From the NCBI GenBank assembly GCA_964609495.1, contig CAZSTA010000078.1, positions 1 through 15,093 on the forward strand: a DNA stretch of 15,093 nucleotides. The letters run 5' to 3'. The position numbers were made by a program, and so were the translations under genes. This stretch comes from an uncultured bacterium. GTDB taxonomy: Bacteria > CAZSTA01. Positions 1 to 15,093 of this stretch are shown piece by piece (position 1 is the first letter of the stretch; the number at the start of each line of letters is the position of its first letter). The notes beneath the pieces are model-generated. The model made no database searches and was not told where the DNA came from. It saw nothing but the letters and a program-made list of their open reading frames with translations.

Positions 1-157
1 AGAAACTTCCCCTCGGTACTTTGCAGGATATATAATATGATATAATATTAACATTCTATCGTGTAATTTTACAATAATATTCACTCATATATTTATCATA
101 CCACACAACAATCACAAAGGAACTCTTTTGATCAAAGGTATAATTTTTGCTTACTAT
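1..157 (+). repeat. Left copy of a direct repeat flanking the gvp cluster; the right copy is at 14081-14213. Positions 1-55 are identical to 14081-14135, then a 2-nt indel, a ~40-nt copy-1-specific insert, and ~85% identity over 106-157 versus 14161-14213.
   Basis: Direct visual alignment of the two ends of the window. The shared core is agaaacttcccctcggtactttgcaggatatataatatgatataatattaacatt. The window starts at the repeat, so it may extend further upstream. Confidence 0.85.
20..46 (+). promoter_or_regulatory. Promoter-like core inside the flank repeat. It has an extended -10 TGATATAAT at 38-46, a weak -35-like TTGCAG at 21-26 with a 14-nt spacer, and a second TATAAT at 138-143 next to the near-palindrome cttttgatcaaagg at 124-137. 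The TA-rich stretch could alternatively be read as an archaeal TATA box.
   Basis: Motif reading only: TGnTATAAT is the extended -10 consensus of sigma70 promoters. The motif lies upstream of the HTH_17 gene and gvpA. Confidence 0.4.
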
Positions 158-213
158 AGTCGTAGATGCGAGGAAGTGTGTAGTTTGTTGTATTTGGGGA
201 TGAGGAGGCGAGT

Positions 214-417
214 GTGATTAGTAAGGTTGTTTTAACACCCCGGGTTATTGCGGAATACTGCCAGGTAAGTAAGAGCGCAGTTTTAAAGTGGATCAAAGAT
301 AAGTGGTCATTATCGTATTGATGAGGAGAAATTTAGGGACTTCCTTAAGAAATATAATATGCCTATTAAGGAAGAATTTTTTGAACATAAATCTAACCAG
401 AAAGGGGGTGAAGAATA
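214..417 (+). pseudogene. Small MerR-superfamily HTH_17 (excisionase/AlpA-like) DNA-binding gene interrupted by a +1 frameshift near 302-306. Its stop codon (415-417) directly abuts the gvpA start.
   Basis: Frame 1 from GTG 214, with GGAGG SD at 205-209, reads VISKVVLTPRVIAEYCQVSKSAVLKWIKDKWSLSY*. Frame 2 from 302 reads [38 protein letters not shown]. Removing one nt around 304 yields a 68-aa HTH_17-like protein (..LKWIKDKGHYRIDEEKFRDFL..). This is either a true frameshift or a sequencing indel. Confidence 0.55.
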
Positions 418-624
418 GTGGCAGTAACAACCTCAATGGCTCCTTCAGGGTTAGCAGAGGTTCTCGACCGTATCCTGGATAAGGGTATCGTACTCGATGT
501 TTGGGTTAGAGTCTCTCTACTCGGCCTGGAGATCCTTGCTATTGAAGCAAGGGTAGTTCTTGCCGGTGTCGAGACCTACCTGAAGTATGCTGAAGCGGTT
601 GGCTTAACAGCTCCAGCAGCCTAA
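418..624 (+). CDS. gvpA: Major gas vesicle structural protein GvpA
   Basis: GTG start with SD AGGGGGTG 7 nt upstream. The protein contains [52 protein letters not shown], the canonical GvpA core. An ATG at 436 is an alternative start. Confidence 0.95.
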
Positions 625-636
625 AGCTCACCAGGT

Positions 637-663
637 GGGACTTGCCAAGGTCCCCTTATTTAT
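637..663 (+). terminator. GC-rich hairpin (GGGAC..GTCCC) immediately after the gvpA stop, followed by the T-rich TTATTTAT. A candidate leaky terminator or attenuator that could set the gvpA:downstream transcript ratio.
   Basis: The inverted repeat is read directly. Partial termination after gvpA is well known in other gvp operons (established knowledge). Confidence 0.4.
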
Positions 664-699
664 AAGTGCACCTTGCCAAGTATTCCCTATCTGCTAGTT

Positions 700-727
700 G
701 ATGAACATTCATCATGAATGCTTCATC
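700..727 (+). promoter_or_regulatory. Extended hairpin GATGAA-CATTCA-tca-TGAATG-c-TTCATC (a ~12-bp stem) overlapping the RBS region of the next gene.
   Basis: Near-perfect inverted repeat read from sequence. It could sequester the AGGGAG SD at 732-737 and so control translation. Its function is inferred. Confidence 0.35.
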
Positions 728-741
728 AAAAGGGAGAAAAA

Positions 742-1449
742 ATGGAGGACTTAGTTTTAGACCTTATCACCTATTATGGGGATAAAGTCTCAACGGTAGA
801 GGAACTAATCACTACTGCTTATTGTGCTATATTAAACTCGGACGAAAATTTTAATGGACTTGATAGAGAGAGGGAAACTCTGAAGATTAGATTATGCGAA
901 ATGCTGGCTAAAAATTGCTCCTTCCGAAGAAAAGATTTCAATAGTTTGATGGAGAAGATCCTTGCCGATTCTGAGACAAAAAGGGTAGCGATTCAGGAAG
1001 AGCAAAATCAGGTTAAGAAGGCTCTGGGGGAATATTTAGCCCAACAGAAAGAGCTAGCAACCTATCTAAAAGGAGAGCTAATAGGATTTGTACAGGGAAA
1101 CTCAGATAGGGGGCATGTTAAGGCAATAATAAATGAAATTAAGAATATGTATAGGGATAGGGGGGAACAAATTTTTGCCCTCCTACGTAATCTTCAGTTG
1201 TATATAGAGACTTTTCAGAAGGAACAGGAGAAGATAAATCATAAATTGCAGCGGCTTGTAGAGAGAGGTGAATCTTTAAAAATAGAAGACCTAAGACAGC
1301 TTGAGGCGGCTAAAAGTCGCGAGGAGAGAAAGGCTGAAAGAAAGCTAAGGCGGGAGGAAGTGGAAGGACTATTAGCTCATTTCAAGCAGGAACGATGGGA
1401 AAGAAGTTTTTATAGGAAAAATAAGAAATCAAAGAAAGGAGGAGAATAA
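742..1449 (+). CDS. Coiled-coil protein with a GvpC-like repeat unit; a probable gas-vesicle-associated structural or scaffold protein.
   Basis: ATG 742 is preceded by AGGGAG SD; the ORF-track start at 718 lacks an SD. Charged, heptad-rich sequence. The segment DFNSLMEKILADSETKRVAIQEEQNQVKKAL matches the repeat unit of the next ORF. Stop TAA 1447-1449 overlaps the next ATG (ATAATGA). Confidence 0.6.
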   Translation: MEDLVLDLITYYGDKVSTVEELITTAYCAILNSDENFNGLDRERETLKIRLCEMLAKNCSFRRKDFNSLMEKILADSETKRVAIQEEQNQVKKALGEYLAQQKELATYLKGELIGFVQGNSDRGHVKAIINEIKNMYRDRGEQIFALLRNLQLYIETFQKEQEKINHKLQRLVERGESLKIEDLRQLEAAKSREERKAERKLRREEVEGLLAHFKQERWERSFYRKNKKSKKGGE

Positions 1450-2504
1450 TGACTATCGGTCCTGGGATGAGAGAACTTGTGCAGGAAATTACCTCTTCCC
1501 ATAAGGAAAGAACAGAAACAGTTAAGGGAATAAGGGAGGAGGCAAAGCAAATGAGGGAAGAAGCAATGGATTTAATTAGAGATTTTCAAACTACCCGAAG
1601 TAATGAGAGCGTTCAGTTAAAGGAGGAGTTAACAGAGGGAAAAAGAGAAAGGAGCTCTCTTGTTAAAGGGATGCTAGAGGATTTTCAGAATTCAAGGGGA
1701 GAAGAAGCTACTCAAATGCGTAAAGATTTAGCTCAGGGAAGTAGCGAACGTCGTTCTGAAGTTGAGAAATTACAAGAGGATGCCCGGCAAAGCATAAAAG
1801 ATTTTCACGCCCAGCGTAAGGAAGTGGGTACTCAGTTGAGAAAGGATCTTTCTACAAGCACAGCCAATAGAAGATCTGAAGTAAAAGCACTGCTGAGTGA
1901 TGCTCAGGAAATGATAGGGGGATTCCAAAGTTCAAGGGGAGAGGCGAGTTCTGAATTGAGGAAGGAACTTTCTCAGAGCGTATCCAATAACAGGGCTGAG
2001 GTGGAAGACCTCAGGAGAAACGCTAAAGCGTTAGTAAAAGATTTTAATAACACCCGTATAGAGACAGGCAAAGAATTGAAGAATGAACTGACTAAGGATA
2101 AAGCTGAGAGATTATCTGAAGTTAGAAAAATGCGGGATGATTTTCGTAGGATACGCTCGGAAGTGAGAGCAGACTTAAAAGAGGTAGCGGTAGCCTGGCA
2201 GGGATTAACAAAACCTGTAGAAGTAAAGGAAGTTGAAGTAGAAGCTCCTCCCAAAGAAGCAGAGGTTCCTATAGAAGAGGAAACTCCAACGGTAGAAGAA
2301 GTAGTTTCCGAGGAAGGAGAACGGGATTTTGAGTCAGAACTTTTAGCAATTGTCAATCGACATCCCGAAGGAATAACCCTTGTGGAATCAGCTGAGAGAT
2401 TAGGTGTCGCTTCTGTCGTTCTTGGACGAGCCTCTAAGAGTCTCTTGGACAGTGGGAAGATTCGTAAGGAAGATAGATTCTACTTCCCGGTAACAAGCGA
2501 GTAG
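1449..2504 (+). CDS. GvpC-like repeat protein with at least five ~40-aa repeats (DFxxxRxExxxxLRKxLxxxxxxRRSEVxxL) followed by an acidic linker and a C-terminal winged-helix (BirA/MarR-like) domain.
   Basis: Repeats are visible in the translation: DFQTTRSNESVQLKEEL.., DFQNSRGEEATQMRKDL.., DFHAQRKEVGTQLRKDL.., GFQSSRGEASSELRKEL.., DFNNTRIETGKELKNEL... The C-terminus LLAIVNRHPEGITLVESAERLGVASVVLGRASKSLLDSGKIRKEDRFYF fits a winged-HTH pattern. Position directly downstream of gvpA matches where gvpC sits in cyanobacteria and haloarchaea. No direct sequence identity to known GvpC is claimed. Confidence 0.7.
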   Translation: MTIGPGMRELVQEITSSHKERTETVKGIREEAKQMREEAMDLIRDFQTTRSNESVQLKEELTEGKRERSSLVKGMLEDFQNSRGEEATQMRKDLAQGSSERRSEVEKLQEDARQSIKDFHAQRKEVGTQLRKDLSTSTANRRSEVKALLSDAQEMIGGFQSSRGEASSELRKELSQSVSNNRAEVEDLRRNAKALVKDFNNTRIETGKELKNELTKDKAERLSEVRKMRDDFRRIRSEVRADLKEVAVAWQGLTKPVEVKEVEVEAPPKEAEVPIEEETPTVEEVVSEEGERDFESELLAIVNRHPEGITLVESAERLGVASVVLGRASKSLLDSGKIRKEDRFYFPVTSE

Positions 2505-2511
2505 TGATATT

Positions 2512-2913
2512 ATGAAAAGTGAAGCTCTAACAAAAGTAGGAACAGGACGTCAAATTAAAACTGGTCTTGACCTTGCAAGGAGTCAGAGTCAGAGGATAAG
2601 AACTGCCAACTCCCTTTCCCAACCGAAGGAAACTTTTGAATATCTTCAGCACCTAACCGACAGGGATGTGAAAAAGGAACTGCAGAGGGAGAAGATACGT
2701 TTTGCTACTCAGGATGCAGCAGTAGAAAAAGTAAGACGTAGAATTAGTGAATTAAGAGAAAATTTGGCGCGGACTATCAATAGAAACAGAGCTCTTACTG
2801 AATTAAGGCATGAGCTACAAAAGGCCAGATGGGAGGGTAGGGACCCAGTACCGGCGGAGAAAGAAGAGTCAAACCCTGGTCAAAAATTAAATCAGATAGA
2901 AGTGCGATATTAA
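2512..2913 (+). CDS. Hypothetical basic coiled-coil protein of 133 aa.
   Basis: Open frame with a weak RBS. Arg/Lys/Glu-rich helical composition and no recognisable family. Co-oriented within the cluster. Confidence 0.45.
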   Translation: MKSEALTKVGTGRQIKTGLDLARSQSQRIRTANSLSQPKETFEYLQHLTDRDVKKELQREKIRFATQDAAVEKVRRRISELRENLARTINRNRALTELRHELQKARWEGRDPVPAEKEESNPGQKLNQIEVRY

Positions 2914-3138
2914 TATTCGCTCATATTGGAGTAGCGTGCTTAGCTAAAGATGTCTTTATTTCATAATCACCCTCCCCTAAACCCCTCCCATCGAGGGAGG
3001 GGAAAATGGGAAGACAGTTCTATCTGGATGTCCCCTCTCCCCTCAGTGGGAGAGGGATAGGGTGAGGGTGAAAATTATTTCTTTCGCTCATTAGATCAGT
3101 CTAGCGCACCTTATGCAAATATGAGCGTTAATATTAGA
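2911..3138. repeat. A 228-bp MITE/REP-like structured element. Terminal inverted repeats TAATATTCGCTCATATT (2911-2927) and its reverse complement AATATGAGCGTTAATATTA (3118-3136) enclose an inner imperfect inverted repeat (2967-2984 / 3054-3071) and two GC-rich hairpins: CCCCTCCC-atcga-GGGAGGGG (2982-3002) and CCCTCTCCC-ctcagt-GGGAGAGGG (3033-3056).
   Basis: Nested inverted repeats read directly. The GC-rich poly-C/poly-G tracts stand out in an AT-rich intergenic region between ORF-133 and gvpN. A third partial copy of TTCGCTCAT lies at 3084-3092. Confidence 0.5.
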
Positions 3139-3152
3139 AGAGGAGGAGGATT

Positions 3153-4055
3153 ATGCAGGAAGAGCCCACAGTGCTTACTGCCCAACCAAGTGCTGATTTT
3201 GTAGAGACACCTTATATAAAGGAGCTAACAAGTCGGGCTATCGACTATATCAGAGCTGGTTTTCCCGTACACTTCAGCGGCCCAGCAGGGGTAGGAAAAA
3301 CTACATTAGCTTTACATATGGCTGCTAAGCTGGGCCGCCCGATTATATTAATCGGTGGAGACCACGAATTTAATAGTTCTGATCTAGTTGGTGGACTCTA
3401 CGGCTATCGTAGAAGATATACAAAAGACAATTTTATCCGCTCAGTTCTCAAGACTGATGAGAGTATGACTTCCCATTGGATAGACAATCGTCTCACGGTT
3501 GCATGTCAACGTGGACTTACCCTTATCTATGATGAGTTTACCAGATCACGACCAGAGGCAAATAACGTGTTACTCTCTATATTAGAAGAGAAGCTCCTTC
3601 CCCTGCCTGCCGCTAGAGGAGGAGAGAATTACTTAAGGGTACATCCCGATTTTGCAGCTATATTTACCTCTAATCCTGAAGAGTATGCTGGAGTTTACAA
3701 TAGCCAAGATGCCCTACGTGACCGTATGATAGCTATAGAACTGGGTAATTTTGATGAGGAAACAGAAGTTGCTATTACCCAGGCAAAATCTAAGCTTCCC
3801 TTAGAAGACGCCCAGCGGATCGTTAATCTGGTGAGAAAAGTTAGAGAGGTTAAATCGAACAAGCTTACCCCTACCGTAAGAGCATGCATTATGATGGGAA
3901 AGGTATTGAAGTTAAAGGGTGCATCAGCTTTCAGTTATGACCATACTTTTAAGCAGATCTGTCAGGATATCCTTATGCCTGAGATTCCCAAGGAGGAGAG
4001 AGAAAAAATAAGAGAGGTGATAGAGGATGCTCTGCTACTTAAAGGAGGATCATAG
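3153..4055 (+). CDS. gvpN: Gas vesicle AAA+ ATPase GvpN
   Basis: Strong SD AGGAGGAGGA precedes the start. Walker A FSGPAGVGKTTLALHMAAKLGRP and Walker B LIYDEF are present. Size (300 aa) and motif spacing are typical of GvpN/CbbQ-type AAA_5 proteins. Confidence 0.9.
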   Translation: MQEEPTVLTAQPSADFVETPYIKELTSRAIDYIRAGFPVHFSGPAGVGKTTLALHMAAKLGRPIILIGGDHEFNSSDLVGGLYGYRRRYTKDNFIRSVLKTDESMTSHWIDNRLTVACQRGLTLIYDEFTRSRPEANNVLLSILEEKLLPLPAARGGENYLRVHPDFAAIFTSNPEEYAGVYNSQDALRDRMIAIELGNFDEETEVAITQAKSKLPLEDAQRIVNLVRKVREVKSNKLTPTVRACIMMGKVLKLKGASAFSYDHTFKQICQDILMPEIPKEEREKIREVIEDALLLKGGS

Positions 4056-4203
4056 TTTCGCAGTTTTTGAAGATACTAAACTGAAAACTCCGTTTCCAAG
4101 TGGAATTAAGTCTATACTCAGTAGATCGCAATGCTAATATTTTATTCACTAAAGGATACATTTTGTGGTTAAAAATCGTCGAACTTTTTTAGAAAAGGGC
4201 TTG

Positions 4204-4236
4204 TTTTGTCCAGATTTTGCAGGAAAAAGGACAAAA
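4204..4236. promoter_or_regulatory. Perfect 8-bp inverted repeat TTTTGTCC-N17-GGACAAAA in the 374-bp AT-rich region upstream of hsp20/cdc48. The spacer contains TTTGCAGGA, the same 9-mer that lies inside the flank-repeat promoter core (20-28 and 14100-14108). A small hairpin TTTTGC-gga-GCAAAA lies at 4290-4304.
   Basis: Read directly from sequence. The operator-like geometry suggests binding by a dimeric HTH regulator. Function is inferred. Confidence 0.35.
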
Positions 4237-4429
4237 ATTATCCACCTTTGTGATCTAATGATACTTCGTATTAGCTCTGCATAACCGTATTTTGCGGAGC
4301 AAAACCAAATATTTTGGGATAGAGGAGGATATGTGTAACAAATTCTGCAAAAATTCTTATTAATAGTAGATTTTTGTATTTATGCTAAGCATAATTGAAA
4401 AATCTGTGAAAGTATAGAGGTGATAGTAT

Positions 4430-4927
4430 ATGGCTGAAAAGGAAGAGAAGGATAGAATTGAGATAGACTTTTTTGGGGGACTCTTTAAAGAGATTGGGAA
4501 CCTTATTGATCGTGCCTCCAAGATGGGGGAGGAAGGATTTGAAGAAACAGGGGAGATAAAATTCCCCAAGGGAGGTAAGGCAGTATATGGTATTAGTGTA
4601 AGGACTCTAGCAGGTAAGCCAGTAATAGAGAGATTTGGGAATGTGAAGGAGACCTCTAAAGGTCCAGTGGTGGAAGAGGTTAGAGAGCCAATCGTTGATG
4701 TTTTTGACGAAAAAGATCATATCCTTGTTATTGCTGAATTGCCCGGTGTATCGGAAGAGGATATAAAAATCGAAGTTTCTGGAGATGTTTTTAACCTTAC
4801 CGCCTCTAGTAAAGGTAGGAAATATGCTAAGGAGCTCCTTCTGCCGGCTAAAGTAAAAGCAGAGCCCCTTAAGAGTTCCTACCGGAATGGAATTTTAGAA
4901 ATTACATTGGAAAAGATAGAGAGCTAG
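4430..4927 (+). CDS. Hsp20/alpha-crystallin-domain small heat-shock protein (GvpH-like)
   Basis: SD GAGGTGA precedes the start. The alpha-crystallin-domain signature VDVFDEKDHILVIAELPGVSEEDIKIEV...YRNGILEITLEK is present. Haloarchaeal GvpH is Hsp20-family (established knowledge). Confidence 0.85.
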   Translation: MAEKEEKDRIEIDFFGGLFKEIGNLIDRASKMGEEGFEETGEIKFPKGGKAVYGISVRTLAGKPVIERFGNVKETSKGPVVEEVREPIVDVFDEKDHILVIAELPGVSEEDIKIEVSGDVFNLTASSKGRKYAKELLLPAKVKAEPLKSSYRNGILEITLEKIES

Positions 4928-5013
4928 TGTCAACTTACCCCTACTGATTGTAACACGAAGTATAGACTGAATCAGGAGAGGTTTCCGTGCCTGATTTAAG
5001 AGGAGGTAAATGA

Positions 5014-7194
5014 ATGGCTATGCGGGCAACCAGGGATGATGTAAAAGCATTAAACCTTCGTGTTGCTGAGGCAAAACCTAAAGATGTTGGAAGGGGGATT
5101 ATACGGATAGACCCCCAGGACTTTGAGAAGATAGGGGTAGATGTAGGAGATATTATTCAAATTGAGGGAAAGAGAAGGACCGTAGCTAAGGTTATGCCCG
5201 CTTATCCTGAAGACCGTGGCAAGTCCATTATCCAGATGGATGGAATTTTACGGAGCAATGCCCAGATCTCTCTTGATGAAAAGGTAACTGTTCAAAAGAT
5301 TAGAAGTTCCCCGGCAGATAAGATAGTAATAAGTCCGTTGACTCTGACAAGATTAAGCCGGGAGAGTGACACTAGATATATCGGCACCCTCCTGGATGGA
5401 TTGCCCCTAATAGAGGGGGATATTATTAGAGCCAATCTATTTGGGACTCGTAGTCAGGATTTTACAGTTCTTAGTACTATCCCAAAGGGGGTAGTGCTGA
5501 TTAACCCAGGAACTATAATTGAAGTGAAAAAAAAGGAAGAGATAGAGGCTAAAGGGTCCAAAATTTCTTACGAAGATATTGGGGGGTTAAGTAAAGAATT
5601 ACAGAAGGTTAGAGAAATGATCGAGCTTCCTCTGAAATACCCTGAGATTTTTGAGCGTTTGGGGATAGACCCTCCAAAGGGAGTATTACTCTATGGACCT
5701 CCTGGATGTGGTAAGACGTTAATTGCCCGTGCTGTAGCGAATGAGACCTCGGCCTATTTTACCCATATTACTGGTCCAGAGATTATGGGGAAATATTATG
5801 GTGAGAGTGAGAGCCGACTGAGAATGGTTTTTGCAAAAGCACAAACTAATACACCTGCTATTATATTCATTGATGAAATCGATGCTATTGCCCCCAAAAG
5901 AGAGGAAATGGGAGGAGAAAAACAGGTAGAGAGGAGAGTAGTTGCTCAGCTGCTCTCTCTAATGGACGGATTAGAGTCACGTGGTAATGTAATCGTTATT
6001 GCTGCAACGAATATTCCTAATTCTATCGATCCTGCTTTAAGAAGACCAGGGAGATTTGATAGGGAAATTGAGATCAGTATCCCTGACCAAAGGGGACGCC
6101 TGGAGATTTTGCAGATTCATACCCGTGGTATGCCTCTAGCTCAGGATGTAGATTTAGCTCAGGATATAGATTTAGAAAAGTTATCCCAGATCACCCATGG
6201 TTTTGTTGGTGCTGATTTGGAAGCGTTATGTCGTGAGGCAGCGATGAATGTATTGAGGAGGATAATGCCGGATATTGATTTTCAATGGTGTGGGATTCCC
6301 TATGAGACTCTATTACAGCTCGAAGTAACAATGGCTGATTTTGGAGAGGCTTTAAAGGAAGTAGAACCTTCAGCTATCAGAGAGGTCTTTATTGAGATTC
6401 CAAATGTGAAATGGGAAGATGTAGGGGGTTTGGGATATATAAAGCAAAAGTTAATGGAAGCTGTAGAATGGCCATCTAAATATTCTATTCTATTTGAGAA
6501 GGCAAAGATAAGACATCCGAAGGGAATTCTCTTTTCTGGACCTCCAGGTACAGGTAAAACACTAGTGGCTAAAGCATTGGCTAATGAAAGTGGGGTTAAT
6601 TTTATCTCAGTTAAAGGTCCTGAATTGATGAGCAAATATATAGGGGAATCAGAAAGAGGGGTAAGAGAGGTGTTTAGGAAGGCAAAACAGGCCAGTCCCT
6701 GTATTATCTTCTTCGATGAATTTGAATCGTTGGTCCCTGAGAGGGGGCCCTCCTCGGATTCTCAGGTTACAGAGAGGGTGATTAGTCAATTCCTTACCGA
6801 GCTCGATGGACTGGAAGAACTGAAAGGTGTACTAGTTCTAGCTGCTACTAATAGAAGAGACCTTATTGATCCTGCTATTTTAAGACCTGGAAGGTTTGAT
6901 TTTATTCTGGGATTTCCACTCCCTGATGAAAGCACAAGGGAAGAGATCTTCAAGGTTCATACGAGAGGAAAACCTCTGGCTCCTGATGTTAGTCTAAAAG
7001 GACTAGCTAGGAAGATGGATGATATGTCCGGTGCAGATATAGAAGCCATCTGTCGAGAAGCTTCTATGATAGCAATTAGAGAAGCTATTAGAGATGAATG
7101 TATGGATAATTTTCGGATCTCTCAAAAGTATTTTGATATGGCTATTGAATGGTTGAAGAGGCAGAAAGGAGAAATGGATGTCTTACCAGGGTAG
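5014..7194 (+). CDS. CDC48/VCP-like AAA+ ATPase with a CDC48_N domain and two AAA domains.
   Basis: The N-domain reads [27 protein letters not shown]. Walker A motifs are GPPGCGKT (D1) and GPPGTGKT (D2); Walker B motifs are IIFIDEID and IIFFDEFE. The protein is 726 aa, with SD AGGAGGT 6 nt upstream. The first 9 codons and RBS are shared with gvpJ. Confidence 0.9.
6139..6174 (+). repeat. In-frame 18-nt tandem duplication (gctcaggatGtagattta / gctcaggatAtagattta) encoding [12 protein letters not shown] in the D1-D2 linker of the CDC48-like gene.
   Basis: Seen directly; one mismatch between copies. Confidence 0.8.
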
Positions 7195-7924
7195 ATATTT
7201 CTATGGGATTATAGAGGAACCACAGTTTAAGAAATTTGAATTTTCTGGAGTGGGAGGGGAAGAGGTATATACAACTAGTTACCAGAATCTTTCCGCAGTT
7301 GTAAGTAATATTGAAGTTGGAGAGATAGATCCTATTAGAAAGAATGTACTTGCCCATACAGTAGTTCAGGATGAGGTTCTAAAAATTTATGATCTTCTTC
7401 CTATGGGCTTTGGAATGATAACCAATAGTGGGGAAGAGGTTATGAAGTTATTAGAGAAAAATTATCAGACGATTCTAAAAGAACTAAACCGACTTAAGGG
7501 TAAGATAGAGGGCGAGGTAAAAATCTTCTGGGACGAGGAGGCTATAATGAGAGAACTTCAGAACGAAAATCCGAAGTTCTCCAAGCTTAAAGCCAAGATA
7601 AGAGAAGCTTCATCTCCCGTTGAAGCGCAGAATCTACTTGCGGAAGCTGGTAGGTTGATAGAGCATATTGCTATGGAATGGAAGACTAAATATGCCGAGC
7701 GTGCCTATAATATCCTTAAAGACCTATCTATCGAGGCTAAGCTAAATGAGCCTTTTGGAGTTAAGAATATCCTAAATGCTTCTTTTCTGCTGGAAAGGAC
7801 TATGGAGAATAAATTTAAAGAAGAAATCTACCGATTAGATAGTGAGTATCAGGATAGACTAGATTTCAAATATGTAGGTCCCTTACCACCCTATAATTTC
7901 GTCAAAGTAAAACTGGAGCTGTAA
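7178..7924 (+). CDS. gvpF: Gas vesicle protein GvpF/GvpL family
   Basis: [10 protein letters not shown]...[17 protein letters not shown]...[26 protein letters not shown] matches the GvpF/L family pattern. The start overlaps the cdc48 3' end by 17 nt. Confidence 0.85.
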
Positions 7925-7925
7925 G

Positions 7926-8165
7926 ATGCTTGGACTCTCACTTTTATATGATATTTTTATAGGTGTTCCCTTTACCCTTGGAGTGAAAATACTGGAGAAA
8001 CTGAGGGATGAGATAGATAAGGAGCGCCTTATAACGGAAGATTCGATCAAGAAGAGGCTTCAGCAGCTACAACTATTGTTACAGGATGGAGAGATAAGTG
8101 AGGAAGAGTATGAAGAGTTAGAAGCTAAACTTATTGAAAGACTAAGAGCGGTAAAGGGAATATAG
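7926..8165 (+). CDS. gvpG: Gas vesicle protein GvpG
   Basis: A 79-aa protein with a hydrophobic N-terminus LLYDIFIGVPFTLGVKILEKL and the C-terminal EISEEEYEELEAKLIERL motif typical of GvpG. Confidence 0.8.
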   Translation: MLGLSLLYDIFIGVPFTLGVKILEKLRDEIDKERLITEDSIKKRLQQLQLLLQDGEISEEEYEELEAKLIERLRAVKGI

Positions 8166-8251
8166 TCAATGACCCCGCCCATGAAGGGCGAGGCTTGAGG
8201 GATCAAGCCTACGTTGACTAAGGGTAAGAGTTTCCGCCGACTAGTCTTTTT
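8163..8251 (+). promoter_or_regulatory. Structured intergenic element. A 7-bp outer inverted repeat TAGTCAA/TTGACTA (8163-8169 / 8214-8220) encloses two hairpins, CGCCC-atgaa-GGGCG (8176-8190) and GCTTGA-ggga-TCAAGC (8193-8208). The palindrome GACTAGTC followed by T5 lies at 8239-8251.
   Basis: Inverted repeats read directly. Same architecture as the 2911-3138 element (an outer inverted repeat around two GC hairpins). Probable RNA-stability or attenuator element between gvpG and gvpJ. Confidence 0.35.
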
Positions 8252-8274
8252 ATGAAAGTTAAGGAGGTAAATAA

Positions 8275-8652
8275 ATGGCTATGCAGGCAACCAGGGATGG
8301 ATCTTCTACCCTGGTGGATGTAATTGATCGCGTATTGGATAAAGGGCTTGTTATTAATGCTGATATCTGTGTTTCAGTAGCCGGGGTCGAACTTTTAGGG
8401 ATAAAGGTGAGGGCGGCTTTAGCTTCTTTCGAGACGGCAGCCAAGTATGGGTTAGAATTTCCTAGTGGAACAAATTATGAAACAGCTGCCTGGAAAGAGG
8501 TAAAGGTAGCTAAAGAGGAGTGTCCACAATGTGGAAAGAGGGTTCCTGCCGAAGAACTTATGAATGAAGGCTGTCCATGGTGTGGATGGATGAGTGCAAA
8601 GGCAAAGAAAGCTAAGCCTAAGCTAGCCCCTGAAATATCGGTAGAGGGATAG
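8275..8652 (+). CDS. gvpJ: GvpJ/GvpA-family protein with a C-terminal zinc-ribbon extension.
   Basis: N-terminus MAMQATRDGSSTLVDVIDRVLDKGLVINADICVSVAGVELLGIKVRAALASFETAAKYGL is the GvpA/J core. C-terminus CPQCGKRVPAEELMNEGCPWCGW carries four Cys arranged as CxxC...CxxC. Confidence 0.85.
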   Translation: MAMQATRDGSSTLVDVIDRVLDKGLVINADICVSVAGVELLGIKVRAALASFETAAKYGLEFPSGTNYETAAWKEVKVAKEECPQCGKRVPAEELMNEGCPWCGWMSAKAKKAKPKLAPEISVEG

Positions 8653-8655
8653 AAT

Positions 8656-9012
8656 ATGCCAGAGGATAAGAAAAATAGATTCAAAGGTTTATTGGGGCTT
8701 GATCCTACTTTAGGGGTAGGAGGCAAACTTTTAGACTATGTAGAAGAAGCACATGAAAAAGAAAAGACATTAAATAGTGATTACTATGCCTTTTGCCCAA
8801 AATGCGGTAAGAGACAGGTTAAGGTAAGTTTAATTGAAAATGGATGCTTCCTCTGTGGCTGGAAAGGAAAAGAAGAGGAGATAGAGAAGGCAAAACCAGG
8901 AAACGTAGAAGGAACTTCAGGATATAAAAGTATCTGCCCTAATTGCGATGCTTCTGTCATTACGGAGGAATTTCTGGAAAATGGGTGCTGGAAGTGTGGA
9001 TATAAAAAATGA
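8656..9012 (+). CDS. Small protein carrying two zinc-ribbon modules.
   Basis: The two modules are CPKCGKRQVKVSLIENGCFLCGW and CPNCDASVITEEFLENGCWKCGY. This is the same 'ENGCxxCGW' module as at the GvpJ C-terminus. SD GAGGGA precedes the start. Confidence 0.6.
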   Translation: MPEDKKNRFKGLLGLDPTLGVGGKLLDYVEEAHEKEKTLNSDYYAFCPKCGKRQVKVSLIENGCFLCGWKGKEEEIEKAKPGNVEGTSGYKSICPNCDASVITEEFLENGCWKCGYKK

Positions 9013-9454
9013 GGGTAATTTGACTCAATTTCTTGAAAATCTTGATGAAAAGAGCCGGGCTTTACTCTGGTATCTGTGGTGGCATAGGCATGCCAATATA
9101 TCTGAATTAAGGGAAGTTATAGATGTTTCAAGTGATTTTGAGGTTTTACATAGGTTGAAAGAAGTCATAAATGAGAAAGCCAAGAAGCTCTTAGGTAAGT
9201 TGATAGTAAACTTTGAGCCGTCGAAAATAGATCCTTATACTGGAGAAAAGGTCTTTTTTAGCTGGTGGCTTCTGGATGAGGAAGATAGTACTCTTTTAGG
9301 TGAGAATAAGCAACTGGTTGATATATTCAATGAGAAAGATAATATTACTATAATTGCCCAACTACCTGCTACAGTAGATTTTACCTCTCCAGAAATACAA
9401 TTTAAGAATAGTATATTGAAAATAAAACTAAAGAAGGTAGAGAAGAATGACTGA
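8981..9454 (+). CDS. Degenerate alpha-crystallin (Hsp20-like) paralog with a W-rich N-terminal domain. The start is uncertain: the ORF is open from 8948, ATG 8981 is chosen because GAGGAA lies 9 nt upstream, and it overlaps the previous gene out of frame.
   Basis: The C-terminal half, VDIFNEKDNITIIAQLPATVDFTSPEIQFKNSILKIKLKK, parallels the VDVFDEKDHILVIAELPGV...NGILEITLEK of the 4430 gene. The N-terminal half, LWYLWWHRHANISELREVIDV.., is unassigned. Confidence 0.5.
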   Translation: MGAGSVDIKNEGNLTQFLENLDEKSRALLWYLWWHRHANISELREVIDVSSDFEVLHRLKEVINEKAKKLLGKLIVNFEPSKIDPYTGEKVFFSWWLLDEEDSTLLGENKQLVDIFNEKDNITIIAQLPATVDFTSPEIQFKNSILKIKLKKVEKND

Positions 9455-9929
9455 AAAAGACAAAGATGAAGAAAAAATAGGTGGAGTAACTCAGGGAGTC
9501 CTTCACGGATTAGGGAGAATTATCCCTGGCTTTGAAGAAATTATAAAAGGTTTAGAAAAATCTACCGCTTTCCAGGAAAGATTAAAAGTGGCTAATGAAG
9601 AGATAGAAAAGAGGTTAAAAAAAGCCCCAACAAGGGGTAGGAATAATGTCATTCCACCTGAGAATACACTAAAGGTGAACCAAAACGCTGAGAGAGAATT
9701 GTTGATAGATATATTTGATGAAGGAAGTTATCTAAGGATAATTGCTGAGATGCCAGGTGTGGACGAAAAAGAGATAAAAATTGAAATAAAGGATAACCTA
9801 CTTATACTTTCTACCCCATCTGCTAGGTATAAGTATTACAGAGAGATAGAGCTACCCTGTTTGGTAAAAAAGGAATTTAACTTAGTTTACAAGAATGGTA
9901 TATTAGAGATCAAATTGGAGAAGAGATAA
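9447..9929 (+). CDS. Hsp20/alpha-crystallin-domain protein (second GvpH-like paralog)
   Basis: IDIFDEGSYLRIIAEMPGVDEKEIKIEIKDNLLILSTP...YKNGILEIKLEK is present. ATG 9447 overlaps the upstream stop at 9452-9454. Confidence 0.8.
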   Translation: MTEKDKDEEKIGGVTQGVLHGLGRIIPGFEEIIKGLEKSTAFQERLKVANEEIEKRLKKAPTRGRNNVIPPENTLKVNQNAERELLIDIFDEGSYLRIIAEMPGVDEKEIKIEIKDNLLILSTPSARYKYYREIELPCLVKKEFNLVYKNGILEIKLEKR

Positions 9930-9932
9930 TAA

Positions 9933-10256
9933 ATGGCTATTGATATTGATGCAGATAACCTCAAACAGGGTGTTTTGGGTTTGGTAATCGCCCTTGTGGA
10001 AATTATTAGGGATGCCCTGAAGATTCAAGCATTTAAAAGGGTGGAAAGCGGCATTCTTACCGAGGAAGAATGTGAGAGGTTAGGAGAAGCACTTATGGAT
10101 TTAGATATTGCAATCGAGGAGATAAAGGAAGAGCAGGGGATTACAGAATCTGTTCAGGCTATAAGGGATGGATTAGATGAGATTGTCGATGATGTAGTAG
10201 ATAGAATGGTTAACCCTGAAAGATGGAAAGAAGAGGCGAAAGAAAAAGGAATATAA
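9933..10256 (+). CDS. gvpK: Gas vesicle protein GvpK
   Basis: LGLVIALVEIIRDALKIQAFKRVESGILTEEECERLGEALMDLD matches the GvpK family pattern. Confidence 0.85.
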   Translation: MAIDIDADNLKQGVLGLVIALVEIIRDALKIQAFKRVESGILTEEECERLGEALMDLDIAIEEIKEEQGITESVQAIRDGLDEIVDDVVDRMVNPERWKEEAKEKGI

Positions 10257-10265
10257 GGGATGGAT

Positions 10266-11435
10266 ATGGAAGAGATATTTTATGCTGTGTTGGCTTTACA
10301 TATAGCTGGTAAACCTGTTAATAGAGAGAATATAAAAGCTATCCTTAAAGCTGTAGGGACACCGATCGATGAGAAGGCGCTTGATGCTATGGTACTCTTT
10401 GTTGAGACTTTGGAAGCTGCTCGTAGGGAGAGACAGAGGACTATAGATCCCAGAATCATCAAATTTCTAACAGATGAGCTAGAGCGACAGAAGGTAAAGA
10501 CAGAGCGACTGGAAGCCCTTTTAGATGAACTAACCAAATCTGTTACTCTATCAGAGGCTTATGAGTTTATACCTTCTGAGCGAGATACGGCTGAGGCAGA
10601 AGAAATAACTATTGAAGAAACTGAAAGTATCCCCCGGTATGAGGGAAGATATGTGTACGGAGTGGCTATGGATGGGAGAGAGGTGAATCTTGGTCCGATA
10701 GGAATAGATGGTAATGAGGTCTATACTATACCTTATAGGGGCCTTTCAGTTATTGTGCATAACTGTCCTCCTGAACCATACCAATCTAACGATGATGAAA
10801 TAGTAAAAAACTGGATAAGAACCCATCAGAATGTCCTTGATGTGGCAAAGGAACAATTCGGTACTATTATACCTATGGGCTTTGATATCATACTACAACC
10901 TGATGATGCTACTTCTCCCGATCAAGTTGTAAGAGATTGGCTTAAGGAAGATTATGATAGGCTCTTGACTGTGATGGAAAAGATAGAGGGTAGGGATGAG
11001 TACGGAGTACAGATTTTCTATGATCCAAAGGTGATAGGTGAGCTTATTGCCAAAAATAATGGGGAGCTCGAAAAATTAAAGGAGGAAATAGCTACCAAAT
11101 CGCCAGGGCTTGCCTATATGTATAAACAGAAGATGGAAAAGCTAATAAAGGAAGAAATGGAAAGGCTTGCTGAAGAATGGTTTAGAGATTTCTATAGTAG
11201 GATTAAAAGGCATTGTGATGATATTGTTATAGAGAAAACTAAAAAAGTTGAGAAGGATAAGATAATGCTAATTAATCCCTCCTGTCTTGTAGTCAAAGAG
11301 AATGTTGAGAGCTTAGGTGAAGAGCTAGAAAAGATCAATAGTATAGAAGGATTCTCTGTCCGTTTTACCGGTCCATGGCCTCCATACAGCTTTGTCTCCA
11401 AGCCAACGATAACAACCTCTAATATAGGAGGATAA
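10266..11435 (+). CDS. gvpL: GvpL/GvpF-family protein with an N-terminal domain (~60 aa) resembling the ribosomal stalk P1/P2 (L12e) dimerisation domain. ATG 10260 is an alternative start.
   Basis: The GvpF/L core is RYVYGVAMDG..VYTIPYRGLSVIVHN...NVLDVAKEQFGTIIPMGFDII. The N-terminus MEEIFYAVLALHIAGKPVNRENIKAILKAVGTPIDEKALDAMVLFVETLEAA aligns by eye with archaeal P1, (M)EYIYAALLLHSAGKEI.EENIKAVLEAAG..VDE.R.KALVAAL. The AGGGA SD sits 5 nt before ATG 10266. Confidence 0.8.
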   Translation: MEEIFYAVLALHIAGKPVNRENIKAILKAVGTPIDEKALDAMVLFVETLEAARRERQRTIDPRIIKFLTDELERQKVKTERLEALLDELTKSVTLSEAYEFIPSERDTAEAEEITIEETESIPRYEGRYVYGVAMDGREVNLGPIGIDGNEVYTIPYRGLSVIVHNCPPEPYQSNDDEIVKNWIRTHQNVLDVAKEQFGTIIPMGFDIILQPDDATSPDQVVRDWLKEDYDRLLTVMEKIEGRDEYGVQIFYDPKVIGELIAKNNGELEKLKEEIATKSPGLAYMYKQKMEKLIKEEMERLAEEWFRDFYSRIKRHCDDIVIEKTKKVEKDKIMLINPSCLVVKENVESLGEELEKINSIEGFSVRFTGPWPPYSFVSKPTITTSNIGG

Positions 11436-11525
11436 AATTGATGCTACATAATTGTCAAGGGACTGGAAAAGTCAGCCGTTCCCATAAGCTAATCTCTGGT
11501 ATCTGTGCGGAAGGATAGATAAATA

Positions 11526-12617
11526 ATGGAACCTACTAGAGATACACATGCTACATTAGTAGACCTCTTGGATAGAATTCTAGATAAAGGCTTAATACTT
11601 AATGCGGATCTAATTATCCATATAGCTGGCATCCCTCTTTTGGGAGTTAACCTAAAGGCTTGCCTTGCTGGAATGGAAACGATGCTAAAGTATGGTATCT
11701 GGCAAGACTGGGATGAGGCACAGAGGGTGATTGCCACTGAAGAAGAGAGGAAGAAGAAAAAAGTTCCCTTAGCTCCACAGGAAGATGTCTTCCTAAAGAT
11801 ATTTGCCTCCCTGTGGTACAGTAAAGGTATCTATCATACCCGGAGACCGGGGCATCTATACATCACCGATAGAAGGATATTCTTATTTAGAAAGGAACCA
11901 GCTGAAGTACTATTTCATTGTATGTATAAGGAGATAAAAGGAATCAGTACTGAAAGAAAGGCAAATATTACTGGCAAAGAGACGGATTATCTCTATCTAT
12001 GGCTTAACTCAGGAGAGATCGTTAAGTTGCATCCGACAGATGCTCAGCTTGTTAGAGAGACAATAGAAGAAAGAATGAAATTACTGGGGCTAGAGTTGAA
12101 GAAAGATATCCCCCTTCCTATACTCGATGAGGTAGCAATAAAGTTTTTATCTGAGGAAGAAGAAATTATCCATTCGGGAAAGATATCTTATCTAGTGGCT
12201 GAATCAAGACCGGGGGGTATTACCACCGAGGTATGGAAGCCGGGACATTTATATCTGACTGATAGGAGGTTAGTCTGGTGGTACGATTTCGATGGCAGGA
12301 TTGCTTCTGAATTACCTCTTGAGAAAATTCTGGGAGTTGAAATAAAAAGAAAAGATTTGGGTGATATGTTAAAGAATAAATCTGTTTTAGATTTGGCTTA
12401 TAAGAATGGTAGTAATAGAATTGCCTCTTTCTCTAGTAGTACGGAGGGACTAAATGAGTGGGAAAAAATAATAGGTGAGGTTATGATAGAATACGACAAG
12501 ACAGAAGAGTGCCCCAGGTGTGGCAGAAGGGCACCTATAGATAAGCTGCTTAAAGAAGGCTGTTCAATCTGTGGCTGGGTAAGCCCCAGGCTTAGAAAAA
12601 AGGAGATAGAAGCTTAA
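11526..12617 (+). CDS. Fusion protein combining an N-terminal GvpA/J/M-family domain, two GRAM/PH-like repeats and a C-terminal zinc ribbon.
   Basis: N-terminus [57 protein letters not shown] is the GvpA-family core. The two repeats are ..RRPGHLYITDRRIFLF.. and ..WKPGHLYLTDRRLVWWY.., matching the GRAM/bPH 'G.LYLT..RL.F' signature. C-terminus is CPRCGRRAPIDKLLKEGCSICGW. Confidence 0.8.
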   Translation: MEPTRDTHATLVDLLDRILDKGLILNADLIIHIAGIPLLGVNLKACLAGMETMLKYGIWQDWDEAQRVIATEEERKKKKVPLAPQEDVFLKIFASLWYSKGIYHTRRPGHLYITDRRIFLFRKEPAEVLFHCMYKEIKGISTERKANITGKETDYLYLWLNSGEIVKLHPTDAQLVRETIEERMKLLGLELKKDIPLPILDEVAIKFLSEEEEIIHSGKISYLVAESRPGGITTEVWKPGHLYLTDRRLVWWYDFDGRIASELPLEKILGVEIKRKDLGDMLKNKSVLDLAYKNGSNRIASFSSSTEGLNEWEKIIGEVMIEYDKTEECPRCGRRAPIDKLLKEGCSICGWVSPRLRKKEIEA

Positions 12618-12875
12618 ATGGATATTGATGAAATAATTAGAAAAACCCAAGAAACTTTTACTAGACTTACCAAGATACCTATCGATGGAATTACTGGTAT
12701 ATCAAAGACTGACCAGGGGTGGATGGTAGCACTAGAAGCACTGGAGAGAAGAGCCATACCTGATACTATGGATATACTAGGACTTTATGAGGTTCGCCTC
12801 GACAATGATGGGAATCTTCTTAATTTTGAGAGAAAGAAACTCCGTAAACGCGGTGAAACAGAGGGGGGAGAGTAG
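12618..12875 (+). CDS. gvpO: Gas vesicle protein GvpO
   Basis: DQGWMVALEALERRAIPDTMDILGLYEVRLDNDGNLLNFERKKLRKRG matches the GvpO signature (GW.v.vE..E....PDT.d.L..Y.v.lD.dG.L....R...Y.RG). ATG overlaps the upstream stop (TAAATG). Confidence 0.8.
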   Translation: MDIDEIIRKTQETFTRLTKIPIDGITGISKTDQGWMVALEALERRAIPDTMDILGLYEVRLDNDGNLLNFERKKLRKRGETEGGE

Positions 12876-12876
12876 A

Positions 12877-13110
12877 ATGAGTGCATGGAATAAATGTCCC
12901 AGTTGTGGAATCACTGTCAGTGGGATTGCCGATTACTGTCCTAATTGTGGAGAACCCTGGACTATAGAATGTCAAAATTGCGGAATAACTTGGCGATTCT
13001 GGGAAAATTATAAATTTTGTCCCAATTGTGGAGCTAAGGTAGAAAAGCGTGGTGTCACCAGAGGAAAGCAGAAGGTAGGACCAGGGGTTGGAAAACCAAA
13101 GGTTATTTAA
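12877..13110 (+). CDS. Double zinc-ribbon protein with four CxxCG pairs.
   Basis: MSAWNKCPSCG..YCPNCGEPWTIECQNCG..FCPNCGAKV. ATG 12877 is one nt after the gvpO stop, with a G-rich SD. The ORF-track start at 12787 would overlap gvpO and is unlikely. Confidence 0.6.
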   Translation: MSAWNKCPSCGITVSGIADYCPNCGEPWTIECQNCGITWRFWENYKFCPNCGAKVEKRGVTRGKQKVGPGVGKPKVI

Positions 13111-13147
13111 CCCAAGCTCCGCATTTTAGGAACGCATCACAATTTGT

Positions 13148-13416
13148 GGCTCTTTGAGGGAAAGTGTGAAGGGAAGTTAAGCACATTCGAGGAGGATATG
13201 TTGTCGGAAATTATCAAAGTTTCGATATCCGTATCCTCTCTGTTTGATGAGCTTAATCTCGTTATTGATCCCCTCGGCTAAACCATTGTTTATCCTCTCT
13301 ATAAAGTAATTCAAACTCTCCTCCCACCAAGAGCGAAGAGTATTTACGAATTTGAATAAAGTTCTTACCGCTTGCTCTACCTTATGACACCAAGAGGAGA
13401 AAAATCTCTCTTCGCT
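13148..13416 (-). mobile_element. Remnant of an ISL3-family insertion sequence: the 3' (C-terminal) transposase fragment on the minus strand (13177-13416) plus its terminal inverted repeat reading GGCTCTTTGAGGGAAAGTGTGAAGG inward from 13148. The other end is absent.
   Basis: Minus-strand translation gives SWWEESLNYFIERINNGLAEGINNEIKLIKQRGYGYRNFDNFRQHILLECA*. I recognise the 'EG.NNKIK.IKR.AYGYRNF.NFR.RIL' tail as ISL3 (DDE_Tnp_ISL3) transposases. Upstream frames are broken by stops. The GGCTCTT terminus matches my recollection of ISL3 inverted repeats. No reverse-complement inverted-repeat copy is found at higher coordinates. Confidence 0.6.
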
Positions 13417-13480
13417 TTATCCCATCCCTTGATCTTCTCAAAGATAGGGCGAAATTCCTCCTTCAAGAAATGAGTTCTAA

Positions 13481-13693
13481 GCAAATAGATTTAGTTCTTC
13501 ATATATTCCTAAGGAGGAGATAACCGATCTAGCGGGAGATATGTCCTTAGAAGAGAGATTAGAATTATCTGAGAAAAAGATAATCGAGGGCGCTCTAAAA
13601 GAGGTGGGAGGAAATCAAAGCCGGGCTGCCAAGATGTTAGGTATATCCCGATATAAATTGCGTTATCGAATGCAGAAGTATGATCTACTATAG
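13481..13693 (+). pseudogene. C-terminal fragment (Fis-type HTH_8) of a sigma-54-dependent NtrC-family transcriptional activator.
   Basis: ..MSLEERLELSEKKIIEGALKEVGGNQSRAAKMLGISRYKLRYRMQKYDLL* matches the C-terminal HTH of NtrC/NifA-type activators. No AAA sigma-54 domain is found upstream in any frame. ATG 13541 has a GGGAG motif immediately upstream, so a 50-aa stand-alone product is possible but unlikely. Confidence 0.55.
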
Positions 13694-13759
13694 TAGGTTG
13701 TGTGTTTTTACACTATATGTGGGAAATCACACACATATTATAATCCATTACGTGAAGTT

Positions 13760-13786
13760 CCCCGAGGCTTGCCTCGGGGTTTTCTT
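13760..13786 (+). terminator. Rho-independent terminator: a 9-bp perfect GC stem CCCCGAGGC-tt-GCCTCGGGG followed by TTTTCTT.
   Basis: Read directly; the T-run follows on the plus strand. A second hairpin ATATGTG..CACATAT lies at 13715-13738. Confidence 0.75.
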
Positions 13787-14080
13787 GGCATGATTATATA
13801 ACCTAGCTATCCTCTCGATATGTTTCCCTAATGGTGCAGGAGAGTATCATCTATTACCATAAAACCTTCCTTAGTGTTCACTCCCCTTCTTGCTAAAGAA
13901 GACATCTCTGAAGAAAGATTGCTTTTGTTACCACTACTGAGGAAAATTCTACTATGGATATCACTTCTTACTTCCTCTTCCTCACATCTCCCCCATCTGT
14001 GTTAATTTCCATAAATGTATTTAATATCACTTTTCTATTTCAAGGCATACATCTTTAAGTGATAGTTATATTGATTTTGC

Positions 14081-14213
14081 AGAAACTTCCCCTCGGTACT
14101 TTGCAGGATATATAATATGATATAATATTAACATTTTCTATCGTGTTGCCTTTGCAATATAACAATCGCAGAGGAACTCTTTTGATTAAAGGTATGATAT
14201 TTGCTCTTTATAG
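14081..14213 (+). repeat. Right copy of the flank direct repeat. It carries the same extended -10 TGATATAAT at 14118-14126.
   Basis: See the 1-157 entry. Confidence 0.85.
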
Positions 14214-14335
14214 ATGTTAGACGACTCAAGTACTACCTAAGTGCATATATCTACTATTTTAACTTCTGATATCTAAAAGCAGGGAATATTTCTCCCCTTA
14301 AAGTTAGGATATAGTGTTAAGGAGGGGCAGATGTA

Positions 14336-14467
14336 ATGGTTCCAGAGAAGCTTTATAAGATCGGAGAAGTTGTGAGGTACAGTAGTTTTTACAGGCGAGT
14401 CATTCATAATTATACCCAGATCGGGTTGATCAGATCATCTTTATCAGCCCAGCGGGATAAATTTTAG
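14336..14467 (+). CDS. Tiny (43 aa) MerR-superfamily/HTH_17-like DNA-binding ORF immediately downstream of the right repeat copy; possibly truncated.
   Basis: MVPEKLYKIGEVVRYSSFYRRVIHNYTQIGLIRSSLSAQRDKF. The IGE(V/L)..(pause)..R.I..Y..IG pattern resembles MerR/Xis-type HTH. AGGAGGGG SD lies at 14320-14327. Its arrangement after the repeat mirrors the 214-417 gene after the left repeat. Confidence 0.4.
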   Translation: MVPEKLYKIGEVVRYSSFYRRVIHNYTQIGLIRSSLSAQRDKF

Positions 14468-14472
14468 ATGAG

Positions 14473-14673
14473 ATGCTCGCTTTTTTTGATCTTTGTGCTG
14501 TGGACTACATAATCTTTCCTTTTCGCAGTAAGGGGGTGTTAGATCGAGTTAGAGCTGCTTTGCGATCCAGCCGACTGATGAGAGAATTACGAAGACGCAA
14601 TCAGGAACTTGTTATTTTGAAGGGAATATCTGATATAGCTAATCGATCTTCAAGTTTAGGTGAGCTATTATAG
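14473..14673 (+). pseudogene. Short ORF whose C-terminal half resembles the coiled-coil leader into a GAF domain (ELRRRNQELVILKGISDIANRSSSLGELL*). Probable truncated N-terminus of a GAF-containing sensor or sigma-54 activator.
   Basis: Pattern recognition only. The motif 'L..EIS.AL.SSLDL.ELL' is common at GAF-domain starts in NifA/FhlA-type regulators and histidine kinases. The frame stops after 66 aa and downstream frames are broken. Confidence 0.25.
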
Positions 14674-15015
14674 AGATCACATTGCGATTCTGCACTAAAC
14701 CCTAATAATGAATTAGTGTTGGAAATAAATATTTTCAAGTTCGCTTATAGTGAGTGCTTTCTACTTTCAGATCTTTGCATTTAGCTACGGAGAGAGCTTC
14801 TAAAAGGCAGTTATAATGTGATTCAATATTTGGAAATCTTGAAGTAAATGGGGGAGCATAAAGATTAAGGAATCGCAGTCCAATTATATCAGTCAGTTCA
14901 GTCATCCAAATTGTAAGAAGTTGAATCGCTATTTTTCTCTCTATAAGCTAATCATAGACCTATTGTTTCCAAGATTATGTGACATCTATAAATATAAGGA
15001 AAGGGGGGAAAGAAA

Positions 15016-15093
15016 ATGGCAAATGCCCAGATTCTAGCTGTTGAAGATGAGAAAATCGTAGCTGAGAACATACGAGACAGGTTGAAAAGTTTG
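15016..15093 (+). CDS. Response-regulator receiver domain at its 5' end, truncated by the window edge.
   Basis: MANAQILAVEDEKIVAENIRDRLKSL shows the typical 'ILVVEDE' receiver start. AAGGGGGG SD lies 7 nt upstream. Confidence 0.6.
   Translation, partial: MANAQILAVEDEKIVAENIRDRLKSL

Follow-up and report, generated by a model that had tools for sequence, protein, structure and literature searches.

The gvp cluster and its flanks

The window, i.e. the whole stretch of DNA that was analysed (15,093 bp), is a complete contig of the source MAG, which physically ends at position 1. As assembled, it carries a gas-vesicle (gvp) cluster with a non-coding repeat at each end, the two copies of which, R (left) and R' (right), point in the same direction. 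The following features were identified:

1..168, + strand: left repeat copy R, cut by the contig start; 1-55 identical to R', 56-139 paralogous to R' (about 85%)
214..417, + strand: psi-HTH_17, pseudogene of a gvp-linked small HTH_17 (excisionase-fold, BldC-like) protein
418..624, + strand: gvpA, 68 aa, GTG start
637-654: terminator-like hairpin after gvpA
718..13110, + strand: remaining gvp cluster, opening with three unknown ORFs and including the following genes
3153-4055, + strand: gvpN-like AAA_5
4430-4927, + strand: Hsp20
5014-7194, + strand: CDC48-like double AAA
7178-7924, + strand: gvpF/L
7926-8165, + strand: gvpG
8275-8652, + strand: gvpJ-like
8656-9012, + strand: Zn-ribbon, then one unknown ORF
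9447-9929, + strand: Hsp20-like
9933-10256, + strand: gvpK
10260-11435, + strand: gvpL/F
11526-12617, + strand: GvpA-domain/GRAM protein
12618-12875, + strand: gvpO
12787-13110, + strand: Zn-ribbon
13148..13472, - strand: ISL3-family transposase relic, C-terminal ~110 codons in three frames (PF01610, E=1e-13)
13501..13693, + strand: 3' fragment (HTH_8/Fis domain) of a sigma-54-dependent activator gene
13760..13786, + strand: intrinsic-terminator-like hairpin and T-run after the activator fragment
14081..14223, + strand: right repeat copy R', in native context; orthologous to positions 694-860 of L028rc, with 2/53 differences in block 2
14336..14467, + strand: MerR-like N-terminal stub, 43 aa, probably a gene fragment
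14473..14673, + strand: 66-aa ORF, probably a gene fragment (by eye, the end of a response-regulator receiver plus linker; no Pfam match)

Apart from the ISL3 relic, a Pfam scan of all ORFs of at least 50 aa in the cluster and its flanks detected no transposase, integrase or resolvase, and in the gvp cluster it detected no replication or partition genes. The window contains no tRNA or tmRNA gene and gave no plasmid match.

The right flank is visibly scarred. An inverted-repeat-like end of the ISL3 relic (GGCTCTTTGAGGG) lies at 13148, about 37 nt past the last gvp gene, and the transposase gene has lost its 5' part. The activator fragment is cut at about 13495-13500, where it adjoins the relic. 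A comparison is provided by L028, the contig of a relative that is about 95% identical to the window (divergence roughly 4%). The two contigs have in common the activator 3' end, the terminator, the spacer, R' and the MerR-like stub, at about 94-98% identity, and the activator orthologue of L028 is an uninterrupted reading frame that reaches the contig end. In L028 the psi-HTH_17 units are found 1.2 kb downstream of the R' region, on the same strand and with no gvp cluster in between. MITE-like elements and the tandem psi-HTH duplications of the relative are, beside the ISL3 relic and the truncated activator gene, further signs of instability in this region.

Extent and identity of the repeat

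A direct repeat search within the window found positions 1-55 to be 100% identical to 14081-14135 (0/55 differences). A second block, 107-159 against 14161-14213 (block 2), matches at 45 of 53 positions (85%, 8/53 differences). The initial annotation, which had reported an identical stretch followed by about 85% identity, is thereby confirmed. Pairwise alignment joins the blocks into a single, nearly continuous unit with indels, which reaches up to about 159-168 in R and 14213-14223 in R'. A 2-nt indel occurs at 55/56, beyond which TCTATCGTGT and TTT[A/G]CAAT still pair; about 26-29 nt present in R (79-106) are missing from R', and similarity picks up again afterwards. At 85% identity a run of 55 matches is expected with a probability of about 1e-4, so the 5' tract is genuinely more alike than the remainder of the repeat.

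Comparison with L028 indicates which copy is in its native context. R' differs from its L028 counterpart at 1/55 and 2/53 positions, whereas R differs from the same L028 sequence at 1/55, 7/51 and 8/53 positions. From about position 140 onward, R is instead orthologous to the promoter/leader of an L028 psi-HTH_17 unit (94.8% identity between window 140-369 and L028rc 2024-2251). Since L028 is about 95% identical everywhere, its conservation reads alike for functional and neutral positions.

The initial annotation had named a common dispersed repeat as the observation that would undo its proposal. The identical core had no other occurrence in genome, metagenome and viral collections, the only match to block 2 in the collections searched was the orthologous locus of one relative, and the repeat search within the window found no terminal inverted repeats in the unit; a dispersed repeat or MITE is thus not supported within these collections and, for the source MAG, within this contig. 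A structured cis-regulatory RNA such as a leader or riboswitch was likewise rejected, as the repeat matched no Rfam family and its folding energy fell within that of shuffled controls (z-scores of -0.01 and -1.44).

Promoter-like elements

Candidate sigma-70 promoters were defined either by -35/-10 hexamers spaced 16-18 nt apart or by an extended -10 (TGnTATAAT), in both cases upstream of a gene. The extended -10 element TGATATAAT is present in both copies, at 38-46 in R and 14118-14126 in R'. R further contains TTAACA-N16-TACAAT (10/12) at 48-75, which is also present in L028, and TATAAT at 139-144. In R', about 29 nt have been lost in a lineage-specific deletion, which turns the former into TTAACA-N19-TGCAAT, with a 19-nt spacer. 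A sigma-70 consensus scan returned 3 sites against 1.6 +/- 1.2 expected from shuffling, no significant excess for AT-rich DNA. Upstream of psi-HTH_17-gvpA, sigma-70-like elements (TGnTATAAT and TTAACA-N16-TACAAT) were seen in R alone, which is the likely promoter region of this operon. R' drives no intact gene, none being found for about 800 nt downstream.

The core had been described as an extended -10 plus a near-palindrome. The former holds for both copies, but the palindrome TTTGATCAAA is located at 127-136, inside the 85% block of R and outside the identical core. Both R' and L028 have TTTGATTAAA in its place, which makes the palindrome specific to the left copy.

Two broken HTH reading frames

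Each repeat copy is followed by a small ORF that had been read as a MerR-superfamily HTH gene. The left one is frameshifted and ends one base short of gvpA, just as originally noted: its N-terminal part occupies 214-303 in frame 1 (stop at 319-321) and its C-terminal part 302-417 in frame 2 (+1), with a TAG at 415-417 before the gvpA GTG at 418. In addition to the frameshift, a net 26-nt deletion has taken out the conserved GKLQAYRLP segment. The same lesion is found in L028, with the deletion in both of its psi-HTH_17 units, and being common to this relative it is old. The reconstructed protein scores 22.6 bits against an HTH_17 cut-off of 27 bits, and the left ORF shares 63% identity with its L011 orthologue where the two align. 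By its site directly 5' of gvpA and its similarity to the family, the left ORF is assigned to a gvp-linked HTH_17 family, as a pseudogene.

Intact members of this family lie directly before gvpA in at least 8 relatives with Dehalococcoidia-type clusters, and these relatives show no equivalent bracketing repeat. The intact orthologues are 73-116 aa long and exceed the cut-offs of PF12728 (44-47 bits) and of TIGR01764, 'excisionase family DNA-binding domain' (32-44 bits). Against the BldC subfamily model they reach 26-36 bits, under its 77-bit cut-off. Their top PDB matches are 6ama and 6amk, labelled 'Putative DNA-binding protein' and presumably BldC of Streptomyces, followed by RacA.

On the right side an ORF does exist at 14336-14467, but its match to MerR_1 is below threshold (13.6 bits, E=0.076, cut-off 21.6) and covers only profile positions 1-29 of 69. 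It has no NCBIfam match and its frame is broken in L028; with a length of 43 aa, it was rejected as a full MerR-family regulator. No paralogy is detectable between the left and the right ORF (E about 0.7). As judged from their reading frames, neither of the HTH ORFs beside the repeat copies is predicted to make a functional protein, and the lineage of the window has lost the gvp-linked HTH_17.

The contig start

De Bruijn assemblers such as SPAdes and metaSPAdes (final k = 55) end contigs at repeats. The contig start falls exactly 55 nt ahead of the first difference between R and R'. The contig thus opens with the 55-mer that precedes the divergence point, and the same 55-mer recurs inside it, as expected of an out-branching vertex that is visited twice. 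From this assembler behaviour the contig start is inferred to be a k=55 branch point, k and assembler being deduced here rather than on record with the sequence.

A contig that starts at the repeat clips it on the left, so that its measured size is only a lower bound; the identical tract could continue leftward and might take in the ~640 nt that separate the core from the IS/activator junction. The sequence as such is genuine, since the 56-mer across 1-56 must be present in the reads. The order repeat, cluster, repeat depends on the path that the assembler took through a loop in the graph. The last 55 nt of the contig are unique within it, and the simplest tandem-duplication history, in which the right end should merge back into the leader, fails this prediction.

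Origin of the arrangement

The reading that best accommodates these observations, with a probability of roughly 60%, is that the repeat represents old paralogous non-coding DNA from upstream of gvp with a recently homogenised 5' tract, a remnant of duplication and deletion in an unstable region with broken regulators. R' would have stayed in its native context between the activator-gene terminator and the decayed MerR-like gene. R would be a chimera, in which a first part of ~139 nt of R' type was joined to the promoter/leader of the psi-HTH_17-gvpA unit, presumably across weak homology (ATAATTTTTG / TATAGATG). With a divergence of about 15%, compared to roughly 4% between the window and L028, R and R' would be old paralogues, of which a 5' tract of at least 55 nt may recently have been homogenised by gene conversion or crossover. 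Duplication and deletion events, in one order or another, probably gave rise to the arrangement.

The abrupt change from 100% to 85% identity suggests an exchange of sequence between R and R', and such exchange makes them plausible substrates for deletion or amplification of the 14-kb cluster. That the two copies might serve as recombination substrates had been proposed initially, and this part of the proposal stands as plausible for co-oriented copies with mosaic identity; programmed excision finds no counterpart in a window that lacks a recombinase. RecA-dependent loss or amplification of the cluster could occur, as an incidental rather than a programmed event.

The same k-mer evidence leads to a second explanation, which is unlikely as an account of the locus: the 14,080 bp from 1 to 14080 might be an edge that leaves and re-enters one 55-mer vertex, so that graph traversal accounts for some or all of the bracketing. 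Such a loop might reflect a cluster amplified in tandem, a non-replicating circle excised from the genome next to a chromosomal R'-MerR locus, or two structural haplotypes in the population, and R, cluster, R', tail, as a linear arrangement, would represent just one possible pairing. The contig indeed opens at the shared 55-mer, which recurs at 14081, and that it does not extend leftward through as little as 55 nt of repeat suggests the collapse of a longer one. Moreover, L028 has R' and the MerR stub upstream of psi-HTH_17, and a more distant relative (L029) has a small MerR-type gene upstream of HTH_17, so that the window resembles a circular permutation of the ancestral order. However, R and R' differ past position 55 and are thus two distinct loci whatever the pairing. 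The junctions between cluster, ISL3 relic and truncated activator gene are unique sequences, and a relic that is degenerate in three frames is improbable as a multi-copy repeat that was collapsed. Replication and partition genes are also absent from the loop, which has no plasmid relatives.

It is rather improbable that the loop is real, i.e. that the 14-kb cluster is amplified in tandem or looped out via repeats of at least 55 nt, maybe about 640 nt. In that case the population would show heritable on/off or dosage heterogeneity of buoyancy, and repeated exchange would have left the 100% identical tract as its footprint. The corresponding hypothesis is that copy number or presence of the gvp cluster varies via these repeats. 

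Among known systems, the closest are direct repeats that border a gene cluster as products of segmental duplication or gene conversion and allow its RecA-dependent deletion or amplification. For gas vesicles, the known parallel is the Vac phenotype of Halobacterium salinarum, the instability of which is driven by IS elements and rearrangement. In the window, co-oriented repeats are found at both ends of a gvp cluster with an IS relic and rearrangement scars alongside, the mosaic identity suggests exchange, and the mechanism would allow the whole cluster to be lost or gained. In contrast to H. salinarum, the repeats in the window are non-coding upstream DNA instead of IS copies, with a length that is a lower bound; the cluster is of the Dehalococcoidia type and from an uncultured bacterium, and the possible variation is deduced from one assembled sequence.

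The idea of a duplicated regulator-plus-promoter cassette, in which an active promoter/operator in each copy drives a small MerR-superfamily regulator and both ends of the cluster are controlled coordinately, is very improbable. Both copies share sigma-70-like motifs, each precedes an ORF on the same strand that has a strong Shine-Dalgarno sequence and HTH features of the MerR superfamily, and relatives have kept intact HTH_17 orthologues beside gvpA. Nevertheless, both ORFs are broken, the HTH_17 by an old lesion in which a conserved segment was lost; the right ORF is a sub-threshold stub among gene fragments, with no detectable paralogy to the left one. The best -35/-10 pair is disrupted in R' by the 29-nt deletion, the palindrome is not kept there, and R' is followed by no intact gene.

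Site-specific excision, with the two copies as attL and attR of a mobile gvp island and the HTH_17 protein as its excisionase (recombination directionality factor), is hardly credible. Islands of this kind are known from Dehalococcoides, in which ssrA-targeted integrative elements carry attL/attR and Xis, and tRNA and tmRNA genes are classic integration sites of islands. They are recognised by a site-specific recombinase, an intact excisionase-fold protein, and short identical cores that are usually derived from the 3' end of a tRNA or tmRNA gene and have unrelated arms. The window resembles them in its direct repeats at the island ends and the excisionase-family HTH at one edge (the intact orthologues pass TIGR01764), and several relatives have tRNA-Ile or tmRNA genes near the 5' edge of the cluster. 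It differs in that neither recombinase nor tRNA/tmRNA is present, inspection by eye of the ORF lists of L011, L012, L019, L022 and L026 gave no recombinase either, the repeat is not tRNA-derived, and homology outruns the core: downstream arms that are 85% alike are as expected of homologous paralogues and unlike the BOP'/POB' structure of att sites. In the window the HTH gene has decayed to a pseudogene, it is vertically conserved with gvpA in relatives that lack bracketing repeats, and its fold also serves regulators with no part in recombination. The excisionase-type mobility module of the initial annotation thus found no support.

As a caution for similar loci, the appearance of an island bracketed by repeats with regulators can be traced here to a contig that breaks at a repeat, to pseudogenes and to an IS-scarred region.

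A candidate gvp-linked regulator in relatives

No description of the gvp-linked HTH_17 gene was found in the searchable literature. Its intact orthologues have been kept beside gvpA in relatives, which suggests that the ancestral HTH_17 probably regulated gvp. The fixed position directly upstream of gvpA in Dehalococcoidia-type clusters makes this protein a candidate dedicated gas-vesicle regulator in uncultured Chloroflexota. BldC, RacA and MamR, which are small excisionase-fold/MerR-like HTH_17 regulators and not excisionases, appear to be the closest known analogues. The orthologues differ from BldC in scoring below its subfamily cut-off, and the gene of the window is dead. With MamR they share a genomic setting: MamR is embedded in magnetosome clusters and the HTH_17 orthologues in gvp clusters, both of them organelle gene clusters.

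Extent and history of the repeat

The gas-vesicle (gvp) cluster of the window lies between two copies of a repeat, R on the left (1-168) and R' on the right (14081-14223). The feature is real but ordinary: a duplication of upstream DNA within a part of a metagenome-assembled genome (MAG) that is prone to rearrangement, with an apparent size that was shaped by the assembler. The direct repeat reported in the initial annotation was borne out, as positions 1-55 equal 14081-14135 with no difference and 107-159 match 14161-14213 (block 2) at 45 of 53 positions. Gapped pairwise alignment revealed one continuous unit, not two blocks. A 2-nt indel at 55/56 offsets the copies, which stay aligned beyond it (TCTATCGTGT..., TTT[A/G]CAAT); further on R' lacks about 26-29 nt relative to R, and similarity then returns and reaches about 168/14223. 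The flanks beyond this point are unrelated between left and right. The sequence TGATATAAT is found at 38 in R and at 14118 in R'. The near-palindrome assigned to the identical core is not located there; it is TTTGATCAAA at 127-136, where R' has TTTGATTAAA. An exact search of genome, metagenome and viral contigs with the 55-nt core gave no match.

A degenerate 24-mer from block 2 matched a sole metagenome contig (L028, 2,289 nt), which was read on its reverse strand (L028rc). It comes from a close relative and, indels aside, is about 94-98% identical to the window. Its R' permitted a three-way comparison.

Differences between the repeat copies of the window and L028
1-55, R vs R': 0 differences
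1-55, window copies vs L028 R': 1 difference
56-106, R vs L028 R': 7/51 differences; the window R' carries a deletion of its own in this segment
107-159, R vs R': 8/53 differences
107-159, R vs L028 R': 8/53 differences
107-159, R' vs L028 R': 2/53 differences

These counts identify R and R' as paralogues about 15% apart that predate the roughly 4% split of the two organisms. Excepted is the 5' tract, 55 nt or longer, which has been homogenised; this suggests gene conversion or crossover between R and R'. From about 140 on, R tracks the promoter and leader of psi-HTH_17, the HTH_17 pseudogene at 214-417 (ATAATTTTTG..., TAGATGCGAGGAAGTG...). R is therefore a chimera in which R'-type sequence meets the psi-HTH_17 leader at a weakly homologous patch.

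The contig start

The GvpF of the window has one exact match among 5.8 billion proteins, an NCBI entry on a single contig of 15,093 bp. As this equals the window length, the window is an entire contig and position 1 a contig end. Exact look-ups with five window proteins, aimed at the source contig and its left flank, gave no match. The first base that differs between the copies lies exactly 55 nt from the contig start, and the same 55-mer is met a second time at 14081. An edge that exits a branching vertex of a de Bruijn graph carries the k-mer of that vertex at its start, and the largest k used by metaSPAdes by default is 55. We infer that the contig starts at a branch point of the graph and that the left boundary of the repeat is censored. 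Since an edge out of a branching vertex starts with its k-mer, a longer identical repeat would equally appear as 55 nt at 100%. As reads span 55 nt with ease, the missing leftward extension hints at such a longer, collapsed repeat. It could extend up to about 640 nt, from the junction of an insertion sequence and an activator gene near 13495 to 14135. Formally, segment 1-14080 is a loop edge in the graph.

The right flank and its counterpart in L028

The right flank is a scrapyard of gene remains:

13148-13472, minus strand: ISL3-family transposase relic (coding pieces 13180-13472 in three frames; PF01610, E=1e-13; IR-like end at 13148)
13501-13693: last ~65 codons (HTH_8) of a sigma-54-dependent activator, abutting the ISL3 relic
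13760-13786: terminator-like hairpin, between the activator fragment and R'
14336-14467: MerR-like stub of 43 aa, 3' of R' (13.6 bits, under threshold)
3' of the MerR-like stub: 66-aa ORF resembling the end of a response-regulator gene

The ISL3 relic lies 37 nt past the last gvp gene; the related contig L011 has another ISL3 remnant (2561-2686) 5' of its HTH_17 and gvpA genes. The MerR-like stub has no detectable relationship to the left ORF or to the small MerR-type gene (66 aa) upstream of gvpA in L029.

L028rc starts with the 3' part of the same sigma-54 activator gene, after which come the same terminator and spacer, R' and the MerR-like stub. The activator frame is unbroken as far as the contig end, and its C-terminus, used as a query, matched nothing except L028 itself. 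The stub differs by 1 nt in length, which breaks its frame. Some 1.2 kb downstream, on the same strand, follow tandem psi-HTH_17 units (L028rc 2024-2251 is 94.8% identical to window 140-369), and no gvp cluster separates them from R'. This gene order places R' natively at the activator/MerR-stub locus, in L028 upstream of the psi-HTH_17 units.

The units form a tandem duplication (L028rc 1896-2289; period 248 nt, 94.6% identical) in which the contig ends. A strong promoter of sigma-70-like type (TTGATA-N17-TATAAT, TG-extended) is predicted ahead of each, and a second promoter-like 38-mer (GAGTATTGACAATCTCTATTTTTTATGATATGCTATAA) occurs three times upstream. At a TTAA, L028rc also carries a 259-nt insertion (about 900-1155) between terminal inverted repeats of 11 nt (GTAGTTTCAAA…TTTGAAACTAC), which looks like a MITE recently mobile in the lineage; the window (14258/14259) is free of it.

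Proposed recombination, rearrangement and excision

The initial annotation had proposed that the copies are recombination substrates. This is plausible, and the mosaic pattern of identity agrees with it; any such recombination would be incidental and not programmed, and the bracketing of the cluster itself depends on how the assembly loop is resolved. It is rather unlikely that the window represents a tandem, circular or haplotype arrangement of the gvp cluster. The window order is indeed a circular permutation of that in L028, where R' and the MerR stub lie upstream of psi-HTH_17, but the simplest tandem-duplication history predicts that the right end of the contig merges into the leader, which it does not.

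A dedicated excision module is not upheld. The homology continues past the core, and the window has neither a recombinase nor a tRNA. HTH_17 is moreover fixed in relatives that have no bracketing repeats. The sole candidate among these is a 93-nt direct repeat of 73% identity in L022, which adjoins a tRNA-like 3' end (about 2860-2895) at the 5' edge of the cluster and recurs 13 kb downstream. In other relatives this edge lies 0.3-1.7 kb downstream of tRNA-Ile(GAT) (L029 2236-2312, L012 1253-1329) or smpB-tmRNA (L026 2940-3289). In these relatives the cluster may occupy a hot-spot of integration, and an integrase was not observed.

Promoter elements

TTAACA-N16-TACAAT (10/12) is common to R and the L028 R', and TGnTATAAT occurs in all three copies; in the window R' a lineage-specific deletion widens the TTAACA spacer to 19 nt. 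These motifs are plausible sigma-70 elements, in number not above shuffled expectation and with a conservation that is uninformative at 95% overall identity. Judged from its position and motifs, R probably supplies the promoter region of psi-HTH_17-gvpA. R' appears to be a relic with nothing intact downstream to drive. A regulatory cassette coordinating both ends of the cluster finds no support: neither HTH gene is intact, R and R' do not have the palindrome in common, and the deletion has impaired the promoter on the right.

In relatives further removed, the sequence 5' of HTH_17 has no motif in common with the repeat, at a distance (60-69% protein identity) where non-coding DNA is unalignable. 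An Rfam scan found no family in the repeat and only three sub-threshold chance matches elsewhere in the window, and folding of R and R' gave no structure signal. Because a sigma-54 activator adjoins, a sigma-54 promoter (TGGCAC-N5-TTGC) was sought and rejected, with 1 match, outside the repeat, against 3.8 expected. An archaeal TATA-box promoter was likewise rejected in view of the strong Shine-Dalgarno sites of the window genes, the Fis-type HTH_8 sigma-54 activator fragment and the relatives, which are Chloroflexota bacteria.

A conserved HTH_17 gene before gvpA

The more interesting lead is a conserved gene of BldC/excisionase fold that precedes gvpA in Chloroflexota-type clusters and is inactivated in the window. 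In at least eight relatives an HTH_17 protein of 73-116 aa is encoded directly 5' of gvpA, with stop-to-start distances of -1 to 6 nt.

HTH_17 genes preceding gvpA
L010: 111-329
L011: 3309-3539
L012: 2200-2427
L014: 3835-4077
L016: 827-1048
L020: 1503-1724
L026: 3638-3883
L029: 4001-4351

The proteins score 44-47 bits against PF12728 and 32-44 bits against TIGR01764 'excisionase family DNA-binding domain', and pass both. Among solved structures they come closest to the 6ama/6amk chains, which we take to be BldC, and next to RacA; they score under the BldC subfamily cut-off. Of the 64 protein clusters that the family comprises in a large database, several bear the label 'excisionase family DNA binding protein', and no description of the gvpA-adjacent gene was found in the searchable literature. 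Its product is a candidate for a dedicated regulator of gvp. Five relatives (L012, L016, L019, L020 and L026) have in common TTGTGATAAT / TGTGAC(A) motifs, repeated in direct orientation about 200-300 nt 5' of the HTH_17 start, as possible operator sites; the window has none.

The left ORF of the window is this gene with a net 26-nt deletion, through which the conserved GKLQAYRLP segment is lost and the frame shifted. Given this lesion and the orthologues fixed before gvpA, it is a conserved component of the cluster that has become a pseudogene, and not a recombinase partner. The L028 units carry the same deletion, which is thus older than the split of the two lineages. In L001, the closest cluster relative by GvpF (69%), only a C-terminal remnant of the gene is left.

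The gvp cluster between the copies

The cluster (418-13110) is collinear with those of Dehalococcoidia/Chloroflexota MAGs. It is free of recombinase, replication and partition genes, and a check for a plasmid origin gave no match. From its 5' end it comprises gvpA, a terminator-like hairpin, three unknown ORFs, a gvpN-like AAA_5 gene, Hsp20, a CDC48-like double AAA ATPase, gvpF/L, gvpG, a gvpJ-like gene, a Zn-ribbon protein, an Hsp20-like protein, gvpK, gvpL/F, a GvpA-domain/GRAM protein, gvpO and a second Zn-ribbon protein. The CDC48/p97-like ATPase (5014-7194; CDC48_N and CDC48_2 domains) is conserved in this type of bacterial cluster besides the gvpN-like AAA_5. A 38-nt direct repeat of 95% identity (5001-5038 / 8262-8299), spanning the Shine-Dalgarno site plus the initial 8 codons (MAM[R/Q]ATRD), gives the otherwise unrelated CDC48-like and gvpJ-like genes a translation-initiation region in common.

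The gap 5' of the gvpN-like gene harbours a GC-rich palindromic MITE/REP-like element (…CCCTCCCCTAAACCCCTCCCATCGAGGGAGGGG…, 2966-3072), which caused a spurious sub-threshold 'mir-188' Rfam match. Two inverted copies of it, 78-86% identical, are present in L028rc at 979-1080 and 1479-1583.

Follow-up and report, generated by a model that had tools for sequence, protein, structure and literature searches.

What a CDC48-type unfoldase and small heat-shock proteins (sHsps) are doing among gas-vesicle (gvp) genes is the question raised by positions 418-13110 of the window, meaning here the whole 15,093-nucleotide stretch of DNA that was analysed, whose source genome probably belongs to the Dehalococcoidia (Chloroflexota). 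The locus was compared with those of the 80 closest genomic relatives of its CDC48 (63-80% identity, 16 phylum-level labels), all of them from MAGs or SAGs in which gas-vesicle clusters are known from genes alone.

Gene content and layout of the operon

ORF calling over 418-13110 gave 18 co-directional, tightly packed and intact plus-strand open reading frames, with junctions spaced from -65 to +374 nt and 11 of them at 7 nt or less or overlapping; p243 and p351 overlap by 1 nt and the gvpM-like gene abuts gvpO at 0 nt, in keeping with the tight, one-strand cluster described by an earlier sequence-only reading. By gene content this is an intact, complete gas-vesicle operon. Profile HMMs identify the major shell protein gene gvpA (418-624, 68 aa, GTG start; PF00741 E 5.5e-13, NF006874 117.2 bits against a cut-off of 100), gvpN for a MoxR-like AAA+ ATPase (3153-4055; TIGR02640 337.3 bits against 266.8, PF07728), gvpF (7178-7924; PF06386 E 3.7e-57), gvpG (7926-8165; PF05120 E 8.9e-12), gvpK (9933-10256; PF05121 E 3.6e-18), gvpL (10260-11435; PF06386 E 2.4e-61 over residues 129-379, behind an N-terminal extension of about 125 aa) and gvpO (12618-12875; PF05800 E 1.3e-21). 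Two further GvpA-family proteins are GvpJ-like (8275-8652; PF00741 E 2e-16) and GvpM-like (11526-12617; PF00741 E 2.4e-14), assigned as best matches under the haloarchaeal model cut-offs (halo GvpJ, 98.6 bits, below 125; halo GvpM, 90.7 bits, below 109). The core accessory set of GvpN, GvpF/L, GvpG, GvpJ/M-type, GvpK and GvpO therewith lies in a single plus-strand operon. Ten gvp genes had been proposed, of which A, N, F, G, K, L and O stand by HMM, as do CDC48 and HSP20; J is GvpJ-like, below its cut-off, and the supposed GvpC-like and GvpH-like genes lack the corresponding family matches.

The GvpJ-like protein ends in a CPxCG...GCxxCGW zinc ribbon, and the GvpM-like protein is fused to two GRAM/PH-like domains (GRAM, bPH_3, Vps36) and a zinc ribbon. 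A 118-aa protein (8656-9012; weak DZR match) carries two ribbons of the GvpJ-like type and cross-matches the GvpJ and GvpM ribbons by BLAST, and the last operon gene (12877-13110; PF13240, PF12773) encodes a double zinc-ribbon protein whose homologs sit at cluster ends in related loci. The longest frame of this last gene begins at 12787, inside gvpO, but 12877 is the more likely start. Zinc-ribbon proteins thus number four (8275, 8656, 11526 and 12877) rather than the three first counted. The first ~50 residues of GvpL resemble the N-domain of the archaeal ribosomal stalk protein P1 (TIGR03685 E 2.5e-6 over residues 5-49; PDB 3a1y E 1.4e-6). A full-length P1 with an acidic C-terminal tail was considered for this extension, but only the N-terminal ~46 residues of P1 are matched (TIGR03685 27.8 against 100) and the remainder is GvpL. 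The fusions of GvpL and GvpA-family proteins to foreign domains are not the novelties first supposed: GvpJ with a zinc ribbon recurs in 32 loci, GvpM with GRAM in 22, and GvpL with the P1-like domain in 6-7.

Two paralogs follow gvpA. The first, p243 (718-1449, 243 aa), is a helical protein that has no Pfam family match, is kept after gvpA in 32 related loci by tblastn, and aligns with the family of the next gene by hhalign (99.4%, E 6e-22). That next gene, p351 (1449-2504, 351 aa), encodes five to six tandem amphipathic helical repeats of 33-40 aa (40-residue autocorrelation 0.97, shuffle maximum 0.06) and a C-terminal winged-helix-like domain conserved in 26 loci. It had been called GvpC-like, and its repeats and place just after gvpA do resemble GvpC; however, the winged-helix-like domain and the adjacent paralog set it apart, and neither p351 nor its 33 relatives match Gas_vesicle_C (PF01304, 0/34 at E <= 0.01), whereas ApoLp-III is matched by 18/34 and Apolipoprotein by 17/34. 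Membership of the GvpC family was therefore rejected, and p351 is best described, from its predicted architecture, as an apolipoprotein-like GvpC analog. A GvpC-like role as a coat of the shell is probable for both repeat proteins. A conserved 133-aa protein (2512-2913), with homologs in 16 loci, matches none of the HMM families searched.

Some features of the locus bear on its regulation and integrity. A hairpin followed by a T-rich tract just 3' of gvpA (637-654, plus strand) is a terminator-like site and a possible attenuator; the total count of such sites is not above that in shuffled sequence. A non-coding gap of 374 nt (4056-4429) 5' of hsp20 could hold an internal promoter. Abutting gvpA on the plus strand is a small DNA-binding gene of HTH_17 type (215-417), apparently disrupted, with two frames and about 10 residues missing: the intact 80-aa protein of one related locus (L005), where the gene ends at the gvpA start, gives two tblastn matches, at 220-297 (frame +1) and at 302-415 (frame +2). 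The 3' flank contains part of an ISL3 transposase and a 50-aa HTH_8 fragment. These broken flanking genes might be taken to indicate a cluster in decay that has lost the ability to make vesicles, leaving the embedded genes with no current gas-vesicle role. We find this the least credible of the explanations, since none of the 18 operon ORFs is broken and their motifs are conserved, and the HTH_17 split could itself be an assembly error in the metagenomic contig.

The CDC48 ATPase and the small heat-shock proteins

The gene at 5014-7194, already recognized as a CDC48-type double AAA, encodes an N-D1-D2 protein of the CDC48/VAT type (TIGR01243 966.8 against 802.65; CDC48_N 1.3e-30; CDC48_2 7e-10; two AAA domains). 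Its closest solved structure is that of Thermoplasma VAT, a proven unfoldase (5g4f; 752 bits over residues 13-712), to which it aligns along the full N-D1-D2 length. The D1 motifs read GPPGCGKT, IIFIDEIDA, KYYGESE and RRPGRFD and those of D2 GPPGTGKT, IIFFDEFES, KYIGESE and LRPGRFD; the Walker A/B motifs, arginine fingers and aromatic pore loops of both rings, including the D1 pair K[FY]YG shared with VAT, are conserved in 81 orthologs. By family and motifs the protein is predicted to be a hexameric ATP-dependent unfoldase. The operon has two AAA+ enzymes, since the canonical gas-vesicle ATPase GvpN is also present, but GvpN is a single-ring MoxR-type protein with neither N-domain nor threading-type double ring, and CDC48 is not its paralog.

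The known partner of VAT is the 20S proteasome. The operon's CDC48, however, is bacterial, lies inside a gas-vesicle operon and ends ...DVLPG, with no HbYX docking tail (penultimate Tyr); the tails of the 81 orthologs are variable, with no recurrent HbYX-type ending, and the 14 commonest accessory families listed for related clusters include no protease. These observations weigh against CDC48 as a regulatory unfoldase that removes a transcription or assembly factor and so sets the timing of vesicle formation, a scheme for which the HTH_17 gene upstream of gvpA, sigma-54 activators in 11 related loci and winged-helix-like domains on p351 and p168 could be cited. Haloarchaeal GvpD lowers GvpE in a comparable way, but CDC48 is unrelated to GvpD, an HMM search of the ORFs found no GvpD or GvpE homologs, and the constant partner of CDC48 is an sHsp rather than a regulator; a regulatory role is accordingly rated as very improbable.

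That sHsp (4430-4927) has an alpha-crystallin domain and a conserved N-region (PF00011 E 6e-9, 36.3 bits against 20.8; NF041800 'archaeal Hsp20' 147.6 against 140). A second paralog (9447-9929) just passes PF00011 (21.1 bits against 20.8), scores 83.8 bits with NF041800, below 140, and aligns with the first by hhalign at 99.8%. Three alpha-crystallin paralogs had been proposed, and these two stand. The third (8981-9454) retains the conserved N-domain and only the outer crystallin strands, with the central ~34 residues gone; a Pfam search gave no family, hhalign against Hsp20 families gave 97% (E 8e-12 and 1e-10), and it appears from its sequence to be a truncated relic. The sHsps lack the C-terminal I/V-X-I/V (IXI) oligomerisation extension: of the 57 family members in which the motif was located (72 members in all), 49 end 4-7 residues past the last strand. 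As for a GvpH-like gene, no ORF reaches the PF05455 cut-off: the 4430 protein reaches 14.9 bits of the 22 required, neither of its two paralogs gives a match, and the operon's Hsp20s match generic HSP20 better. The likeness nonetheless has substance, in that the 4430 protein is an Hsp20-superfamily member of a gvp cluster with 40% identity over the crystallin domain to a PF05455-positive Methylosinus protein, which precedes CDC48 in the equivalent cluster position. On this basis it is classed as GvpH-related and as the putative partner of CDC48. [quoted passage not shown]

Recurrence of the Hsp20-CDC48 pair

Gvp genes surround CDC48 in 74 of its 80 closest relatives and under 15 of the 16 phylum-level labels, so that recurrent embedding, which the sequence-only reading had offered as a check, is borne out; where at least 8 kb of flank was available, at least three gvp families were present in 56 of 61 loci. 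Hsp20 lies within 1.2 kb upstream of CDC48 in 55/73 loci, about a quarter of related loci having no Hsp20 directly upstream, and gvpF is the downstream neighbor of CDC48 in 55, often at zero or negative spacing. In the window the end of CDC48 and the beginning of gvpF share 17 nt (gvpF from 7178, CDC48 to 7194). An equivalent arrangement occurs on plasmids of the cultured methanotrophs Methylocella and Methylosinus (CDC48 52-53% identity), whereas CDC48s at 47-49% identity (Rhizobium, Microvirga, Methylobacterium) have neither gvp nor Hsp20 neighbors. The Hsp20-CDC48 pair is found inside gvp operons of at least 15 bacterial phyla. Because the block has no flanking terminators and no promoters above chance (site scan against shuffles), because CDC48 overlaps gvpF, and because the arrangement recurs in 74/80 loci and on the two plasmids, an accidental, unrelated insertion is not upheld, and the pair is regarded as a dedicated, conserved part of the cluster.

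It might be argued that the pair is an archaeal-type heat-shock module that happens to lie in the operon while working for the proteome as a whole. In the haloarchaea Halobacterium (pNRC200) and Natrinema, Hsp20 is found immediately upstream of CDC48 on one strand, outside gvp clusters; one related locus (L048, Scalindua) has the pair with no gvp genes within the sequence examined; the operon's sHsp scores above the cut-off of the NCBIfam 'archaeal Hsp20' model; and in archaeal heat-shock regulons (Phr/HSR1) an sHSP is found together with an AAA+ ATPase (PMC10653856). However, the nearest gvp genes on pNRC200 are ~20 kb off and the haloarchaeal CDC48 is only ~50% identical to that of the operon. 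The place between gvpN and gvpF is kept across 16 phylum-level labels, gvp genes being seen under 15 of them, gvpF follows CDC48 with zero or negative spacing in many loci, and the next-closest bacterial CDC48s lack such neighbors. CDC48 also co-diverges with Gvp proteins, its pairwise identities tracking those of Hsp20 (r 0.75), GvpK (0.58), GvpA (0.31) and GvpN (0.29), all with Mantel p <= 0.002. A general proteostasis role is considered improbable.

A proposed assembly-side quality control and its alternative

With the pair treated as part of the gas-vesicle machinery, we consider it somewhat probable that a non-proteolytic sHsp holdase and an ATP-driven CDC48 unfoldase handle hydrophobic GvpA-family subunits as an assembly-side quality control. 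The sHsp paralogs would bind the very hydrophobic GvpA, GvpJ-like and GvpM-like subunits or their off-pathway aggregates; the CDC48 hexamer would use ATP to thread these through its aromatic pore loops; and the subunits, freed unfolded and soluble, would be available for use or reuse by the GvpF/L/G/K/N assembly machinery. The working analogy is sHsp with ClpB/Hsp104 disaggregation, a holdase with a double-ring AAA+ threading motor and no protease, except that the AAA+ clade here is CDC48, the window holds no Hsp70, and we infer the physical cooperation of sHsp and CDC48 just as we do their substrates and the assembly-side role.

Alternatively, as the sequence-only reading had suggested, CDC48 might serve disassembly and recycling, working as a segregase that draws GvpA out of vesicles, be they intact, old or collapsed. 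CDC48/VAT enzymes pull subunits out of stable assemblies, VAT is the closest structure, the pore is predicted from its motifs to be active and is not coupled to a protease, and CDC48 is strongly conserved inside gvp clusters; apart from collapse and dilution, no route of gas-vesicle removal is known. If so, slow-growing cells could lower their buoyancy or reclaim shell protein. However, CDC48 shares a transcript, and apparently translational coupling, with assembly genes such as gvpF, so that builder and dismantler would be made in fixed proportion, and GvpH, to which the partner sHsp is related, works on soluble GvpM at the assembly stage. Sequence does not separate shell disassembly from assembly-side quality control, but co-transcription with assembly genes and the GvpH-like sHsp lean slightly to the assembly side, and disassembly is judged unlikely. 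Whichever its task, CDC48 cannot be universally required, since the model gas-vesicle systems (Halobacterium, Anabaena, Priestia megaterium, Serratia) assemble vesicles in its absence.

Hsp20 and ArsA-like ATPases inside gvp operons of several phyla were described by Castillo and Saier in 2010, who proposed them as chaperone and energizer (PMC2963123). Sister loci here carry ArsA between Hsp20 and CDC48, and their extra chaperone-type genes comprise an ArsA/Get3-like ATPase (17 loci), Hsp70 (4 loci) and repeated CxxC zinc-finger proteins; the present operon has no ArsA, and CDC48 is absent from that account; no mention of it in gvp clusters was found in the literature searched. The locus is not the oddity first supposed, and Hsp20 in such clusters was already known (PMC2963123); what is new is CDC48, with Hsp20, as a recurrent component. 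The operon represents a widespread, mostly anaerobe-borne type of gas-vesicle cluster in which a specialized sHsp and a VAT-type CDC48 are integral.

Gene content and organization of the operon

Eighteen open reading frames occupy the + strand from 418 to 13110, and no gene with comparable support was found on the opposite strand across this interval. Profile searches bore out most of the Gvp assignments made earlier from sequence alone: GvpA (NF006874, 117 bits against a cut-off of 100), GvpN (TIGR02640, 337 against 267), GvpF and GvpL (both PF06386), and GvpG, GvpK and GvpO were all supported, and the GvpA-family proteins encoded at 8275 and 11526 are nearest to GvpJ and GvpM, respectively. 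An exact-match look-up of the window GvpL returned zero records. The proposed CDC48-type double-AAA unfoldase (5014-7194) was also confirmed, having CDC48_N, CDC48_2 and two AAA modules (TIGR01243, 967 against 803); its best NCBIfam match is the generic CDC48 model only. Of three suggested alpha-crystallin paralogs, those at 4430 and 9447 are HSP20 proteins, whereas in the 8981 protein the outer strands alone remain of the crystallin domain. The GvpH-like assignment was not upheld, as the small heat-shock protein (sHsp) at 4430 scored 14.9 bits against 22 with the GvpH model and no other window ORF passed it.

Most junctions are tight. The unnamed genes p243 (718-1449) and p351 (1449-2504) overlap by 1 nt, p133 (2512-2913) follows after 7 nt, cdc48 and gvpF overlap by 17 nt, and gvpF and gvpG are 1 nt apart. 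Spacing is 3 nt between the gvpJ-like gene and the gene for a stand-alone 118-aa protein (8656), between the second hsp20 gene (9447) and gvpK, and between gvpK and gvpL, and 0 nt between the gvpM-like gene and gvpO. Wider gaps lie upstream of gvpN (239 nt), hsp20 (374 nt) and cdc48 (86 nt). Promoter-like and terminator-like sites in the window were no more numerous than in shuffles, a sigma-54 promoter search gave 1 match against 3.8 expected, and Rfam gave zero matches. Just two + strand terminator-like sites are convincing: the hairpin at 637-654, which follows gvpA, and the strong terminator at 13760-13779; none lies at the flanks of the Hsp20-CDC48 block, and a single weak site (5404-5418) falls within cdc48. 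These signals agree with the earlier view of the block as a dedicated module of the gvp cluster. The 374-nt gap between gvpN and hsp20 (4056-4429) is AT-rich and non-coding. In relatives it is occupied by a gene of ~105-115 aa, of which no remnant was found here, nor was a + strand promoter consensus; homology of p133 to the ~105-aa family found after gvpN elsewhere was not demonstrable (hhalign 36%).

The window is one entire NCBI contig of 15,093 bases. MAGs of Dehalococcoidales and Dehalococcoidia are the best relatives with its order of genes, from which we infer a Dehalococcoidia origin. An archaeal contig, considered for its CDC48, archaeal-type Hsp20 and P1-like domain, was rejected because neighbor genes in close relatives are bacterial (FtsH, TilS, sigma-54) and the flank encodes a Fis-type HTH. 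Upstream (215-417), an HTH_17-type gene is split over two frames (220-297 and 302-415) with ~10 residues missing, by either pseudogene formation or assembly error; an intact HTH_17-type gene abuts gvpA in the related locus L005. The split gene may be the local regulator of the cluster. The 3' flank is a patchwork of, in order, the C-terminal 40 residues of an ISL3 transposase (13177-13314, - strand; PF01610, E 2.6e-13), a 50-aa Fis-type HTH_8 fragment resembling a sigma-54 activator C-terminus (13541-13693), and the strong terminator, also a hairpin. The regulator of the cluster may have been cut by an IS event. The cluster's gene content and operon layout, and the conservation and intact motifs of its genes, are direct observations; that it is decaying is most improbable.

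Conservation of the Hsp20-CDC48 block in gvp clusters

Four metagenome contigs having the window's gene order encode the nearest CDC48 of the protein database, which is 81% identical; a Dehalococcoidales MAG also matches this order. A scan using one genome per species collected 80 loci (CDC48 identity 63-80%) under 16 phylum-level labels: Dehalococcoidia, Atribacterota, Acetothermia, Aerophobetes, Clostridia, Desulfobacterota (wide sense), Nitrospirota, Nitrospinota, Latescibacterota, Planctomycetota, Acidobacteriota/Aminicenantes, Cloacimonetes, Sumerlaeota, Omnitrophota, Actinomycetota and Patescibacteria. With the window proteins as tblastn queries, 74 of the 80 loci gave matches to gvp genes, and 56 of the 61 loci having at least 8 kb of flank matched at least three gvp families. 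Matched genes were on the CDC48 strand in all loci, the sole exception being one Hsp20 match (L071). Hsp20 is encoded at most 1.2 kb upstream of CDC48 in 55/73 loci with sufficient sequence, and GvpF is the downstream gene in 55, with zero or negative spacing in many; cdc48 and hsp20 do recur within gvp clusters. CDC48 divergence across loci correlated with that of Hsp20 (Spearman 0.75), GvpK (0.58), GvpA (0.31) and GvpN (0.29), all with Mantel p <= 0.002. The block is no insertion into the gvp operon. Loci devoid of gvp genes are short or edge-cut, except one from Candidatus Scalindua rubra (L048), which has the order Hsp20-x-CDC48-Hsp20, includes a member of a ~200-aa family, and has zero gvp genes within 10 kb upstream and 1.6 kb downstream of CDC48; either the module can apparently stand outside gvp clusters, or the cluster here is split.

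More distant homologs show how far the pairing reaches. All CDC48 matches in the plasmid collection were below 60% identity to the window protein. The top bacterial ones, on methanotroph plasmids of Methylocella tundrae T4 (p1, 53.5%) and Methylosinus sp. C49 (pMSC49b, 52.3%), are each in a gvp operon terminating in Hsp20, a ~190-aa protein and CDC48. The Methylosinus sHsp is annotated as GvpH, passes PF05455 (28.9 against 22) and is 40% identical to the window sHsp across the crystallin domain. The bacterial matches that follow (Rhizobium, Microvirga, Methylobacterium; 47-49%) are solitary CDC48 genes, with both gvp and Hsp20 absent from their neighborhoods. In Halobacterium pNRC200 (L086, 19576-22226) and Natrinema thermotolerans (L087, 5756-8265), Hsp20 is encoded immediately upstream of CDC48 on the same strand, in neither case within a gvp cluster; on pNRC200, gvpL and a "gas vesicle protein" gene are the gvp genes closest to the pair, ~20 kb away. 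According to a secondary statement, archaeal heat-shock regulons count an sHSP and an AAA+ ATPase among their members (PMC10653856). A general stress pair merely carried in the operon is nevertheless improbable, and the distribution is consistent with capture of an ancient sHsp-CDC48 pair by a gvp cluster, followed by spread of the two together. Desulfobacterium vacuolatum, which has an experimentally active gvp cluster (FWXY01000008:1268-24724, 23.5 kb), was not among the homologs listed for a Desulfobacteraceae CDC48.

Accessory proteins and fusions

The gene earlier called GvpC-like, p351, encodes a protein that repeats every 40 residues (autocorrelation 0.97; highest shuffle value 0.06), but neither p351 nor any of 33 relatives matched the GvpC model; about half of this set match apolipoprotein/apolipophorin amphipathic repeats. 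Since p351 is also a paralog of p243 (hhalign 99.4%), it is analogous to GvpC in architecture and position rather than a family member, the two proteins belonging to an unnamed helical family that this type of cluster keeps across phyla. The p351 C-terminus has a winged-helix-like domain (weak EutK_C match) conserved in 26 loci, which is odd if p351 coats the shell, as presumed.

Zinc ribbons, attributed earlier to three proteins, occur on the GvpJ-like, GvpM-like and 118-aa proteins and on the last protein of the operon. Four copies are of the type CPxCG...GCxxCGW (8500-8652, 8780-9012, 12510-12617), one each in the GvpJ-like and GvpM-like proteins and two in the 118-aa protein, and the last gene encodes a double ribbon of another type. 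The common type suggests a docking module used by several proteins; as a universal CDC48 handle it is weakened by its presence in only 32/80 CDC48 loci. The GvpL N-terminus (10260-10640) resembles the archaeal ribosomal P1 dimerisation domain (TIGR03685, E 2.5e-6; PDB 3a1y, E 1.4e-6). Fusions first taken as novel recur in related loci: GvpJ with a ribbon in 32, GvpM with GRAM in 22, and the P1-like GvpL extension in 6-7 only, mostly of Dehalococcoidia plus one Clostridia MAG.

Sister clusters carry further chaperone-type genes. A single-domain ArsA/Get3-like ATPase (~314 aa) is encoded between Hsp20 and CDC48 in 14 loci (L032, L034, L036, L040, L041, L047, L049, L054, L056, L058, L060, L064, L073, L074) from Nitrospirota, Latescibacterota, Omnitrophota, Syntrophorhabdaceae and others, making a chaperone block of three genes. 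A family of ~190-230 aa, with no Pfam match, is immediately beside CDC48 in 19 loci (L018, L023, L026, L048, L058, L060 and others) and on both methanotroph plasmids (L088 7412-7969, L089 9396-9977; 40-43% identity, E ~1e-50). The window lacks this family, which is a candidate for a third component or an adaptor. Hsp70 is encoded in four other loci, and sister clusters also have proteins in which CxxC zinc-finger motifs are repeated.

Possible roles of the sHsp-CDC48 pair

The nearest solved structure to the window CDC48 is that of the unfoldase VAT of Thermoplasma (752 bits, aligned over residues 13-712). Across 81 orthologs both rings conserve their Walker A/B motifs and arginine fingers, and the pore loops are K[FY]YGESE in D1 and K[YWF][VI]GESE in D2. 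Proteasome docking appears unlikely, as the C-terminal tails vary and have no penultimate tyrosine, and no recurrent protease family was found among the 14 commonest accessory families listed for these clusters. Mean identity to the window protein is 61% in the N-domain, 80% in D1 and 66% in D2; the N-domain value suggests a conserved partner. That CDC48 serves as a regulatory unfoldase is very doubtful. In the sHsp family the N-region is strongly conserved and the C-terminus ends 4-7 residues past the last strand, the usual IXI tail being absent. Haloarchaeal GvpH stops GvpM from aggregating (PMC6107691).

The substrates and direction of action of sHsp-CDC48 we infer. The pair would provide a holdase-plus-unfoldase step, non-proteolytic, acting on GvpA-family subunits while vesicles form, a reading that we regard as somewhat probable. 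Active disassembly or recycling of the shell is not separated from such a step by sequence, and is considered unlikely. A broader possibility, less likely than not, is that sHsp-CDC48, with the ArsA/Get3-like ATPase or the ~200-aa protein in sister clusters, is a dedicated ATP-driven extractor, pulling GvpA-family subunits out of aggregates or nucleation complexes, or out of shells that have collapsed or aged.

A 2010 paper already described homologs of Hsp20 and ArsA within gvp clusters (PMC2963123). Literature searches turned up no relevant paper on gas vesicles together with CDC48, VCP, p97 or the transitional endoplasmic reticulum ATPase; the Hsp20-CDC48 arrangement within gvp clusters is already visible in RefSeq records of cultured methanotrophs. 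Gas vesicles are studied as buoyancy organelles and genetically encoded ultrasound reporters, and their assembly is poorly understood. Most natural gvp clusters do not work in E. coli (PMC10344784), and shell-protein proteotoxicity is a known obstacle (PMC12848028). The unfoldase-plus-holdase pair is a testable candidate for keeping GvpA-family proteins assembly-competent, or for vesicle removal. Conserved unnamed families of these clusters are also brought to notice (p243/p351, p133, the ~200-aa CDC48 neighbor and the shared zinc-ribbon type), as is a bacterial clade of CDC48, a protein more familiar from archaea and eukaryotes, with a clear genomic assignment. The extractor, if real, would constitute an active gas-vesicle quality-control and disassembly pathway absent from the four model systems, and its CDC48 would be the first unfoldase of this type linked to a protein-shelled organelle of bacteria.

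Follow-up and report, generated by a model that had tools for sequence, protein, structure and literature searches.

The 239-nt gap between ORF133 and gvpN, in an otherwise tightly packed gas-vesicle (gvp) operon, holds an element that is very probably a non-autonomous MITE derived from an IS1595-family insertion sequence common in Chloroflexota. The gap lies in the window of 15,093 nt, by which we mean the whole stretch of DNA that was analysed, and a sequence-only reading had described between the two genes a long, imperfect palindrome harbouring nested G/C hairpins, which is present both in the sequence and in the predicted folds. Among the origins put forward by that reading, the miniature transposable element is the one borne out by what is directly observed: conserved termini, 8-bp duplications, multiple family copies in other genomes, coding IS1595 partners that share those termini, and an orthologous junction with short spacers.

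Boundaries of the element and its site in the gvp operon

The body of the element runs from 2918 to 3127 and measures 210 bp, or 226 bp counting both copies of the flanking direct repeat, which corrects the 228 bp assigned to it before. It contains no ORF of at least 50 aa and is hence non-coding. Its ends, CGCTCATATT (2918-2927) and AATATGAGCG (complement, 3118-3127), form a perfect 10-bp inverted repeat (10/10 in the core), which can be extended to 22 nt at 77%. The family terminus pattern, searched with a tolerance of 3 mismatches, matches the 15-kb window only at the two termini listed in Table 1, against 0 expected from 200 shuffles. Position 11 of the right terminus is a T, where all other termini in the family logo but one have a G. 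A repeat of the left end inside the element makes the stretch 3085-3127 readable as a 43-nt mini-palindrome, CGCTCAT...ATGAGCG.

Table 1. Features of the element and of the junction that it occupies (positions in the window).
Feature	Position	Strand	Sequence or remark
ORF133, upstream gene in the gvp operon	2512-2913	+	undisrupted; C-terminus ...VRY* fits the orthologues' ...RY*
Left target-site duplication copy	2910-2917	.	TTAATATT; read from sequence; identical to 3128-3135; abuts the terminus
Left terminal inverted repeat	2918-2939	+	CGCTCATATTGGAGTAGCGTGC; one mismatch to the family pattern CGCTCATATTGGNATANNGTGC
BoxC/PIT/TM-type predicted intrastrand-triplex motif	2970-3002	-	CCCCTCCC-TCGAT-GGGAGGGG-TTTA-GGGGAGGG
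BoxC/PIT/TM-type predicted intrastrand-triplex motif	3033-3068	+	CCCTCTCCC-CTCAGT-GGGAGAGGG-ATA-GGGTGAGGG
Internal repeat of the left end	3083-3091	+	TTCGCTCAT; direct-repeat search
Right terminal inverted repeat	3106-3127	-	minus-strand reading CGCTCATATTTGCATAAGGTGC; one mismatch to the family pattern
Right target-site duplication copy	3128-3135	.	TTAATATT; read from sequence
gvpN ribosome-binding site and ATG (3153)	3139-3155	+	AGAGGAGGAGG; outside the insertion; unpaired in the predicted fold
gvpN	3153-4055	+	downstream gene

The direct repeat directly adjoins both termini and is 8 bp long, perfect and 100% A/T; as an 8-mer it occurs 4 times in the window, with 1.9 expected. Being nearly palindromic, it mimics an extension of the inverted repeat, and terminal repeats of ~19 bp had accordingly been proposed. 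Their terminus is real, but the outer TAATATT belongs to the target-site duplication: as the family data place the end of the element at CGCTC, the 19-bp inverted repeat with a 2-nt indel was abandoned for an inverted repeat of 10/22 nt and, next to it, a duplication of 8 bp. It follows from the same boundaries that the ORF133 stop TAA (2911-2913) sits in the left duplication copy and not in the left inverted repeat, and that what ends ahead of gvpN is the right duplication copy, 17 nt before the ATG, instead of an inverted repeat 15 nt before it. As to composition, the G/C tracts do stand out, but to call the element very atypical for an AT-rich sequence was overstated, the overall GC (0.45-0.465) being close to that of the flanks (0.42-0.43).

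Removal of the element together with one repeat copy leaves a 21-nt spacer (...GTGCGATATTAATATTAGAAGAGGAGG... at the reconstructed empty site), in which the ORF133 stop and the gvpN ribosome-binding site are preserved. The orthologous ORF131/133-gvpN spacer measures 24-28 nt in 4 of the 6 related gas-vesicle clusters, and the upstream ORF terminates in ...RY* in the window and in all six relatives. In 2/6 relatives the junction is expanded, to 88 and 171 nt, with sequence unrelated to the element, and a long spacer is therefore by itself no proof of an insertion.

A smaller structure elsewhere in the window, at 8163-8220, had been taken for an element of the same architecture. The 58-nt structure is real (z -5.3), with a generic outer stem and two hairpins, but it is unrelated, and a common kind is not supported: it shows no IS1595-type terminus, no triplex motifs and no 8-bp duplication, and it has no relatives among all fetched loci.

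An IS1595 and MITE family with common termini in Chloroflexota

A family scan with the query CGCTCATATTKGNNTANNGTGC over 185,579 species-representative genomes, the host genome not being one of them, yielded 44 loci, mostly from Chloroflexota, with 18 contigs from Dive96_bin3.112, a metagenome-assembled genome, as well as members of Caldilineaceae, Anaerolineae, Ardenticatenaceae and Dehalococcoidia. In these Chloroflexota metagenome assemblies a terminus of ~22 nt bounds dozens of non-coding elements of 55-784 bp, and its consensus reads CGCTCATATTGG.ATA..GTGC, in a logo that is partly shaped by the search pattern itself. The commonest subfamily, that of Dive96_bin3.112, measures 164-168 bp. 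Every family member, the window copy included, folds in prediction to one long hairpin with nested G/C-rich hairpins. A cyanobacterial origin, first suspected from the G/C hairpins, was discarded, since the MITE family, like the GvpN relatives that have names, is of Chloroflexota.

The flanking duplications follow a rule throughout the family. They are perfect (8/8) in 12 of the 24 paired copies and reach at least 7/8 in 15, and a control with shifted offsets gave none (0/24) at any offset. The duplicated sites are 74% A+T, with A or T nearly always at positions 1, 2, 7 and 8. Members of the IS1595 family usually show 8-bp flanking duplications (PMC8101967), and ISEc69 was found experimentally to make A/T-rich ones of 8 bp, with 100% A/T at positions 1, 2, 7 and 8 (PMC7835479).

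Concerning the source of a transposase, the same termini also bound coding partners of ~1.1 kb. An element of 1117 bp encodes an N-terminal Zn_ribbon_IS1595 domain (PF12760, E 4.9e-07) and a C-terminal DDE_Tnp_IS1595 domain (PF12762, E 4.9e-30), and matches NCBIfam NF033547. Intact single-ORF transposases of 341-345 aa were found in elements of 1108-1125 bp with CGCTCATATTG at both ends, these intact homologues carrying the same two IS1595 domains in precomputed annotation, and one such intact element is present on 7 contigs. No clean duplications were seen around the 1.1-kb elements in metagenome contigs, probably as a result of assemblers joining flanks across a multi-copy repeat. One 8-mer, AACCGATT, is both the right flank of locus L056 and the left flank of locus L057.

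No transposase is encoded within the 15-kb contig, and look-ups by exact sequence found neither its GvpN nor its Cdc48-like protein on record. Apart from its termini, the interior of the window's MITE matched nothing in any fetched locus, and metagenome scans with the internal 20-mer GCGTGCTTAGCTAAAGATGT and with the exact 22-nt left terminus CGCTCATATTGGAGTAGCGTGC gave 0 hits each, so that a further copy of this particular subfamily turned up neither among the fetched loci nor in the two scans. A description of this Chloroflexota family was not found in the searchable literature.

Taken together with the reconstructed junction, the family suggests how the insertion would have come about. A DDE transposase of IS1595 type, acting in trans, would recognise the ~22-nt termini CGCTCATATTGG.ATA..GTGC, cut the short ORF133-gvpN spacer in staggered fashion at TTAATATT, a target of A/T only, and insert the 210-bp element there, and the repair that follows would duplicate the 8-bp target. 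Since the ORF133 stop is contained in the duplicated target, and the insertion lies upstream of the gvpN ribosome-binding site, neither gene is disrupted. The element is most probably co-transcribed with the gvp operon as a passive, strongly folded passenger; besides mobilisation in trans and co-transcription, we infer a lack of strong polarity.

Triplex-type motifs in the interior

Read from their sequence, the inner hairpins are two BoxC/PIT/TM-type predicted triplex motifs, in inverted orientation to each other. Both show a pyrimidine block, a complementary purine block and a mirror purine block, with short loops between them. In the minus-strand motif the third block mirrors the second perfectly; a triplex-motif scan recovers it in a slightly shifted register, and its hairpin is present in the predicted folds. 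The plus-strand motif forms a perfect 9-bp hairpin and is recovered with 0 mismatches, in blocks of 8 nt. All 3 matches to GGGWGRGGG in the window lie inside the element, with 0.7 expected.

The motif is of a known kind, reported before from E. coli and cyanobacteria (Holder et al. 2015, PMC4666352). The E. coli elements have the same three-block layout, and the plus-strand copy of the window is nearly the same in sequence (CCCCTCGCCCCTTCGGGAGAGGGTTAGGGTGAGGGT in E. coli, CCCCTCTCCCCTCAGTGGGAGAGGGATAGGGTGAGGGT here); the differences are that the window holds an inverted pair, inside a transposon shell and in a Chloroflexota genome, and that its triplex is predicted. Repeats of E. coli match the stretch around this copy at 81.5% over 54 nt and occur in 5349 of 5426 genomes, at a median of 6 places in each; further matches are multi-copy sites on replicons of Azospirillum and Klebsiella. 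When a plasmid collection was searched with blastn only the inner triplex hairpin was matched, in Proteobacteria, and no full-length relative appeared. For the dispersal of nearly identical triplex motifs we know of no explanation so far.

The G-rich arm had also been called prone to form G-quadruplexes. The G tracts do fit the pattern (four tracts of at least three G, loops of 1-7 nt), which would be satisfied by GGGAGAGGGATAGGGTGAGGG (3048-3068, plus strand) and by GGGAGGGGTTTAGGGGAGGG (2970-2989, minus strand), but they are better described as BoxC/PIT/TM triplex motifs: NMR of the E. coli version showed a triplex and not a quadruplex (Holder et al. 2015, PMC4666352), and a control oligonucleotide has the same block layout as the window motifs. 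The introduction of that paper reports BoxC/PIT elements as having neither promoter nor terminator activity; searched for MITE and for Chloroflexi, the paper showed neither a connection between the motif and MITEs nor a reference to Chloroflexi.

Alternative explanations and known systems

In prediction the element folds as RNA at -93.4 kcal/mol (z -5.9) and as DNA at z -6.3, with 0/200 shuffles equal, into a single long hairpin like those of the other family members. Such values, with z about -6, could be expected of a conserved leader, riboswitch or small RNA of the gas-vesicle cluster, and a structured RNA had been among the first proposals; yet any long inverted repeat would yield such structure. 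Moreover, no Rfam family reached its gathering score, and what came up at E<1 were miRNA-precursor-like hairpins only, far under threshold (best 31.9 bits against 72). Nor does any of the six related gvp clusters have the element at the orthologous junction, so that it does not qualify as a conserved regulatory RNA of gvp, and we regard this explanation as very improbable and largely refuted. The proposal of a REP-like terminator or insulator fares no better, since the plus strand from 2400 to 4600 shows no intrinsic terminator, the hairpins being followed by AAAATGGG and by ATAGGG and not by a T-run; a promoter scan gave only a weak promoter-like site on the minus strand inside the element. 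A chance inverted repeat in the spacer is refuted and has next to no probability left: the only points in its favour are that TTAATATT is A/T-rich, near-palindromic and more frequent in the window than expected, and against it stand two 22-nt matches to the family terminus where none is expected, a duplication exactly adjacent to them, and the family-wide 8-bp rule with its empty shifted controls.

Two further readings concern what the element does and which part of it moved. Compatible with a MITE origin, and adding to it, the insertion may have been co-opted to uncouple the structural gvp genes, in their expression, from gvpN and the assembly genes. It would then act as an RNA-level regulator within the operon, in the manner of REP/BIME or Correia/ERIC, its hairpin of ~-90 kcal/mol blocking 3'-to-5' decay of the gvpA...ORF133 message or attenuating read-through, so that the structural genes and gvpN with the downstream assembly genes would be set at different levels. 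The place of the element agrees with such a role, coinciding exactly with a junction inside the operon, 17 nt upstream of the gvpN ATG and on the transcribed strand, as do the very stable predicted RNA, the independent expansion of the junction in two relatives and the precedent of MITEs within operons, e.g. Chunjie in Geobacter (as cited in PMC10969869). Between the C-rich arm 2962-2978 and the gvpN ribosome-binding site with its start codon the complementarity is 82%, which would permit an alternative, sequestering fold; sequestration as such was rejected, given that the minimum-energy fold of 2880-3190 leaves the gvpN site unpaired, a point that itself counts in favour of co-option. Against a regulatory role, the element is not conserved, four of six relatives having a bare spacer, the plus strand has no terminator-like site, and BoxC/PIT elements are reported to be inactive as promoters and terminators (PMC4666352); we consider it unlikely. 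Unlikely as well is that the pair of TM motifs (2967-3071) is the primary, self-spreading entity, a repeat that forms structure at the DNA level and is nested secondarily in an older and simpler MITE or has terminal repeats around it that are incidental. The motifs are indeed of an independent and widespread kind (E. coli, Azospirillum, Klebsiella), a related gvp cluster (L046/L047, 7656-7742) has an inverted TM pair that is not part of any IS1595 MITE, and the triplex-motif scan places TM inside no other paired member of the family. However, the outer termini and the 8-bp duplication obey the IS1595 rule exactly, therefore the unit that transposed into the site is the MITE; no insertion signature was seen around the TM pair within it, and since all family members have G/C-rich palindromic interiors, such an interior is the norm and not an intrusion.

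The IS1595-derived MITE has close counterparts among known systems. A MITE derived from ISHwa6 in Haloquadratum walsbyi (165 bp, with an inverted repeat of 25 nt and a direct repeat of 8 bp; PMC3852290, Table 4) is likewise short and non-coding, shows an 8-bp duplication, has termini of ~22-25 nt in common with an insertion sequence of the IS1595 family, and is close in size to the commonest Dive96_bin3.112 subfamily. It differs in its haloarchaeal host and in its terminus sequence, and the window copy is longer, at 210 bp, with two triplex motifs inside. With ISEc69 and the IS1595 insertion sequences (PMC7835479; PMC8101967, citing Siguier et al. 2009 for the family definition) the element shares the A/T-rich 8-bp duplication; it differs in having one fifth of their length and no transposase, and would therefore be mobile only with a transposase supplied in trans. 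Chunjie, a MITE found in Geobacter uraniireducens (Chen et al. 2008, as cited in PMC10969869), also sits between operon genes with both frames intact; it is an unrelated element of other sequence, described there as recently active. REP/BIME units and intrinsic terminators resemble the element as G/C-rich hairpins of extragenic junctions that may stabilise upstream mRNA. REPs are given in the abstract of PMC3733652 as units of 20-40 nt, most with a GTAG or CGTC head; they have no terminal inverted repeats or target duplications, of which the window element has both, and its hairpins, which begin CCCCTCCC and CCCCTCTCCC, show no such head on direct reading.

The insertion accounts for the 239-nt gap in the gvp operon and advises caution against annotating a regulatory RNA or a terminator there. 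It brings to light an abundant IS1595 and MITE family of Chloroflexota, whose repeats break up metagenome assemblies and are usable as strain markers. For gas-vesicle synthetic biology it is of use that both flanking genes are apparently intact despite a strongly structured insert of 210 nt directly upstream of the gvpN ribosome-binding site. The less ordinary point is the cargo, a pair of triplex motifs, with which the motif is now seen in Chloroflexota, too, and inside a mobile shell. The family could conceivably be a vehicle for G/C-rich structure-forming palindromes, built around or capturing those abundant in the host, here BoxC/PIT/TM; we hold this to be unlikely, but if true, hitch-hiking in an IS1595-type MITE would be one route by which triplex motifs spread within genomes.

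Architecture and insertion site of the element

The complete 15,093-bp contig carries one gas-vesicle cluster with every gene on the plus strand. gvpN is followed by Hsp20, a Cdc48-like AAA ATPase, gvpF/L, gvpG and a GvpA/J-like gene, and then by gvpK, gvpF/L, another Gas_vesicle-domain protein and gvpO, an order that is repeated in six related loci. The nearest GvpN proteins are ~80% identical, the named ones belonging to Chloroflexota and Dehalococcoidales metagenome-assembled genomes. Three ORFs separate gvpA from gvpN. Pfam yields nothing meaningful for them, the sole signal being a sub-threshold EutK_C match in the 351-aa ORF; their position and size are conserved throughout the related clusters (226/331/131 aa or close to it).

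Features of the gvpA-gvpN region (plus-strand coordinates)
Feature	Position	Strand	Remarks
gvpA	418-624	+	
ORF	718-1449	+	243 aa
ORF	1449-2504	+	351 aa
ORF (ORF133)	2512-2913	+	133 aa
Left direct repeat	2910-2917		TTAATATT, directly before left terminus
Left terminus	2918-2927		CGCTCATATT
TM motif	2970-3002	-	CCCCTCCC-TCGAT-GGGAGGGG-TTTA-GGGGAGGG, perfect mirror repeat
TM motif	3033-3068	+	CCCTCTCCC-CTCAGT-GGGAGAGGG-ATA-GGGTGAGGG
Right terminus	3118-3127		AATATGAGCG
Right direct repeat	3128-3135		TTAATATT, directly after right terminus
gvpN	3153-4055	+	

ORF133 and gvpN are separated by a long, imperfect palindrome that encloses two G/C hairpins and folds with far greater stability than its shuffled versions (RNA -93.4 kcal/mol, z -5.9; DNA z -6.3). 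Its GC content is only slightly raised (0.45-0.465 vs 0.42-0.43), and all three matches to GGGWGRGGG in the window fall within it. It is a MITE of the IS1595 insertion-sequence family, located in an intra-operon spacer and carrying two known triplex motifs. The family terminus is matched exactly twice in the window at up to 3 mismatches, with 0 expected. A 19-bp inverted repeat with a 2-nt indel had been proposed from sequence alone; the inverted repeat is real, while its extent has to be redrawn as an 8-bp direct repeat plus an inverted repeat perfect over 10 bp (extending to 22 nt at 77%), since TTAATATT is nearly palindromic and was mistaken for part of the latter. The left end of the MITE recurs internally as TTCGCTCAT at 3083-3091, through which 3085-3127 reads as a 43-nt mini-palindrome (CGCTCAT...ATGAGCG); this may be what remains of a copy that was nested or rearranged.

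ORF133 and its 131-aa orthologues in the related clusters (ORF131) share the same ...RY* end. Between ORF131 and the gvpN ATG, four loci (L045, L048, L051 and L053) have 24-28 nt, as against 88 nt in L050 (1423-1510) and 171 nt in L046/L047 (L046 5830-6000), the last two being independent expansions of unrelated sequence, and the comparison suggests that small insertions are tolerated at this junction or drawn to it. Without 2918-3135 the window would read TAA-tattagaagaggaggaggatt-ATG here, a spacer of 21 nt. The repeat copy that stays behind includes the stop codon, and the ribosome-binding site is unaffected, so that neither ORF133 nor gvpN was disrupted by the insertion.

Family copies and autonomous partners

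A collection of species-representative genomes was scanned with the pattern CGCTCATATTKGNNTANNGTGC, which fits both arms. This gave 44 loci, the window's own contig not among them, of which about three quarters are Chloroflexota: 18 contigs belong to "Chloroflexota bacterium Dive96_bin3.112" and others to Caldilineaceae, Caldilineae, Anaerolineae, Ardenticatenaceae and Dehalococcoidia. The remaining matches are mostly single, unpaired and in unrelated phyla, roughly what chance would give for about 17.5 specified bases. Matched as forward-reverse pairs, the termini define 24 elements of 55-784 bp, with flanking direct repeats perfect at 8/8 positions in 12 and at least 7/8 in 15, against 0/24 for each displacement of the right flank from 1 to 20 nt. 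A+T makes up 74% of the duplicated sites, and positions 1, 2, 7 and 8 are nearly always A or T. The subfamilies and the window copy have only the ~25-nt termini in common; the interiors differ in sequence, yet each is a nested palindrome rich in G/C, and each member folds as one long hairpin. In Dive96_bin3.112 a subfamily of 164-168 bp (L012, L020, L029, L036, L043), its interior built on the palindrome TAGGGGCGAGGC...GCCTCGCCCCTA, has at least 6 near-identical copies, each with a different perfect 8-bp duplication. No further copy of the window's subfamily was found in the fetched loci or in metagenome scans with an internal 20-mer and the exact left terminus.

An Anaerolineae genome contains a 1117-bp element bounded by the family termini (L010 7048 to L035 164, JAGGZG010000166.1), which matches NCBIfam NF033547 and encodes Zn_ribbon_IS1595 and DDE_Tnp_IS1595 in two overlapping frames. 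The frame is split near a Gly/Arg-rich stretch, and the split transposase is a pseudogene or an assembly error. Searching with the repaired protein retrieved uninterrupted single-ORF homologues of 341-345 aa; in five fetched loci these lie in elements of 1108-1125 bp with CGCTCATATTG at both ends, the transposase stop codon falling in the right terminus, and one such transposase is present on 7 contigs. No clean duplications were seen around the 1.1-kb copies in metagenome contigs, probably because assemblers join flanks across multi-copy repeats. The 8-mer AACCGATT is the right flank of L056 and the left flank of L057, two assemblies that carry the same IS1595 element with unlike partner flanks, which fits a single insertion with flanks that metagenome assembly linked to other copies.

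This pattern agrees with the literature on IS1595, both in the A/T-rich 8-bp duplications and in the zinc-ribbon and DDE layout of the partners: PMC8101967 gives that layout for the family and 8-bp duplications as the usual flanks of its members, ISEc69 made 8-bp A/T-rich duplications experimentally (PMC7835479), and Haloquadratum has a recorded MITE of IS1595 origin whose inverted repeat is 25 nt and whose direct repeat is 8 bp (PMC3852290). The Chloroflexota family itself is absent from the literature searched. The origin of 2918-3127 as a transposed MITE, already suspected in the sequence-only reading, is well supported by the IS1595-type termini, the 8-bp duplication, the family copies, the autonomous partners and the short spacers in relatives.

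Triplex motifs in the interior

Judged by their sequence, both hairpins represent BoxC/PIT/"TM" intrastrand-triplex motifs, and what had been described as a nested inverted repeat arises because they face each other. The region around the plus-strand motif (3022-3080) matches repeats in 5349/5426 complete E. coli genomes at a median of 6 places (81.5% identity over 54 nt, no annotation), as well as multi-copy sites in Azospirillum and Klebsiella replicons. According to Holder et al. 2015 (PMC4666352), DNA of this motif forms a stable triplex in vitro, NMR showing a triplex and not a G-quadruplex, RNA cannot form purine-type triplexes, and earlier work cited there found no promoter or terminator activity. 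The triplex-motif scan detected no such motif in the other paired family members, and the pair may be either ancestral cargo or a secondary insertion. A similar inverted pair lacking enclosing IS1595-type termini occurs in a related cluster, in the Hsp20-to-Cdc48 spacer (L046/L047 7656-7742), its minus-strand motif sharing the loop and block sequence CCCTCGATGGGAG with that of the window.

Other spacers and the role of the MITE in the operon

A smaller element of the same architecture had been reported at 8163-8220. The structure there is real, a three-way fold of 58 nt (TAGTCAA...TTGACTA; RNA -30.8 kcal/mol, z -5.3) whose left arm holds the gvpG stop codon TAG, and it is not of the MITE's kind, having no IS1595 terminus, TM motif or 8-bp duplication, nor any relative or other copy in the fetched loci. 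In the window 109 nt (8166-8274) lie between gvpG and the gene after it, vs a 1-nt overlap or 3 nt in the relatives L045/L046, so the structure looks like a second, unrelated small insertion; its TA...TA ends may represent a duplicated TA target. Between gvpN and Hsp20 lie 374 nt of 31-34% GC (4056-4429), in which no terminal repeats or ORF were seen; the same position holds 13 nt in L051 and L053, 46 nt in L046 and a gvpO gene in L045. Either the decay of a gene or a further insertion could account for this spacer.

On the plus strand neither a terminator nor a promoter is predicted, no Rfam family matches the MITE, and its predicted fold leaves the gvpN ribosome-binding site unpaired. The MITE might influence mRNA stability in the manner of a REP, or cause partial attenuation, but conservation lends such a role no support. 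As to its effect on the gvp operon we infer, as the most economical reading, that the MITE would be a co-transcribed passenger, in line with the account of the Chunjie MITE in a Geobacter operon.

Follow-up and report, generated by a model that had tools for sequence, protein, structure and literature searches.

Ectopic (non-allelic) short-patch gene conversion and template-switch copying occur within bacterial genomes, and in its classical form conversion homogenises paralogues. The locus described here resembles ectopic short-patch conversion in that a short near-identical tract with sharp borders is found at two nearby loci, the transfer appears to have gone one way, and the donor is ancestral while the recipient is chimeric. 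It is unlike it in that the two genes are unrelated, the tract measures no more than about 38 nt and has no demonstrable flanking homology of the RecA-priming kind, and what the block replaces is a start codon and a Shine-Dalgarno sequence (SD). We class the event with ectopic short-patch copying. The block also has the properties of SD-led initiation regions, namely AGGAGG, a 7-nt spacer, an ATG and early codons that lack structure. As in start-codon turnover, the start of the recipient gene, cdc48, is located five codons farther upstream than that of its orthologues, but here the start was not taken from sequence that already lay upstream; it seems to have come ready-made from another member of the operon and to have brought along a remnant of the stop codon of a third gene.

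The window that we analysed is a complete 15,093-nt NCBI contig from an uncultured Dehalococcoidia-like bacterium and carries a gas-vesicle (gvp) cluster, as determined with Pfam. The order of the genes on the + strand is gvpA (418-624), three unknown ORFs, gvpN (3153-4055), hsp20 (4430-4927), cdc48 (5014-7194), gvpF (7178-7924), gvpG (7926-8165), gvpJ (8275-8652), a zinc-ribbon ORF, an unassigned 168-aa ORF (8948-9454), an Hsp20-like ORF, gvpK, gvpL, a GvpJ-GRAM-zinc-ribbon fusion (11526-12617) and gvpO. The same gene order was found in the contigs of the nearest CDC48 relatives. The features used in the comparisons below are the following.

4430-4927, + strand: hsp20-family gene, directly 5' of cdc48; in the closest relative (L001) it abuts the cdc48 start (TAA-C-GTG).
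4928-5000, + strand: spacer S1, from the hsp20 stop to the block; lineage-specific, starting with GTCAACTTACCCC and containing a hairpin, AATCAGG/CCTGATT (4970-4996).
5001-5038, + strand: copy of the block at the recipient gene, with AGGAGG as SD (5001-5006), a 7-nt spacer, and the first eight codons from ATG 5014 onward with one further base (MAMRATRD).
5014-7194, + strand: cdc48, encoding a CDC48/VAT-type double-AAA ATPase of 726 aa, the N-terminus of which exceeds that of its relatives by 5 residues.
7926-8165, + strand: gvpG, with a 3' end shortened by S2 (...AVKGI and stop, compared with ...AVREYNKNSGGK and stop in L001).
8166-8261, + strand: spacer S2, from the gvpG stop to the block; lineage-specific, with HEARO-like first 54 nt (8165-8218).
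8262-8299, + strand: donor (native) copy of the block; relic of a gvpG 3' end acting as SD, then the first eight gvpJ codons from ATG 8275 onward with one further base (MAMQATRD).
8275-8652, + strand: gvpJ-like gene of 125 aa, with a GvpA/J/M-family domain (Pfam PF00741, E=2e-16) and a C-terminal zinc ribbon.

Two 38-nt stretches, 5001-5038 (AGGAGGTAAATGAATGGCTATGCGGGCAACCAGGGATG) and 8262-8299 (AGGAGGTAAATAAATGGCTATGCAGGCAACCAGGGATG), have 36 of their 38 bases in common, the exceptions being A/G transitions at 5012/8273 and 5024/8285 (repeat family D7). When 200 nt surrounding each site were aligned pairwise, the identity ran from AGGAGG to GGGATG with sharp ends on both sides, the likeness on the right ending at GAT(G), and the flanks of the two copies are unrelated (local alignment, p=0.25); a near-identical tract with sharp borders between unrelated flanks is the form that an ectopic copy takes. 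These were the only two sites of the window found by a pattern search allowing up to three mismatches, and a second match was present in none of 200 dinucleotide-preserving shuffles of the window. The block is made up of 13 nt of leader and 25 nt of coding sequence. The original prediction had reported the two copies as a ribosome-binding site followed by the first nine codons, two purine transitions apart; its letters and positions were verified as quoted and the ribosome-binding site was retained, while the coding part was reduced to eight codons and one base. The two ORFs start at ATG 5014 (726 aa, MAMRATRDD...) and ATG 8275 (125 aa, MAMQATRDG...) and, as had also been noted, the proteins then diverge, the identity ending abruptly past the block.

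The longest exact run common to both copies is 14 nt, which is shorter than the k-mer lengths typical of assemblers, and the copies carry two differences, so that an assembly mis-join is an unlikely source of the repeat. There were grounds for considering an assembly or binning artefact, in which the 5' end of cdc48 would be chimeric and the repeat would not lie in one genome: the window is a metagenome-assembled contig, the cdc48 copy was found in this single assembly and in no other, and the first 55 nt of the window exactly repeat 14081-14135, which suggests a graph boundary, k=55 being a common maximum assembler k-mer. We give this explanation almost no weight, since runs of at most 14 consecutive identical bases exclude k-mer graph joining, the sequence on both sides of the cdc48 copy is unique, and the reading frame passes smoothly into a full-length, domain-complete CDC48. 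The gvpJ side was confirmed by an independent JGI contig (L108, 1577 nt, from sample Ga0315545), which matches window positions 7710-9286 at 99.94%, including the gvpJ copy of the block and the spacer upstream of it, and which stops short of cdc48.

Comparison with related clusters indicated that the block is native to gvpJ. The blastn alignment with L001 gave three collinear homology blocks (window positions 4422-4926, 5043-8162 and 8262-9423), separated by window-specific sequence at 4927-5042 (S1, the block and 4 nt), where L001 has 16 nt, and at 8163-8261 (S2), where L001 has 12 nt. The gap between hsp20 and cdc48 is 1 nt in L001 compared with 86 nt in the window, and that between gvpG and gvpJ is 3 nt compared with 109 nt. 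Homology to L001 picks up again exactly at 8262, and the gvpJ gene of L001 has the same AGGAGGTAAATAAAT..ATGGCTATGCA leader, which in that cluster forms the 3' terminus of gvpG, the TAA of AGGAGGTAAATAAATAATGGCTATGCAA being its stop codon. In L001, L002 and L004, CAGGAGGTAAATAAATA precedes gvpJ, which opens with ATGGCTATGCAA, and GGA GGT AAA TAA forms the last three gvpG codons and the stop, located 3 nt ahead of the gvpJ start. Since GGA GGT AAA TAA is the gvpG end in L001, the AGGAGGTAAATAA of the window is best read as a vestige of what was ancestrally the end of gvpG; it makes up the 5' part of the donor copy, where it doubles as SD, and it is present in the cdc48 copy too, as ...TAAATGA.

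The coding part of the block also pointed to gvpJ. Orthologues of gvpJ come after gvpG in L001, L006, L008 and L090, and the N-terminal consensus of the GvpJ orthologues is M-[AP]-[LM]-[QE]-[AP]-[TS]-[RK]-[DNE], those other than the GvpJ of the window opening with MPLQATRDE/Q, MALQATRDE, MAMQATRDD or MAMEPSRD. The [ST][RK]D motif was found in 29 of 58 distinct GvpJ/M-like N-termini and in 0 of 22 GvpA-like ones, which agrees with the earlier claim that TRD is native to the N-termini of GvpJ/M-type proteins.

The situation at cdc48 is the reverse. The product has the architecture of a CDC48/VAT AAA+ protein, in which two AAA modules (by Pfam, two AAA and two AAA_lid_3 domains) come after an N-domain made up of CDC48_N and CDC48_2. 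It is 77-81% identical to its relatives, which are 706-723 aa long and are named 'CDC48 family AAA ATPase' in their sources, and the nearest proteins with a named source come from Chloroflexota or Dehalococcoidales MAGs; in the protein collection, the CDC48 of the window is a one-member cluster. No Gas_vesicle domain (PF00741) was found in it by Pfam, and its likeness to GvpJ consists of the 8-residue tail that stands ahead of the GvpJ domain. The MAMRATRD start was observed in 0 of 119 full-length CDC48 protein relatives, in 0 of the 85 CDC48 genes of the fetched gvp clusters, and in none of the short CDC48 N-terminal fragments recovered with a 90-aa query. The tract is accordingly present as native sequence at the donor and missing at the recipient in sister lineages, as is found with ectopic copies. 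The original prediction that cdc48 had captured a gvpJ-type initiation region is supported by these comparisons, the leader being native at gvpJ in L001 and foreign to about 200 CDC48 relatives, and it can be made more precise, since the block holds the one start of the gene as well as a relic of the gvpG stop.

The conserved LRVAEA lies 9 codons past the cdc48 start in every close relative and 14 codons past it in the window. The cdc48 gene of L008 gives an example of a native-type start (TTG GCA ACT GAA ATC AAA GCG TTA ACA) and that of L090 opens with MAEQTAKVFLRVAEAK; in the window, only the last five codons before LRVAEA (GTA AAA GCA TTA AAC) look native. Judged by this alignment, the N-terminus of the CDC48 is chimeric. 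At both variable positions of the block it is the gvpJ copy that matches the orthologues (TAA; CAG/CAA, both Gln), so both changes are derived in the cdc48 copy, one of them being non-synonymous (Q4R) and the other located in the SD-ATG spacer. An in-frame TGA (5011-5013) is found immediately 5' of ATG 5014. Ahead of the conserved N-domain there are just two in-frame starts (ATG, GTG or TTG), namely ATG 5014 and ATG 5020, both within the block. The block therefore provides cdc48 with its sole SD and start codon, and ribosomes would be expected to initiate at ATG 5014.

Most probably, then, the block arose when a short patch was copied ectopically from gvpJ to cdc48 in this lineage and took the place of the native start of cdc48. 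A segment of about 38 nt, consisting of the gvpG 3' end with the SD, the gvpJ start and gvpJ codons 1-8, would have been copied to the 5' end of cdc48, which lies 3.26 kb farther upstream. There it would have replaced the original start codon along with the first 3-4 codons, and it would now serve as the translation-initiation region. The protein would have gained a net 5-residue tail, presumably disordered, ahead of its N-domain. On the simplest view, the tight ancestral hsp20-cdc48 junction would have been disrupted by the 73-nt spacer, and the copying may have accompanied or repaired this disruption. Candidate routes are a microhomology-mediated template switch, an illegitimate conversion, or co-movement with a spacer element.

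The divergence between the two copies (2/38, 95% CI 0.6-18%) was much lower than the divergence of about 27% from L001 and much higher than the 0.06% of the window compared with L108; besides L108, the nearest genomes compared have about 73% nucleotide identity (81% for the CDC48 protein). A value between 0.06% and about 27% places the event after the split from the sampled relatives and indicates that it is not brand new, and since 2/38 is well above 0.06%, the cdc48 copy may be under some constraint.

A parallel patch was observed in L001-L004, where 49 nt are repeated with 100% identity (positions 6263-6311 and 7298-7346 of L001) between unrelated flanks. This patch comprises the 3' end of a gene (...REEKLYFPVMGE), its stop codon and the SD of the next gene, and it splits the homologue of the window orf 1449-2504. 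It is like the 38-nt block in being a short repeat that spans a 3' end, a stop and the next SD between unrelated flanks in the same type of gvp cluster, and unlike it in that a 3' end and an SD were copied rather than an SD and 5' codons, in that other genes are involved and in that its copies are 100% identical. Its presence in L001-L004 suggests that short patches that rewrite gene boundaries recur in these clusters.

The two lineage-specific spacers led to another explanation, according to which S1 and S2 would be two small HEARO/IS200-IS605-like or REP-like copies and the block would have moved with such a mobile or repeat element, the 38 nt being either carried as its 3' flank (transduction) or converted via the homology of the element. 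HEARO is an RNA associated with IscB nucleases (PMC9755519). The first 54 nt of S2 (8165-8218) fold as a three-way junction resembling the HEARO 5' domain, with a stem and two hairpins (GUCAA..CCCC..GGCUUG..CAAGCC..UUGAC) as in the HEARO/IscB omega-RNA (RF02033; PMC9755519). The match to Rfam RF02033 scored 29-30 bits, far under the gathering score of 83, and covered model positions 1-52 of 211 (E=1.4e-4, 211-nt search), so that about a quarter of the model was matched rather than its full length. That search also gave a plainly spurious mir-188 match of comparable E-value, and the HEARO likeness of S2, which concerns the spacer and not the block, is for this reason a lead only. No IscB (RuvC/HNH) ORF is located beside S2, the downstream ORF being gvpJ, and neither such a domain nor a transposase was found in any ORF of the window.

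The comparison of the two spacers gave mixed results. S1, like S2, begins just past a TAG stop with GTCAACTTACCCC, both contain GAG(G)TTTCCG, both are missing in L001 and both abut the block; their global collinear alignment was marginally above that of shuffles (p=0.0125), and the related cluster L005/L006 carries the insertion of a Y1 transposase together with REP-like palindromes. However, joint movement predicts that S1 and S2 should be as alike as the two copies of the block, which they are not (local alignment, p=0.25), S1 had no Rfam match at E<=10, and the GTCAAY-N3-CCCC pattern is about as frequent by chance. Searches of all 110 fetched loci (1 Mb) with blastn-short and nhmmer found S1 and S2 sequence in the window and L108 only, S2 being identical in L108, and a search of 139 kb of related clusters at the Rfam gathering threshold found no HEARO. 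No promoter or terminator consensus was found on the + strand of either spacer. We consider it unlikely that the block moved with an element of this kind, and ectopic copying from gvpJ remains the preferred reading.

We then compared the two starts as initiation regions. The AGGAGG (5001-5006 and 8262-8267) is separated by 7 nt from the ATG in both genes, within the 5-9 nt at which an SD stands ahead of a start; the anti-SD was taken as the general bacterial one, the 16S rRNA being off the contig. The combination of AGGAGG with a 7-nt spacing is the strongest SD context of the cluster and is common to cdc48 and gvpJ only. The predicted folding energies of the 66-nt windows around the cdc48 and gvpJ starts were -10.1 and -9.7 kcal/mol, weaker than those of shuffles (z of +0.89 and +1.05, respectively), and both starts thus show the weak structure of SD-led initiation regions. 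With the same SD, spacing, start codon and early codons, a similar initiation strength of cdc48 and gvpJ is plausible; it is probably a by-product of sequence sharing and not evidence of design. The matched translation of the two genes that had been proposed earlier is plausible in this sense, but is not supported as a selected matching device, since the block is unique to this contig among about 55 orthologous clusters that have both genes.

A stronger proposal is that the identical leader was selected as a cis-regulatory module, either as a common site for an sRNA or an RNA-binding protein or as a lock on the rates of CDC48 and GvpJ translation. Equal intrinsic initiation would plausibly follow from the same SD, spacing, start codon and eight codons, the 66-nt windows around both starts fold with similar energies, and the copy, although older than the diversity of the population (2/38), is still 95% identical. 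We compared 220 nt around the cdc48 start with the sequence around each gv-gene start in about 55 loci having both cdc48 and a GvpA/J-family gene, and no leader shared by cdc48 and a gv gene was found in these orthologous clusters, the best ungapped scores being 7-12 compared with 32 in the window. A score of 23 in L075 was rejected as a shared leader, being due to a CTGACAA tandem repeat. A degenerate DNA scan of the metagenome collection for ATGGCNATGCRNGCNACNMGNGAYG gave 22 matches, mostly in unrelated high-GC ORFs; the gvpJ genes among them were those of L089, L090 and L108 only, and none of the matches was at cdc48.

The searches for RNA features gave the same picture. No Rfam family was found on the block, either in the search of the whole window or in a closer search of the cdc48 region, the full leaders had no significant fold (z of +0.34 and -1.44), and a k-mer complement search of the window found nothing complementary to the block beyond chance. 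A 13-nt match, AATAAATGGCTAT, at the gvpK start (9928-9940) was discarded as an antisense partner because it is on the same strand and has a similar TAA-ATG-GCT context. The leader therefore has neither the conservation across loci nor the RNA family or fold of a conserved cis-regulatory leader, and its cdc48 copy has already changed both at residue 4 (Q4R) and between SD and ATG. A selected regulatory module appears very doubtful to us. The original prediction of a common target for an sRNA or an RNA-binding regulator was not upheld: the same leader was missing from the orthologous clusters in which it was to be looked for, and the complementary small RNA had no counterpart within the window. 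What the original prediction had named as the contrary outcome, a gene-conversion scar absent from close relatives, corresponds in its sequence half to what we observed, a lineage-specific gene-conversion-like scar.

A further possibility, which we consider slightly less probable still, is that the patch, once copied, was kept as useful, either because the GvpJ octapeptide acts as a docking or mimicry tag on CDC48 or because one trans-acting translational regulator serves both genes. If the tag reading were true, the CDC48 unfoldase would be brought to a partner of the GvpJ N-terminus during gas-vesicle assembly.

Read as an ectopic copy, the block provides a clean and well-polarised natural case in which a gene regains a ribosome-binding site and a start from an unrelated neighbour of the same operon, the imported start bringing with it a fossil of the gvpG stop, from yet another gene. 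It also calls for caution in annotation, the N-terminus of this CDC48 being a chimera, and in the reading of short intra-operon repeats as regulatory motifs, since comparison here points to a scar and not to a conserved element. The understanding of gas-vesicle biology is unchanged by this finding.

Two other resemblances in these clusters were considered and rejected as further patches. The gvpK gene carries a third member of repeat family D6 (10150-10173, 79% identical), but SVQA[IV]RDGLDE is invariant in GvpK orthologues and this copy is therefore native. The CDC48 of L005/L006 has a MAVTT start as GvpA does, but no more than 8 nt are common to the two, which is attributable to chance.

In a search by title and abstract, no paper on the CDC48 of bacterial gvp clusters was found, most of the literature matching both 'gas vesicle' and CDC48 being haloarchaeal. 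Genes of the gvp type were present in 69 of the 76 related genome loci with a called CDC48 ORF. In many anaerobic phyla the gvp cluster regularly includes a CDC48-type ATPase, a more general observation that may merit more attention.

Gene calling gave a CDC48 ORF in 76 related genome loci, and 69 of these also carried gvp genes, on the strand of CDC48. Among these gvp-carrying loci, an hsp20 gene was located no more than 700 nt upstream of CDC48 in 39, and gvpF/L was the next gene downstream in 54. The CDC48/VAT-type double-AAA ATPase (positions 4430-7924 of the window with its neighbours hsp20 and gvpF; loci L009-L088 of the comparison set) is thus a regular member of gvp clusters. According to their record titles, the loci came from Dehalococcoidia, Atribacterota, Nitrospirota, Desulfobacterota, Planctomycetota, Acidobacteriota, Omnitrophota and other taxa. 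CDC48 in gvp clusters was the topic of no title or abstract found in a full-text literature search, the matches of which were mostly haloarchaeal.

The start region of cdc48 in the window contained an additional ATG at position 5010, created by an A-to-G change in the cdc48 copy of the block shared with gvpJ. This ATG opens an out-of-frame mini-ORF of nine codons (MNGYAGNQG*, 5010-5039) that overlaps the start of cdc48; it lies 3 nt past the Shine-Dalgarno sequence (SD), a spacing that is probably too short for use.

The second gvpJ-type gene of the window (11526-12617) encodes a product of 363 aa, a fusion of a GvpJ-type domain with GRAM/bacterial-PH-like repeats and with a zinc ribbon at its C-terminus; the zinc-ribbon motif ENGC..CGW was found at four places in the gvp cluster of the window. 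A protein of similar size (347 aa) with a Gas_vesicle domain, the only domain by which the two were compared, was encoded at the equivalent position in a related locus (L008, 14347-15390). At the second gvpJ-type gene of the window, the SD and the start codon were flanked by the arms of a 10-nt inverted repeat, 90% complementary (11492-11501, ATCTCTGGTA, and 11534-11543, TACTAGAGAT). Since the 3' arm falls within the T-R-D codons of this gene, the repeat could sequester its start.

Directly 3' of the gvpG stop codon of the window, a 54-nt stem with two hairpins inside (8165-8218) resembled the 5' domain of the HEARO/IscB omega-RNA (positions 1-52 of RF02033, 29 bits versus the 83 needed) and may be either the remnant of a mobile element or a chance likeness. 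The 239-nt spacer 5' of gvpN (2914-3152) was predicted to form a very strong fold (-90 kcal/mol) running through GC-rich palindromes (CCCTCCC..GGGAGGG and CCCTCTCCC..GGGAGAGGG), and may be a REP/MITE-like insertion; an Rfam match to mir-188 arose from this palindromic spacer and was rejected as spurious.

Insertions and repeats were observed in related clusters. In the cluster of the closest relative (L001), a 49-nt patch was present in two copies, 100% identical and with unrelated flanks (6263-6311 and 7298-7346), and it was also present in L002-L004. The patch consists of the 3' end of a gene (REEKLYFPVMGE*), its stop codon and an SD, and it cuts the homologue of the window ORF at 1449-2504 into two ORFs. 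A Y1 transposase has invaded the related gvp cluster of L005 and L006 (e.g., L006 1999-2450 and 5534-7101), in which multiple REP-like palindromes and repeats of 340-360 nt were located between gvpF and gvpG, and a ParE-like toxin pair just 5' of cdc48. Arrays of short tandem repeats, mostly of 7 nt (CTGACAA, GACTTTG/GACATTG, GAAGATT, AATGACC and others), occurred at more than one site in several gvp clusters, most of them from Desulfobacterota-type MAGs by record title. These arrays were intergenic in L032 and L075, the loci compared with gene calls, and some were located just 5' of cdc48.

Sites of short tandem repeats in related gvp clusters
L075: 5929 and 13131
L032: 5195-5269 and 8179
L040: 1727-1838 and 10043
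L046: 3318 and 5951
L071: 1805 and 6349

Exact 55-nt direct repeats were found in four MAG contigs, in three of them with a spacing of 155 nt; these have the appearance of assembler artefacts and warrant no biological interpretation.

Exact 55-nt direct repeats in MAG contigs
L019: 8042 and 9119
L023: 4865 and 5020
L029: 9272 and 9427
L059: 10699 and 10854

In the window, the region 5' of gvpA (1-159) was duplicated 3' of the cluster (14081-14213). Positions 1-55, AT-rich and with TATAAT-like boxes, were identical to 14081-14135; over the next 53 nt the two copies agreed at 85%. A maximum k-mer of 55 is common among assemblers, and an exact repeat of this very length at the contig end therefore suggests an assembly-graph boundary. 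The downstream copy was located about 200 nt 5' of a short ORF starting at 14335, which, read by eye, encodes a putative helix-turn-helix (HTH) protein (MerR-like). A lone ORF of 50 aa (13541-13693) lay within the otherwise non-coding 1.3-kb stretch 3' of the cluster; it may be a fragment of a gene, since its sequence (...GGNQSRAAKMLGISRYKLRYRMQKY) resembled, by eye, the Fis-type HTH found at the C-terminus of a sigma-54 activator.

Follow-up and report, generated by a model that had tools for sequence, protein, structure and literature searches.

In gas vesicle nucleation, the essential proteins GvpJ and GvpM/GvpS, homologues of the shell protein, are suspected to act as cone-tip seeds. A position at the cone tips has been proposed for GvpJ and GvpS (PMC11445434), GvpH protects GvpM against aggregation, and the accessory Gvps assemble into a complex (PMC7688916). 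In the classical systems of haloarchaea and Bacillus megaterium, GvpJ and GvpM/GvpS consist of a GvpA-type core with the linker 'YGLEFP(S/T)GT', are encoded between gvpG/H and gvpK/L, and end in short or acidic tails that are free of cysteine. Cysteine is entirely absent from haloarchaeal GvpJ, GvpM, GvpH, GvpG, and GvpI. A zinc-finger motif on a gas vesicle surface protein is found at the C-terminus of haloarchaeal GvpC (PMC9501494, PMC9372576), and in experiments this C-terminal domain self-associates and binds GvpN, GvpO, GvpF, GvpI, GvpL, and, most strongly, the Hsp20-like GvpH (PMC9372576).

Here, we describe a large and hitherto unremarked branch of gvp clusters that puts one Cys4 handle on exactly the GvpJ and GvpM paralogues; among its named members are methanogens, ANME-1, Dehalococcoidia, Thermodesulfobacteriota, Clostridia, and Atribacteria. 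In the window, i.e., the whole stretch of 15,093 nucleotides that was analyzed, both paralogues share the core, the linker, and the cluster position of their classical counterparts, but the GvpJ-like protein ends in a Cys4 ribbon with a basic tail, while its GvpM-like counterpart bears a pair of GRAM/PH-like domains in addition to a ribbon. The zinc-finger domain of GvpC (Halobacterium salinarum) would be the best functional analogy for this module, being likewise a small C-terminal cysteine metal motif on the outer vesicle face, although it is of the C2H2 type (C341-x2-C344...H-x3-H) rather than Cys4, sits on GvpC rather than on GvpJ or GvpM, and has no sequence relation to the module (the module HMM gives it -2.6 bits). 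The view in the preliminary description that such a ribbon on a gas vesicle shell protein is undescribed stands for the Cys4 module, of which no published account was found in the literature on gas vesicles with zinc ribbons, CXXC, or zinc binding, or on GvpJ with zinc, and has to be qualified by the zinc-finger precedent on GvpC.

Four copies of one cysteine module

A single Cys4 module occurs four times in the window, on the plus strand, in frame, and within conserved open reading frames (Table 1); all four copies had been noticed before, with coordinates that were right to within a few bases. They are 23 residues long, contain the two CxxC pairs expected of zinc-ribbon ligands, and have the identical spacing C-x2-C-x13-C-x2-C within the pattern C-x2-C-x13-C-x2-C-G-[WY]. 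The count of four motifs in the six-frame translation compares with a mean of 0.005 and a maximum of 1 in 200 shuffles, and an HMM built from sequences of other genomes matched only these four copies in the six frames (36.6–60.8 bits), with the second-tier match at 13.9 bits. Identity between the copies is low (48–64% for DNA and 35–57% for protein in pairwise comparisons), so they are old paralogues rather than the result of a recent duplication. Scanning the window for Rfam families and tandem repeats gave nothing relevant.

Table 1. Features of the gas vesicle cluster that carry or surround the cysteine module
Feature	Position	Strand	Description
gvpG	7926..8165	+	directly 5' of the ribbon-bearing gvpJ; Pfam GvpG 45.4 bits
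GvpJ-like minor shell paralogue, 125 aa	8275..8652	+	GvpA-fold core, conserved linker 'YGLEFPSGTNYETAAW', ribbon, basic tail
Ribbon copy 1	8521-8589	+	GvpJ-like tail, CPQCGKRVPAEELMNEGCPWCGW; CPQC-x13-CPWCGW; 60.8 bits (HMM from non-window sequences)
Free-standing two-ribbon protein, 118 aa	8656..9012	+	invariant N-terminal 'DPTLG' motif
Ribbon copy 2	8794-8862	+	free protein, copy a, CPKCGKRQVKVSLIENGCFLCGW; 45.0 bits (module HMM)
Ribbon copy 3	8935-9003	+	free protein, copy b, CPNCDASVITEEFLENGCWKCGY; 51.0 bits; terminal CGY
Hsp20 (ACD)-like protein	8981..9454	+	'LWWHRHA' N-domain; weak NCBIfam Hsp20 match
Second Hsp20-family protein	9447..9929	+	Pfam HSP20 21.1 bits, cut-off 20.8
gvpK and gvpL	9933..11435	+	downstream end of the conserved block; Pfam GvpK 65.9, GvpL_GvpF 208.3 bits
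GvpM-like core, two GRAM/PH-like domains, C-terminal ribbon, 363 aa	11526..12617	+	
Ribbon copy 4	12510-12578	+	tail of the 11526 protein, CPRCGRRAPIDKLLKEGCSICGW; 36.6 bits (HMMs built without copy 4)
Separate double zinc ribbon protein	12877..13110	+	closes the cluster; Pfam DZR 31.3, Zn_Ribbon_1 33.2 bits

The protein encoded at 8275 matches Pfam Gas_vesicle (PF00741; 60.3 bits, cut-off 25), and its predicted core matches the solved GvpA chains 7r1c and 8gbs (Foldseek against the PDB). Its top NCBIfam model, halo_gas_GvpJ, scores 98.6 bits (cut-off 125), and judged by sequence the protein is a putative GvpJ, yet not an equivalog of the haloarchaea-specific halo_gas_GvpJ. The protein encoded at 11526 combines Gas_vesicle (53.6 bits), GRAM (27.0 bits, cut-off 23.6), and bPH_3 (24.8 bits) matches with a top NCBIfam score for halo_gas_GvpM of 90.7 bits over residues 1–67 (cut-off 109), and its Gas_vesicle core, closest to the GvpM models, makes it a putative GvpM. 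It had been described simply as a fusion protein with a ribbon tail; the tail is there, and Pfam and NCBIfam now specify its identity as GvpM-like with two GRAM/PH-like domains. The fusion of ribbons to "shell proteins" is likewise real, with the restriction that the carriers are minor GvpA paralogues and not the main shell protein. For the N-terminus of the two-ribbon protein ('DPTLG...EEA'), a GvpG-like helix was considered and is not supported (hhalign probability 1.1%, E = 0.048), even though the hhalign comparison with GvpG did align the expected segment.

In the AF2 models, the pLDDT is approximately 78–80 for copy 1, 84 for copy 2, and 93 for copy 3, and a strand, the CPxCG knuckle, a strand, a short helix, and the GCxxCG knuckle follow each other in this order, while a second hairpin is not clearly formed. 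Each copy is predicted to fold independently as a small metal ribbon, with Zn as the assumed metal. Foldseek comparison of both models with the PDB returned the GvpA core only and no significant ribbon match, and the module profile found just partial CPxCGK matches among PDB sequences (C2H2 fingers, Nop10, L33, and similar).

The module also differs from the generic ribbons in the domain databases, as the preliminary description had supposed, since no Pfam or NCBIfam model, zinc ribbons included, reached its cut-off on the window copies. The module proteins scored 14.0 and 20.2 bits for DZR (cut-off 27.3), 13.3 bits for Zn_ribbon_3 (cut-off 27), and 15.6 bits for Zn_Ribbon_1 (cut-off 25). The commonest sub-threshold Pfam match was DUF7560 (PF24441), with 13.3 and 19.7 bits on the window proteins (cut-off 27) and E<=1e-3 for 18 of 23 free ribbon proteins; two- and three-copy relatives reach its cut-off solely by the summing of partial matches, no single stretch being significant. 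Generic ribbons (DZR, PF12773; Zn_ribbon_3, PF13248; Zn_Ribbon_1, PF13240) and DUF7560 likewise have two CxxC knuckles, of which the first is CPxCG, in about 25 residues, but the module is set apart by its x13 spacer, the L-x-[EN]-G-C and C-G-[WY] signatures, and its restriction to gvp clusters. By comparison with the literature, Pfam/NCBIfam, and the PDB, it represents at least a new domain family, which present annotation pipelines miss. Databases hold hundreds of such proteins, named merely "gas vesicle protein" or after generic Zn-ribbon COGs.

Distribution, conservation, and genomic context

When 1.84 billion (1.84e9) representative proteins were searched with a module profile, 143 matched, about 125 of them with the full module. 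These comprise 17 GvpJ-type proteins, 13 GvpM-GRAM proteins, 21 GRAM fragments, three Hsp20 fusions, one GvpG fusion, 19 free multi-copy proteins, 51 proteins or fragments with a single copy, and 18 generic cysteine-rich false positives, so that at least 55 of the 143 are fusions to gas vesicle domains (GvpJ, GvpM-GRAM, Hsp20-type, GvpG). Pfam confirmed the GvpG fusion (P0196, GvpG 68.4 bits) and the HSP20 fusions (including P0280 and P0281). The module has been shuffled onto GvpJ and GvpM-like/GRAM proteins, in both cases at the C-terminus, onto Hsp20-like proteins at the N-terminus, and onto GvpG; the C-terminus of GvpJ is the commonest and most conserved placement, and free proteins also occur, having between one and three copies. 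One match is a protein of 490 aa (P0236) that has one module and no Pfam match and is encoded on a short contig with uninformative neighbors.

The named sources include Dehalococcoidia, Thermodesulfobacteriota, Clostridium, Atribacteria, Methanothrix, and ANME-1, and further Syntrophobacterales, Desulfotomaculum, Coprothermobacterota, and Methanolliviera. The cysteines are invariant in approximately 150 distinct module copies from homologues. All of the best 120 GvpJ homologues, which stem from Chloroflexota, Thermodesulfobacteriota, Desulfotomaculum, and others, have the ribbon (CPxC...CPWC) at 65–91% identity (>=75% in all but one). The protein encoded at 11526 has 653 homologues at E<=1e-20, and among the best 120 of these the ribbon is kept in 99 and lost in about a sixth. 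The x13 spacing does not vary across the module types or in any of these 99 GvpM tails, and non-structural positions are conserved in a type-specific way, such as the PW of the GvpJ knuckle or, among the tails, SAKAK and SPRLK. When one type was left out at a time, an HMM of the GvpJ tails scored 36.6 bits on the GvpM tail and 22.5 bits on each free copy; overall, cross-type scores were 20–37 bits, against a maximum of approximately 18 bits per domain for generic ribbons of the PDB. The module is a distinct Cys4 mini-domain, C-P-x-C-x13-C-x-x-C-G-[WY], that forms a narrow family essentially confined to bacterial and archaeal gvp clusters. That the ribbons belong to a dedicated, Gvp-tied family had been set up as a test beforehand, and the 143 matches among 1.84e9 proteins, mostly Gvp fusions, upheld it.

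Every readable genomic context of the matches was a gvp cluster, as were all 22 mapped loci except for a short contig (L022), and the common gene order was gvpG, gvpJ with ribbon, (free ribbon gene), ACD gene, gvpK, and gvpL. The two-ribbon protein has 28 homologues (48–62% identity), each encoded directly 3' of a ribbon-bearing gvpJ. Among 68 unbiased loci, which were chosen through GvpJ alone, the free two-ribbon gene was present in 26 and absent in 42, and neither this gene nor an ACD gene lay between gvpJ and gvpK in 16. Neither is therefore an obligatory partner of the GvpJ ribbon, a role that had been considered for the two-ribbon protein and was rejected on these counts; the GvpJ ribbon is the core feature and the free protein is optional. 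An Hsp20-type gene, either ACD-like or canonical Hsp20, followed every free ribbon gene (23 of 23), and an ACD gene was found in 26 of the 42 loci without a free ribbon gene (Fisher p = 5e-4, which overstates independence as the loci are phylogenetically related). The start/stop overlap of the two genes is conserved as well, amounting in the window to 32 nt from the start of the ACD-like gene (8981), and the ACD-like protein is likely a functional partner of the two-ribbon protein.

Possible roles of the module

Based on context and analogy, the likeliest role of the module, to which we give about even chances, is that of a protein-protein docking handle on the cytoplasmic side of the seed proteins GvpJ and GvpM, and docking is better supported by the context than metal-dependent assembly. 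As the beta-hairpin of the GvpA-type core faces the gas, the ribbon, which is charged, and the basic tail would have to extend into the cytoplasm. On that side, the two paralogues of the seed or cone tip would be marked by the ribbon, which would connect them with Hsp20/GvpH-like chaperones and free ribbon adaptors during vesicle nucleation, and possibly also with the ATPases of the cluster. The free two-ribbon protein would serve as an optional adaptor together with the Hsp20-like gene that overlaps its stop codon. Against docking count the absence of the free ribbon gene from 42 of the 68 loci, the loss of the ribbon in about a sixth of the GvpM-GRAM homologues, conserved residues that could all be structural, and a GvpC precedent whose C2H2 motif is dissimilar in sequence. 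The ribbons offer mutable and taggable sites to map the nucleation complex, with the Hsp20-like proteins indicated as partners, as well as compact handles for the engineering of acoustic-reporter gas vesicles.

Alternatively, the ribbon may act without a specific partner as a structural or solubility cap, a small, rigid, and highly charged fold that stabilizes or solubilizes the C-termini of GvpJ and GvpM, both aggregation-prone proteins, or sterically limits their position in the shell. The conserved residues of the module (four Cys, Pro, Gly, Leu, and Trp) could all be structural, i.e., those that the fold itself would need, many clusters with a GvpJ ribbon have neither the free ribbon protein nor an adjacent ACD gene, haloarchaeal GvpJ has an acidic, cysteine-free tail at the position of the ribbon, and aggregation is known for both GvpJ and GvpM (PMC7688916). 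However, a cap leaves unexplained why ribbons occur in free-standing proteins with one to three copies and on soluble Hsp20-like and GvpG proteins, and why non-structural positions (PW of GvpJ; SAKAK and SPRLK tails) are conserved by type, and we regard it as unlikely, if still to be reckoned with.

Rubrerythrins contain a rubredoxin-like Fe(Cys)4 domain, prevalent in anaerobes, in which about 12 residues separate CxxCG and CPxCG knuckles, and the module resembles this domain in its CPxCG knuckles and a spacer of approximately 12–13 residues. To our knowledge, all named hosts of the module are anaerobes, and GvpJ, GvpM, GvpH, and GvpG of the aerobic model systems are free of cysteine. A redox or metal switch is thus conceivable, in which labile Zn or a rubredoxin-like Fe(Cys)4 center would sense oxidants or metal supply and gate or abort nucleation in strict anaerobes. 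The corresponding NCBIfam match (rubre_like_arch), however, is weak at 17 bits and far under the cut-off of 32, so that the module does not classify with the rubrerythrin domain; Cys4 ribbons are mostly purely structural, the cluster has no redox context and encodes no redox partner, and the anaerobe bias may reflect the lineage of the cluster type and its horizontal spread. Such a switch seems distinctly doubtful to us.

Binding of RNA or DNA, chiefly by the two-copy protein, could serve autoregulation (compare the zinc ribbon of AccD) or couple translation to assembly. Nucleic-acid binding is common among ribbons, Lys/Arg-rich residues come after both the first knuckle and the tail, and JGI assigns RNA-binding ribbon COGs to several of these proteins, although the COG names are generic ribbon matches only. 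The top local structural matches were to the N-terminal Cys4 ribbon of AccD (acetyl-CoA carboxylase carboxyltransferase beta), which has a similar layout of knuckle, strand, short helix, and knuckle and superposed over 32 columns each with an rmsd of 2.0 Å (2f9i_B) and 1.4 Å (8uz2_D), yet with E-values of about 1–3 that are not significant (0.4 or higher throughout for Foldseek). The AccD ribbon, moreover, stands in an unrelated protein context, Pfam Zn_ribbon_ACC (PF17848) has no match on the window proteins and their module copies at E<=0.1, and ribbons on shell-embedded proteins and chaperones favor a role at the vesicle, which makes nucleic-acid binding quite improbable.

That the copies are ordinary look-alike zinc ribbons, acquired independently, is hardly credible and largely refuted already, for although the likeness of short, cysteine-dominated ribbons is easily overrated and sub-threshold Pfam matches exist (DUF7560, DZR, TackOD1), the x13 spacing is the same in every type and in 99 of 99 GvpM tails, cross-type HMM scores exceed those of the PDB ribbons, and nearly all matches in 1.84e9 proteins are linked to gvp genes.

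The docking handle could be extended to a modular "ribbon code", in which type-specific Cys4 handles on GvpJ, GvpM-GRAM, GvpG, and Hsp20-like proteins, along with free tandem adaptors, would wire the nucleation complex and bring chaperones and ATPases to the seed at the cone tip, in a thiol-based and hence redox- or oxygen-sensitive manner in strict anaerobes. In this full form the proposal is speculative and rather improbable; if true, gas vesicles would have a new principle of regulation and assembly that is absent from the aerobic model systems.

The double zinc ribbon at the end of the cluster

The distinct double zinc ribbon with which the preliminary description had closed the cluster is real and is a different module: its protein alone passes the generic Pfam cut-offs (DZR 27.3 bits, Zn_Ribbon_1 25 bits), the module-bearing proteins remaining below them. 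It was considered as a fifth copy of the module and rejected, as it scored only 13.9–14.7 bits against the module HMM, the level of a single knuckle. The gene is kept after gvpO in three of the mapped loci (L003, L004, and L017) and in several metagenome loci.

Four copies of a Cys4 module in one gas-vesicle cluster

The window holds a single gas-vesicle (gvp) cluster with all genes on the + strand, and the four copies of the 23-residue Cys4 ribbon module claimed by the preliminary description were all recovered in frame by HMM and motif scan. The spacing C-x2-C-x13-C-x2-C, then G-[WY], is identical across the copies, and the motif occurs four times in the six-frame translation versus a mean of 0.005 in 200 shuffles. 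An HMM built only from copies in other genomes scored the four sites at 36.6–60.8 bits and nothing in the rest of the window above 13.9 bits. Since their DNA identity is only 48–64%, the copies are old paralogues.

Features of the gvp cluster and its right-hand flank (window positions)
Feature	Positions	Strand
gvpA	418–624	+
Three coiled-coil/repeat ORFs	718–2913 (718–1449, 1449–2504, 2512–2913)	+
gvpN	3153–4055	+
Hsp20	4430–4927	+
CDC48-type double AAA+ ATPase	5014–7194	+
18-bp tandem duplication	6137–6175	
gvpF	7178–7924	+
gvpG	7926–8165	+
Gas_vesicle protein, 125 aa (GvpJ-like)	8275–8652	+
Ribbon copies 1–4, in frame	8521–8589, 8794–8862, 8935–9003, 12510–12578	+
Cysteine-rich protein, 118 aa (free two-ribbon protein)	8656–9012	+
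Overlap of two-ribbon and ACD-like genes	8981–9012	
Two Hsp20-like proteins (first: ACD-like)	8981–9454 and 9447–9929	+
gvpK	9933–10256	+
gvpL	10260–11435	+
gvpL N-terminal extension	10260–10634	
Gas_vesicle+GRAM protein, 363 aa (GvpM-like)	11526–12617	+
gvpO	12618–12875	+
Double zinc ribbon protein	12877–13110	+
Region without intact gene	13111–15093	
ORF fragment	13177–13314	−
Sigma-54 activator remnant	13541–13693	

The core of the GvpJ-like protein is of the GvpA type: Pfam Gas_vesicle scores it at 60.3 bits, and its predicted structure matches solved GvpA shells (7r1c, 8gbs). The protein is nearest to GvpJ (halo_gas_GvpJ, 98.6 bits, under the cut-off of that haloarchaeal model). In the 363-aa protein, the core is nearest to GvpM (NCBIfam, 90.7 bits). 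Between core and ribbon lie a GRAM/PH-like domain that passes the Pfam cut-off and a second domain with internal similarity to it. This GvpM-GRAM architecture, with two GRAM/PH-like (GLUE-like) domains between shell-type core and ribbon, is widespread in bacteria and archaea (653 homologues at E ≤ 1e-20), and no description of it was found in the literature. In the free protein, which matched no known domain, two ribbons follow an N-terminal stretch whose DPTLG motif is invariant. The distinct double ribbon reported to close the cluster is real and differs from the module; it matches Pfam DZR (31.3 bits) and Zn_Ribbon_1 (33.2 bits) and is a generic ribbon.

A dedicated ribbon family and its genomic context

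No Pfam or NCBIfam zinc model reached its cut-off on the module-bearing window proteins (best 13–21 versus 25–32 bits), and PDB-wide ribbons scored at most ~18 bits per domain against the module profile, over one knuckle only. When HMMs built from one carrier type were scored on the other types, the GvpJ-tail HMM gave 36.6 bits for the GvpM tail and 22.5 bits for each free copy, and the free-copy HMM gave 24.3 bits for the GvpJ tail. The suggestion of a dedicated family was borne out by a search with the module profile (31 positions, no word index, E ≤ 1e-3), which returned only 143 matches among 1.84 billion representative proteins. Their classes are mostly Gvp-related: GvpJ-type core with module (17), GvpM-type core with GRAM and module (13), GRAM fragments with module (21), module with Hsp20 domain (3) or GvpG (1), free proteins with two or three modules (19), single-module small proteins or fragments (51), and generic multi-knuckle proteins without the full module, which are false positives (18). 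Pfam backs the fusions to HSP20 and also the one to GvpG (68.4 bits). Full-text searches of the literature turned up no account of Gvp proteins that carry Cys4 ribbons. The fold class and the carrier families were known before; new are the module as a dedicated family, the architectures in which it occurs and a spread restricted to gvp clusters. Among module-bearing proteins from other genomes, P0196 joins the module to GvpG, P0257, P0280 and P0281 (L021 7486–7935) join it to an Hsp20 domain, P0149 and P0159 (L019 731–1306) have a new N-terminal domain ('LSPEQ..LA.QIL.QDE...YQIRA') followed by one to three modules, and P0118 is a GvpJ that carries a tandem pair of ribbons.

All of the best 120 of 3942 GvpA/J-like matches carry the ribbon (65–91% identity, all but one at least 75%), and the x13 ribbon is kept in 99 of the best 120 GvpM-GRAM homologues and lost or broken in the rest. 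Named sources are bacterial (Chloroflexota/Dehalococcoidia, Thermodesulfobacteriota, Syntrophobacterales, Desulfotomaculum, Firmicutes, Atribacteria, Coprothermobacterota, Ca. Hakubella) and archaeal (Methanothrix/Methanotrichaceae, Methanophagales (ANME-1), Ca. Methanolliviera), with one isolate, Clostridium sp. ZS2-4; to our knowledge, they are anaerobes without exception. In databases these proteins go by nothing more specific than 'gas vesicle protein' or a generic ribbon COG label. GvpJ-ribbon proteins at least 75% identical to that of the window bear names from Chloroflexota, Thermodesulfobacteriota and Desulfotomaculum, and this cross-phylum identity could stem from horizontal spread of the cluster or from a GvpA-type core under strong constraint. 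The GvpM-GRAM homologues of archaea reach only 50–56% identity.

The free protein has 28 homologues (48–62% identity), and those with DNA available all lie directly after a 117–130-aa gvpJ ending CPQC...CPWCGW. More distant matches of the module are likewise encoded in gvp clusters, shortly downstream of gvpJ: P0175 (58 aa, one module), P0150 (two modules), P0149 (three) and P0280 (module plus Hsp20). A map of 22 loci has one order: gvpG, gvpJ with ribbon, free ribbon gene, ACD-like (Hsp20-type) gene, sometimes Hsp20, gvpK, gvpL, GvpM-GRAM with or without ribbon, gvpO and sometimes a DZR gene. In archaeal loci, the GvpM-GRAM-ribbon gene lies between gvpJ and the free ribbon gene; in L010–L015 (Methanophagales, Methanotrichaceae and Methanomicrobia MAGs) the gvpJ-ribbon, GvpM-GRAM-ribbon and two-ribbon genes are adjacent.

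A metagenome scan seeded with GvpJ plus ribbon only yielded 80 loci, 68 with enough downstream sequence. The free ribbon protein was encoded within the next two genes in 26 of these and absent from 42, and the GvpJ ribbon is therefore not dependent on it. An ACD gene followed the free ribbon gene in 23 of 23 evaluable loci versus 26 of the 42 loci without that gene (Fisher p = 5e-4, loci treated as independent of phylogeny). In the window and its relatives, the coding sequence of the last ribbon also holds the start of the ACD-like gene (32-nt overlap in the window); this overlap and the ribbon-ACD fusions tie the free ribbon protein to Hsp20-like proteins. The ACD-like protein has a conserved N-terminal domain ('LWWHRHA...ELRE') that matches no Pfam family and may be a winged helix.

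Predicted structure and possible role of the module

AF2 models had low mean pLDDT (63 for the GvpJ-like and 68 for the free protein), but the modules were predicted with confidence, at 78–80 in the GvpJ-like protein and 84 and 93 in the free protein. In the models, a strand leads into the CPxCG knuckle, and a further strand, a short helix and the GCxxCG knuckle follow. Foldseek of the models found no significant solved relative of the module; the best local superposition was on the N-terminal Cys4 ribbon of AccD (1.4–2.0 Å over 32 columns, E ~1–3). As the GvpA fold places its hairpin on the gas face, whatever follows helix 2, here a ribbon rich in Lys and Glu and a basic tail, would have to face the cytoplasm.

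One and the same handle is found on the two seed-type paralogues, Hsp20/GvpH-like proteins, GvpG and free tandem adaptors, a carrier pattern typical of a protein-docking module common to one assembly pathway, which we infer to be its likeliest role. A functional precedent, by analogy only, comes from experiments on haloarchaeal GvpC, whose zinc-finger-bearing C-terminal domain self-associates and binds GvpN, GvpO, GvpF, GvpI, GvpL and, most strongly, GvpH (PMC9372576). However, its motif, CxxC...HxxxH, is unrelated in sequence to the Cys4 module, and haloarchaeal GvpJ, GvpM, GvpH, GvpG and GvpI have no cysteines. Also in haloarchaea, GvpH protects GvpM against aggregation and the accessory Gvps associate in a complex (PMC7688916), and the cone tips have been proposed as the seat of GvpJ and GvpS (PMC11445434).

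Apart from docking, the ribbon could be a stabilising cap without a partner, which we consider unlikely. A switch that responds to redox state or metal, with Fe(Cys)4 as one possible centre, would suit the anaerobe-only distribution; we regard this reading as distinctly improbable, and nucleic-acid binding is more doubtful still. Coincidental likeness of the copies is essentially excluded.

Other features of the cluster

At its N-terminus the gvpL-like protein is extended by ~125 aa. The extension recurs in L025, L026 and L037, and its first ~50 residues resemble the N-terminal dimerisation domain of the archaeal ribosomal stalk protein P1/aL12 (PDB 3a1y_A, E 1.3e-6, 31.8 bits); such a stalk-like domain is unexpected on a protein of gas-vesicle assembly. 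The middle ORF downstream of gvpA has about six tandem repeats of 40 aa (BLOSUM autocorrelation 0.92 at offset 40 versus a shuffle maximum of 0.11) and no Pfam match. Because this repeat length is that of haloarchaeal GvpC and the ORF trio after gvpA is conserved in L003, L005 and L017, it is likely a GvpC analogue.

The CDC48-type ATPase is full-length (CDC48_N, CDC48_2 and two AAA domains), lies within the gvp operon, overlaps gvpF and contains the 18-bp duplication; a literature search gave no paper that connects CDC48 with gvp clusters. In its place, the related clusters L018 and L021 have ArsA-like ATPases, Hsp70 and DnaJ-fused GvpF. The right-hand 2 kb contain an ORF fragment, which may be an IS transposase C-terminus, and a sigma-54 activator remnant of which only the Fis-type HTH is left (HTH_8, 57.3 bits).

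Follow-up and report, generated by a model that had tools for sequence, protein, structure and literature searches.

GvpM from Halobacterium salinarum and its homologue GvpS from Bacillus megaterium are minor paralogues of the gas-vesicle shell protein GvpA and are essential for gas-vesicle formation. Beyond its core, GvpM of H. salinarum (84 amino acid residues) possesses a short unstructured tail, and its C-terminal 25 residues contact GvpF, GvpL, and GvpH, the last being a documented partner of GvpM in haloarchaea, and are dispensable (PMC8716928). GvpS of B. megaterium tolerates fusions, and for GvpS, GvpK, and GvpJ of this organism a part in vesicle seeding and a location in the tips of the bicones have been proposed (PMC11445434). 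GvpJ, GvpM, and GvpS have been described as putative nucleation factors (PMC9994262). How vesicles are nucleated and where GvpJ and GvpM/GvpS are located are open questions according to Huber et al. (2023) and Iburg et al. (2024) (PMC9994262; PMC11445434). For GvpA itself, cryo-EM reveals that the hairpin and helix α1 line the gas side, that helix α2 folds back on the hairpin, and that the residues following α2 are flexible, with subunits spaced 12 Å apart and a rib pitch of 48.8 Å (PMC9994262).

The architecture dealt with here, i.e., a GvpM-type core followed by two PH-fold modules and a zinc ribbon, and the PH/ribbon system surrounding it appear to be undescribed. To the original prediction, no GvpA-family protein with PH/GRAM-like domains was known, and in agreement with this our full-text search retrieved no paper that connects zinc ribbons or PH, GRAM, or pleckstrin domains to gas-vesicle proteins. 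Papers on organisms that harbor such clusters label the gene merely gvpA or gvpM (PMC10470525; PMC7325909), and named homologues in the databases carry only the annotation "gas vesicle protein" or the mislabel "ribosomal protein L37E." Since the sequences are already deposited publicly, the gene is not a new one.

The gas-vesicle operon and its third GvpA-family gene

The window, i.e., the whole stretch of 15,093 nucleotides that was analysed, carries gvpA, gvpN, gvpF, gvpG, gvpJ, gvpK, gvpL, and gvpO on the same strand, and its gas-vesicle operon is complete. The ORF under study, which we call Gvp-PH, is encoded inside this cluster as the third GvpA-family gene, alongside gvpA and gvpJ, and lies near gvpK and gvpL. 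The relevant features are the following:

418..13110, (+) strand: co-directional gvp operon (ORFs, Pfam)
8515..8601, (+) strand: zinc ribbon at the C terminus of GvpJ (GvpJ residues 81-109), homologous to that of Gvp-PH (HMM of the Gvp-PH family ribbon, 4.7e-16)
8794..9000, (+) strand: two homologous zinc ribbons in the product of 8656-9012 (residues 47-69 and 94-115; HMM 3.4e-10 and 5.4e-8)
11526..12617, (+) strand: whole Gvp-PH ORF, GvpM-type core, PH1, PH2, and zinc ribbon (363 aa plus stop)
11526..11726, (+) strand: GvpA-family core (α-β-β-α), GvpM-like, including the YG-W-DWD-R helix start (residues 1-67)
11697..11777, (+) strand: helix and basic linker leading from the core to PH1, with invariant W62, D63, and R67 (residues 58-84)
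11778..12095, (+) strand: predicted PH-fold module 1, GRAM/bPH-like, seven strands and a C-terminal helix (residues 85-190)
12096..12164, (+) strand: acidic linker between the modules, containing a short helix (residues 191-213)
12165..12497, (+) strand: predicted PH-fold module 2, resembling Vps36-GLUE and a duplicate of module 1 by hhalign and AlphaFold2 (AF2) (residues 214-324)
12498..12593, (+) strand: C4 zinc ribbon, CPxCG-x12-GCxxCGW, by cysteine conservation (residues 325-356)

In the operon, gvpA (418-624) is followed by three coiled-coil genes, a GvpN-type AAA gene (3153-4055), hsp20, a gene for a CDC48-type double AAA+ protein (5014-7194), gvpF, gvpG, gvpJ-Zn (8275-8652), a gene for a protein with two zinc ribbons (8656-9012), two Hsp20-like genes, gvpK, gvpL (10260-11435), Gvp-PH (11526-12617), gvpO (12618-12875), and another Zn-ribbon gene. 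The Gvp-PH frame runs without interruption through 363 codons to its stop, is preceded by a Shine-Dalgarno-like GGAAGGA 12 nt upstream, and is translationally coupled to gvpO, whose ATG is abutted by the TAA of Gvp-PH.

A GvpA-family core had been proposed for the N terminus, and this assignment is borne out: the segment ending in AGMETMLKYG occupies residues 11-57, and the Pfam profile Gas_vesicle (PF00741) matches residues 10-48 with 53.6 bits (2.4e-14; cut-off 25) as well as all 43 of 43 aligned homologues. Among the NCBIfam models for GvpA, GvpJ, and GvpM, the top score is obtained with halo_gas_GvpM (NF046091), i.e., 90.7 bits across profile positions 1-67 of 67, versus 45.6 bits with the GvpJ model and 36 bits with the GvpA model. 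As this score remains below the cut-off (109 bits) of a model that is specific for halophiles, the protein is named GvpM-type and is not filed under NF046091. Judged from its sequence, the gene product is the minor GvpA paralogue of the GvpM/GvpS type in this cluster. The core of the 125-residue GvpJ encoded in the window scores best with the GvpJ model (98.6 bits); this protein shares with Gvp-PH both the GvpA-family core and the CPxCG...GCxxCGW ribbon but is devoid of PH modules. The solved GvpA structures 8gbs and 7r1c align with residues 7-57 of Gvp-PH. In the AF2 model, DSSP assigns helices to residues 11-21 and 43-55 and strands to residues 28-33 and 36-42, with a pLDDT of only 43-62 for the core, and because of this low confidence an insertion of the core into the vesicle wall is assumed from homology. 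At the junction between core and tail, residues W62, D63, R67, and E86 are invariant among the homologues. Like GvpM of H. salinarum, Gvp-PH thus has a region beyond the core, but whereas the haloarchaeal protein ends in a short unstructured tail, Gvp-PH continues for 363 residues in total with two PH domains predicted to be folded and a zinc ribbon.

PH-fold modules and the zinc ribbon

The two GRAM/PH signatures on which the original prediction was based are located at residues 108-118 (PGHLYITDRRI) and 239-249 (PGHLYLTDRRL). Module 1 passes the Pfam gathering scores of both GRAM (PF02893; 27.0, with a cut-off of 23.6) and bPH_3 (PF14470; 24.8, with a cut-off of 23). For module 2 there is a resemblance only, namely to Vps36-GLUE (PF11605), for which the window protein scores 19.2, under the cut-off of 24.1. 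Within the set of 43 homologues, GLUE is matched by 35 (E ≤ 0.01), GRAM by 31, bPH_3 by 15, and pICln/Voldacs by 13, with rarer matches to PH_TFIIH (6), PH (5), CheF (3), and BBS5 (2). Homology between modules 1 and 2 is evident from pairwise comparison (BLASTP E 8e-7; hhalign profile-profile probability 98.2%, E 4.7e-14), a likeness far beyond chance, and by these alignments they are duplicates.

Structure prediction yields the two PH-like β-sandwiches that the signatures had led one to expect. The AF2 model of the whole protein (43 sequences; pLDDT 79) contains two modules, each with seven strands and a C-terminal helix, and behind them a zinc knuckle, and the model of residues 76-363 alone (103 sequences) reaches a pLDDT of 91.3 and a pTM of 0.64, with inter-domain geometry moderately defined. 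Each predicted module displays the seven-stranded β-sandwich and the capping C-terminal helix of the PH superfold. Searches with Foldseek, which had been suggested along with the PH assignment, match the individual PH folds, with BBS5, FACT, Rtt106, FARP, and CheF among the proteins found. A rigid-body match of the pair to a known tandem PH protein was not obtained with either model (TM about 0.2-0.35, large rmsd), so that only the individual PH folds match known structures. The tandem arrangement as such is found also in BBS5, in Spt16/Pob3 of FACT, in Rtt106, and in archaeal CheF.

With the GRAM/GLUE/bacterial-PH branch (PF02893, PF11605, PF14470), the modules share the seven-stranded sandwich with its C-terminal helix and the hairpin signature G-(H)LY-(L)T--R-(L)-F. 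They are, however, only 10-20% identical to any solved PH domain. In the lipid-binding subset of the PH superfold, phosphoinositides are bound by a basic pocket in the β1-β2/β3-β4 loops; judged from their charge, such a pocket is not evident in the modules. The G-HLY-T--R motif is a structural GRAM hairpin and not a basic pocket, and each module has one conserved basic residue in the β1-β2 region (W-R/K-P-G). W106/R107, W237/K238, and H169 are among the conserved residues. The family means of the charge, +0.7 for PH1 and -2.1 for PH2, are near neutral, and therefore protein binding fits the modules better than lipid binding. Most members of the PH superfold bind proteins. By profile and predicted fold, the modules belong to the GRAM/GLUE/bPH branch, and they form a separate subfamily.

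The C-terminal zinc ribbon, the third element of the original prediction, is recognized by the pairs CPRC...CSIC at residues 329-349. Each of its cysteines C329, C332, C346, and C349 is either invariant among the homologues or retained in at least 90% of them, and AF2 places strands at residues 326-328 and 335-337 at this putative metal site. No Pfam ribbon family matches it specifically above threshold.

Distribution and modular variation among related clusters

Among 5.8 billion clustered proteins, 654 homologues are found at E ≤ 1e-3, the best 120 of which are 330-390 aa long, align over nearly their full length, and are 46-74% identical to Gvp-PH. The closest relatives derived from genomes are encoded by metagenome-assembled genomes (MAGs) of an uncultured Clostridia (67%) and a Halobacteriota (62%) and by ANME-1 (56%). 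The fusion is present also in isolates, i.e., Clostridium sp. ZS2-4 (WP_268070106.1), Desulfosporosinus sp. SRJS8, and Desulfoluna butyratoxydans, and M. soehngenii carries it in the arrangement G-J-fusion-ZnZn-x-K-L. With a profile of the variants from Desulfobacterota, 1864 matches are obtained at E ≤ 1e-20, some of which may be plain GvpJ or GvpM; the best 120 of these 1864 include no named entry from Desulfobacterium vacuolatum DSM 3385 or Methanothrix thermoacetophila (Mthe_0071), two organisms with experimentally validated clusters. The gvp cluster of D. vacuolatum DSM 3385, FWXY01000008:1268-24724, has been used to make vesicles in E. coli (PMC10344784).

The original prediction had called for a search for orthologous fusions in other gvp clusters, and such fusions were found among 80 related loci. 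According to a tally of record titles, these best loci from species-representative genomes divide into about 19 archaeal and about 61 bacterial ones. The archaea comprise ANME-1/Methanophagales, Methanotrichaceae, Methanoregulaceae, Methanoperedens, Bathyarchaeia, and Altiarchaeota, and the bacteria comprise Dehalococcoidia, Anaerolineae, Atribacterota, Desulfobacterota, Nitrospirota, Actinomycetota, Firmicutes, Planctomycetota including Scalindua, Verrucomicrobiota, and Bacteroidota. As far as genome sequences tell, the fusion architecture is widespread in anaerobic bacteria and archaea. Mean pairwise identity amounts to 71% for the core, 54% for PH1, 43% for PH2, and 59% for the ribbon, and all domains are therefore under purifying selection.

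The 80 loci were annotated with the proteins of the window itself and with HMMs of the four domains. In these loci, the Gvp-PH gene always resides in a gvp cluster, directly after gvpK-gvpL in 43 of them and after gvpJ in 13. None of the annotated loci with a Gvp-PH gene contains a second GvpM-like gene, and hence the Gvp-PH protein fills the GvpM/GvpS slot. Nearly all of the 80 loci encode a GvpJ with a zinc ribbon (66 ORFs). The architecture of the window protein, Gvp-PH1-PH2-Zn, is encountered 36 times, besides Gvp-PH1 (20), Gvp-PH1-PH2 (11), Gvp-PH1-Zn (10), and Gvp-PH2-Zn (1), and an alignment of these variants shows clean deletions of the size of a module. Three clusters from Dehalococcoidia (L078-L080) that have the gene order of the window encode a PH-less GvpM of 103-124 aa. 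Two of these proteins (L078 and L080) keep a remnant of the inter-PH linker in their tails, so that their PH modules must have disappeared through deletion, and this indicates an accessory, add-on role for the PH tail. As these clusters are otherwise identical, the tail is not universally required.

The same PH subfamily (W-R/K-x-G-x-LYLT-x-x-R-L) occurs in two other settings, i.e., at the N terminus of proteins of 300-450 aa that end in an Hsp20 domain and, in about 30 of the 80 loci, as stand-alone proteins of 124-160 aa. The PH module of Gvp-PH is thus related to the GvpH/Hsp20 proteins of gvp clusters through its fusion to Hsp20 in sister clusters, although Gvp-PH itself, unlike those proteins, lacks an Hsp20 domain. 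The PH-Hsp20 gene belongs to the same cluster as the Gvp-PH homologue but is usually located 2-8 kb downstream rather than next to it, for which reason adjacency of the two genes is not used as evidence. In the window, Gvp-PH is the only PH-bearing protein and the three Hsp20-like proteins are without a PH module, so that a PH-PH pairing with a small heat-shock protein cannot apply here. When residues 76-322 were compared exhaustively by phmmer with 1.84 billion representatives, 120 matches were obtained, all of which are Gvp fusions or fragments thereof except for four spurious large proteins. Among these representatives, the PH subfamily is therefore essentially confined to gvp clusters, and a donor family for the module outside of gvp clusters was not found in this search.

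Possible roles of the tail

We favour, if tentatively, the reading that the tail is a docking arm, in which case the core would be part of a seeding complex or of the wall and the PH-PH-Zn arm would recruit factors for assembly or chaperoning. The core might join an early "seeding" complex with GvpJ, GvpK, and GvpL or might occupy a few wall positions such as the tips. As the GvpA chain leaves helix α2 on the non-luminal side, the 33-kDa tail should face the cytoplasm, and there it would point outward from the nascent vesicle. The arm might engage in protein-protein contacts that recruit or retain GvpF/L, Hsp20/GvpH-like proteins, and AAA+ ATPases, and it might be linked to GvpJ by the common ribbon system. 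It would then replace the short hydrophilic C-terminal tail with which haloarchaeal GvpM contacts GvpF, GvpH, and GvpL. In favor of this reading are the ribbon homology to GvpJ and the two-ribbon protein, the sole GvpM-type slot in gvp clusters, the modular variants, the association of the PH subfamily with chaperone genes, and the near-neutral charge of the modules. The PH-less GvpM proteins, the lack of PH modules on the Hsp20-like proteins of the window, and the limited confidence of the modelled core and inter-domain geometry weigh against it. From the published spacings, the footprint of a shell subunit is calculated to be roughly 1.2 x 4.9 nm, or about 5.9 nm2; the tail is far wider than this, and consequently Gvp-PH must be sub-stoichiometric. 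A tail of such bulk might be accommodated best at the highly curved tip of the vesicle.

A second, closely competing explanation, which seems to us rather unlikely, is that the tail acts in cis as a chaperone or solubility module, with the PH modules shielding the hydrophobic β-hairpin of the core, or that of incoming GvpA or GvpJ, by β-sheet augmentation until assembly. A model for such a function is pICln, a PH-fold chaperone that holds Sm proteins, and in sister clusters the PH proteins that are fused to Hsp20 or stand alone could be regarded as trans-acting versions of the same activity. However, the modules resemble dozens of other PH domains at least as well as pICln, and AF2 docks the core with confidence on neither PH module. 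Also, this explanation overlaps heavily with that of a docking arm, and the two are hard to separate in silico.

Less probable still, though also a close competitor, is a nucleator or cap in which the PH modules and the ribbon would oligomerize into a ring, thereby setting a fixed number of cores in the first turn of the cone apex and hence the starting geometry. Some bacterial PH domains oligomerize and form rings, and module 1 matches bPH_3 above its cut-off. In addition, the ribbons common to GvpJ, GvpM, and the two-ribbon protein could cross-link a seed, and the presumed fit of a bulky tail to high curvature would suit this proposal as well. GvpJ, GvpM, and GvpS are themselves proposed nucleation or tip components (PMC11445434; PMC9994262). 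Yet the presence of anywhere between zero and two PH modules among close relatives is awkward for a precise geometric template.

It is very improbable that the PH/GRAM modules serve as a lipid or membrane tether by which vesicles, whether nascent or mature, are anchored to the cytoplasmic membrane. In its favor, the modules resemble GRAM, GLUE, and BBS5 domains at the family level, and several of these domains bind phosphoinositides. Phosphoinositides are, however, not typical of these bacteria and archaea, and gas vesicles are lipid-free cytoplasmic bodies, which together with the near-neutral modules (+0.7 and -2.1), each with its single conserved basic residue, argues against a tether. The original prediction had allowed for the ORF being an assembly chimera with a frameshift or stop behind the GvpA-like part. 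This, like a read-through fusion of gvpM with an unrelated gene downstream, is ruled out by the unbroken frame, the near-full-length homologues, the conserved junction, the purifying selection on all domains, and the same architecture on hundreds of independent contigs (NCBI, JGI, ENA, and Logan), including isolate genomes.

One may go a step further and consider, as a possibility that we regard as doubtful, that gvp clusters of anaerobic bacteria and archaea employ a dedicated and so far unrecognized interaction network of PH domains and zinc ribbons, which would physically arrange the nucleation complex at the vesicle tip and connect it with chaperones. Its parts would be the PH modules on GvpM, those on Hsp20/GvpH-like chaperones, and the free PH proteins, as well as the ribbons on GvpJ, on GvpM, and on the two-ribbon proteins. 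If such a network exists, the bulky GvpM-PH-PH-Zn would naturally mark the site of nucleation that has long been sought. The fused 33-kDa tail, predicted to be folded, would amount to a built-in label that could be located on bicones and tips by cryo-ET or immunogold, and it should provide soluble, purifiable domains that can be used as bait for direct partners. Large fusions to the C terminus of GvpM are thus tolerated in nature, which is useful for engineering vesicles as acoustic reporters. Independently of such a network, the gvp clusters most common in anoxic environments (methanogens, ANME, Atribacterota, Dehalococcoidia, and sulfate reducers) depart in a systematic way from the model systems of cyanobacteria, haloarchaea, and Bacillus. 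In one of the related clusters (L016), the gene for a stand-alone PH protein is situated between those for a double ArsA/Get3-like ATPase and an Hsp70, and a PH-Hsp20 gene is encoded just downstream.

Variants of the Gvp-PH family in other loci

Among 80 related gvp loci, the best matches from species-representative genomes, variants lacking one or both of the PH-fold modules (PH1 and PH2) of the protein encoded at 11526-12617 include:

L078, 5015-5359: short GvpM in a Dehalococcoidia cluster
L080, 9977-10351: short GvpM in a Dehalococcoidia cluster
L074 (Streptomyces prasinus), 2717-4024: single-PH variant of 435 aa, with an N-terminal extension of about 120 aa ahead of the Gvp core

The gene order of the L078 and L080 clusters is that of the window. 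Since the tails of both short GvpMs still contain a vestige of the linker between PH1 and PH2 (LGLE..P..D..IAK.LLSEEE), their sequences indicate that the PH modules were lost secondarily, by deletion. Gvp-PH1-PH2 proteins of about 316 aa are encoded in two Actinomycetota MAGs (L053 and L056) and, together with the variant from S. prasinus, they place aerobic actinomycetes within the range of the family.

Zinc-ribbon proteins near the target

Three further genes of the window code for proteins with zinc ribbons:

8275-8652: gvpJ, with a C-terminal C4 zinc ribbon
8656-9012: small two-ribbon protein, the next gene after gvpJ
12787-13110 (ORF as listed): zinc-ribbon protein following gvpO

The ribbon of GvpJ is homologous to that of the target, and both ribbons of its small neighbor are of this same kind. 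GvpJ with a zinc ribbon is encoded by 66 ORFs over the 80 related loci, and no description of the ribbon on GvpJ or of the two-ribbon neighbor was found in the literature searched. The third product possesses three CxxC pairs forming a double zinc ribbon (Pfam DZR, Zn_Ribbon_1). As listed, its ORF overlaps gvpO by 89 nt; because its homologs comprise only 62-85 aa, translation probably begins with the ATG at position 12877 (MSAWNK...), directly 3' of the gvpO stop codon.

GvpL N-terminal domain and chaperone genes

10260-11435: gvpL; N-terminal domain match at residues 5-50 (nt 10272-10409)
4430-7194 and 8948-9929: chaperone-type genes inside the operon, i.e., a CDC48-type double AAA+ ATPase and three Hsp20-like genes

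GvpL of the window has an N-terminal extension of about 125 aa, in which residues 5-50 resemble the N-terminal dimerization domain of P1/aL12, a ribosomal stalk protein of archaea (PDB 3a1y_A, E 1.4e-6). The same domain occurs on GvpL of L031, L039, L078, and L080. One possibility is that the domain docks GvpL onto the ribosome stalk, in which case Gvp proteins would be captured co-translationally; alternatively, it could merely dimerize GvpL. Oddly, the relatives are labeled as bacterial MAGs.

The CDC48-type ATPase carries a CDC48 N-domain; of the Hsp20-like genes, the one at 8948-9454 lacks a Pfam match of its own. In sister clusters, genes for an ArsA/Get3-like double ATPase and for Hsp70 are present as well (L016, 11647-16032). 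In comparison with model gvp clusters, the chaperone complement of the window and its sister clusters is heavy.

Both ends of the operon

718-2913: three consecutive genes 3' of gvpA for charged, coiled-coil-like proteins (243, 351, and 133 aa)
13541-13693: Fis-type HTH of 50 aa, corresponding to the C-terminus of a sigma-54 activator
14473-14673: short fragment resembling the start of a sensor protein

None of the three coiled-coil-like proteins matches a Pfam family above threshold; the middle one (351 aa) displays a repeat-like internal pattern (R/K-x-E-L/V-...-R-S-E-V). All three may stand in functionally for GvpC. At the downstream end, GC skew falls to about 0 past position 13000. Both fragments are probably gene remnants that mark where the operon stops; the HTH segment is the sole open part of the activator gene.

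Follow-up and report, generated by a model that had tools for sequence, protein, structure and literature searches.

Insertion sequences (IS) make gas-vesicle (gvp) loci unstable, as with the ISH elements in the plasmid gvp regions of Halobacterium and the IS insertions in cyanobacterial gvp genes. The locus described here has in common with these cases a mobile element beside a gvp cluster and a rearrangement, whereas here the element is dead and lies outside the coding region, as a stub that leaves every gvp gene uninterrupted. For the ISL3 family, inverted repeats could be defined in four full-length cyanobacterial plasmid copies (from Anabaena, Gloeothece, Calothrix and Oscillatoria), the nearest annotated ones compared, which are 1.24–1.41 kb long and 38–43% identical to the remnant over the matched stretch. 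ISArsp7, an ISL3 element of Arthrobacter, was compared through its published repeats only (GGCTCTTCGCGG..., with an 8-bp direct repeat; PMC6305408). A described regulator of relevance is GvrA of Serratia sp. ATCC 39006, a sigma-54 NtrC-type gas-vesicle regulator that lies inside the gas-vesicle locus, where gvpA1 is driven from a −24/−12 promoter (PMC4982088). The present locus resembles that system in having a gene for a sigma-54 enhancer-binding protein (EBP) beside the gvp cluster. Unlike GvrA, it has 65 C-terminal codons of such a gene and no −24/−12 promoter, and the related clusters are free of EBPs; a regulatory link between this EBP and the cluster is putative.

The window, by which we mean the whole 15,093-bp contig analysed here, carries a gvp cluster on the + strand that runs from gvpA (418–624) through gvpO (12618–12875) and is followed by a Zn-ribbon gene. 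All recognisable gvp genes through the Zn-ribbon gene are intact. The 1.9 kb to the right (13148–15015) hold no intact gene. This flank begins with two gene fragments, which are very probably best explained as a dead ISL3 stub that was joined to the 3′ end of an EBP gene by illegitimate recombination. The features are listed below; L037, the closest relative, is a 2,289-bp JGI contig (Ga0315545_1048015), and R is a repeat that occurs on both sides of the cluster.

1–159, + strand: repeat R, copy A, at the contig start; after ...TATAG it enters the HTH unit upstream of gvpA
12877–13110, + strand: Zn-ribbon gene, intact, 77 aa (relatives mostly 79–91 aa), the last gene common to related gvp clusters
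13148–13176, − strand: right-hand terminal inverted-repeat region, GGCTCTTTGAGGGAAAGTGTGAAGGGAAG when read outside-in on the + strand
13177–13416, − strand: open frame of the transposase C-terminus, PF01610; best of 1.84 billion representatives 56% identical
13400–13404, − strand: A5/T5 homopolymer, the −1 frame shift site of the transposase, read from both frames
13403–13478, − strand: upstream transposase segment in the second frame, RTHFLKEEFRPIFEKIKGWDKAKRDF, matched by PF01610, NF033550 and P0128; the open frame reaches 13490
13479–13496, no strand: fusion junction of the IS interior with the interior of the EBP gene; transposase homology ends at or before 13478 and L037 homology starts at 13496–13501
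13496–13693, + strand: 3′ remnant of the EBP gene, 65 codons plus stop, comprising a linker and HTH_8
13760–13787, + strand: intrinsic-terminator-like hairpin and T run 3′ of the EBP remnant, kept in L037
14081–14213, + strand: repeat R, copy B, starting 388 bp past the stop codon of the EBP stub; it enters the MerR-like fragment as in L037
14336–14467, + strand: MerR-like N-terminal fragment, broken in L037 too
14473–14670, + strand: fragment of a response-regulator receiver domain, C-terminal part

The earlier note on this DNA had read a minus-strand ORF ending at 13177 as the C-terminus of an ISL3 transposase, and this assignment was confirmed by matches to PF01610, NF033550 and the protein P0128. 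The region 13177–13416 consists of a 79-codon open frame (13180–13416) and a stop codon (13177–13179), and the encoded C-terminus reads ...NGLAEGINNEIKLIKQRGYGYRNFDNFRQHILLECA before the stop. The frame matched positions 168–240 of the 240 positions of the Pfam family DDE_Tnp_ISL3 with an E-value of 2.4e-21 and 77 bits (cut-off 23 bits), and transposase homology within it runs from 13180 to about 13400. Beyond the −1 frameshift in the A5 run, the homology goes on to about 13478 in another minus-strand frame, which is open from 13380 to 13490 and has the translation IYLLRTHFLKEEFRPIFEKIKGWDKAKRDF. Joining of the two frames extended the Pfam match to positions 146–240 of 240 (E = 3.2e-23) and gave a match to positions 276–369 of 370 of the NCBIfam model transpos_ISL3 (NF033550; E = 4.5e-23). 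The score of 81.9 bits lies below the 180-bit whole-protein cut-off of this model because the sequence is a fragment. In BLASTP, the frame-repaired peptide (99–106 aa) aligned without a break to residues 320–419 of P0128 with 51% identity (E = 2e-30). P0128 is a full-length ISL3 transposase of 433 aa that carries the domains Zn_ribbon_ISL3, HTH_Tnp_ISL3 and DDE_Tnp_ISL3. The stub also corresponds to residues 303–397 of the 406-aa ISL3 transposase of Anabaena cylindrica pANACY.04, the second-frame part accounting for residues 303–326. Matches in an exhaustive HMMER search were to the extreme C-terminus of proteins of 400–435 aa.

The stub keeps about 99 transposase codons, about one quarter of the gene, with one reading-frame lesion in about 100 codons. 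A tblastn search with the full-length transposase on the 15,093-bp contig gave a single match area (13189–13484) and no other transposase piece, in agreement with the earlier statement that the N-terminal three quarters are missing. The Zn ribbon (PF14690), HTH_Tnp_ISL3 (PF13542) and the first two catalytic aspartates are absent from the whole contig, and the first approximately 145 of the 240 positions of the DDE domain are missing from the stub. The limits of the remnant had previously been drawn at 13148 and 13416; the left end held, but the right limit had to be moved outward, as homology continues past the frameshift. On the minus strand, 13148 to about 13480/13493 corresponds to the last (3′) quarter of an ISL3-family element, of which some 330–345 bp survive. 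As every feature needed for activity is absent, we class the stub as the relic of an ISL3 element rather than as an insertion sequence. Without the DNA-binding N-terminus, most of the DDE domain and the second end, neither production of a transposase nor mobilisation is possible.

The sequence GGCTCTTTGAGGG begins at 13148, 29 bp past the transposase stop. ISL3 inverted repeats commonly begin with GG(C/T)TCTT. As GGCTCTT is no rarity in the window, with five copies observed and 3.1 expected, and is not significant alone, the probable element end is assigned by position and orientation. A GGCTCTT end about 30 bp from the stop had been proposed earlier, and it fits the ends of the full-length relatives, that is, the four cyanobacterial copies and ISArsp7. 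The termini of the four copies are variants of the same motif (GGCTCTT, GGTTCTT, GGCTCTC) and lie 13–30 bp past the stop, as follows.

Anabaena ISL3 copy: terminus GGCTCTTGC, 16 bp past the stop
Gloeothece ISL3 copy: terminus GGTTCTT, 30 bp past the stop
Oscillatoria ISL3 copy: terminus GGCTCTC, 14 bp past the stop
Calothrix ISL3 copy: terminus GGCTCT(C/T)CCG, 13 bp past the stop

The Anabaena copy, from plasmid pANACY.04 of Anabaena cylindrica PCC 7122 (transposase WP_015212319.1), is 1413 bp long and has 26-bp inverted repeats, GGCTCTTGC... In an alignment with full-length elements, the sequence to compare with their right-hand repeat would be GGCTCTTTGAGGGAAAG. In common with the four copies, the stub has the C-terminal part of DDE_Tnp_ISL3 including the EGINNxxK region, a terminal GG(C/T)TCT(T/C) on the correct strand and at a comparable distance from the stop, and an AT-rich flank. 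On the other hand, it retains about 25% of such an element, is without the Zn ribbon, the HTH and about 145 DDE positions, and lacks the second repeat, so that direct repeats are unreadable. In a simple scan of more distant Firmicute ISL3 copies, the GGCTCTT end was not seen. The second inverted repeat is indeed missing, as had been claimed: a scan of the window that allowed up to three mismatches in 17 nt gave no partner, and inverted repeats were not detected either. The flanking 8-mer CAATTTGT (13140–13147) occurs once in the window, with no second copy. Around the insertion site (13100–13180) there is no hairpin or terminator, and the fold is no better than that of shuffled sequence.

Full-length copies of the element were sought in protein sets, GTDB genomes and JGI metagenomes, and none was found. 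A word-indexed search of 5.8 billion proteins returned four matches, all of them fragments and at most 51% identical. Five loci were obtained from the GTDB genomes, with at most 49% identity over short stretches and no full-length or close copy among them. The JGI metagenomes yielded 20 loci, mostly fragments with at most about 50% identity over useful lengths, and again no close copy. The exhaustive HMMER search of 1.84 billion representatives gave a best match of 56% identity and no near-identical element. As no close copy was found, the inverted repeat is comparable only with relatives that are 38–43% identical. These searches indicate that the stub descends from an unsampled ISL3 lineage and is not assignable to a named IS. 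The closest metagenomic transposase relatives (L006, L007, L018–L020 and P0001–P0004) are themselves mostly short C-terminal fragments or frameshifted; L006 and L007 terminate with GGTTCTCCTCAG... 25 bp past the stop. Two of the contigs L006, L007 and L018–L020 share the JGI dataset Ga0210051 with L028, a related gvp cluster.

The second fragment contains a complete HTH_8 domain (PF02954, positions 2–42 of 42, E = 1.3e-15) in 13541–13693. HTH_8 alone is no proof of a sigma-54 activator, and the 70-codon frame 13481–13690 was therefore used as a protein query. This search returned P0125 with 91% identity, a protein encoded at the extreme end of L037. P0125 reads LRNVIERAFILCDGDEIKDRNLPLAIPSSKYIPKGEEMIDLAGDMS... 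up to HTH_8, that is, the AAA+ lid motif LRNVIERAFIL, then a linker and then the HTH, and it extends upstream of the homology with the fragment as LRNVIERAFILCDGDEIKDRNLPLAI. In its lid region AAA_lid_14 was matched weakly (E = 0.0015), and its NCBIfam matches were to the C-termini of the AtoC, PrdR and ZraR models (positions 365–455 of 461 for AtoC). This continuation of P0125 into the AAA+ lid motif bears out the earlier view that the right-hand neighbour of the IS remnant is a fragment of a sigma-54 activator. Sigma54_activat (PF00158, with the GAFTGA loop) is absent from the window; judging from L037 and P0125, it was presumably once present. By its homology, 13496–13693 is a genuine EBP 3′ end, a fragment and not a functional EBP.

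From window position 13496–13501 onwards, the DNA of L037 and of the window is about 93–95% identical outside indels, and nothing is alignable leftward. At the junction 13479–13496 neither side is at a transposon end, and possible microhomology is limited to at most 5 nt (TCTTC). Because no IS end is involved, the joint stems from illegitimate recombination rather than from transposition. The data show what each fragment is, where the two meet and that the contig has none of the missing parts.

On the other side, the IS end lies 37 bp past the stop of the Zn-ribbon gene. The remnant is thus located between the gvp cluster and the sigma-54 activator fragment, as the earlier note had said, and the last gene of the cluster is the Zn-ribbon gene. 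A truncated Zn-ribbon gene, considered on account of a tblastn alignment through its stop, was rejected, as the gene length matches that of relatives. The site had also been called an island boundary. Synteny of the gvp genes with related clusters does stop at the IS end, but there is no sharp change in GC content: it drops gradually from about 0.41 to about 0.36 across the right flank, with no step at the IS. We use the term only descriptively, for the end of conserved gvp synteny. A conserved gene of 210–230 aa without a Pfam family, with which gvp clusters of this kind normally end, follows the Zn-ribbon gene in four of five relatives (or gvpO, after which its position was counted where no Zn-ribbon gene was called) and lies slightly further downstream in the fifth. 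The five copies (L028 11672–12355, L029 11567–12259, L033 11554–12219, L034 10218–10910 and L035 10497–11129) are 37–72% identical to each other. The gene is fully absent from the window, where the gap between the Zn-ribbon gene and the IS is 13111–13147. Remnants of the downstream genes of related clusters (the 210–230 aa gene, a 63-aa gene and a GerE-type response regulator) were not found anywhere in the window. In exact-protein look-ups, the GvpO, the GvpJ-like protein and the GvpA of the window were without a record.

Several further observations concern the interior of the cluster. In relatives, the second GvpL/F gene is surrounded by one or two ArsA/ParA-type ATPase genes and a 108-aa gene, with an extra GvpG-like gene in some; the window has a mere 90-bp gap (11435–11526) compared with the genes at L028 7302–10001, L029 7971–8777 and L044 612–2963. 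A 38-nt direct repeat (5001–5038 and 8262–8299, 95% identical) comprises a ribosome-binding site and the first eight codons (MAMRATRD) and starts both a CDC48-like AAA ATPase gene and a Gas_vesicle-domain gene. The gap before gvpN contains, at 2966–3072, a MITE/REP-like palindrome of about 107 bp (TCACCCTCCCCTA...TAGGGTGAGGGTGA) with two internal G/C hairpins. This element occurs twice in L037 (981–1082 and 1479–1585), one copy being an insertion relative to the window.

Further right in the decayed flank, the MerR-like and receiver fragments are joined head to tail, and their join at 14473 is a breakpoint with respect to L037. The flank also holds a 70-codon minus-strand frame to which no family was assigned. 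A six-frame Pfam scan of the flank gave HTH_8 and a weak MerR match and nothing else, and an Rfam scan gave no match. An apparently new response-regulator gene (MANAQILAVEDEK...) begins at 15016 and runs off the contig (15016–15093).

Gene order in L037 is EBP, a spacer of about 400 bp, repeat R, the MerR-like fragment, about 530 bp and an HTH unit. The corresponding unit of the window is a small HTH_17/excisionase-like gene upstream of gvpA (214–417, ORF 214–321). The HTH unit of L037 is 95% identical to window 140–369, directly upstream of gvpA, and an exact-protein look-up of the 35-aa HTH ORF returned L037 alone. In this closest relative the HTH unit, whose counterpart in the window precedes gvpA, thus has the EBP gene on its upstream side; L037 ends before gvpA, however, and its own HTH unit only presumably precedes a gvp cluster. 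The HTH_17/excisionase-like gene is apparently frameshifted or internally deleted (...AVLKWIKDKWSLSY up to a stop, with GHYRIDEEKFRDFLKKYNMP... following in the next frame); this lesion recurs in L037, where the unit is tandemly duplicated (1896–2003 and 2096–2203).

Two direct copies of R, spaced by 14,080 bp, stand on either side of the gvp cluster. Nucleotides 1–55 are an exact copy of 14081–14135, and the rest of R is about 85% identical, with an indel of 26–29 nt. Internally, copy A is built like the R of L037, and at the shared ...TATAG it changes over to the promoter of the HTH unit; both copies are derivable from a single L037-type R. The repeat carries sigma-70-like motifs (TTGCAGGATATATAATATGATATAAT). 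Assuming a SPAdes-type assembler, the exact 55-mer looks like a branch vertex of a de Bruijn graph with k = 55, and under the same assumption the spacer found before copy B would also lie to the left of nucleotide 1. In the vertex reading, this spacer, on the right of the EBP stub, is the only path into the vertex. Owing to this exact repeat at the contig start, the arrangement of EBP 3′ end, spacer and R is probably found on both sides of the cluster, and an intact copy of the EBP gene may be located immediately to the left of the contig.

For each of the two fragments and for their joint, a more trivial explanation was considered. A fortuitous ISL3-like ORF beside a fortuitous GGCTCTT would gain something from the five copies of the heptamer in the window, but the motif stands on the correct strand and at the correct distance from the stop, and the Pfam, NCBIfam and BLASTP E-values (down to 2e-30 against a full-length ISL3 transposase) refute chance resemblance, to which we give practically no weight. 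That the HTH_8 ORF at 13541–13693 is a free-standing small Fis-like gene, and not an activator fragment, is very improbable. An ATG at 13541 does open a 50-codon ORF with the complete domain, and NCBIfam Fis models match the homologous region of P0125 weakly. However, the 91% homology to P0125 begins 15 codons 5′ of this ATG and in L037 extends unbroken through LRNVIERAFIL to the contig end and beyond, NCBIfam gives its best matches to the C-termini of the EBPs AtoC, PrdR and ZraR, and there is no well-spaced ribosome-binding site 5′ of 13541. An artefact of assembly or strain mixing, which would have created the IS–EBP junction or the order of gvp cluster, IS stub, EBP stub and R, also seems improbable, if somewhat less so. 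It would be in keeping with a contig that is an entire metagenome assembly record of 15,093 bp and opens with an exact 55-mer recurring internally, in a repeat-rich region where close relatives differ by several breakpoints. A de Bruijn join, however, needs a shared k-mer. The sequences flanking 13479–13496 each occur once in the contig, and no more than 5 nt are common to the IS side and the L037 EBP sequence, which makes an artefact at the joint unlikely; path-switching is possible only within 13496–14135, where it would alter what follows the EBP stub and not the IS–EBP joint.

Unlike the fragment identities and the joint position, the history of the locus is something that we infer. An ISL3 element very probably inserted 37 bp 3′ of the Zn-ribbon gene, with its right end at 13148 and its transposase on the minus strand; of this element, the terminal repeat, the 29-bp spacer and about 99 codons with one frameshift remain, and at the inner edge (13479–13496) illegitimate recombination joined the inside of the IS to the final 65 codons of the EBP gene. 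How this came about could be explained in two ways. One deletion could have run from the IS interior into an EBP gene downstream, taking three quarters of the element and most of that gene; this is the model of the earlier note and is possible, though well below an even chance. This would fit a flank that is a chain of truncated genes (IS, EBP, MerR-like, response regulator), where deletions clearly occur, and would explain the missing 210–230 aa gene; on the other hand, it needs an EBP gene downstream of the cluster, which is seen in no relative. Alternatively, a single unequal exchange would have duplicated a segment reaching from within an EBP gene, natively upstream of the cluster, to within the IS, the IS–EBP fusion being the duplication joint and an intact EBP gene remaining upstream of the contig start; we place this just short of an even chance. 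It would account for the order in L037, where the EBP gene comes before the HTH unit found here ahead of gvpA, for the two direct R copies derivable from one L037-type R, including their exact 55 nt, and for the fact that an EBP is downstream in none of the related gvp loci fetched. Against it, the R copies differ after nucleotide 55, as do the sequences that come after the copies, so that extra deletions are needed, the k = 55 argument presupposes a SPAdes-type assembler, and L037 stops before gvpA. We lean towards the unequal exchange; some other rearrangement, or an assembly or strain artefact, holds a minor share of the probability. The earlier note went further and took insertion followed by deletion as the cause of the loss of a regulator. 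Taken strictly, this would be a sigma-54 activator of the gvp genes, encoded just downstream of the cluster and destroyed by the ISL3 insertion and one deletion. In its favour, a single deletion running rightward from inside the IS into a + strand EBP gene would give the observed geometry, the gene expected after the Zn-ribbon gene is likewise gone, and GvrA provides a precedent. However, the cluster, including the region upstream of gvpA, is without a −24/−12 promoter (TGGCAC-N5-TTGCW): at up to two mismatches none was found in the intergenic regions of the window or in L037, and the sole two-mismatch match in the cluster lies inside the Zn-ribbon gene on the wrong strand. Upstream of gvpA there are sigma-70-like motifs, no EBP adjoins any related gvp locus fetched, the EBP of L037 is upstream of the HTH unit, and a second copy of EBP 3′ end, spacer and R is probable left of the contig. 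Destruction of a gvp regulator therefore appears doubtful. The geometry stood, the loss of a regulator was not established, and such a loss should not be inferred from this contig.

The preferred reading, a dead ISL3 stub joined to an EBP 3′ end, means for annotation that 13148–13693 should be entered not as genes but as two fragments of pseudogenes, one from the 3′ end of an ISL3 transposase gene and one from that of an EBP gene. IS relics beside gvp clusters and truncated regulators are ordinary, and the sole new point is the unsampled parent lineage; the importance beyond annotation is little. A further consequence of the repeats would concern the organism itself. It is conceivable, though unlikely, that the IS–EBP joint arose by duplication and that the gvp cluster forms a unit of about 14.1 kb with EBP 3′ end, spacer and R repeated directly at either side over at least 640 bp each, so that homologous recombination could amplify the unit or excise it precisely. 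Comparable instability is familiar from other gas-vesicle organisms. If true, this reading of the flanking repeats would suggest recombinational loss or amplification of the gas-vesicle genes, and the repeats would give this uncultured lineage a simple means to turn buoyancy on or off or to set it by copy number.

Follow-up and report, generated by a model that had tools for sequence, protein, structure and literature searches.

Probable insertion sequence-associated gene debris, including the 3' end of a sigma-54 activator gene, at the right flank of a metagenomic gas-vesicle gene cluster

Gene content and layout of the contig

The window analyzed here, 15,093 bp in length, is an entire contig of a metagenome assembly, bounded on either side by an assembly end. 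It carries a gas-vesicle (gvp) gene cluster on the plus strand, with genes called by Pfam, which is followed by a flank of partial genes, short open reading frames (ORFs), and a repeat (Table 1). The homologs of the gvp proteins bear names from Chloroflexota, Methanophagales, Methanothrix, Atribacteria, and Clostridium. The small-HTH gene upstream of gvpA has a broken reading frame that is split across frames, and the earlier note's proposal that small HTH proteins drive the cluster is not supported. In three gvp clusters that are ~70% identical to that of the window (L028, L029, and L030), a conserved gene of 227 to 230 amino acids (aa) follows the Zn-ribbon gene, and no trace of this gene was found in the window. 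At the right end, the contig breaks off within a gene whose first residues (ILAVEDE...) are receiver-like, and this fragment is below the size usable for Pfam; of the response regulator that the earlier note took to start intact at 15016, the window thus shows no more than 26 codons.

Table 1. Features of the window, with the basis of each assignment
Feature	Position	Strand	Basis
Repeat A1, contig start	1-~199	+	Alignment with L001
gvpA	418-624	+	Pfam
GvpN-like AAA_5	3153-4055	+	Pfam
Hsp20	4430-4927	+	Pfam
CDC48-type double AAA	5014-7194	+	Pfam
GvpF/L	7178-7924	+	Pfam
GvpG	7926-8165	+	Pfam
GvpJ-like	8275-8652	+	Pfam
GvpK	9933-10256	+	Pfam
GvpF/L (second)	10260-11435	+	Pfam
GvpA-domain protein with GRAM/PH repeats	11526-12617	+	Pfam
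GvpO	12618-12875	+	Pfam
Zn-ribbon protein	Stop at 13110	+	Pfam
Probable outer terminal inverted repeat of ISL3 element, GGCTCTTTGAGGGAAAGTG	13148-13166	+	Just outside transposase 3' end
ISL3 transposase remnant, C-terminal ~100 codons, two frames	13177-13493	-	Pfam
3' remnant of sigma-54 activator (EBP) gene, ~64 codons: linker and complete HTH_8	~13494/13501-13693	+	Pfam, L001 alignment
Imperfect hairpin TGTGTG...CACACA just past stop codon	13697-13735	+	Fold; partial duplicate in L001
Intrinsic terminator of former activator gene	13760-13786	+	8 pairs (7 G-C) at 13760-13779, then TTTTCTT
Repeat A2, second copy of contig-start sequence	14081-14262	+	Self-comparison, three-way alignment
43-codon ORF, weak MerR-type HTH N-terminus	14336-14467	+	Pfam MerR_1 E 0.076, below cut-off
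Receiver-linker-GAF regulator remnant: REC beta4/alpha4-beta5-alpha5, coiled-coil linker, ~7 GAF residues	14434-14673	+	phmmer, tblastn
First 26 codons of a gene with receiver-like start	15016-15093	+	Read from sequence; cut by contig end

A truncated ISL3 transposase gene

The minus strand to the right of the Zn-ribbon gene encodes the end of an ISL3-family transposase in two frames (13180 to 13416 and 13380 to 13493) that are separated by one frameshift. The translation of 13177 to 13314 matches the Pfam domain DDE_Tnp_ISL3 with an E value of 2.6e-13, and the joined conceptual translation matches it with an E value of 8.8e-24 over profile positions 147 to 240 of 240; the first ~3/5 of the DDE domain is missing, as is all sequence N-terminal to it. 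The candidate terminal repeat (GGCTCTTTGAGGG...) begins 37 nt past the Zn-ribbon stop codon; we take the inverted repeats of ISL3 elements to start with GGCTCTT. Neither a second copy of this repeat with up to 3 mismatches nor a target-site duplication was found in the window. The remnant cannot move, because it is truncated and frameshifted and because its second end and target duplication are absent.

The ISL3 remnant, which the earlier note overlooked, abuts the HTH_8-encoding tail of the activator gene directly. The transposase gene points left and the activator gene points right, and the 5' parts of both are gone at a common junction at ~13490 to 13501. This geometry suggests, as the simplest history, that the ISL3 element would have separated the last gvp gene from the activator gene and that one deletion then removed the 5' parts of both the transposase and the activator genes, and the gene of 227 to 230 aa was probably lost in the same events. 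No intact copy of the ISL3 element or of the activator gene on which the breakpoints could be mapped was found.

The 3' end of a sigma-54 activator gene and its terminator

The frame that is open from 13481 to 13693 encodes ...YIPKEEITDLAGDMSLEERLELSEKKIIEGALKEVGGNQSRAAKMLGISRYKLRYRMQKYDLL, and its translation matches Pfam HTH_8 with an E value of 3.3e-15 over profile positions 2 to 42 of 42. A word-indexed search covering 5.8 billion proteins gave one homolog of this tail among the matches listed, P0001 (91% identity), an ORF of 94 residues that runs off the end of L001, a 2,289-bp JGI metagenome contig and the closest relative found. P0001 begins LRNVIERAFILCDGDEIKDRNLPLAIPSSKYIPK... and has the AAA+ lid motif LRNVIERAFILCDGDEI ahead of its HTH_8 tail, with a weak AAA_lid_14 match (E value of 0.0015) to its lid end. 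At the DNA level, the tail is identical to L001 positions 90 to 285 at 185 of 193 bases (96%). This homology begins at ~13494 to 13501 and not at 13481, and where it ends, L001 runs on into the AAA+ lid. Upstream of 13494, an AAA+ domain (Walker A/B, GAFTGA) is absent from the window, all three frames being closed or opposite the minus-strand ISL3 remnant. When genome_contigs and metagenome_contigs were scanned with P0001, further matches appeared at 29% to 51% identity, all of them C termini of EBP genes, five of which read as long ORFs with a PAS or GAF domain, an AAA+ domain, and HTH_8; these scans contained no close relative of P0001 besides L001. The viral_contigs scan with the HTH_8 tail gave no match.

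Because its 91%-identical homolog extends upstream into the lid motif, the tail, as judged from its sequence, is what survives of the 3' end of an NtrC-type sigma-54 activator gene, as the earlier note had recognized. That note's alternative, a conserved stand-alone small protein, fails: the single close homolog among the matches listed is part of a longer ORF that is cut by a contig end, and no free-standing homolog was found there. The 50-codon HTH_8 ORF that starts with ATG (13541 to 13693) is intact, with its ATG and terminator kept, an observation that counts against a reading as pure debris. This ORF differs from L001 by only two synonymous and two non-synonymous changes, which are too few to judge selection, so that recent truncation and retained function look alike.

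No other terminator-like site in the window is as strong as the stem at 13760 to 13779, which L001 retains with a single mismatch; the earlier note had likewise placed a strong terminator at the end of the activator fragment. No terminator-like site was found on the plus strand between 6702 and 13760, and the former activator terminator is now the first plus-strand site of this kind after the gvp genes. The 105-nt stretch from 13691 to 13795 folds at -36.7 kcal/mol (z = -4.4). An Rfam search of 12900 to 15093 gave only a chance match to a miRNA model (E value of 0.57), which covers the hairpin at 13698 to 13734. Transcripts reading through from the gvp operon would pass over the ISL3 remnant and the HTH_8 ORF before ending at the activator's terminator, which is likely the only part of the flank still in use.

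Receiver-GAF and MerR-like stubs

The 66-codon ORF at 14473 to 14673 has no Pfam match, even when it is extended past its stop, and neither has the 56-aa minus-strand ORF at 14735 to 14905. A phmmer search of the 66-codon ORF against 1.84 billion representatives gave 15 matches, of which the non-repetitive ones align at residues ~75 to 165, the receiver-domain end and linker of proteins with an N-terminal receiver domain. The best match, P0128, has the architecture REC-GAF-HD-GYP (REC, 5 to 125; GAF, 159 to 298; HD_5, 317 to 481), and its residues 104 to 165 align with window positions 14485 to 14670 at 47% identity over 62 residues. In other matches that share this linker, the output domain is HisKA or SpoIIE. 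Since the GAF domain of P0128 starts at residue 159, the ORF ends ~7 residues into a GAF domain, and the earlier note's view that it leads into such a domain is thereby confirmed.

The N-terminal half of the ORF corresponds to the alpha4-beta5-alpha5 end of a receiver domain (..DLCAVDYIIFPF...RVRAALR). In addition, the alignments of P0124, P0132, and P0136 extend upstream to IIFISPAG at 14434, across an in-frame TAA at 14458 to 14460 that interrupts the homology. Of the receiver domain, only beta4/alpha4-beta5-alpha5 (14434 to 14560) was detected, with no Pfam Response_reg match and no part containing the phospho-acceptor Asp, and tblastn revealed no GAF body after 14673. The L001 counterpart of the 43-codon MerR-like ORF is frameshifted, and the gene called there encodes 30 aa; the window ORF is therefore probably also a remnant. 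The receiver-GAF regulator would have been left as a stub of ~80 codons with an internal stop, fused to a weak MerR-like HTH stub. Both ORFs that the earlier note had described as fragments of decayed regulatory genes thus hold up as such, one as an EBP tail without its AAA+ domain and the other as a REC-GAF stub with an in-frame stop.

Repeat A and the relationship to L001

The contig-start sequence recurs in the right flank, and these two direct repeats, A1 and A2, are 14,080 bp apart. Positions 1 to 55 equal 14081 to 14135 at 100%, and 107 to 159 match 14161 to 14213 at 85%, the copies differing by indels. A circular or tandem contig was considered and rejected, as past the shared 55 nt the sequence from 14136 to 15093 has no match to 56 to 1013. 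The viral_contigs scan with repeat A gave no match. In a metagenome assembly such as this one, the segment order around repeat A could combine different strains, which counts against a history of debris formation.

L001 is colinear with the right flank of the window (90 to 900 with 13501 to 14262 and 1156 to 1364 with 14259 to 14473), except for a 255-nt MITE-like insertion in L001. It then enters sequence that is 93% to 98% identical to window positions 140 to 369, the leader just upstream of gvpA. The activator tail of L001 lies upstream of the gvpA leader and not downstream of the cluster. A1 is colinear with L001 from 694 to ~855, as far as TTATAGATG, after which the match skips 1.2 kb and resumes at L001 position 2045; from this point L001 corresponds to the leader that precedes the small HTH gene and gvpA. 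A2 instead runs on into the HTH and REC stubs. A1 therefore derives from an L001-like layout, since it matches the single A copy of L001 up to that point and then jumps. Exactly 55 nt separate the contig start from the position at which A1 and A2 first differ. A de Bruijn assembler with k = 55 yields a contig start 55 nt before a branch, and the start seen here resembles a break of the assembly graph within repeated sequence. With its first bases shared between two repeat copies, the contig leaves the sequence that precedes gvpA unassembled.

Origin of the flank and its bearing on sigma-54 control

With considerable confidence, the flank from 13.1 to 15.0 kb can be regarded as non-functional debris of insertion sequence (IS)-associated rearrangements. 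The EBP gene would have lost all but its last ~64 codons and its terminator at the junction with the internally truncated ISL3 transposase gene, and none of the flank fragments would be expected to regulate anything.

It is quite possible, as a tentative reading, that the region of the activator was partially duplicated, giving two copies of the unit of activator tail, spacer, and repeat A, of which the copy to the left of the contig is intact and maybe controlling, while the copy in the window is dead. In L001, tail, spacer, and A precede a gvpA leader that is 98% identical to window positions 163 to 369, and both the jump of A1 to this leader and the contig start at the distance expected for a branch with k = 55 fit such an arrangement. 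However, L001 stops in a tandem repeat short of gvpA, to which we infer its link, and the protein search with the tail, which gave only P0001 among the matches listed, produced no full-length activator from the assembly of the window, although other proteins of its contig are present in the database searched. Such a search would, however, miss an activator copy truncated by the end of a contig, which has too few words in common with the query. On the debris reading as well, the whole segment of tail, spacer, and repeat A in the flank would be a second copy of the region preceding gvpA, and an intact activator gene may therefore lie beyond the left contig end; the L001 layout favors such an activator just outside the window. 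The partial duplication fits the anatomy of the flank but would reverse the conclusion of the earlier note, which had suggested that the cluster has lost sigma-54 control.

That loss is not established, as the contig starts in a repeat and the activator of L001 lies upstream of the gvpA leader, and it cannot be concluded because the sequence to the left of the contig may hold an intact activator. In Serratia sp. strain ATCC 39006, GvrA, encoded within the gvp locus, is an NtrC-family regulator of gvpA1, which has a consensus sigma-54 site (PMC4982088). A true loss of a cognate GvrA-like activator, with the cluster now depending on sigma-70-type promoters, would agree with this precedent, with the presence of only an activator tail in the 15 kb available, and with sigma-70-like hexamers in the repeats, but we consider it unlikely. 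The region upstream of gvpA is unassembled, and promoter-like counts are at the level of shuffled sequence. The window activator is likened to GvrA by family alone, and the best matches of the tail beyond P0001 have only 40% to 43% identity.

Sigma-54 promoters were searched with the pattern TGGCACG-N4-TTGCW, with GG and GC required in register. No -24/-12 site with at least 10 of 12 matches was found in the window, which is in line with a loss, and the two sites with 9 of 12 matches compare with 2.4 expected by chance. This result agrees with the earlier note, in which such elements had been found absent by eye, and is silent on loss. Against a loss, one weak GG-N10-GC motif is retained in all three copies of repeat A. 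It reads AGGTATGATATTTGCT at 14190 in A2 (9 of 12 matches), is also present in L001 at 829, and has a counterpart in A1, AGGTATAATTTTTGCT at 133, which keeps GG-N10-GC with 8 of 12 matches. We treat this motif as a lead only.

On the synteny of an intact activator gene with gvp clusters, for which the earlier note had looked to related genomes, the loci compared give a mixed picture. The EBP gene of L001 lies beside a gvpA leader, but no EBP was seen near five more distant clusters, with one flank seen per locus: none was found in L025 and L027, covered for up to 10 kb on the upstream side of gvpA, or in L028, L029, and L030, covered for 2 to 3 kb past the downstream end of the cluster, and sigma-54 control is therefore not shown to be ancestral. 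As neighboring regulators, L025 has an intact HTH_17 protein together with one of the OmpR type, and L028 has a REC-GerE protein. To our knowledge, the linkage of a sigma-54 activator gene to a gvpA leader has hardly been studied outside Serratia.

An assembly artifact, in which strains were joined through repeats into a chimera and the fragment junctions are not biological, appears improbable. The contig is from a metagenome and starts inside a repeat, and the indel differences between A1 and A2 are such as strain variants might show. However, the junction of the ISL3 and activator remnants and the REC stub lie in unique sequence and not at repeat edges, and part of the REC stub (14434 to 14472) recurs in L001, an independent sample.

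Expression of the 50-aa HTH_8 ORF as a small Fis-like DNA-binding protein, for example, one competing with a full-length activator for its sites, is very improbable. The ORF is intact, has its own terminator and a GGAG 2 nt before its ATG, and would be cotranscribed with the gvp genes, from which no plus-strand terminator separates it. Yet the ATG corresponds to a Met codon inside the longer L001 gene, the spacing from GGAG to ATG is very short, and no free-standing homolog was among the matches listed. In NtrC and Fis, the dimerization regions lie upstream of the HTH, and in the window ORF these are missing. Also very improbable is the more elaborate proposal that A1 and A2, with the tail and spacer, mark a gvp unit duplicated or inserted by recombination at the target region of the activator, and that the HTH_8 peptide, cotranscribed with the gvp operon to the old terminator, competes with a full-length activator lying to the left, which, if true, would place gas-vesicle expression under negative feedback by the competitor peptide.

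The biology of the flank, as probable debris, is ordinary IS-associated gene decay. The value of the analysis is mainly corrective: the flank is to be annotated as pseudogene debris, consisting of an ISL3 remnant, an EBP tail, and HTH and REC-GAF stubs, and it provides no evidence on how the gas-vesicle cluster is regulated. The one point of possible regulatory meaning is that in L001, the closest relative, the gvpA leader is immediately preceded by the gene of a sigma-54 activator.

Comparison with known systems

The transposase remnant shares with ISL3-family IS elements the C-terminal 94 profile positions of DDE_Tnp_ISL3 and a plausible terminal repeat beyond the stop codon, but unlike these elements, it is cut inside the DDE domain, is frameshifted, and has neither a second end nor a target duplication. 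The downstream stub has the REC end, coiled-coil linker, and first GAF helix of REC-GAF-HD-GYP response regulators such as P0128, whereas it lacks their phospho-acceptor part, GAF body, and output domain and contains an in-frame stop. The small size and HTH_8 fold of the 50-aa ORF are also those of Fis-like small HTH_8 proteins, from which it differs in having no N-terminal arm, no dimerization helices, and no conserved stand-alone homolog found. Compared with NtrC-family EBPs, of which GvrA is an example, the window lacks the AAA+ domain, GAFTGA loop, and sensor domain but encodes a complete Fis-type HTH_8, and P0001 has the AAA+ lid motif just upstream. Whereas Serratia gvpA1 has a consensus sigma-54 promoter, none was found in the assembled sequence ahead of gvpA in the window; the likeness to the Serratia GvrA locus lies in L001, in which the EBP gene adjoins the gvpA leader.

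Direct repeats and the contig ends

The gvp cluster is bracketed by direct repeats, A1 at the start of the window and A2 at 14081-14262, which lie 14,080 bp apart. The window is one complete NCBI contig of 15,093 bp; its positions 1 to 55 are identical to 14081-14135, and the contig starts exactly 55 nt ahead of the first difference between A1 and A2, which suggests that this end is a k = 55 assembly break within a repeat. Each of the three repeat A copies, including the single copy in L001 (a metagenome contig, the closest relative), retains a GG-N10-GC motif, and the number of such motifs is at chance level. The motif of repeat A has the activator gene on its upstream side and the gvpA leader on its downstream side.

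Coordinates of small repeats, insertions, and short genes in the window and in L001
Feature	Window	L001	Description
MITE-like insertion		901-1155	255 nt; terminal inverted repeats GTAGTTTCAAA...TTTGAAACTAC; TTAA on both sides
GC-rich palindromic element	2966-3072	979-1066 (-), 1495-1583 (+)	CCCTCTCCCACGAGGGGAGAGGG...
38-nt repeat	5001-5038, 8262-8299		95% identical
Small HTH_17-type gene, broken	~213-416	2097-2251, 1711-2003	Directly upstream of gvpA
GG-N10-GC motif	133-148, 14190-14205	829-844	AGGTATGATATTTGCT / AGGTATAATTTTTGCT; good TTGCT -12 half
Promoter-like unit		1362-1438, 1634-1682	GAGTATTGACAATCTCTATTTTTTATGATATGCTATAA; three repeats in L001
56-codon ORF	14735-14905 (-)		Flanked by the REC-GAF stub and the next regulator gene

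Small repeats and insertions

Window positions 14258-14262 form the empty site of the MITE-like insertion of L001, with TTAA unbroken. In the window, the gene at 2512-2913 and the gvpN-like gene lie on either side of the GC-rich palindromic element, probably a REP-like or small mobile repeat. Two inverted copies of this element flank the MerR-like stub (a 43-codon ORF in the window) in L001. The 38-nt repeat spans the ribosome-binding site and first codons of two unrelated genes, encoding a CDC48-type AAA protein and a GvpJ-like protein. The promoter-like unit of L001 is absent from the window; its start coincides with the end of the homology that L001 shares with the REC stub of the window, a regulator remnant. 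The 56-codon ORF has no match in Pfam.

Broken and missing genes

Compared with the intact 112-aa orthologue in the more distant gvp cluster L025, the HTH_17-type gene of the window is spread over three frames, with a gap of ~10 residues and a frameshift following KWIKDK. The same lesion is found in L001 (98% identical), where the gene is present in tandem copies.

In the ~70%-identical gvp clusters, a conserved gene of 227-230 aa without a Pfam family follows the Zn-ribbon gene (L028, 11672-12355; L029, 11567-12259). Comparison of window positions 13110-13148 with L028 and L029 reveals that this gene is wholly absent from the window and that the ISL3 remnant, a broken transposase gene, begins in its place. 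The listed 107-aa ORF at 12787-13110 overlaps gvpO, and alignment with relatives places the true Zn-ribbon start at ~12880 (MSAWNKCP...).
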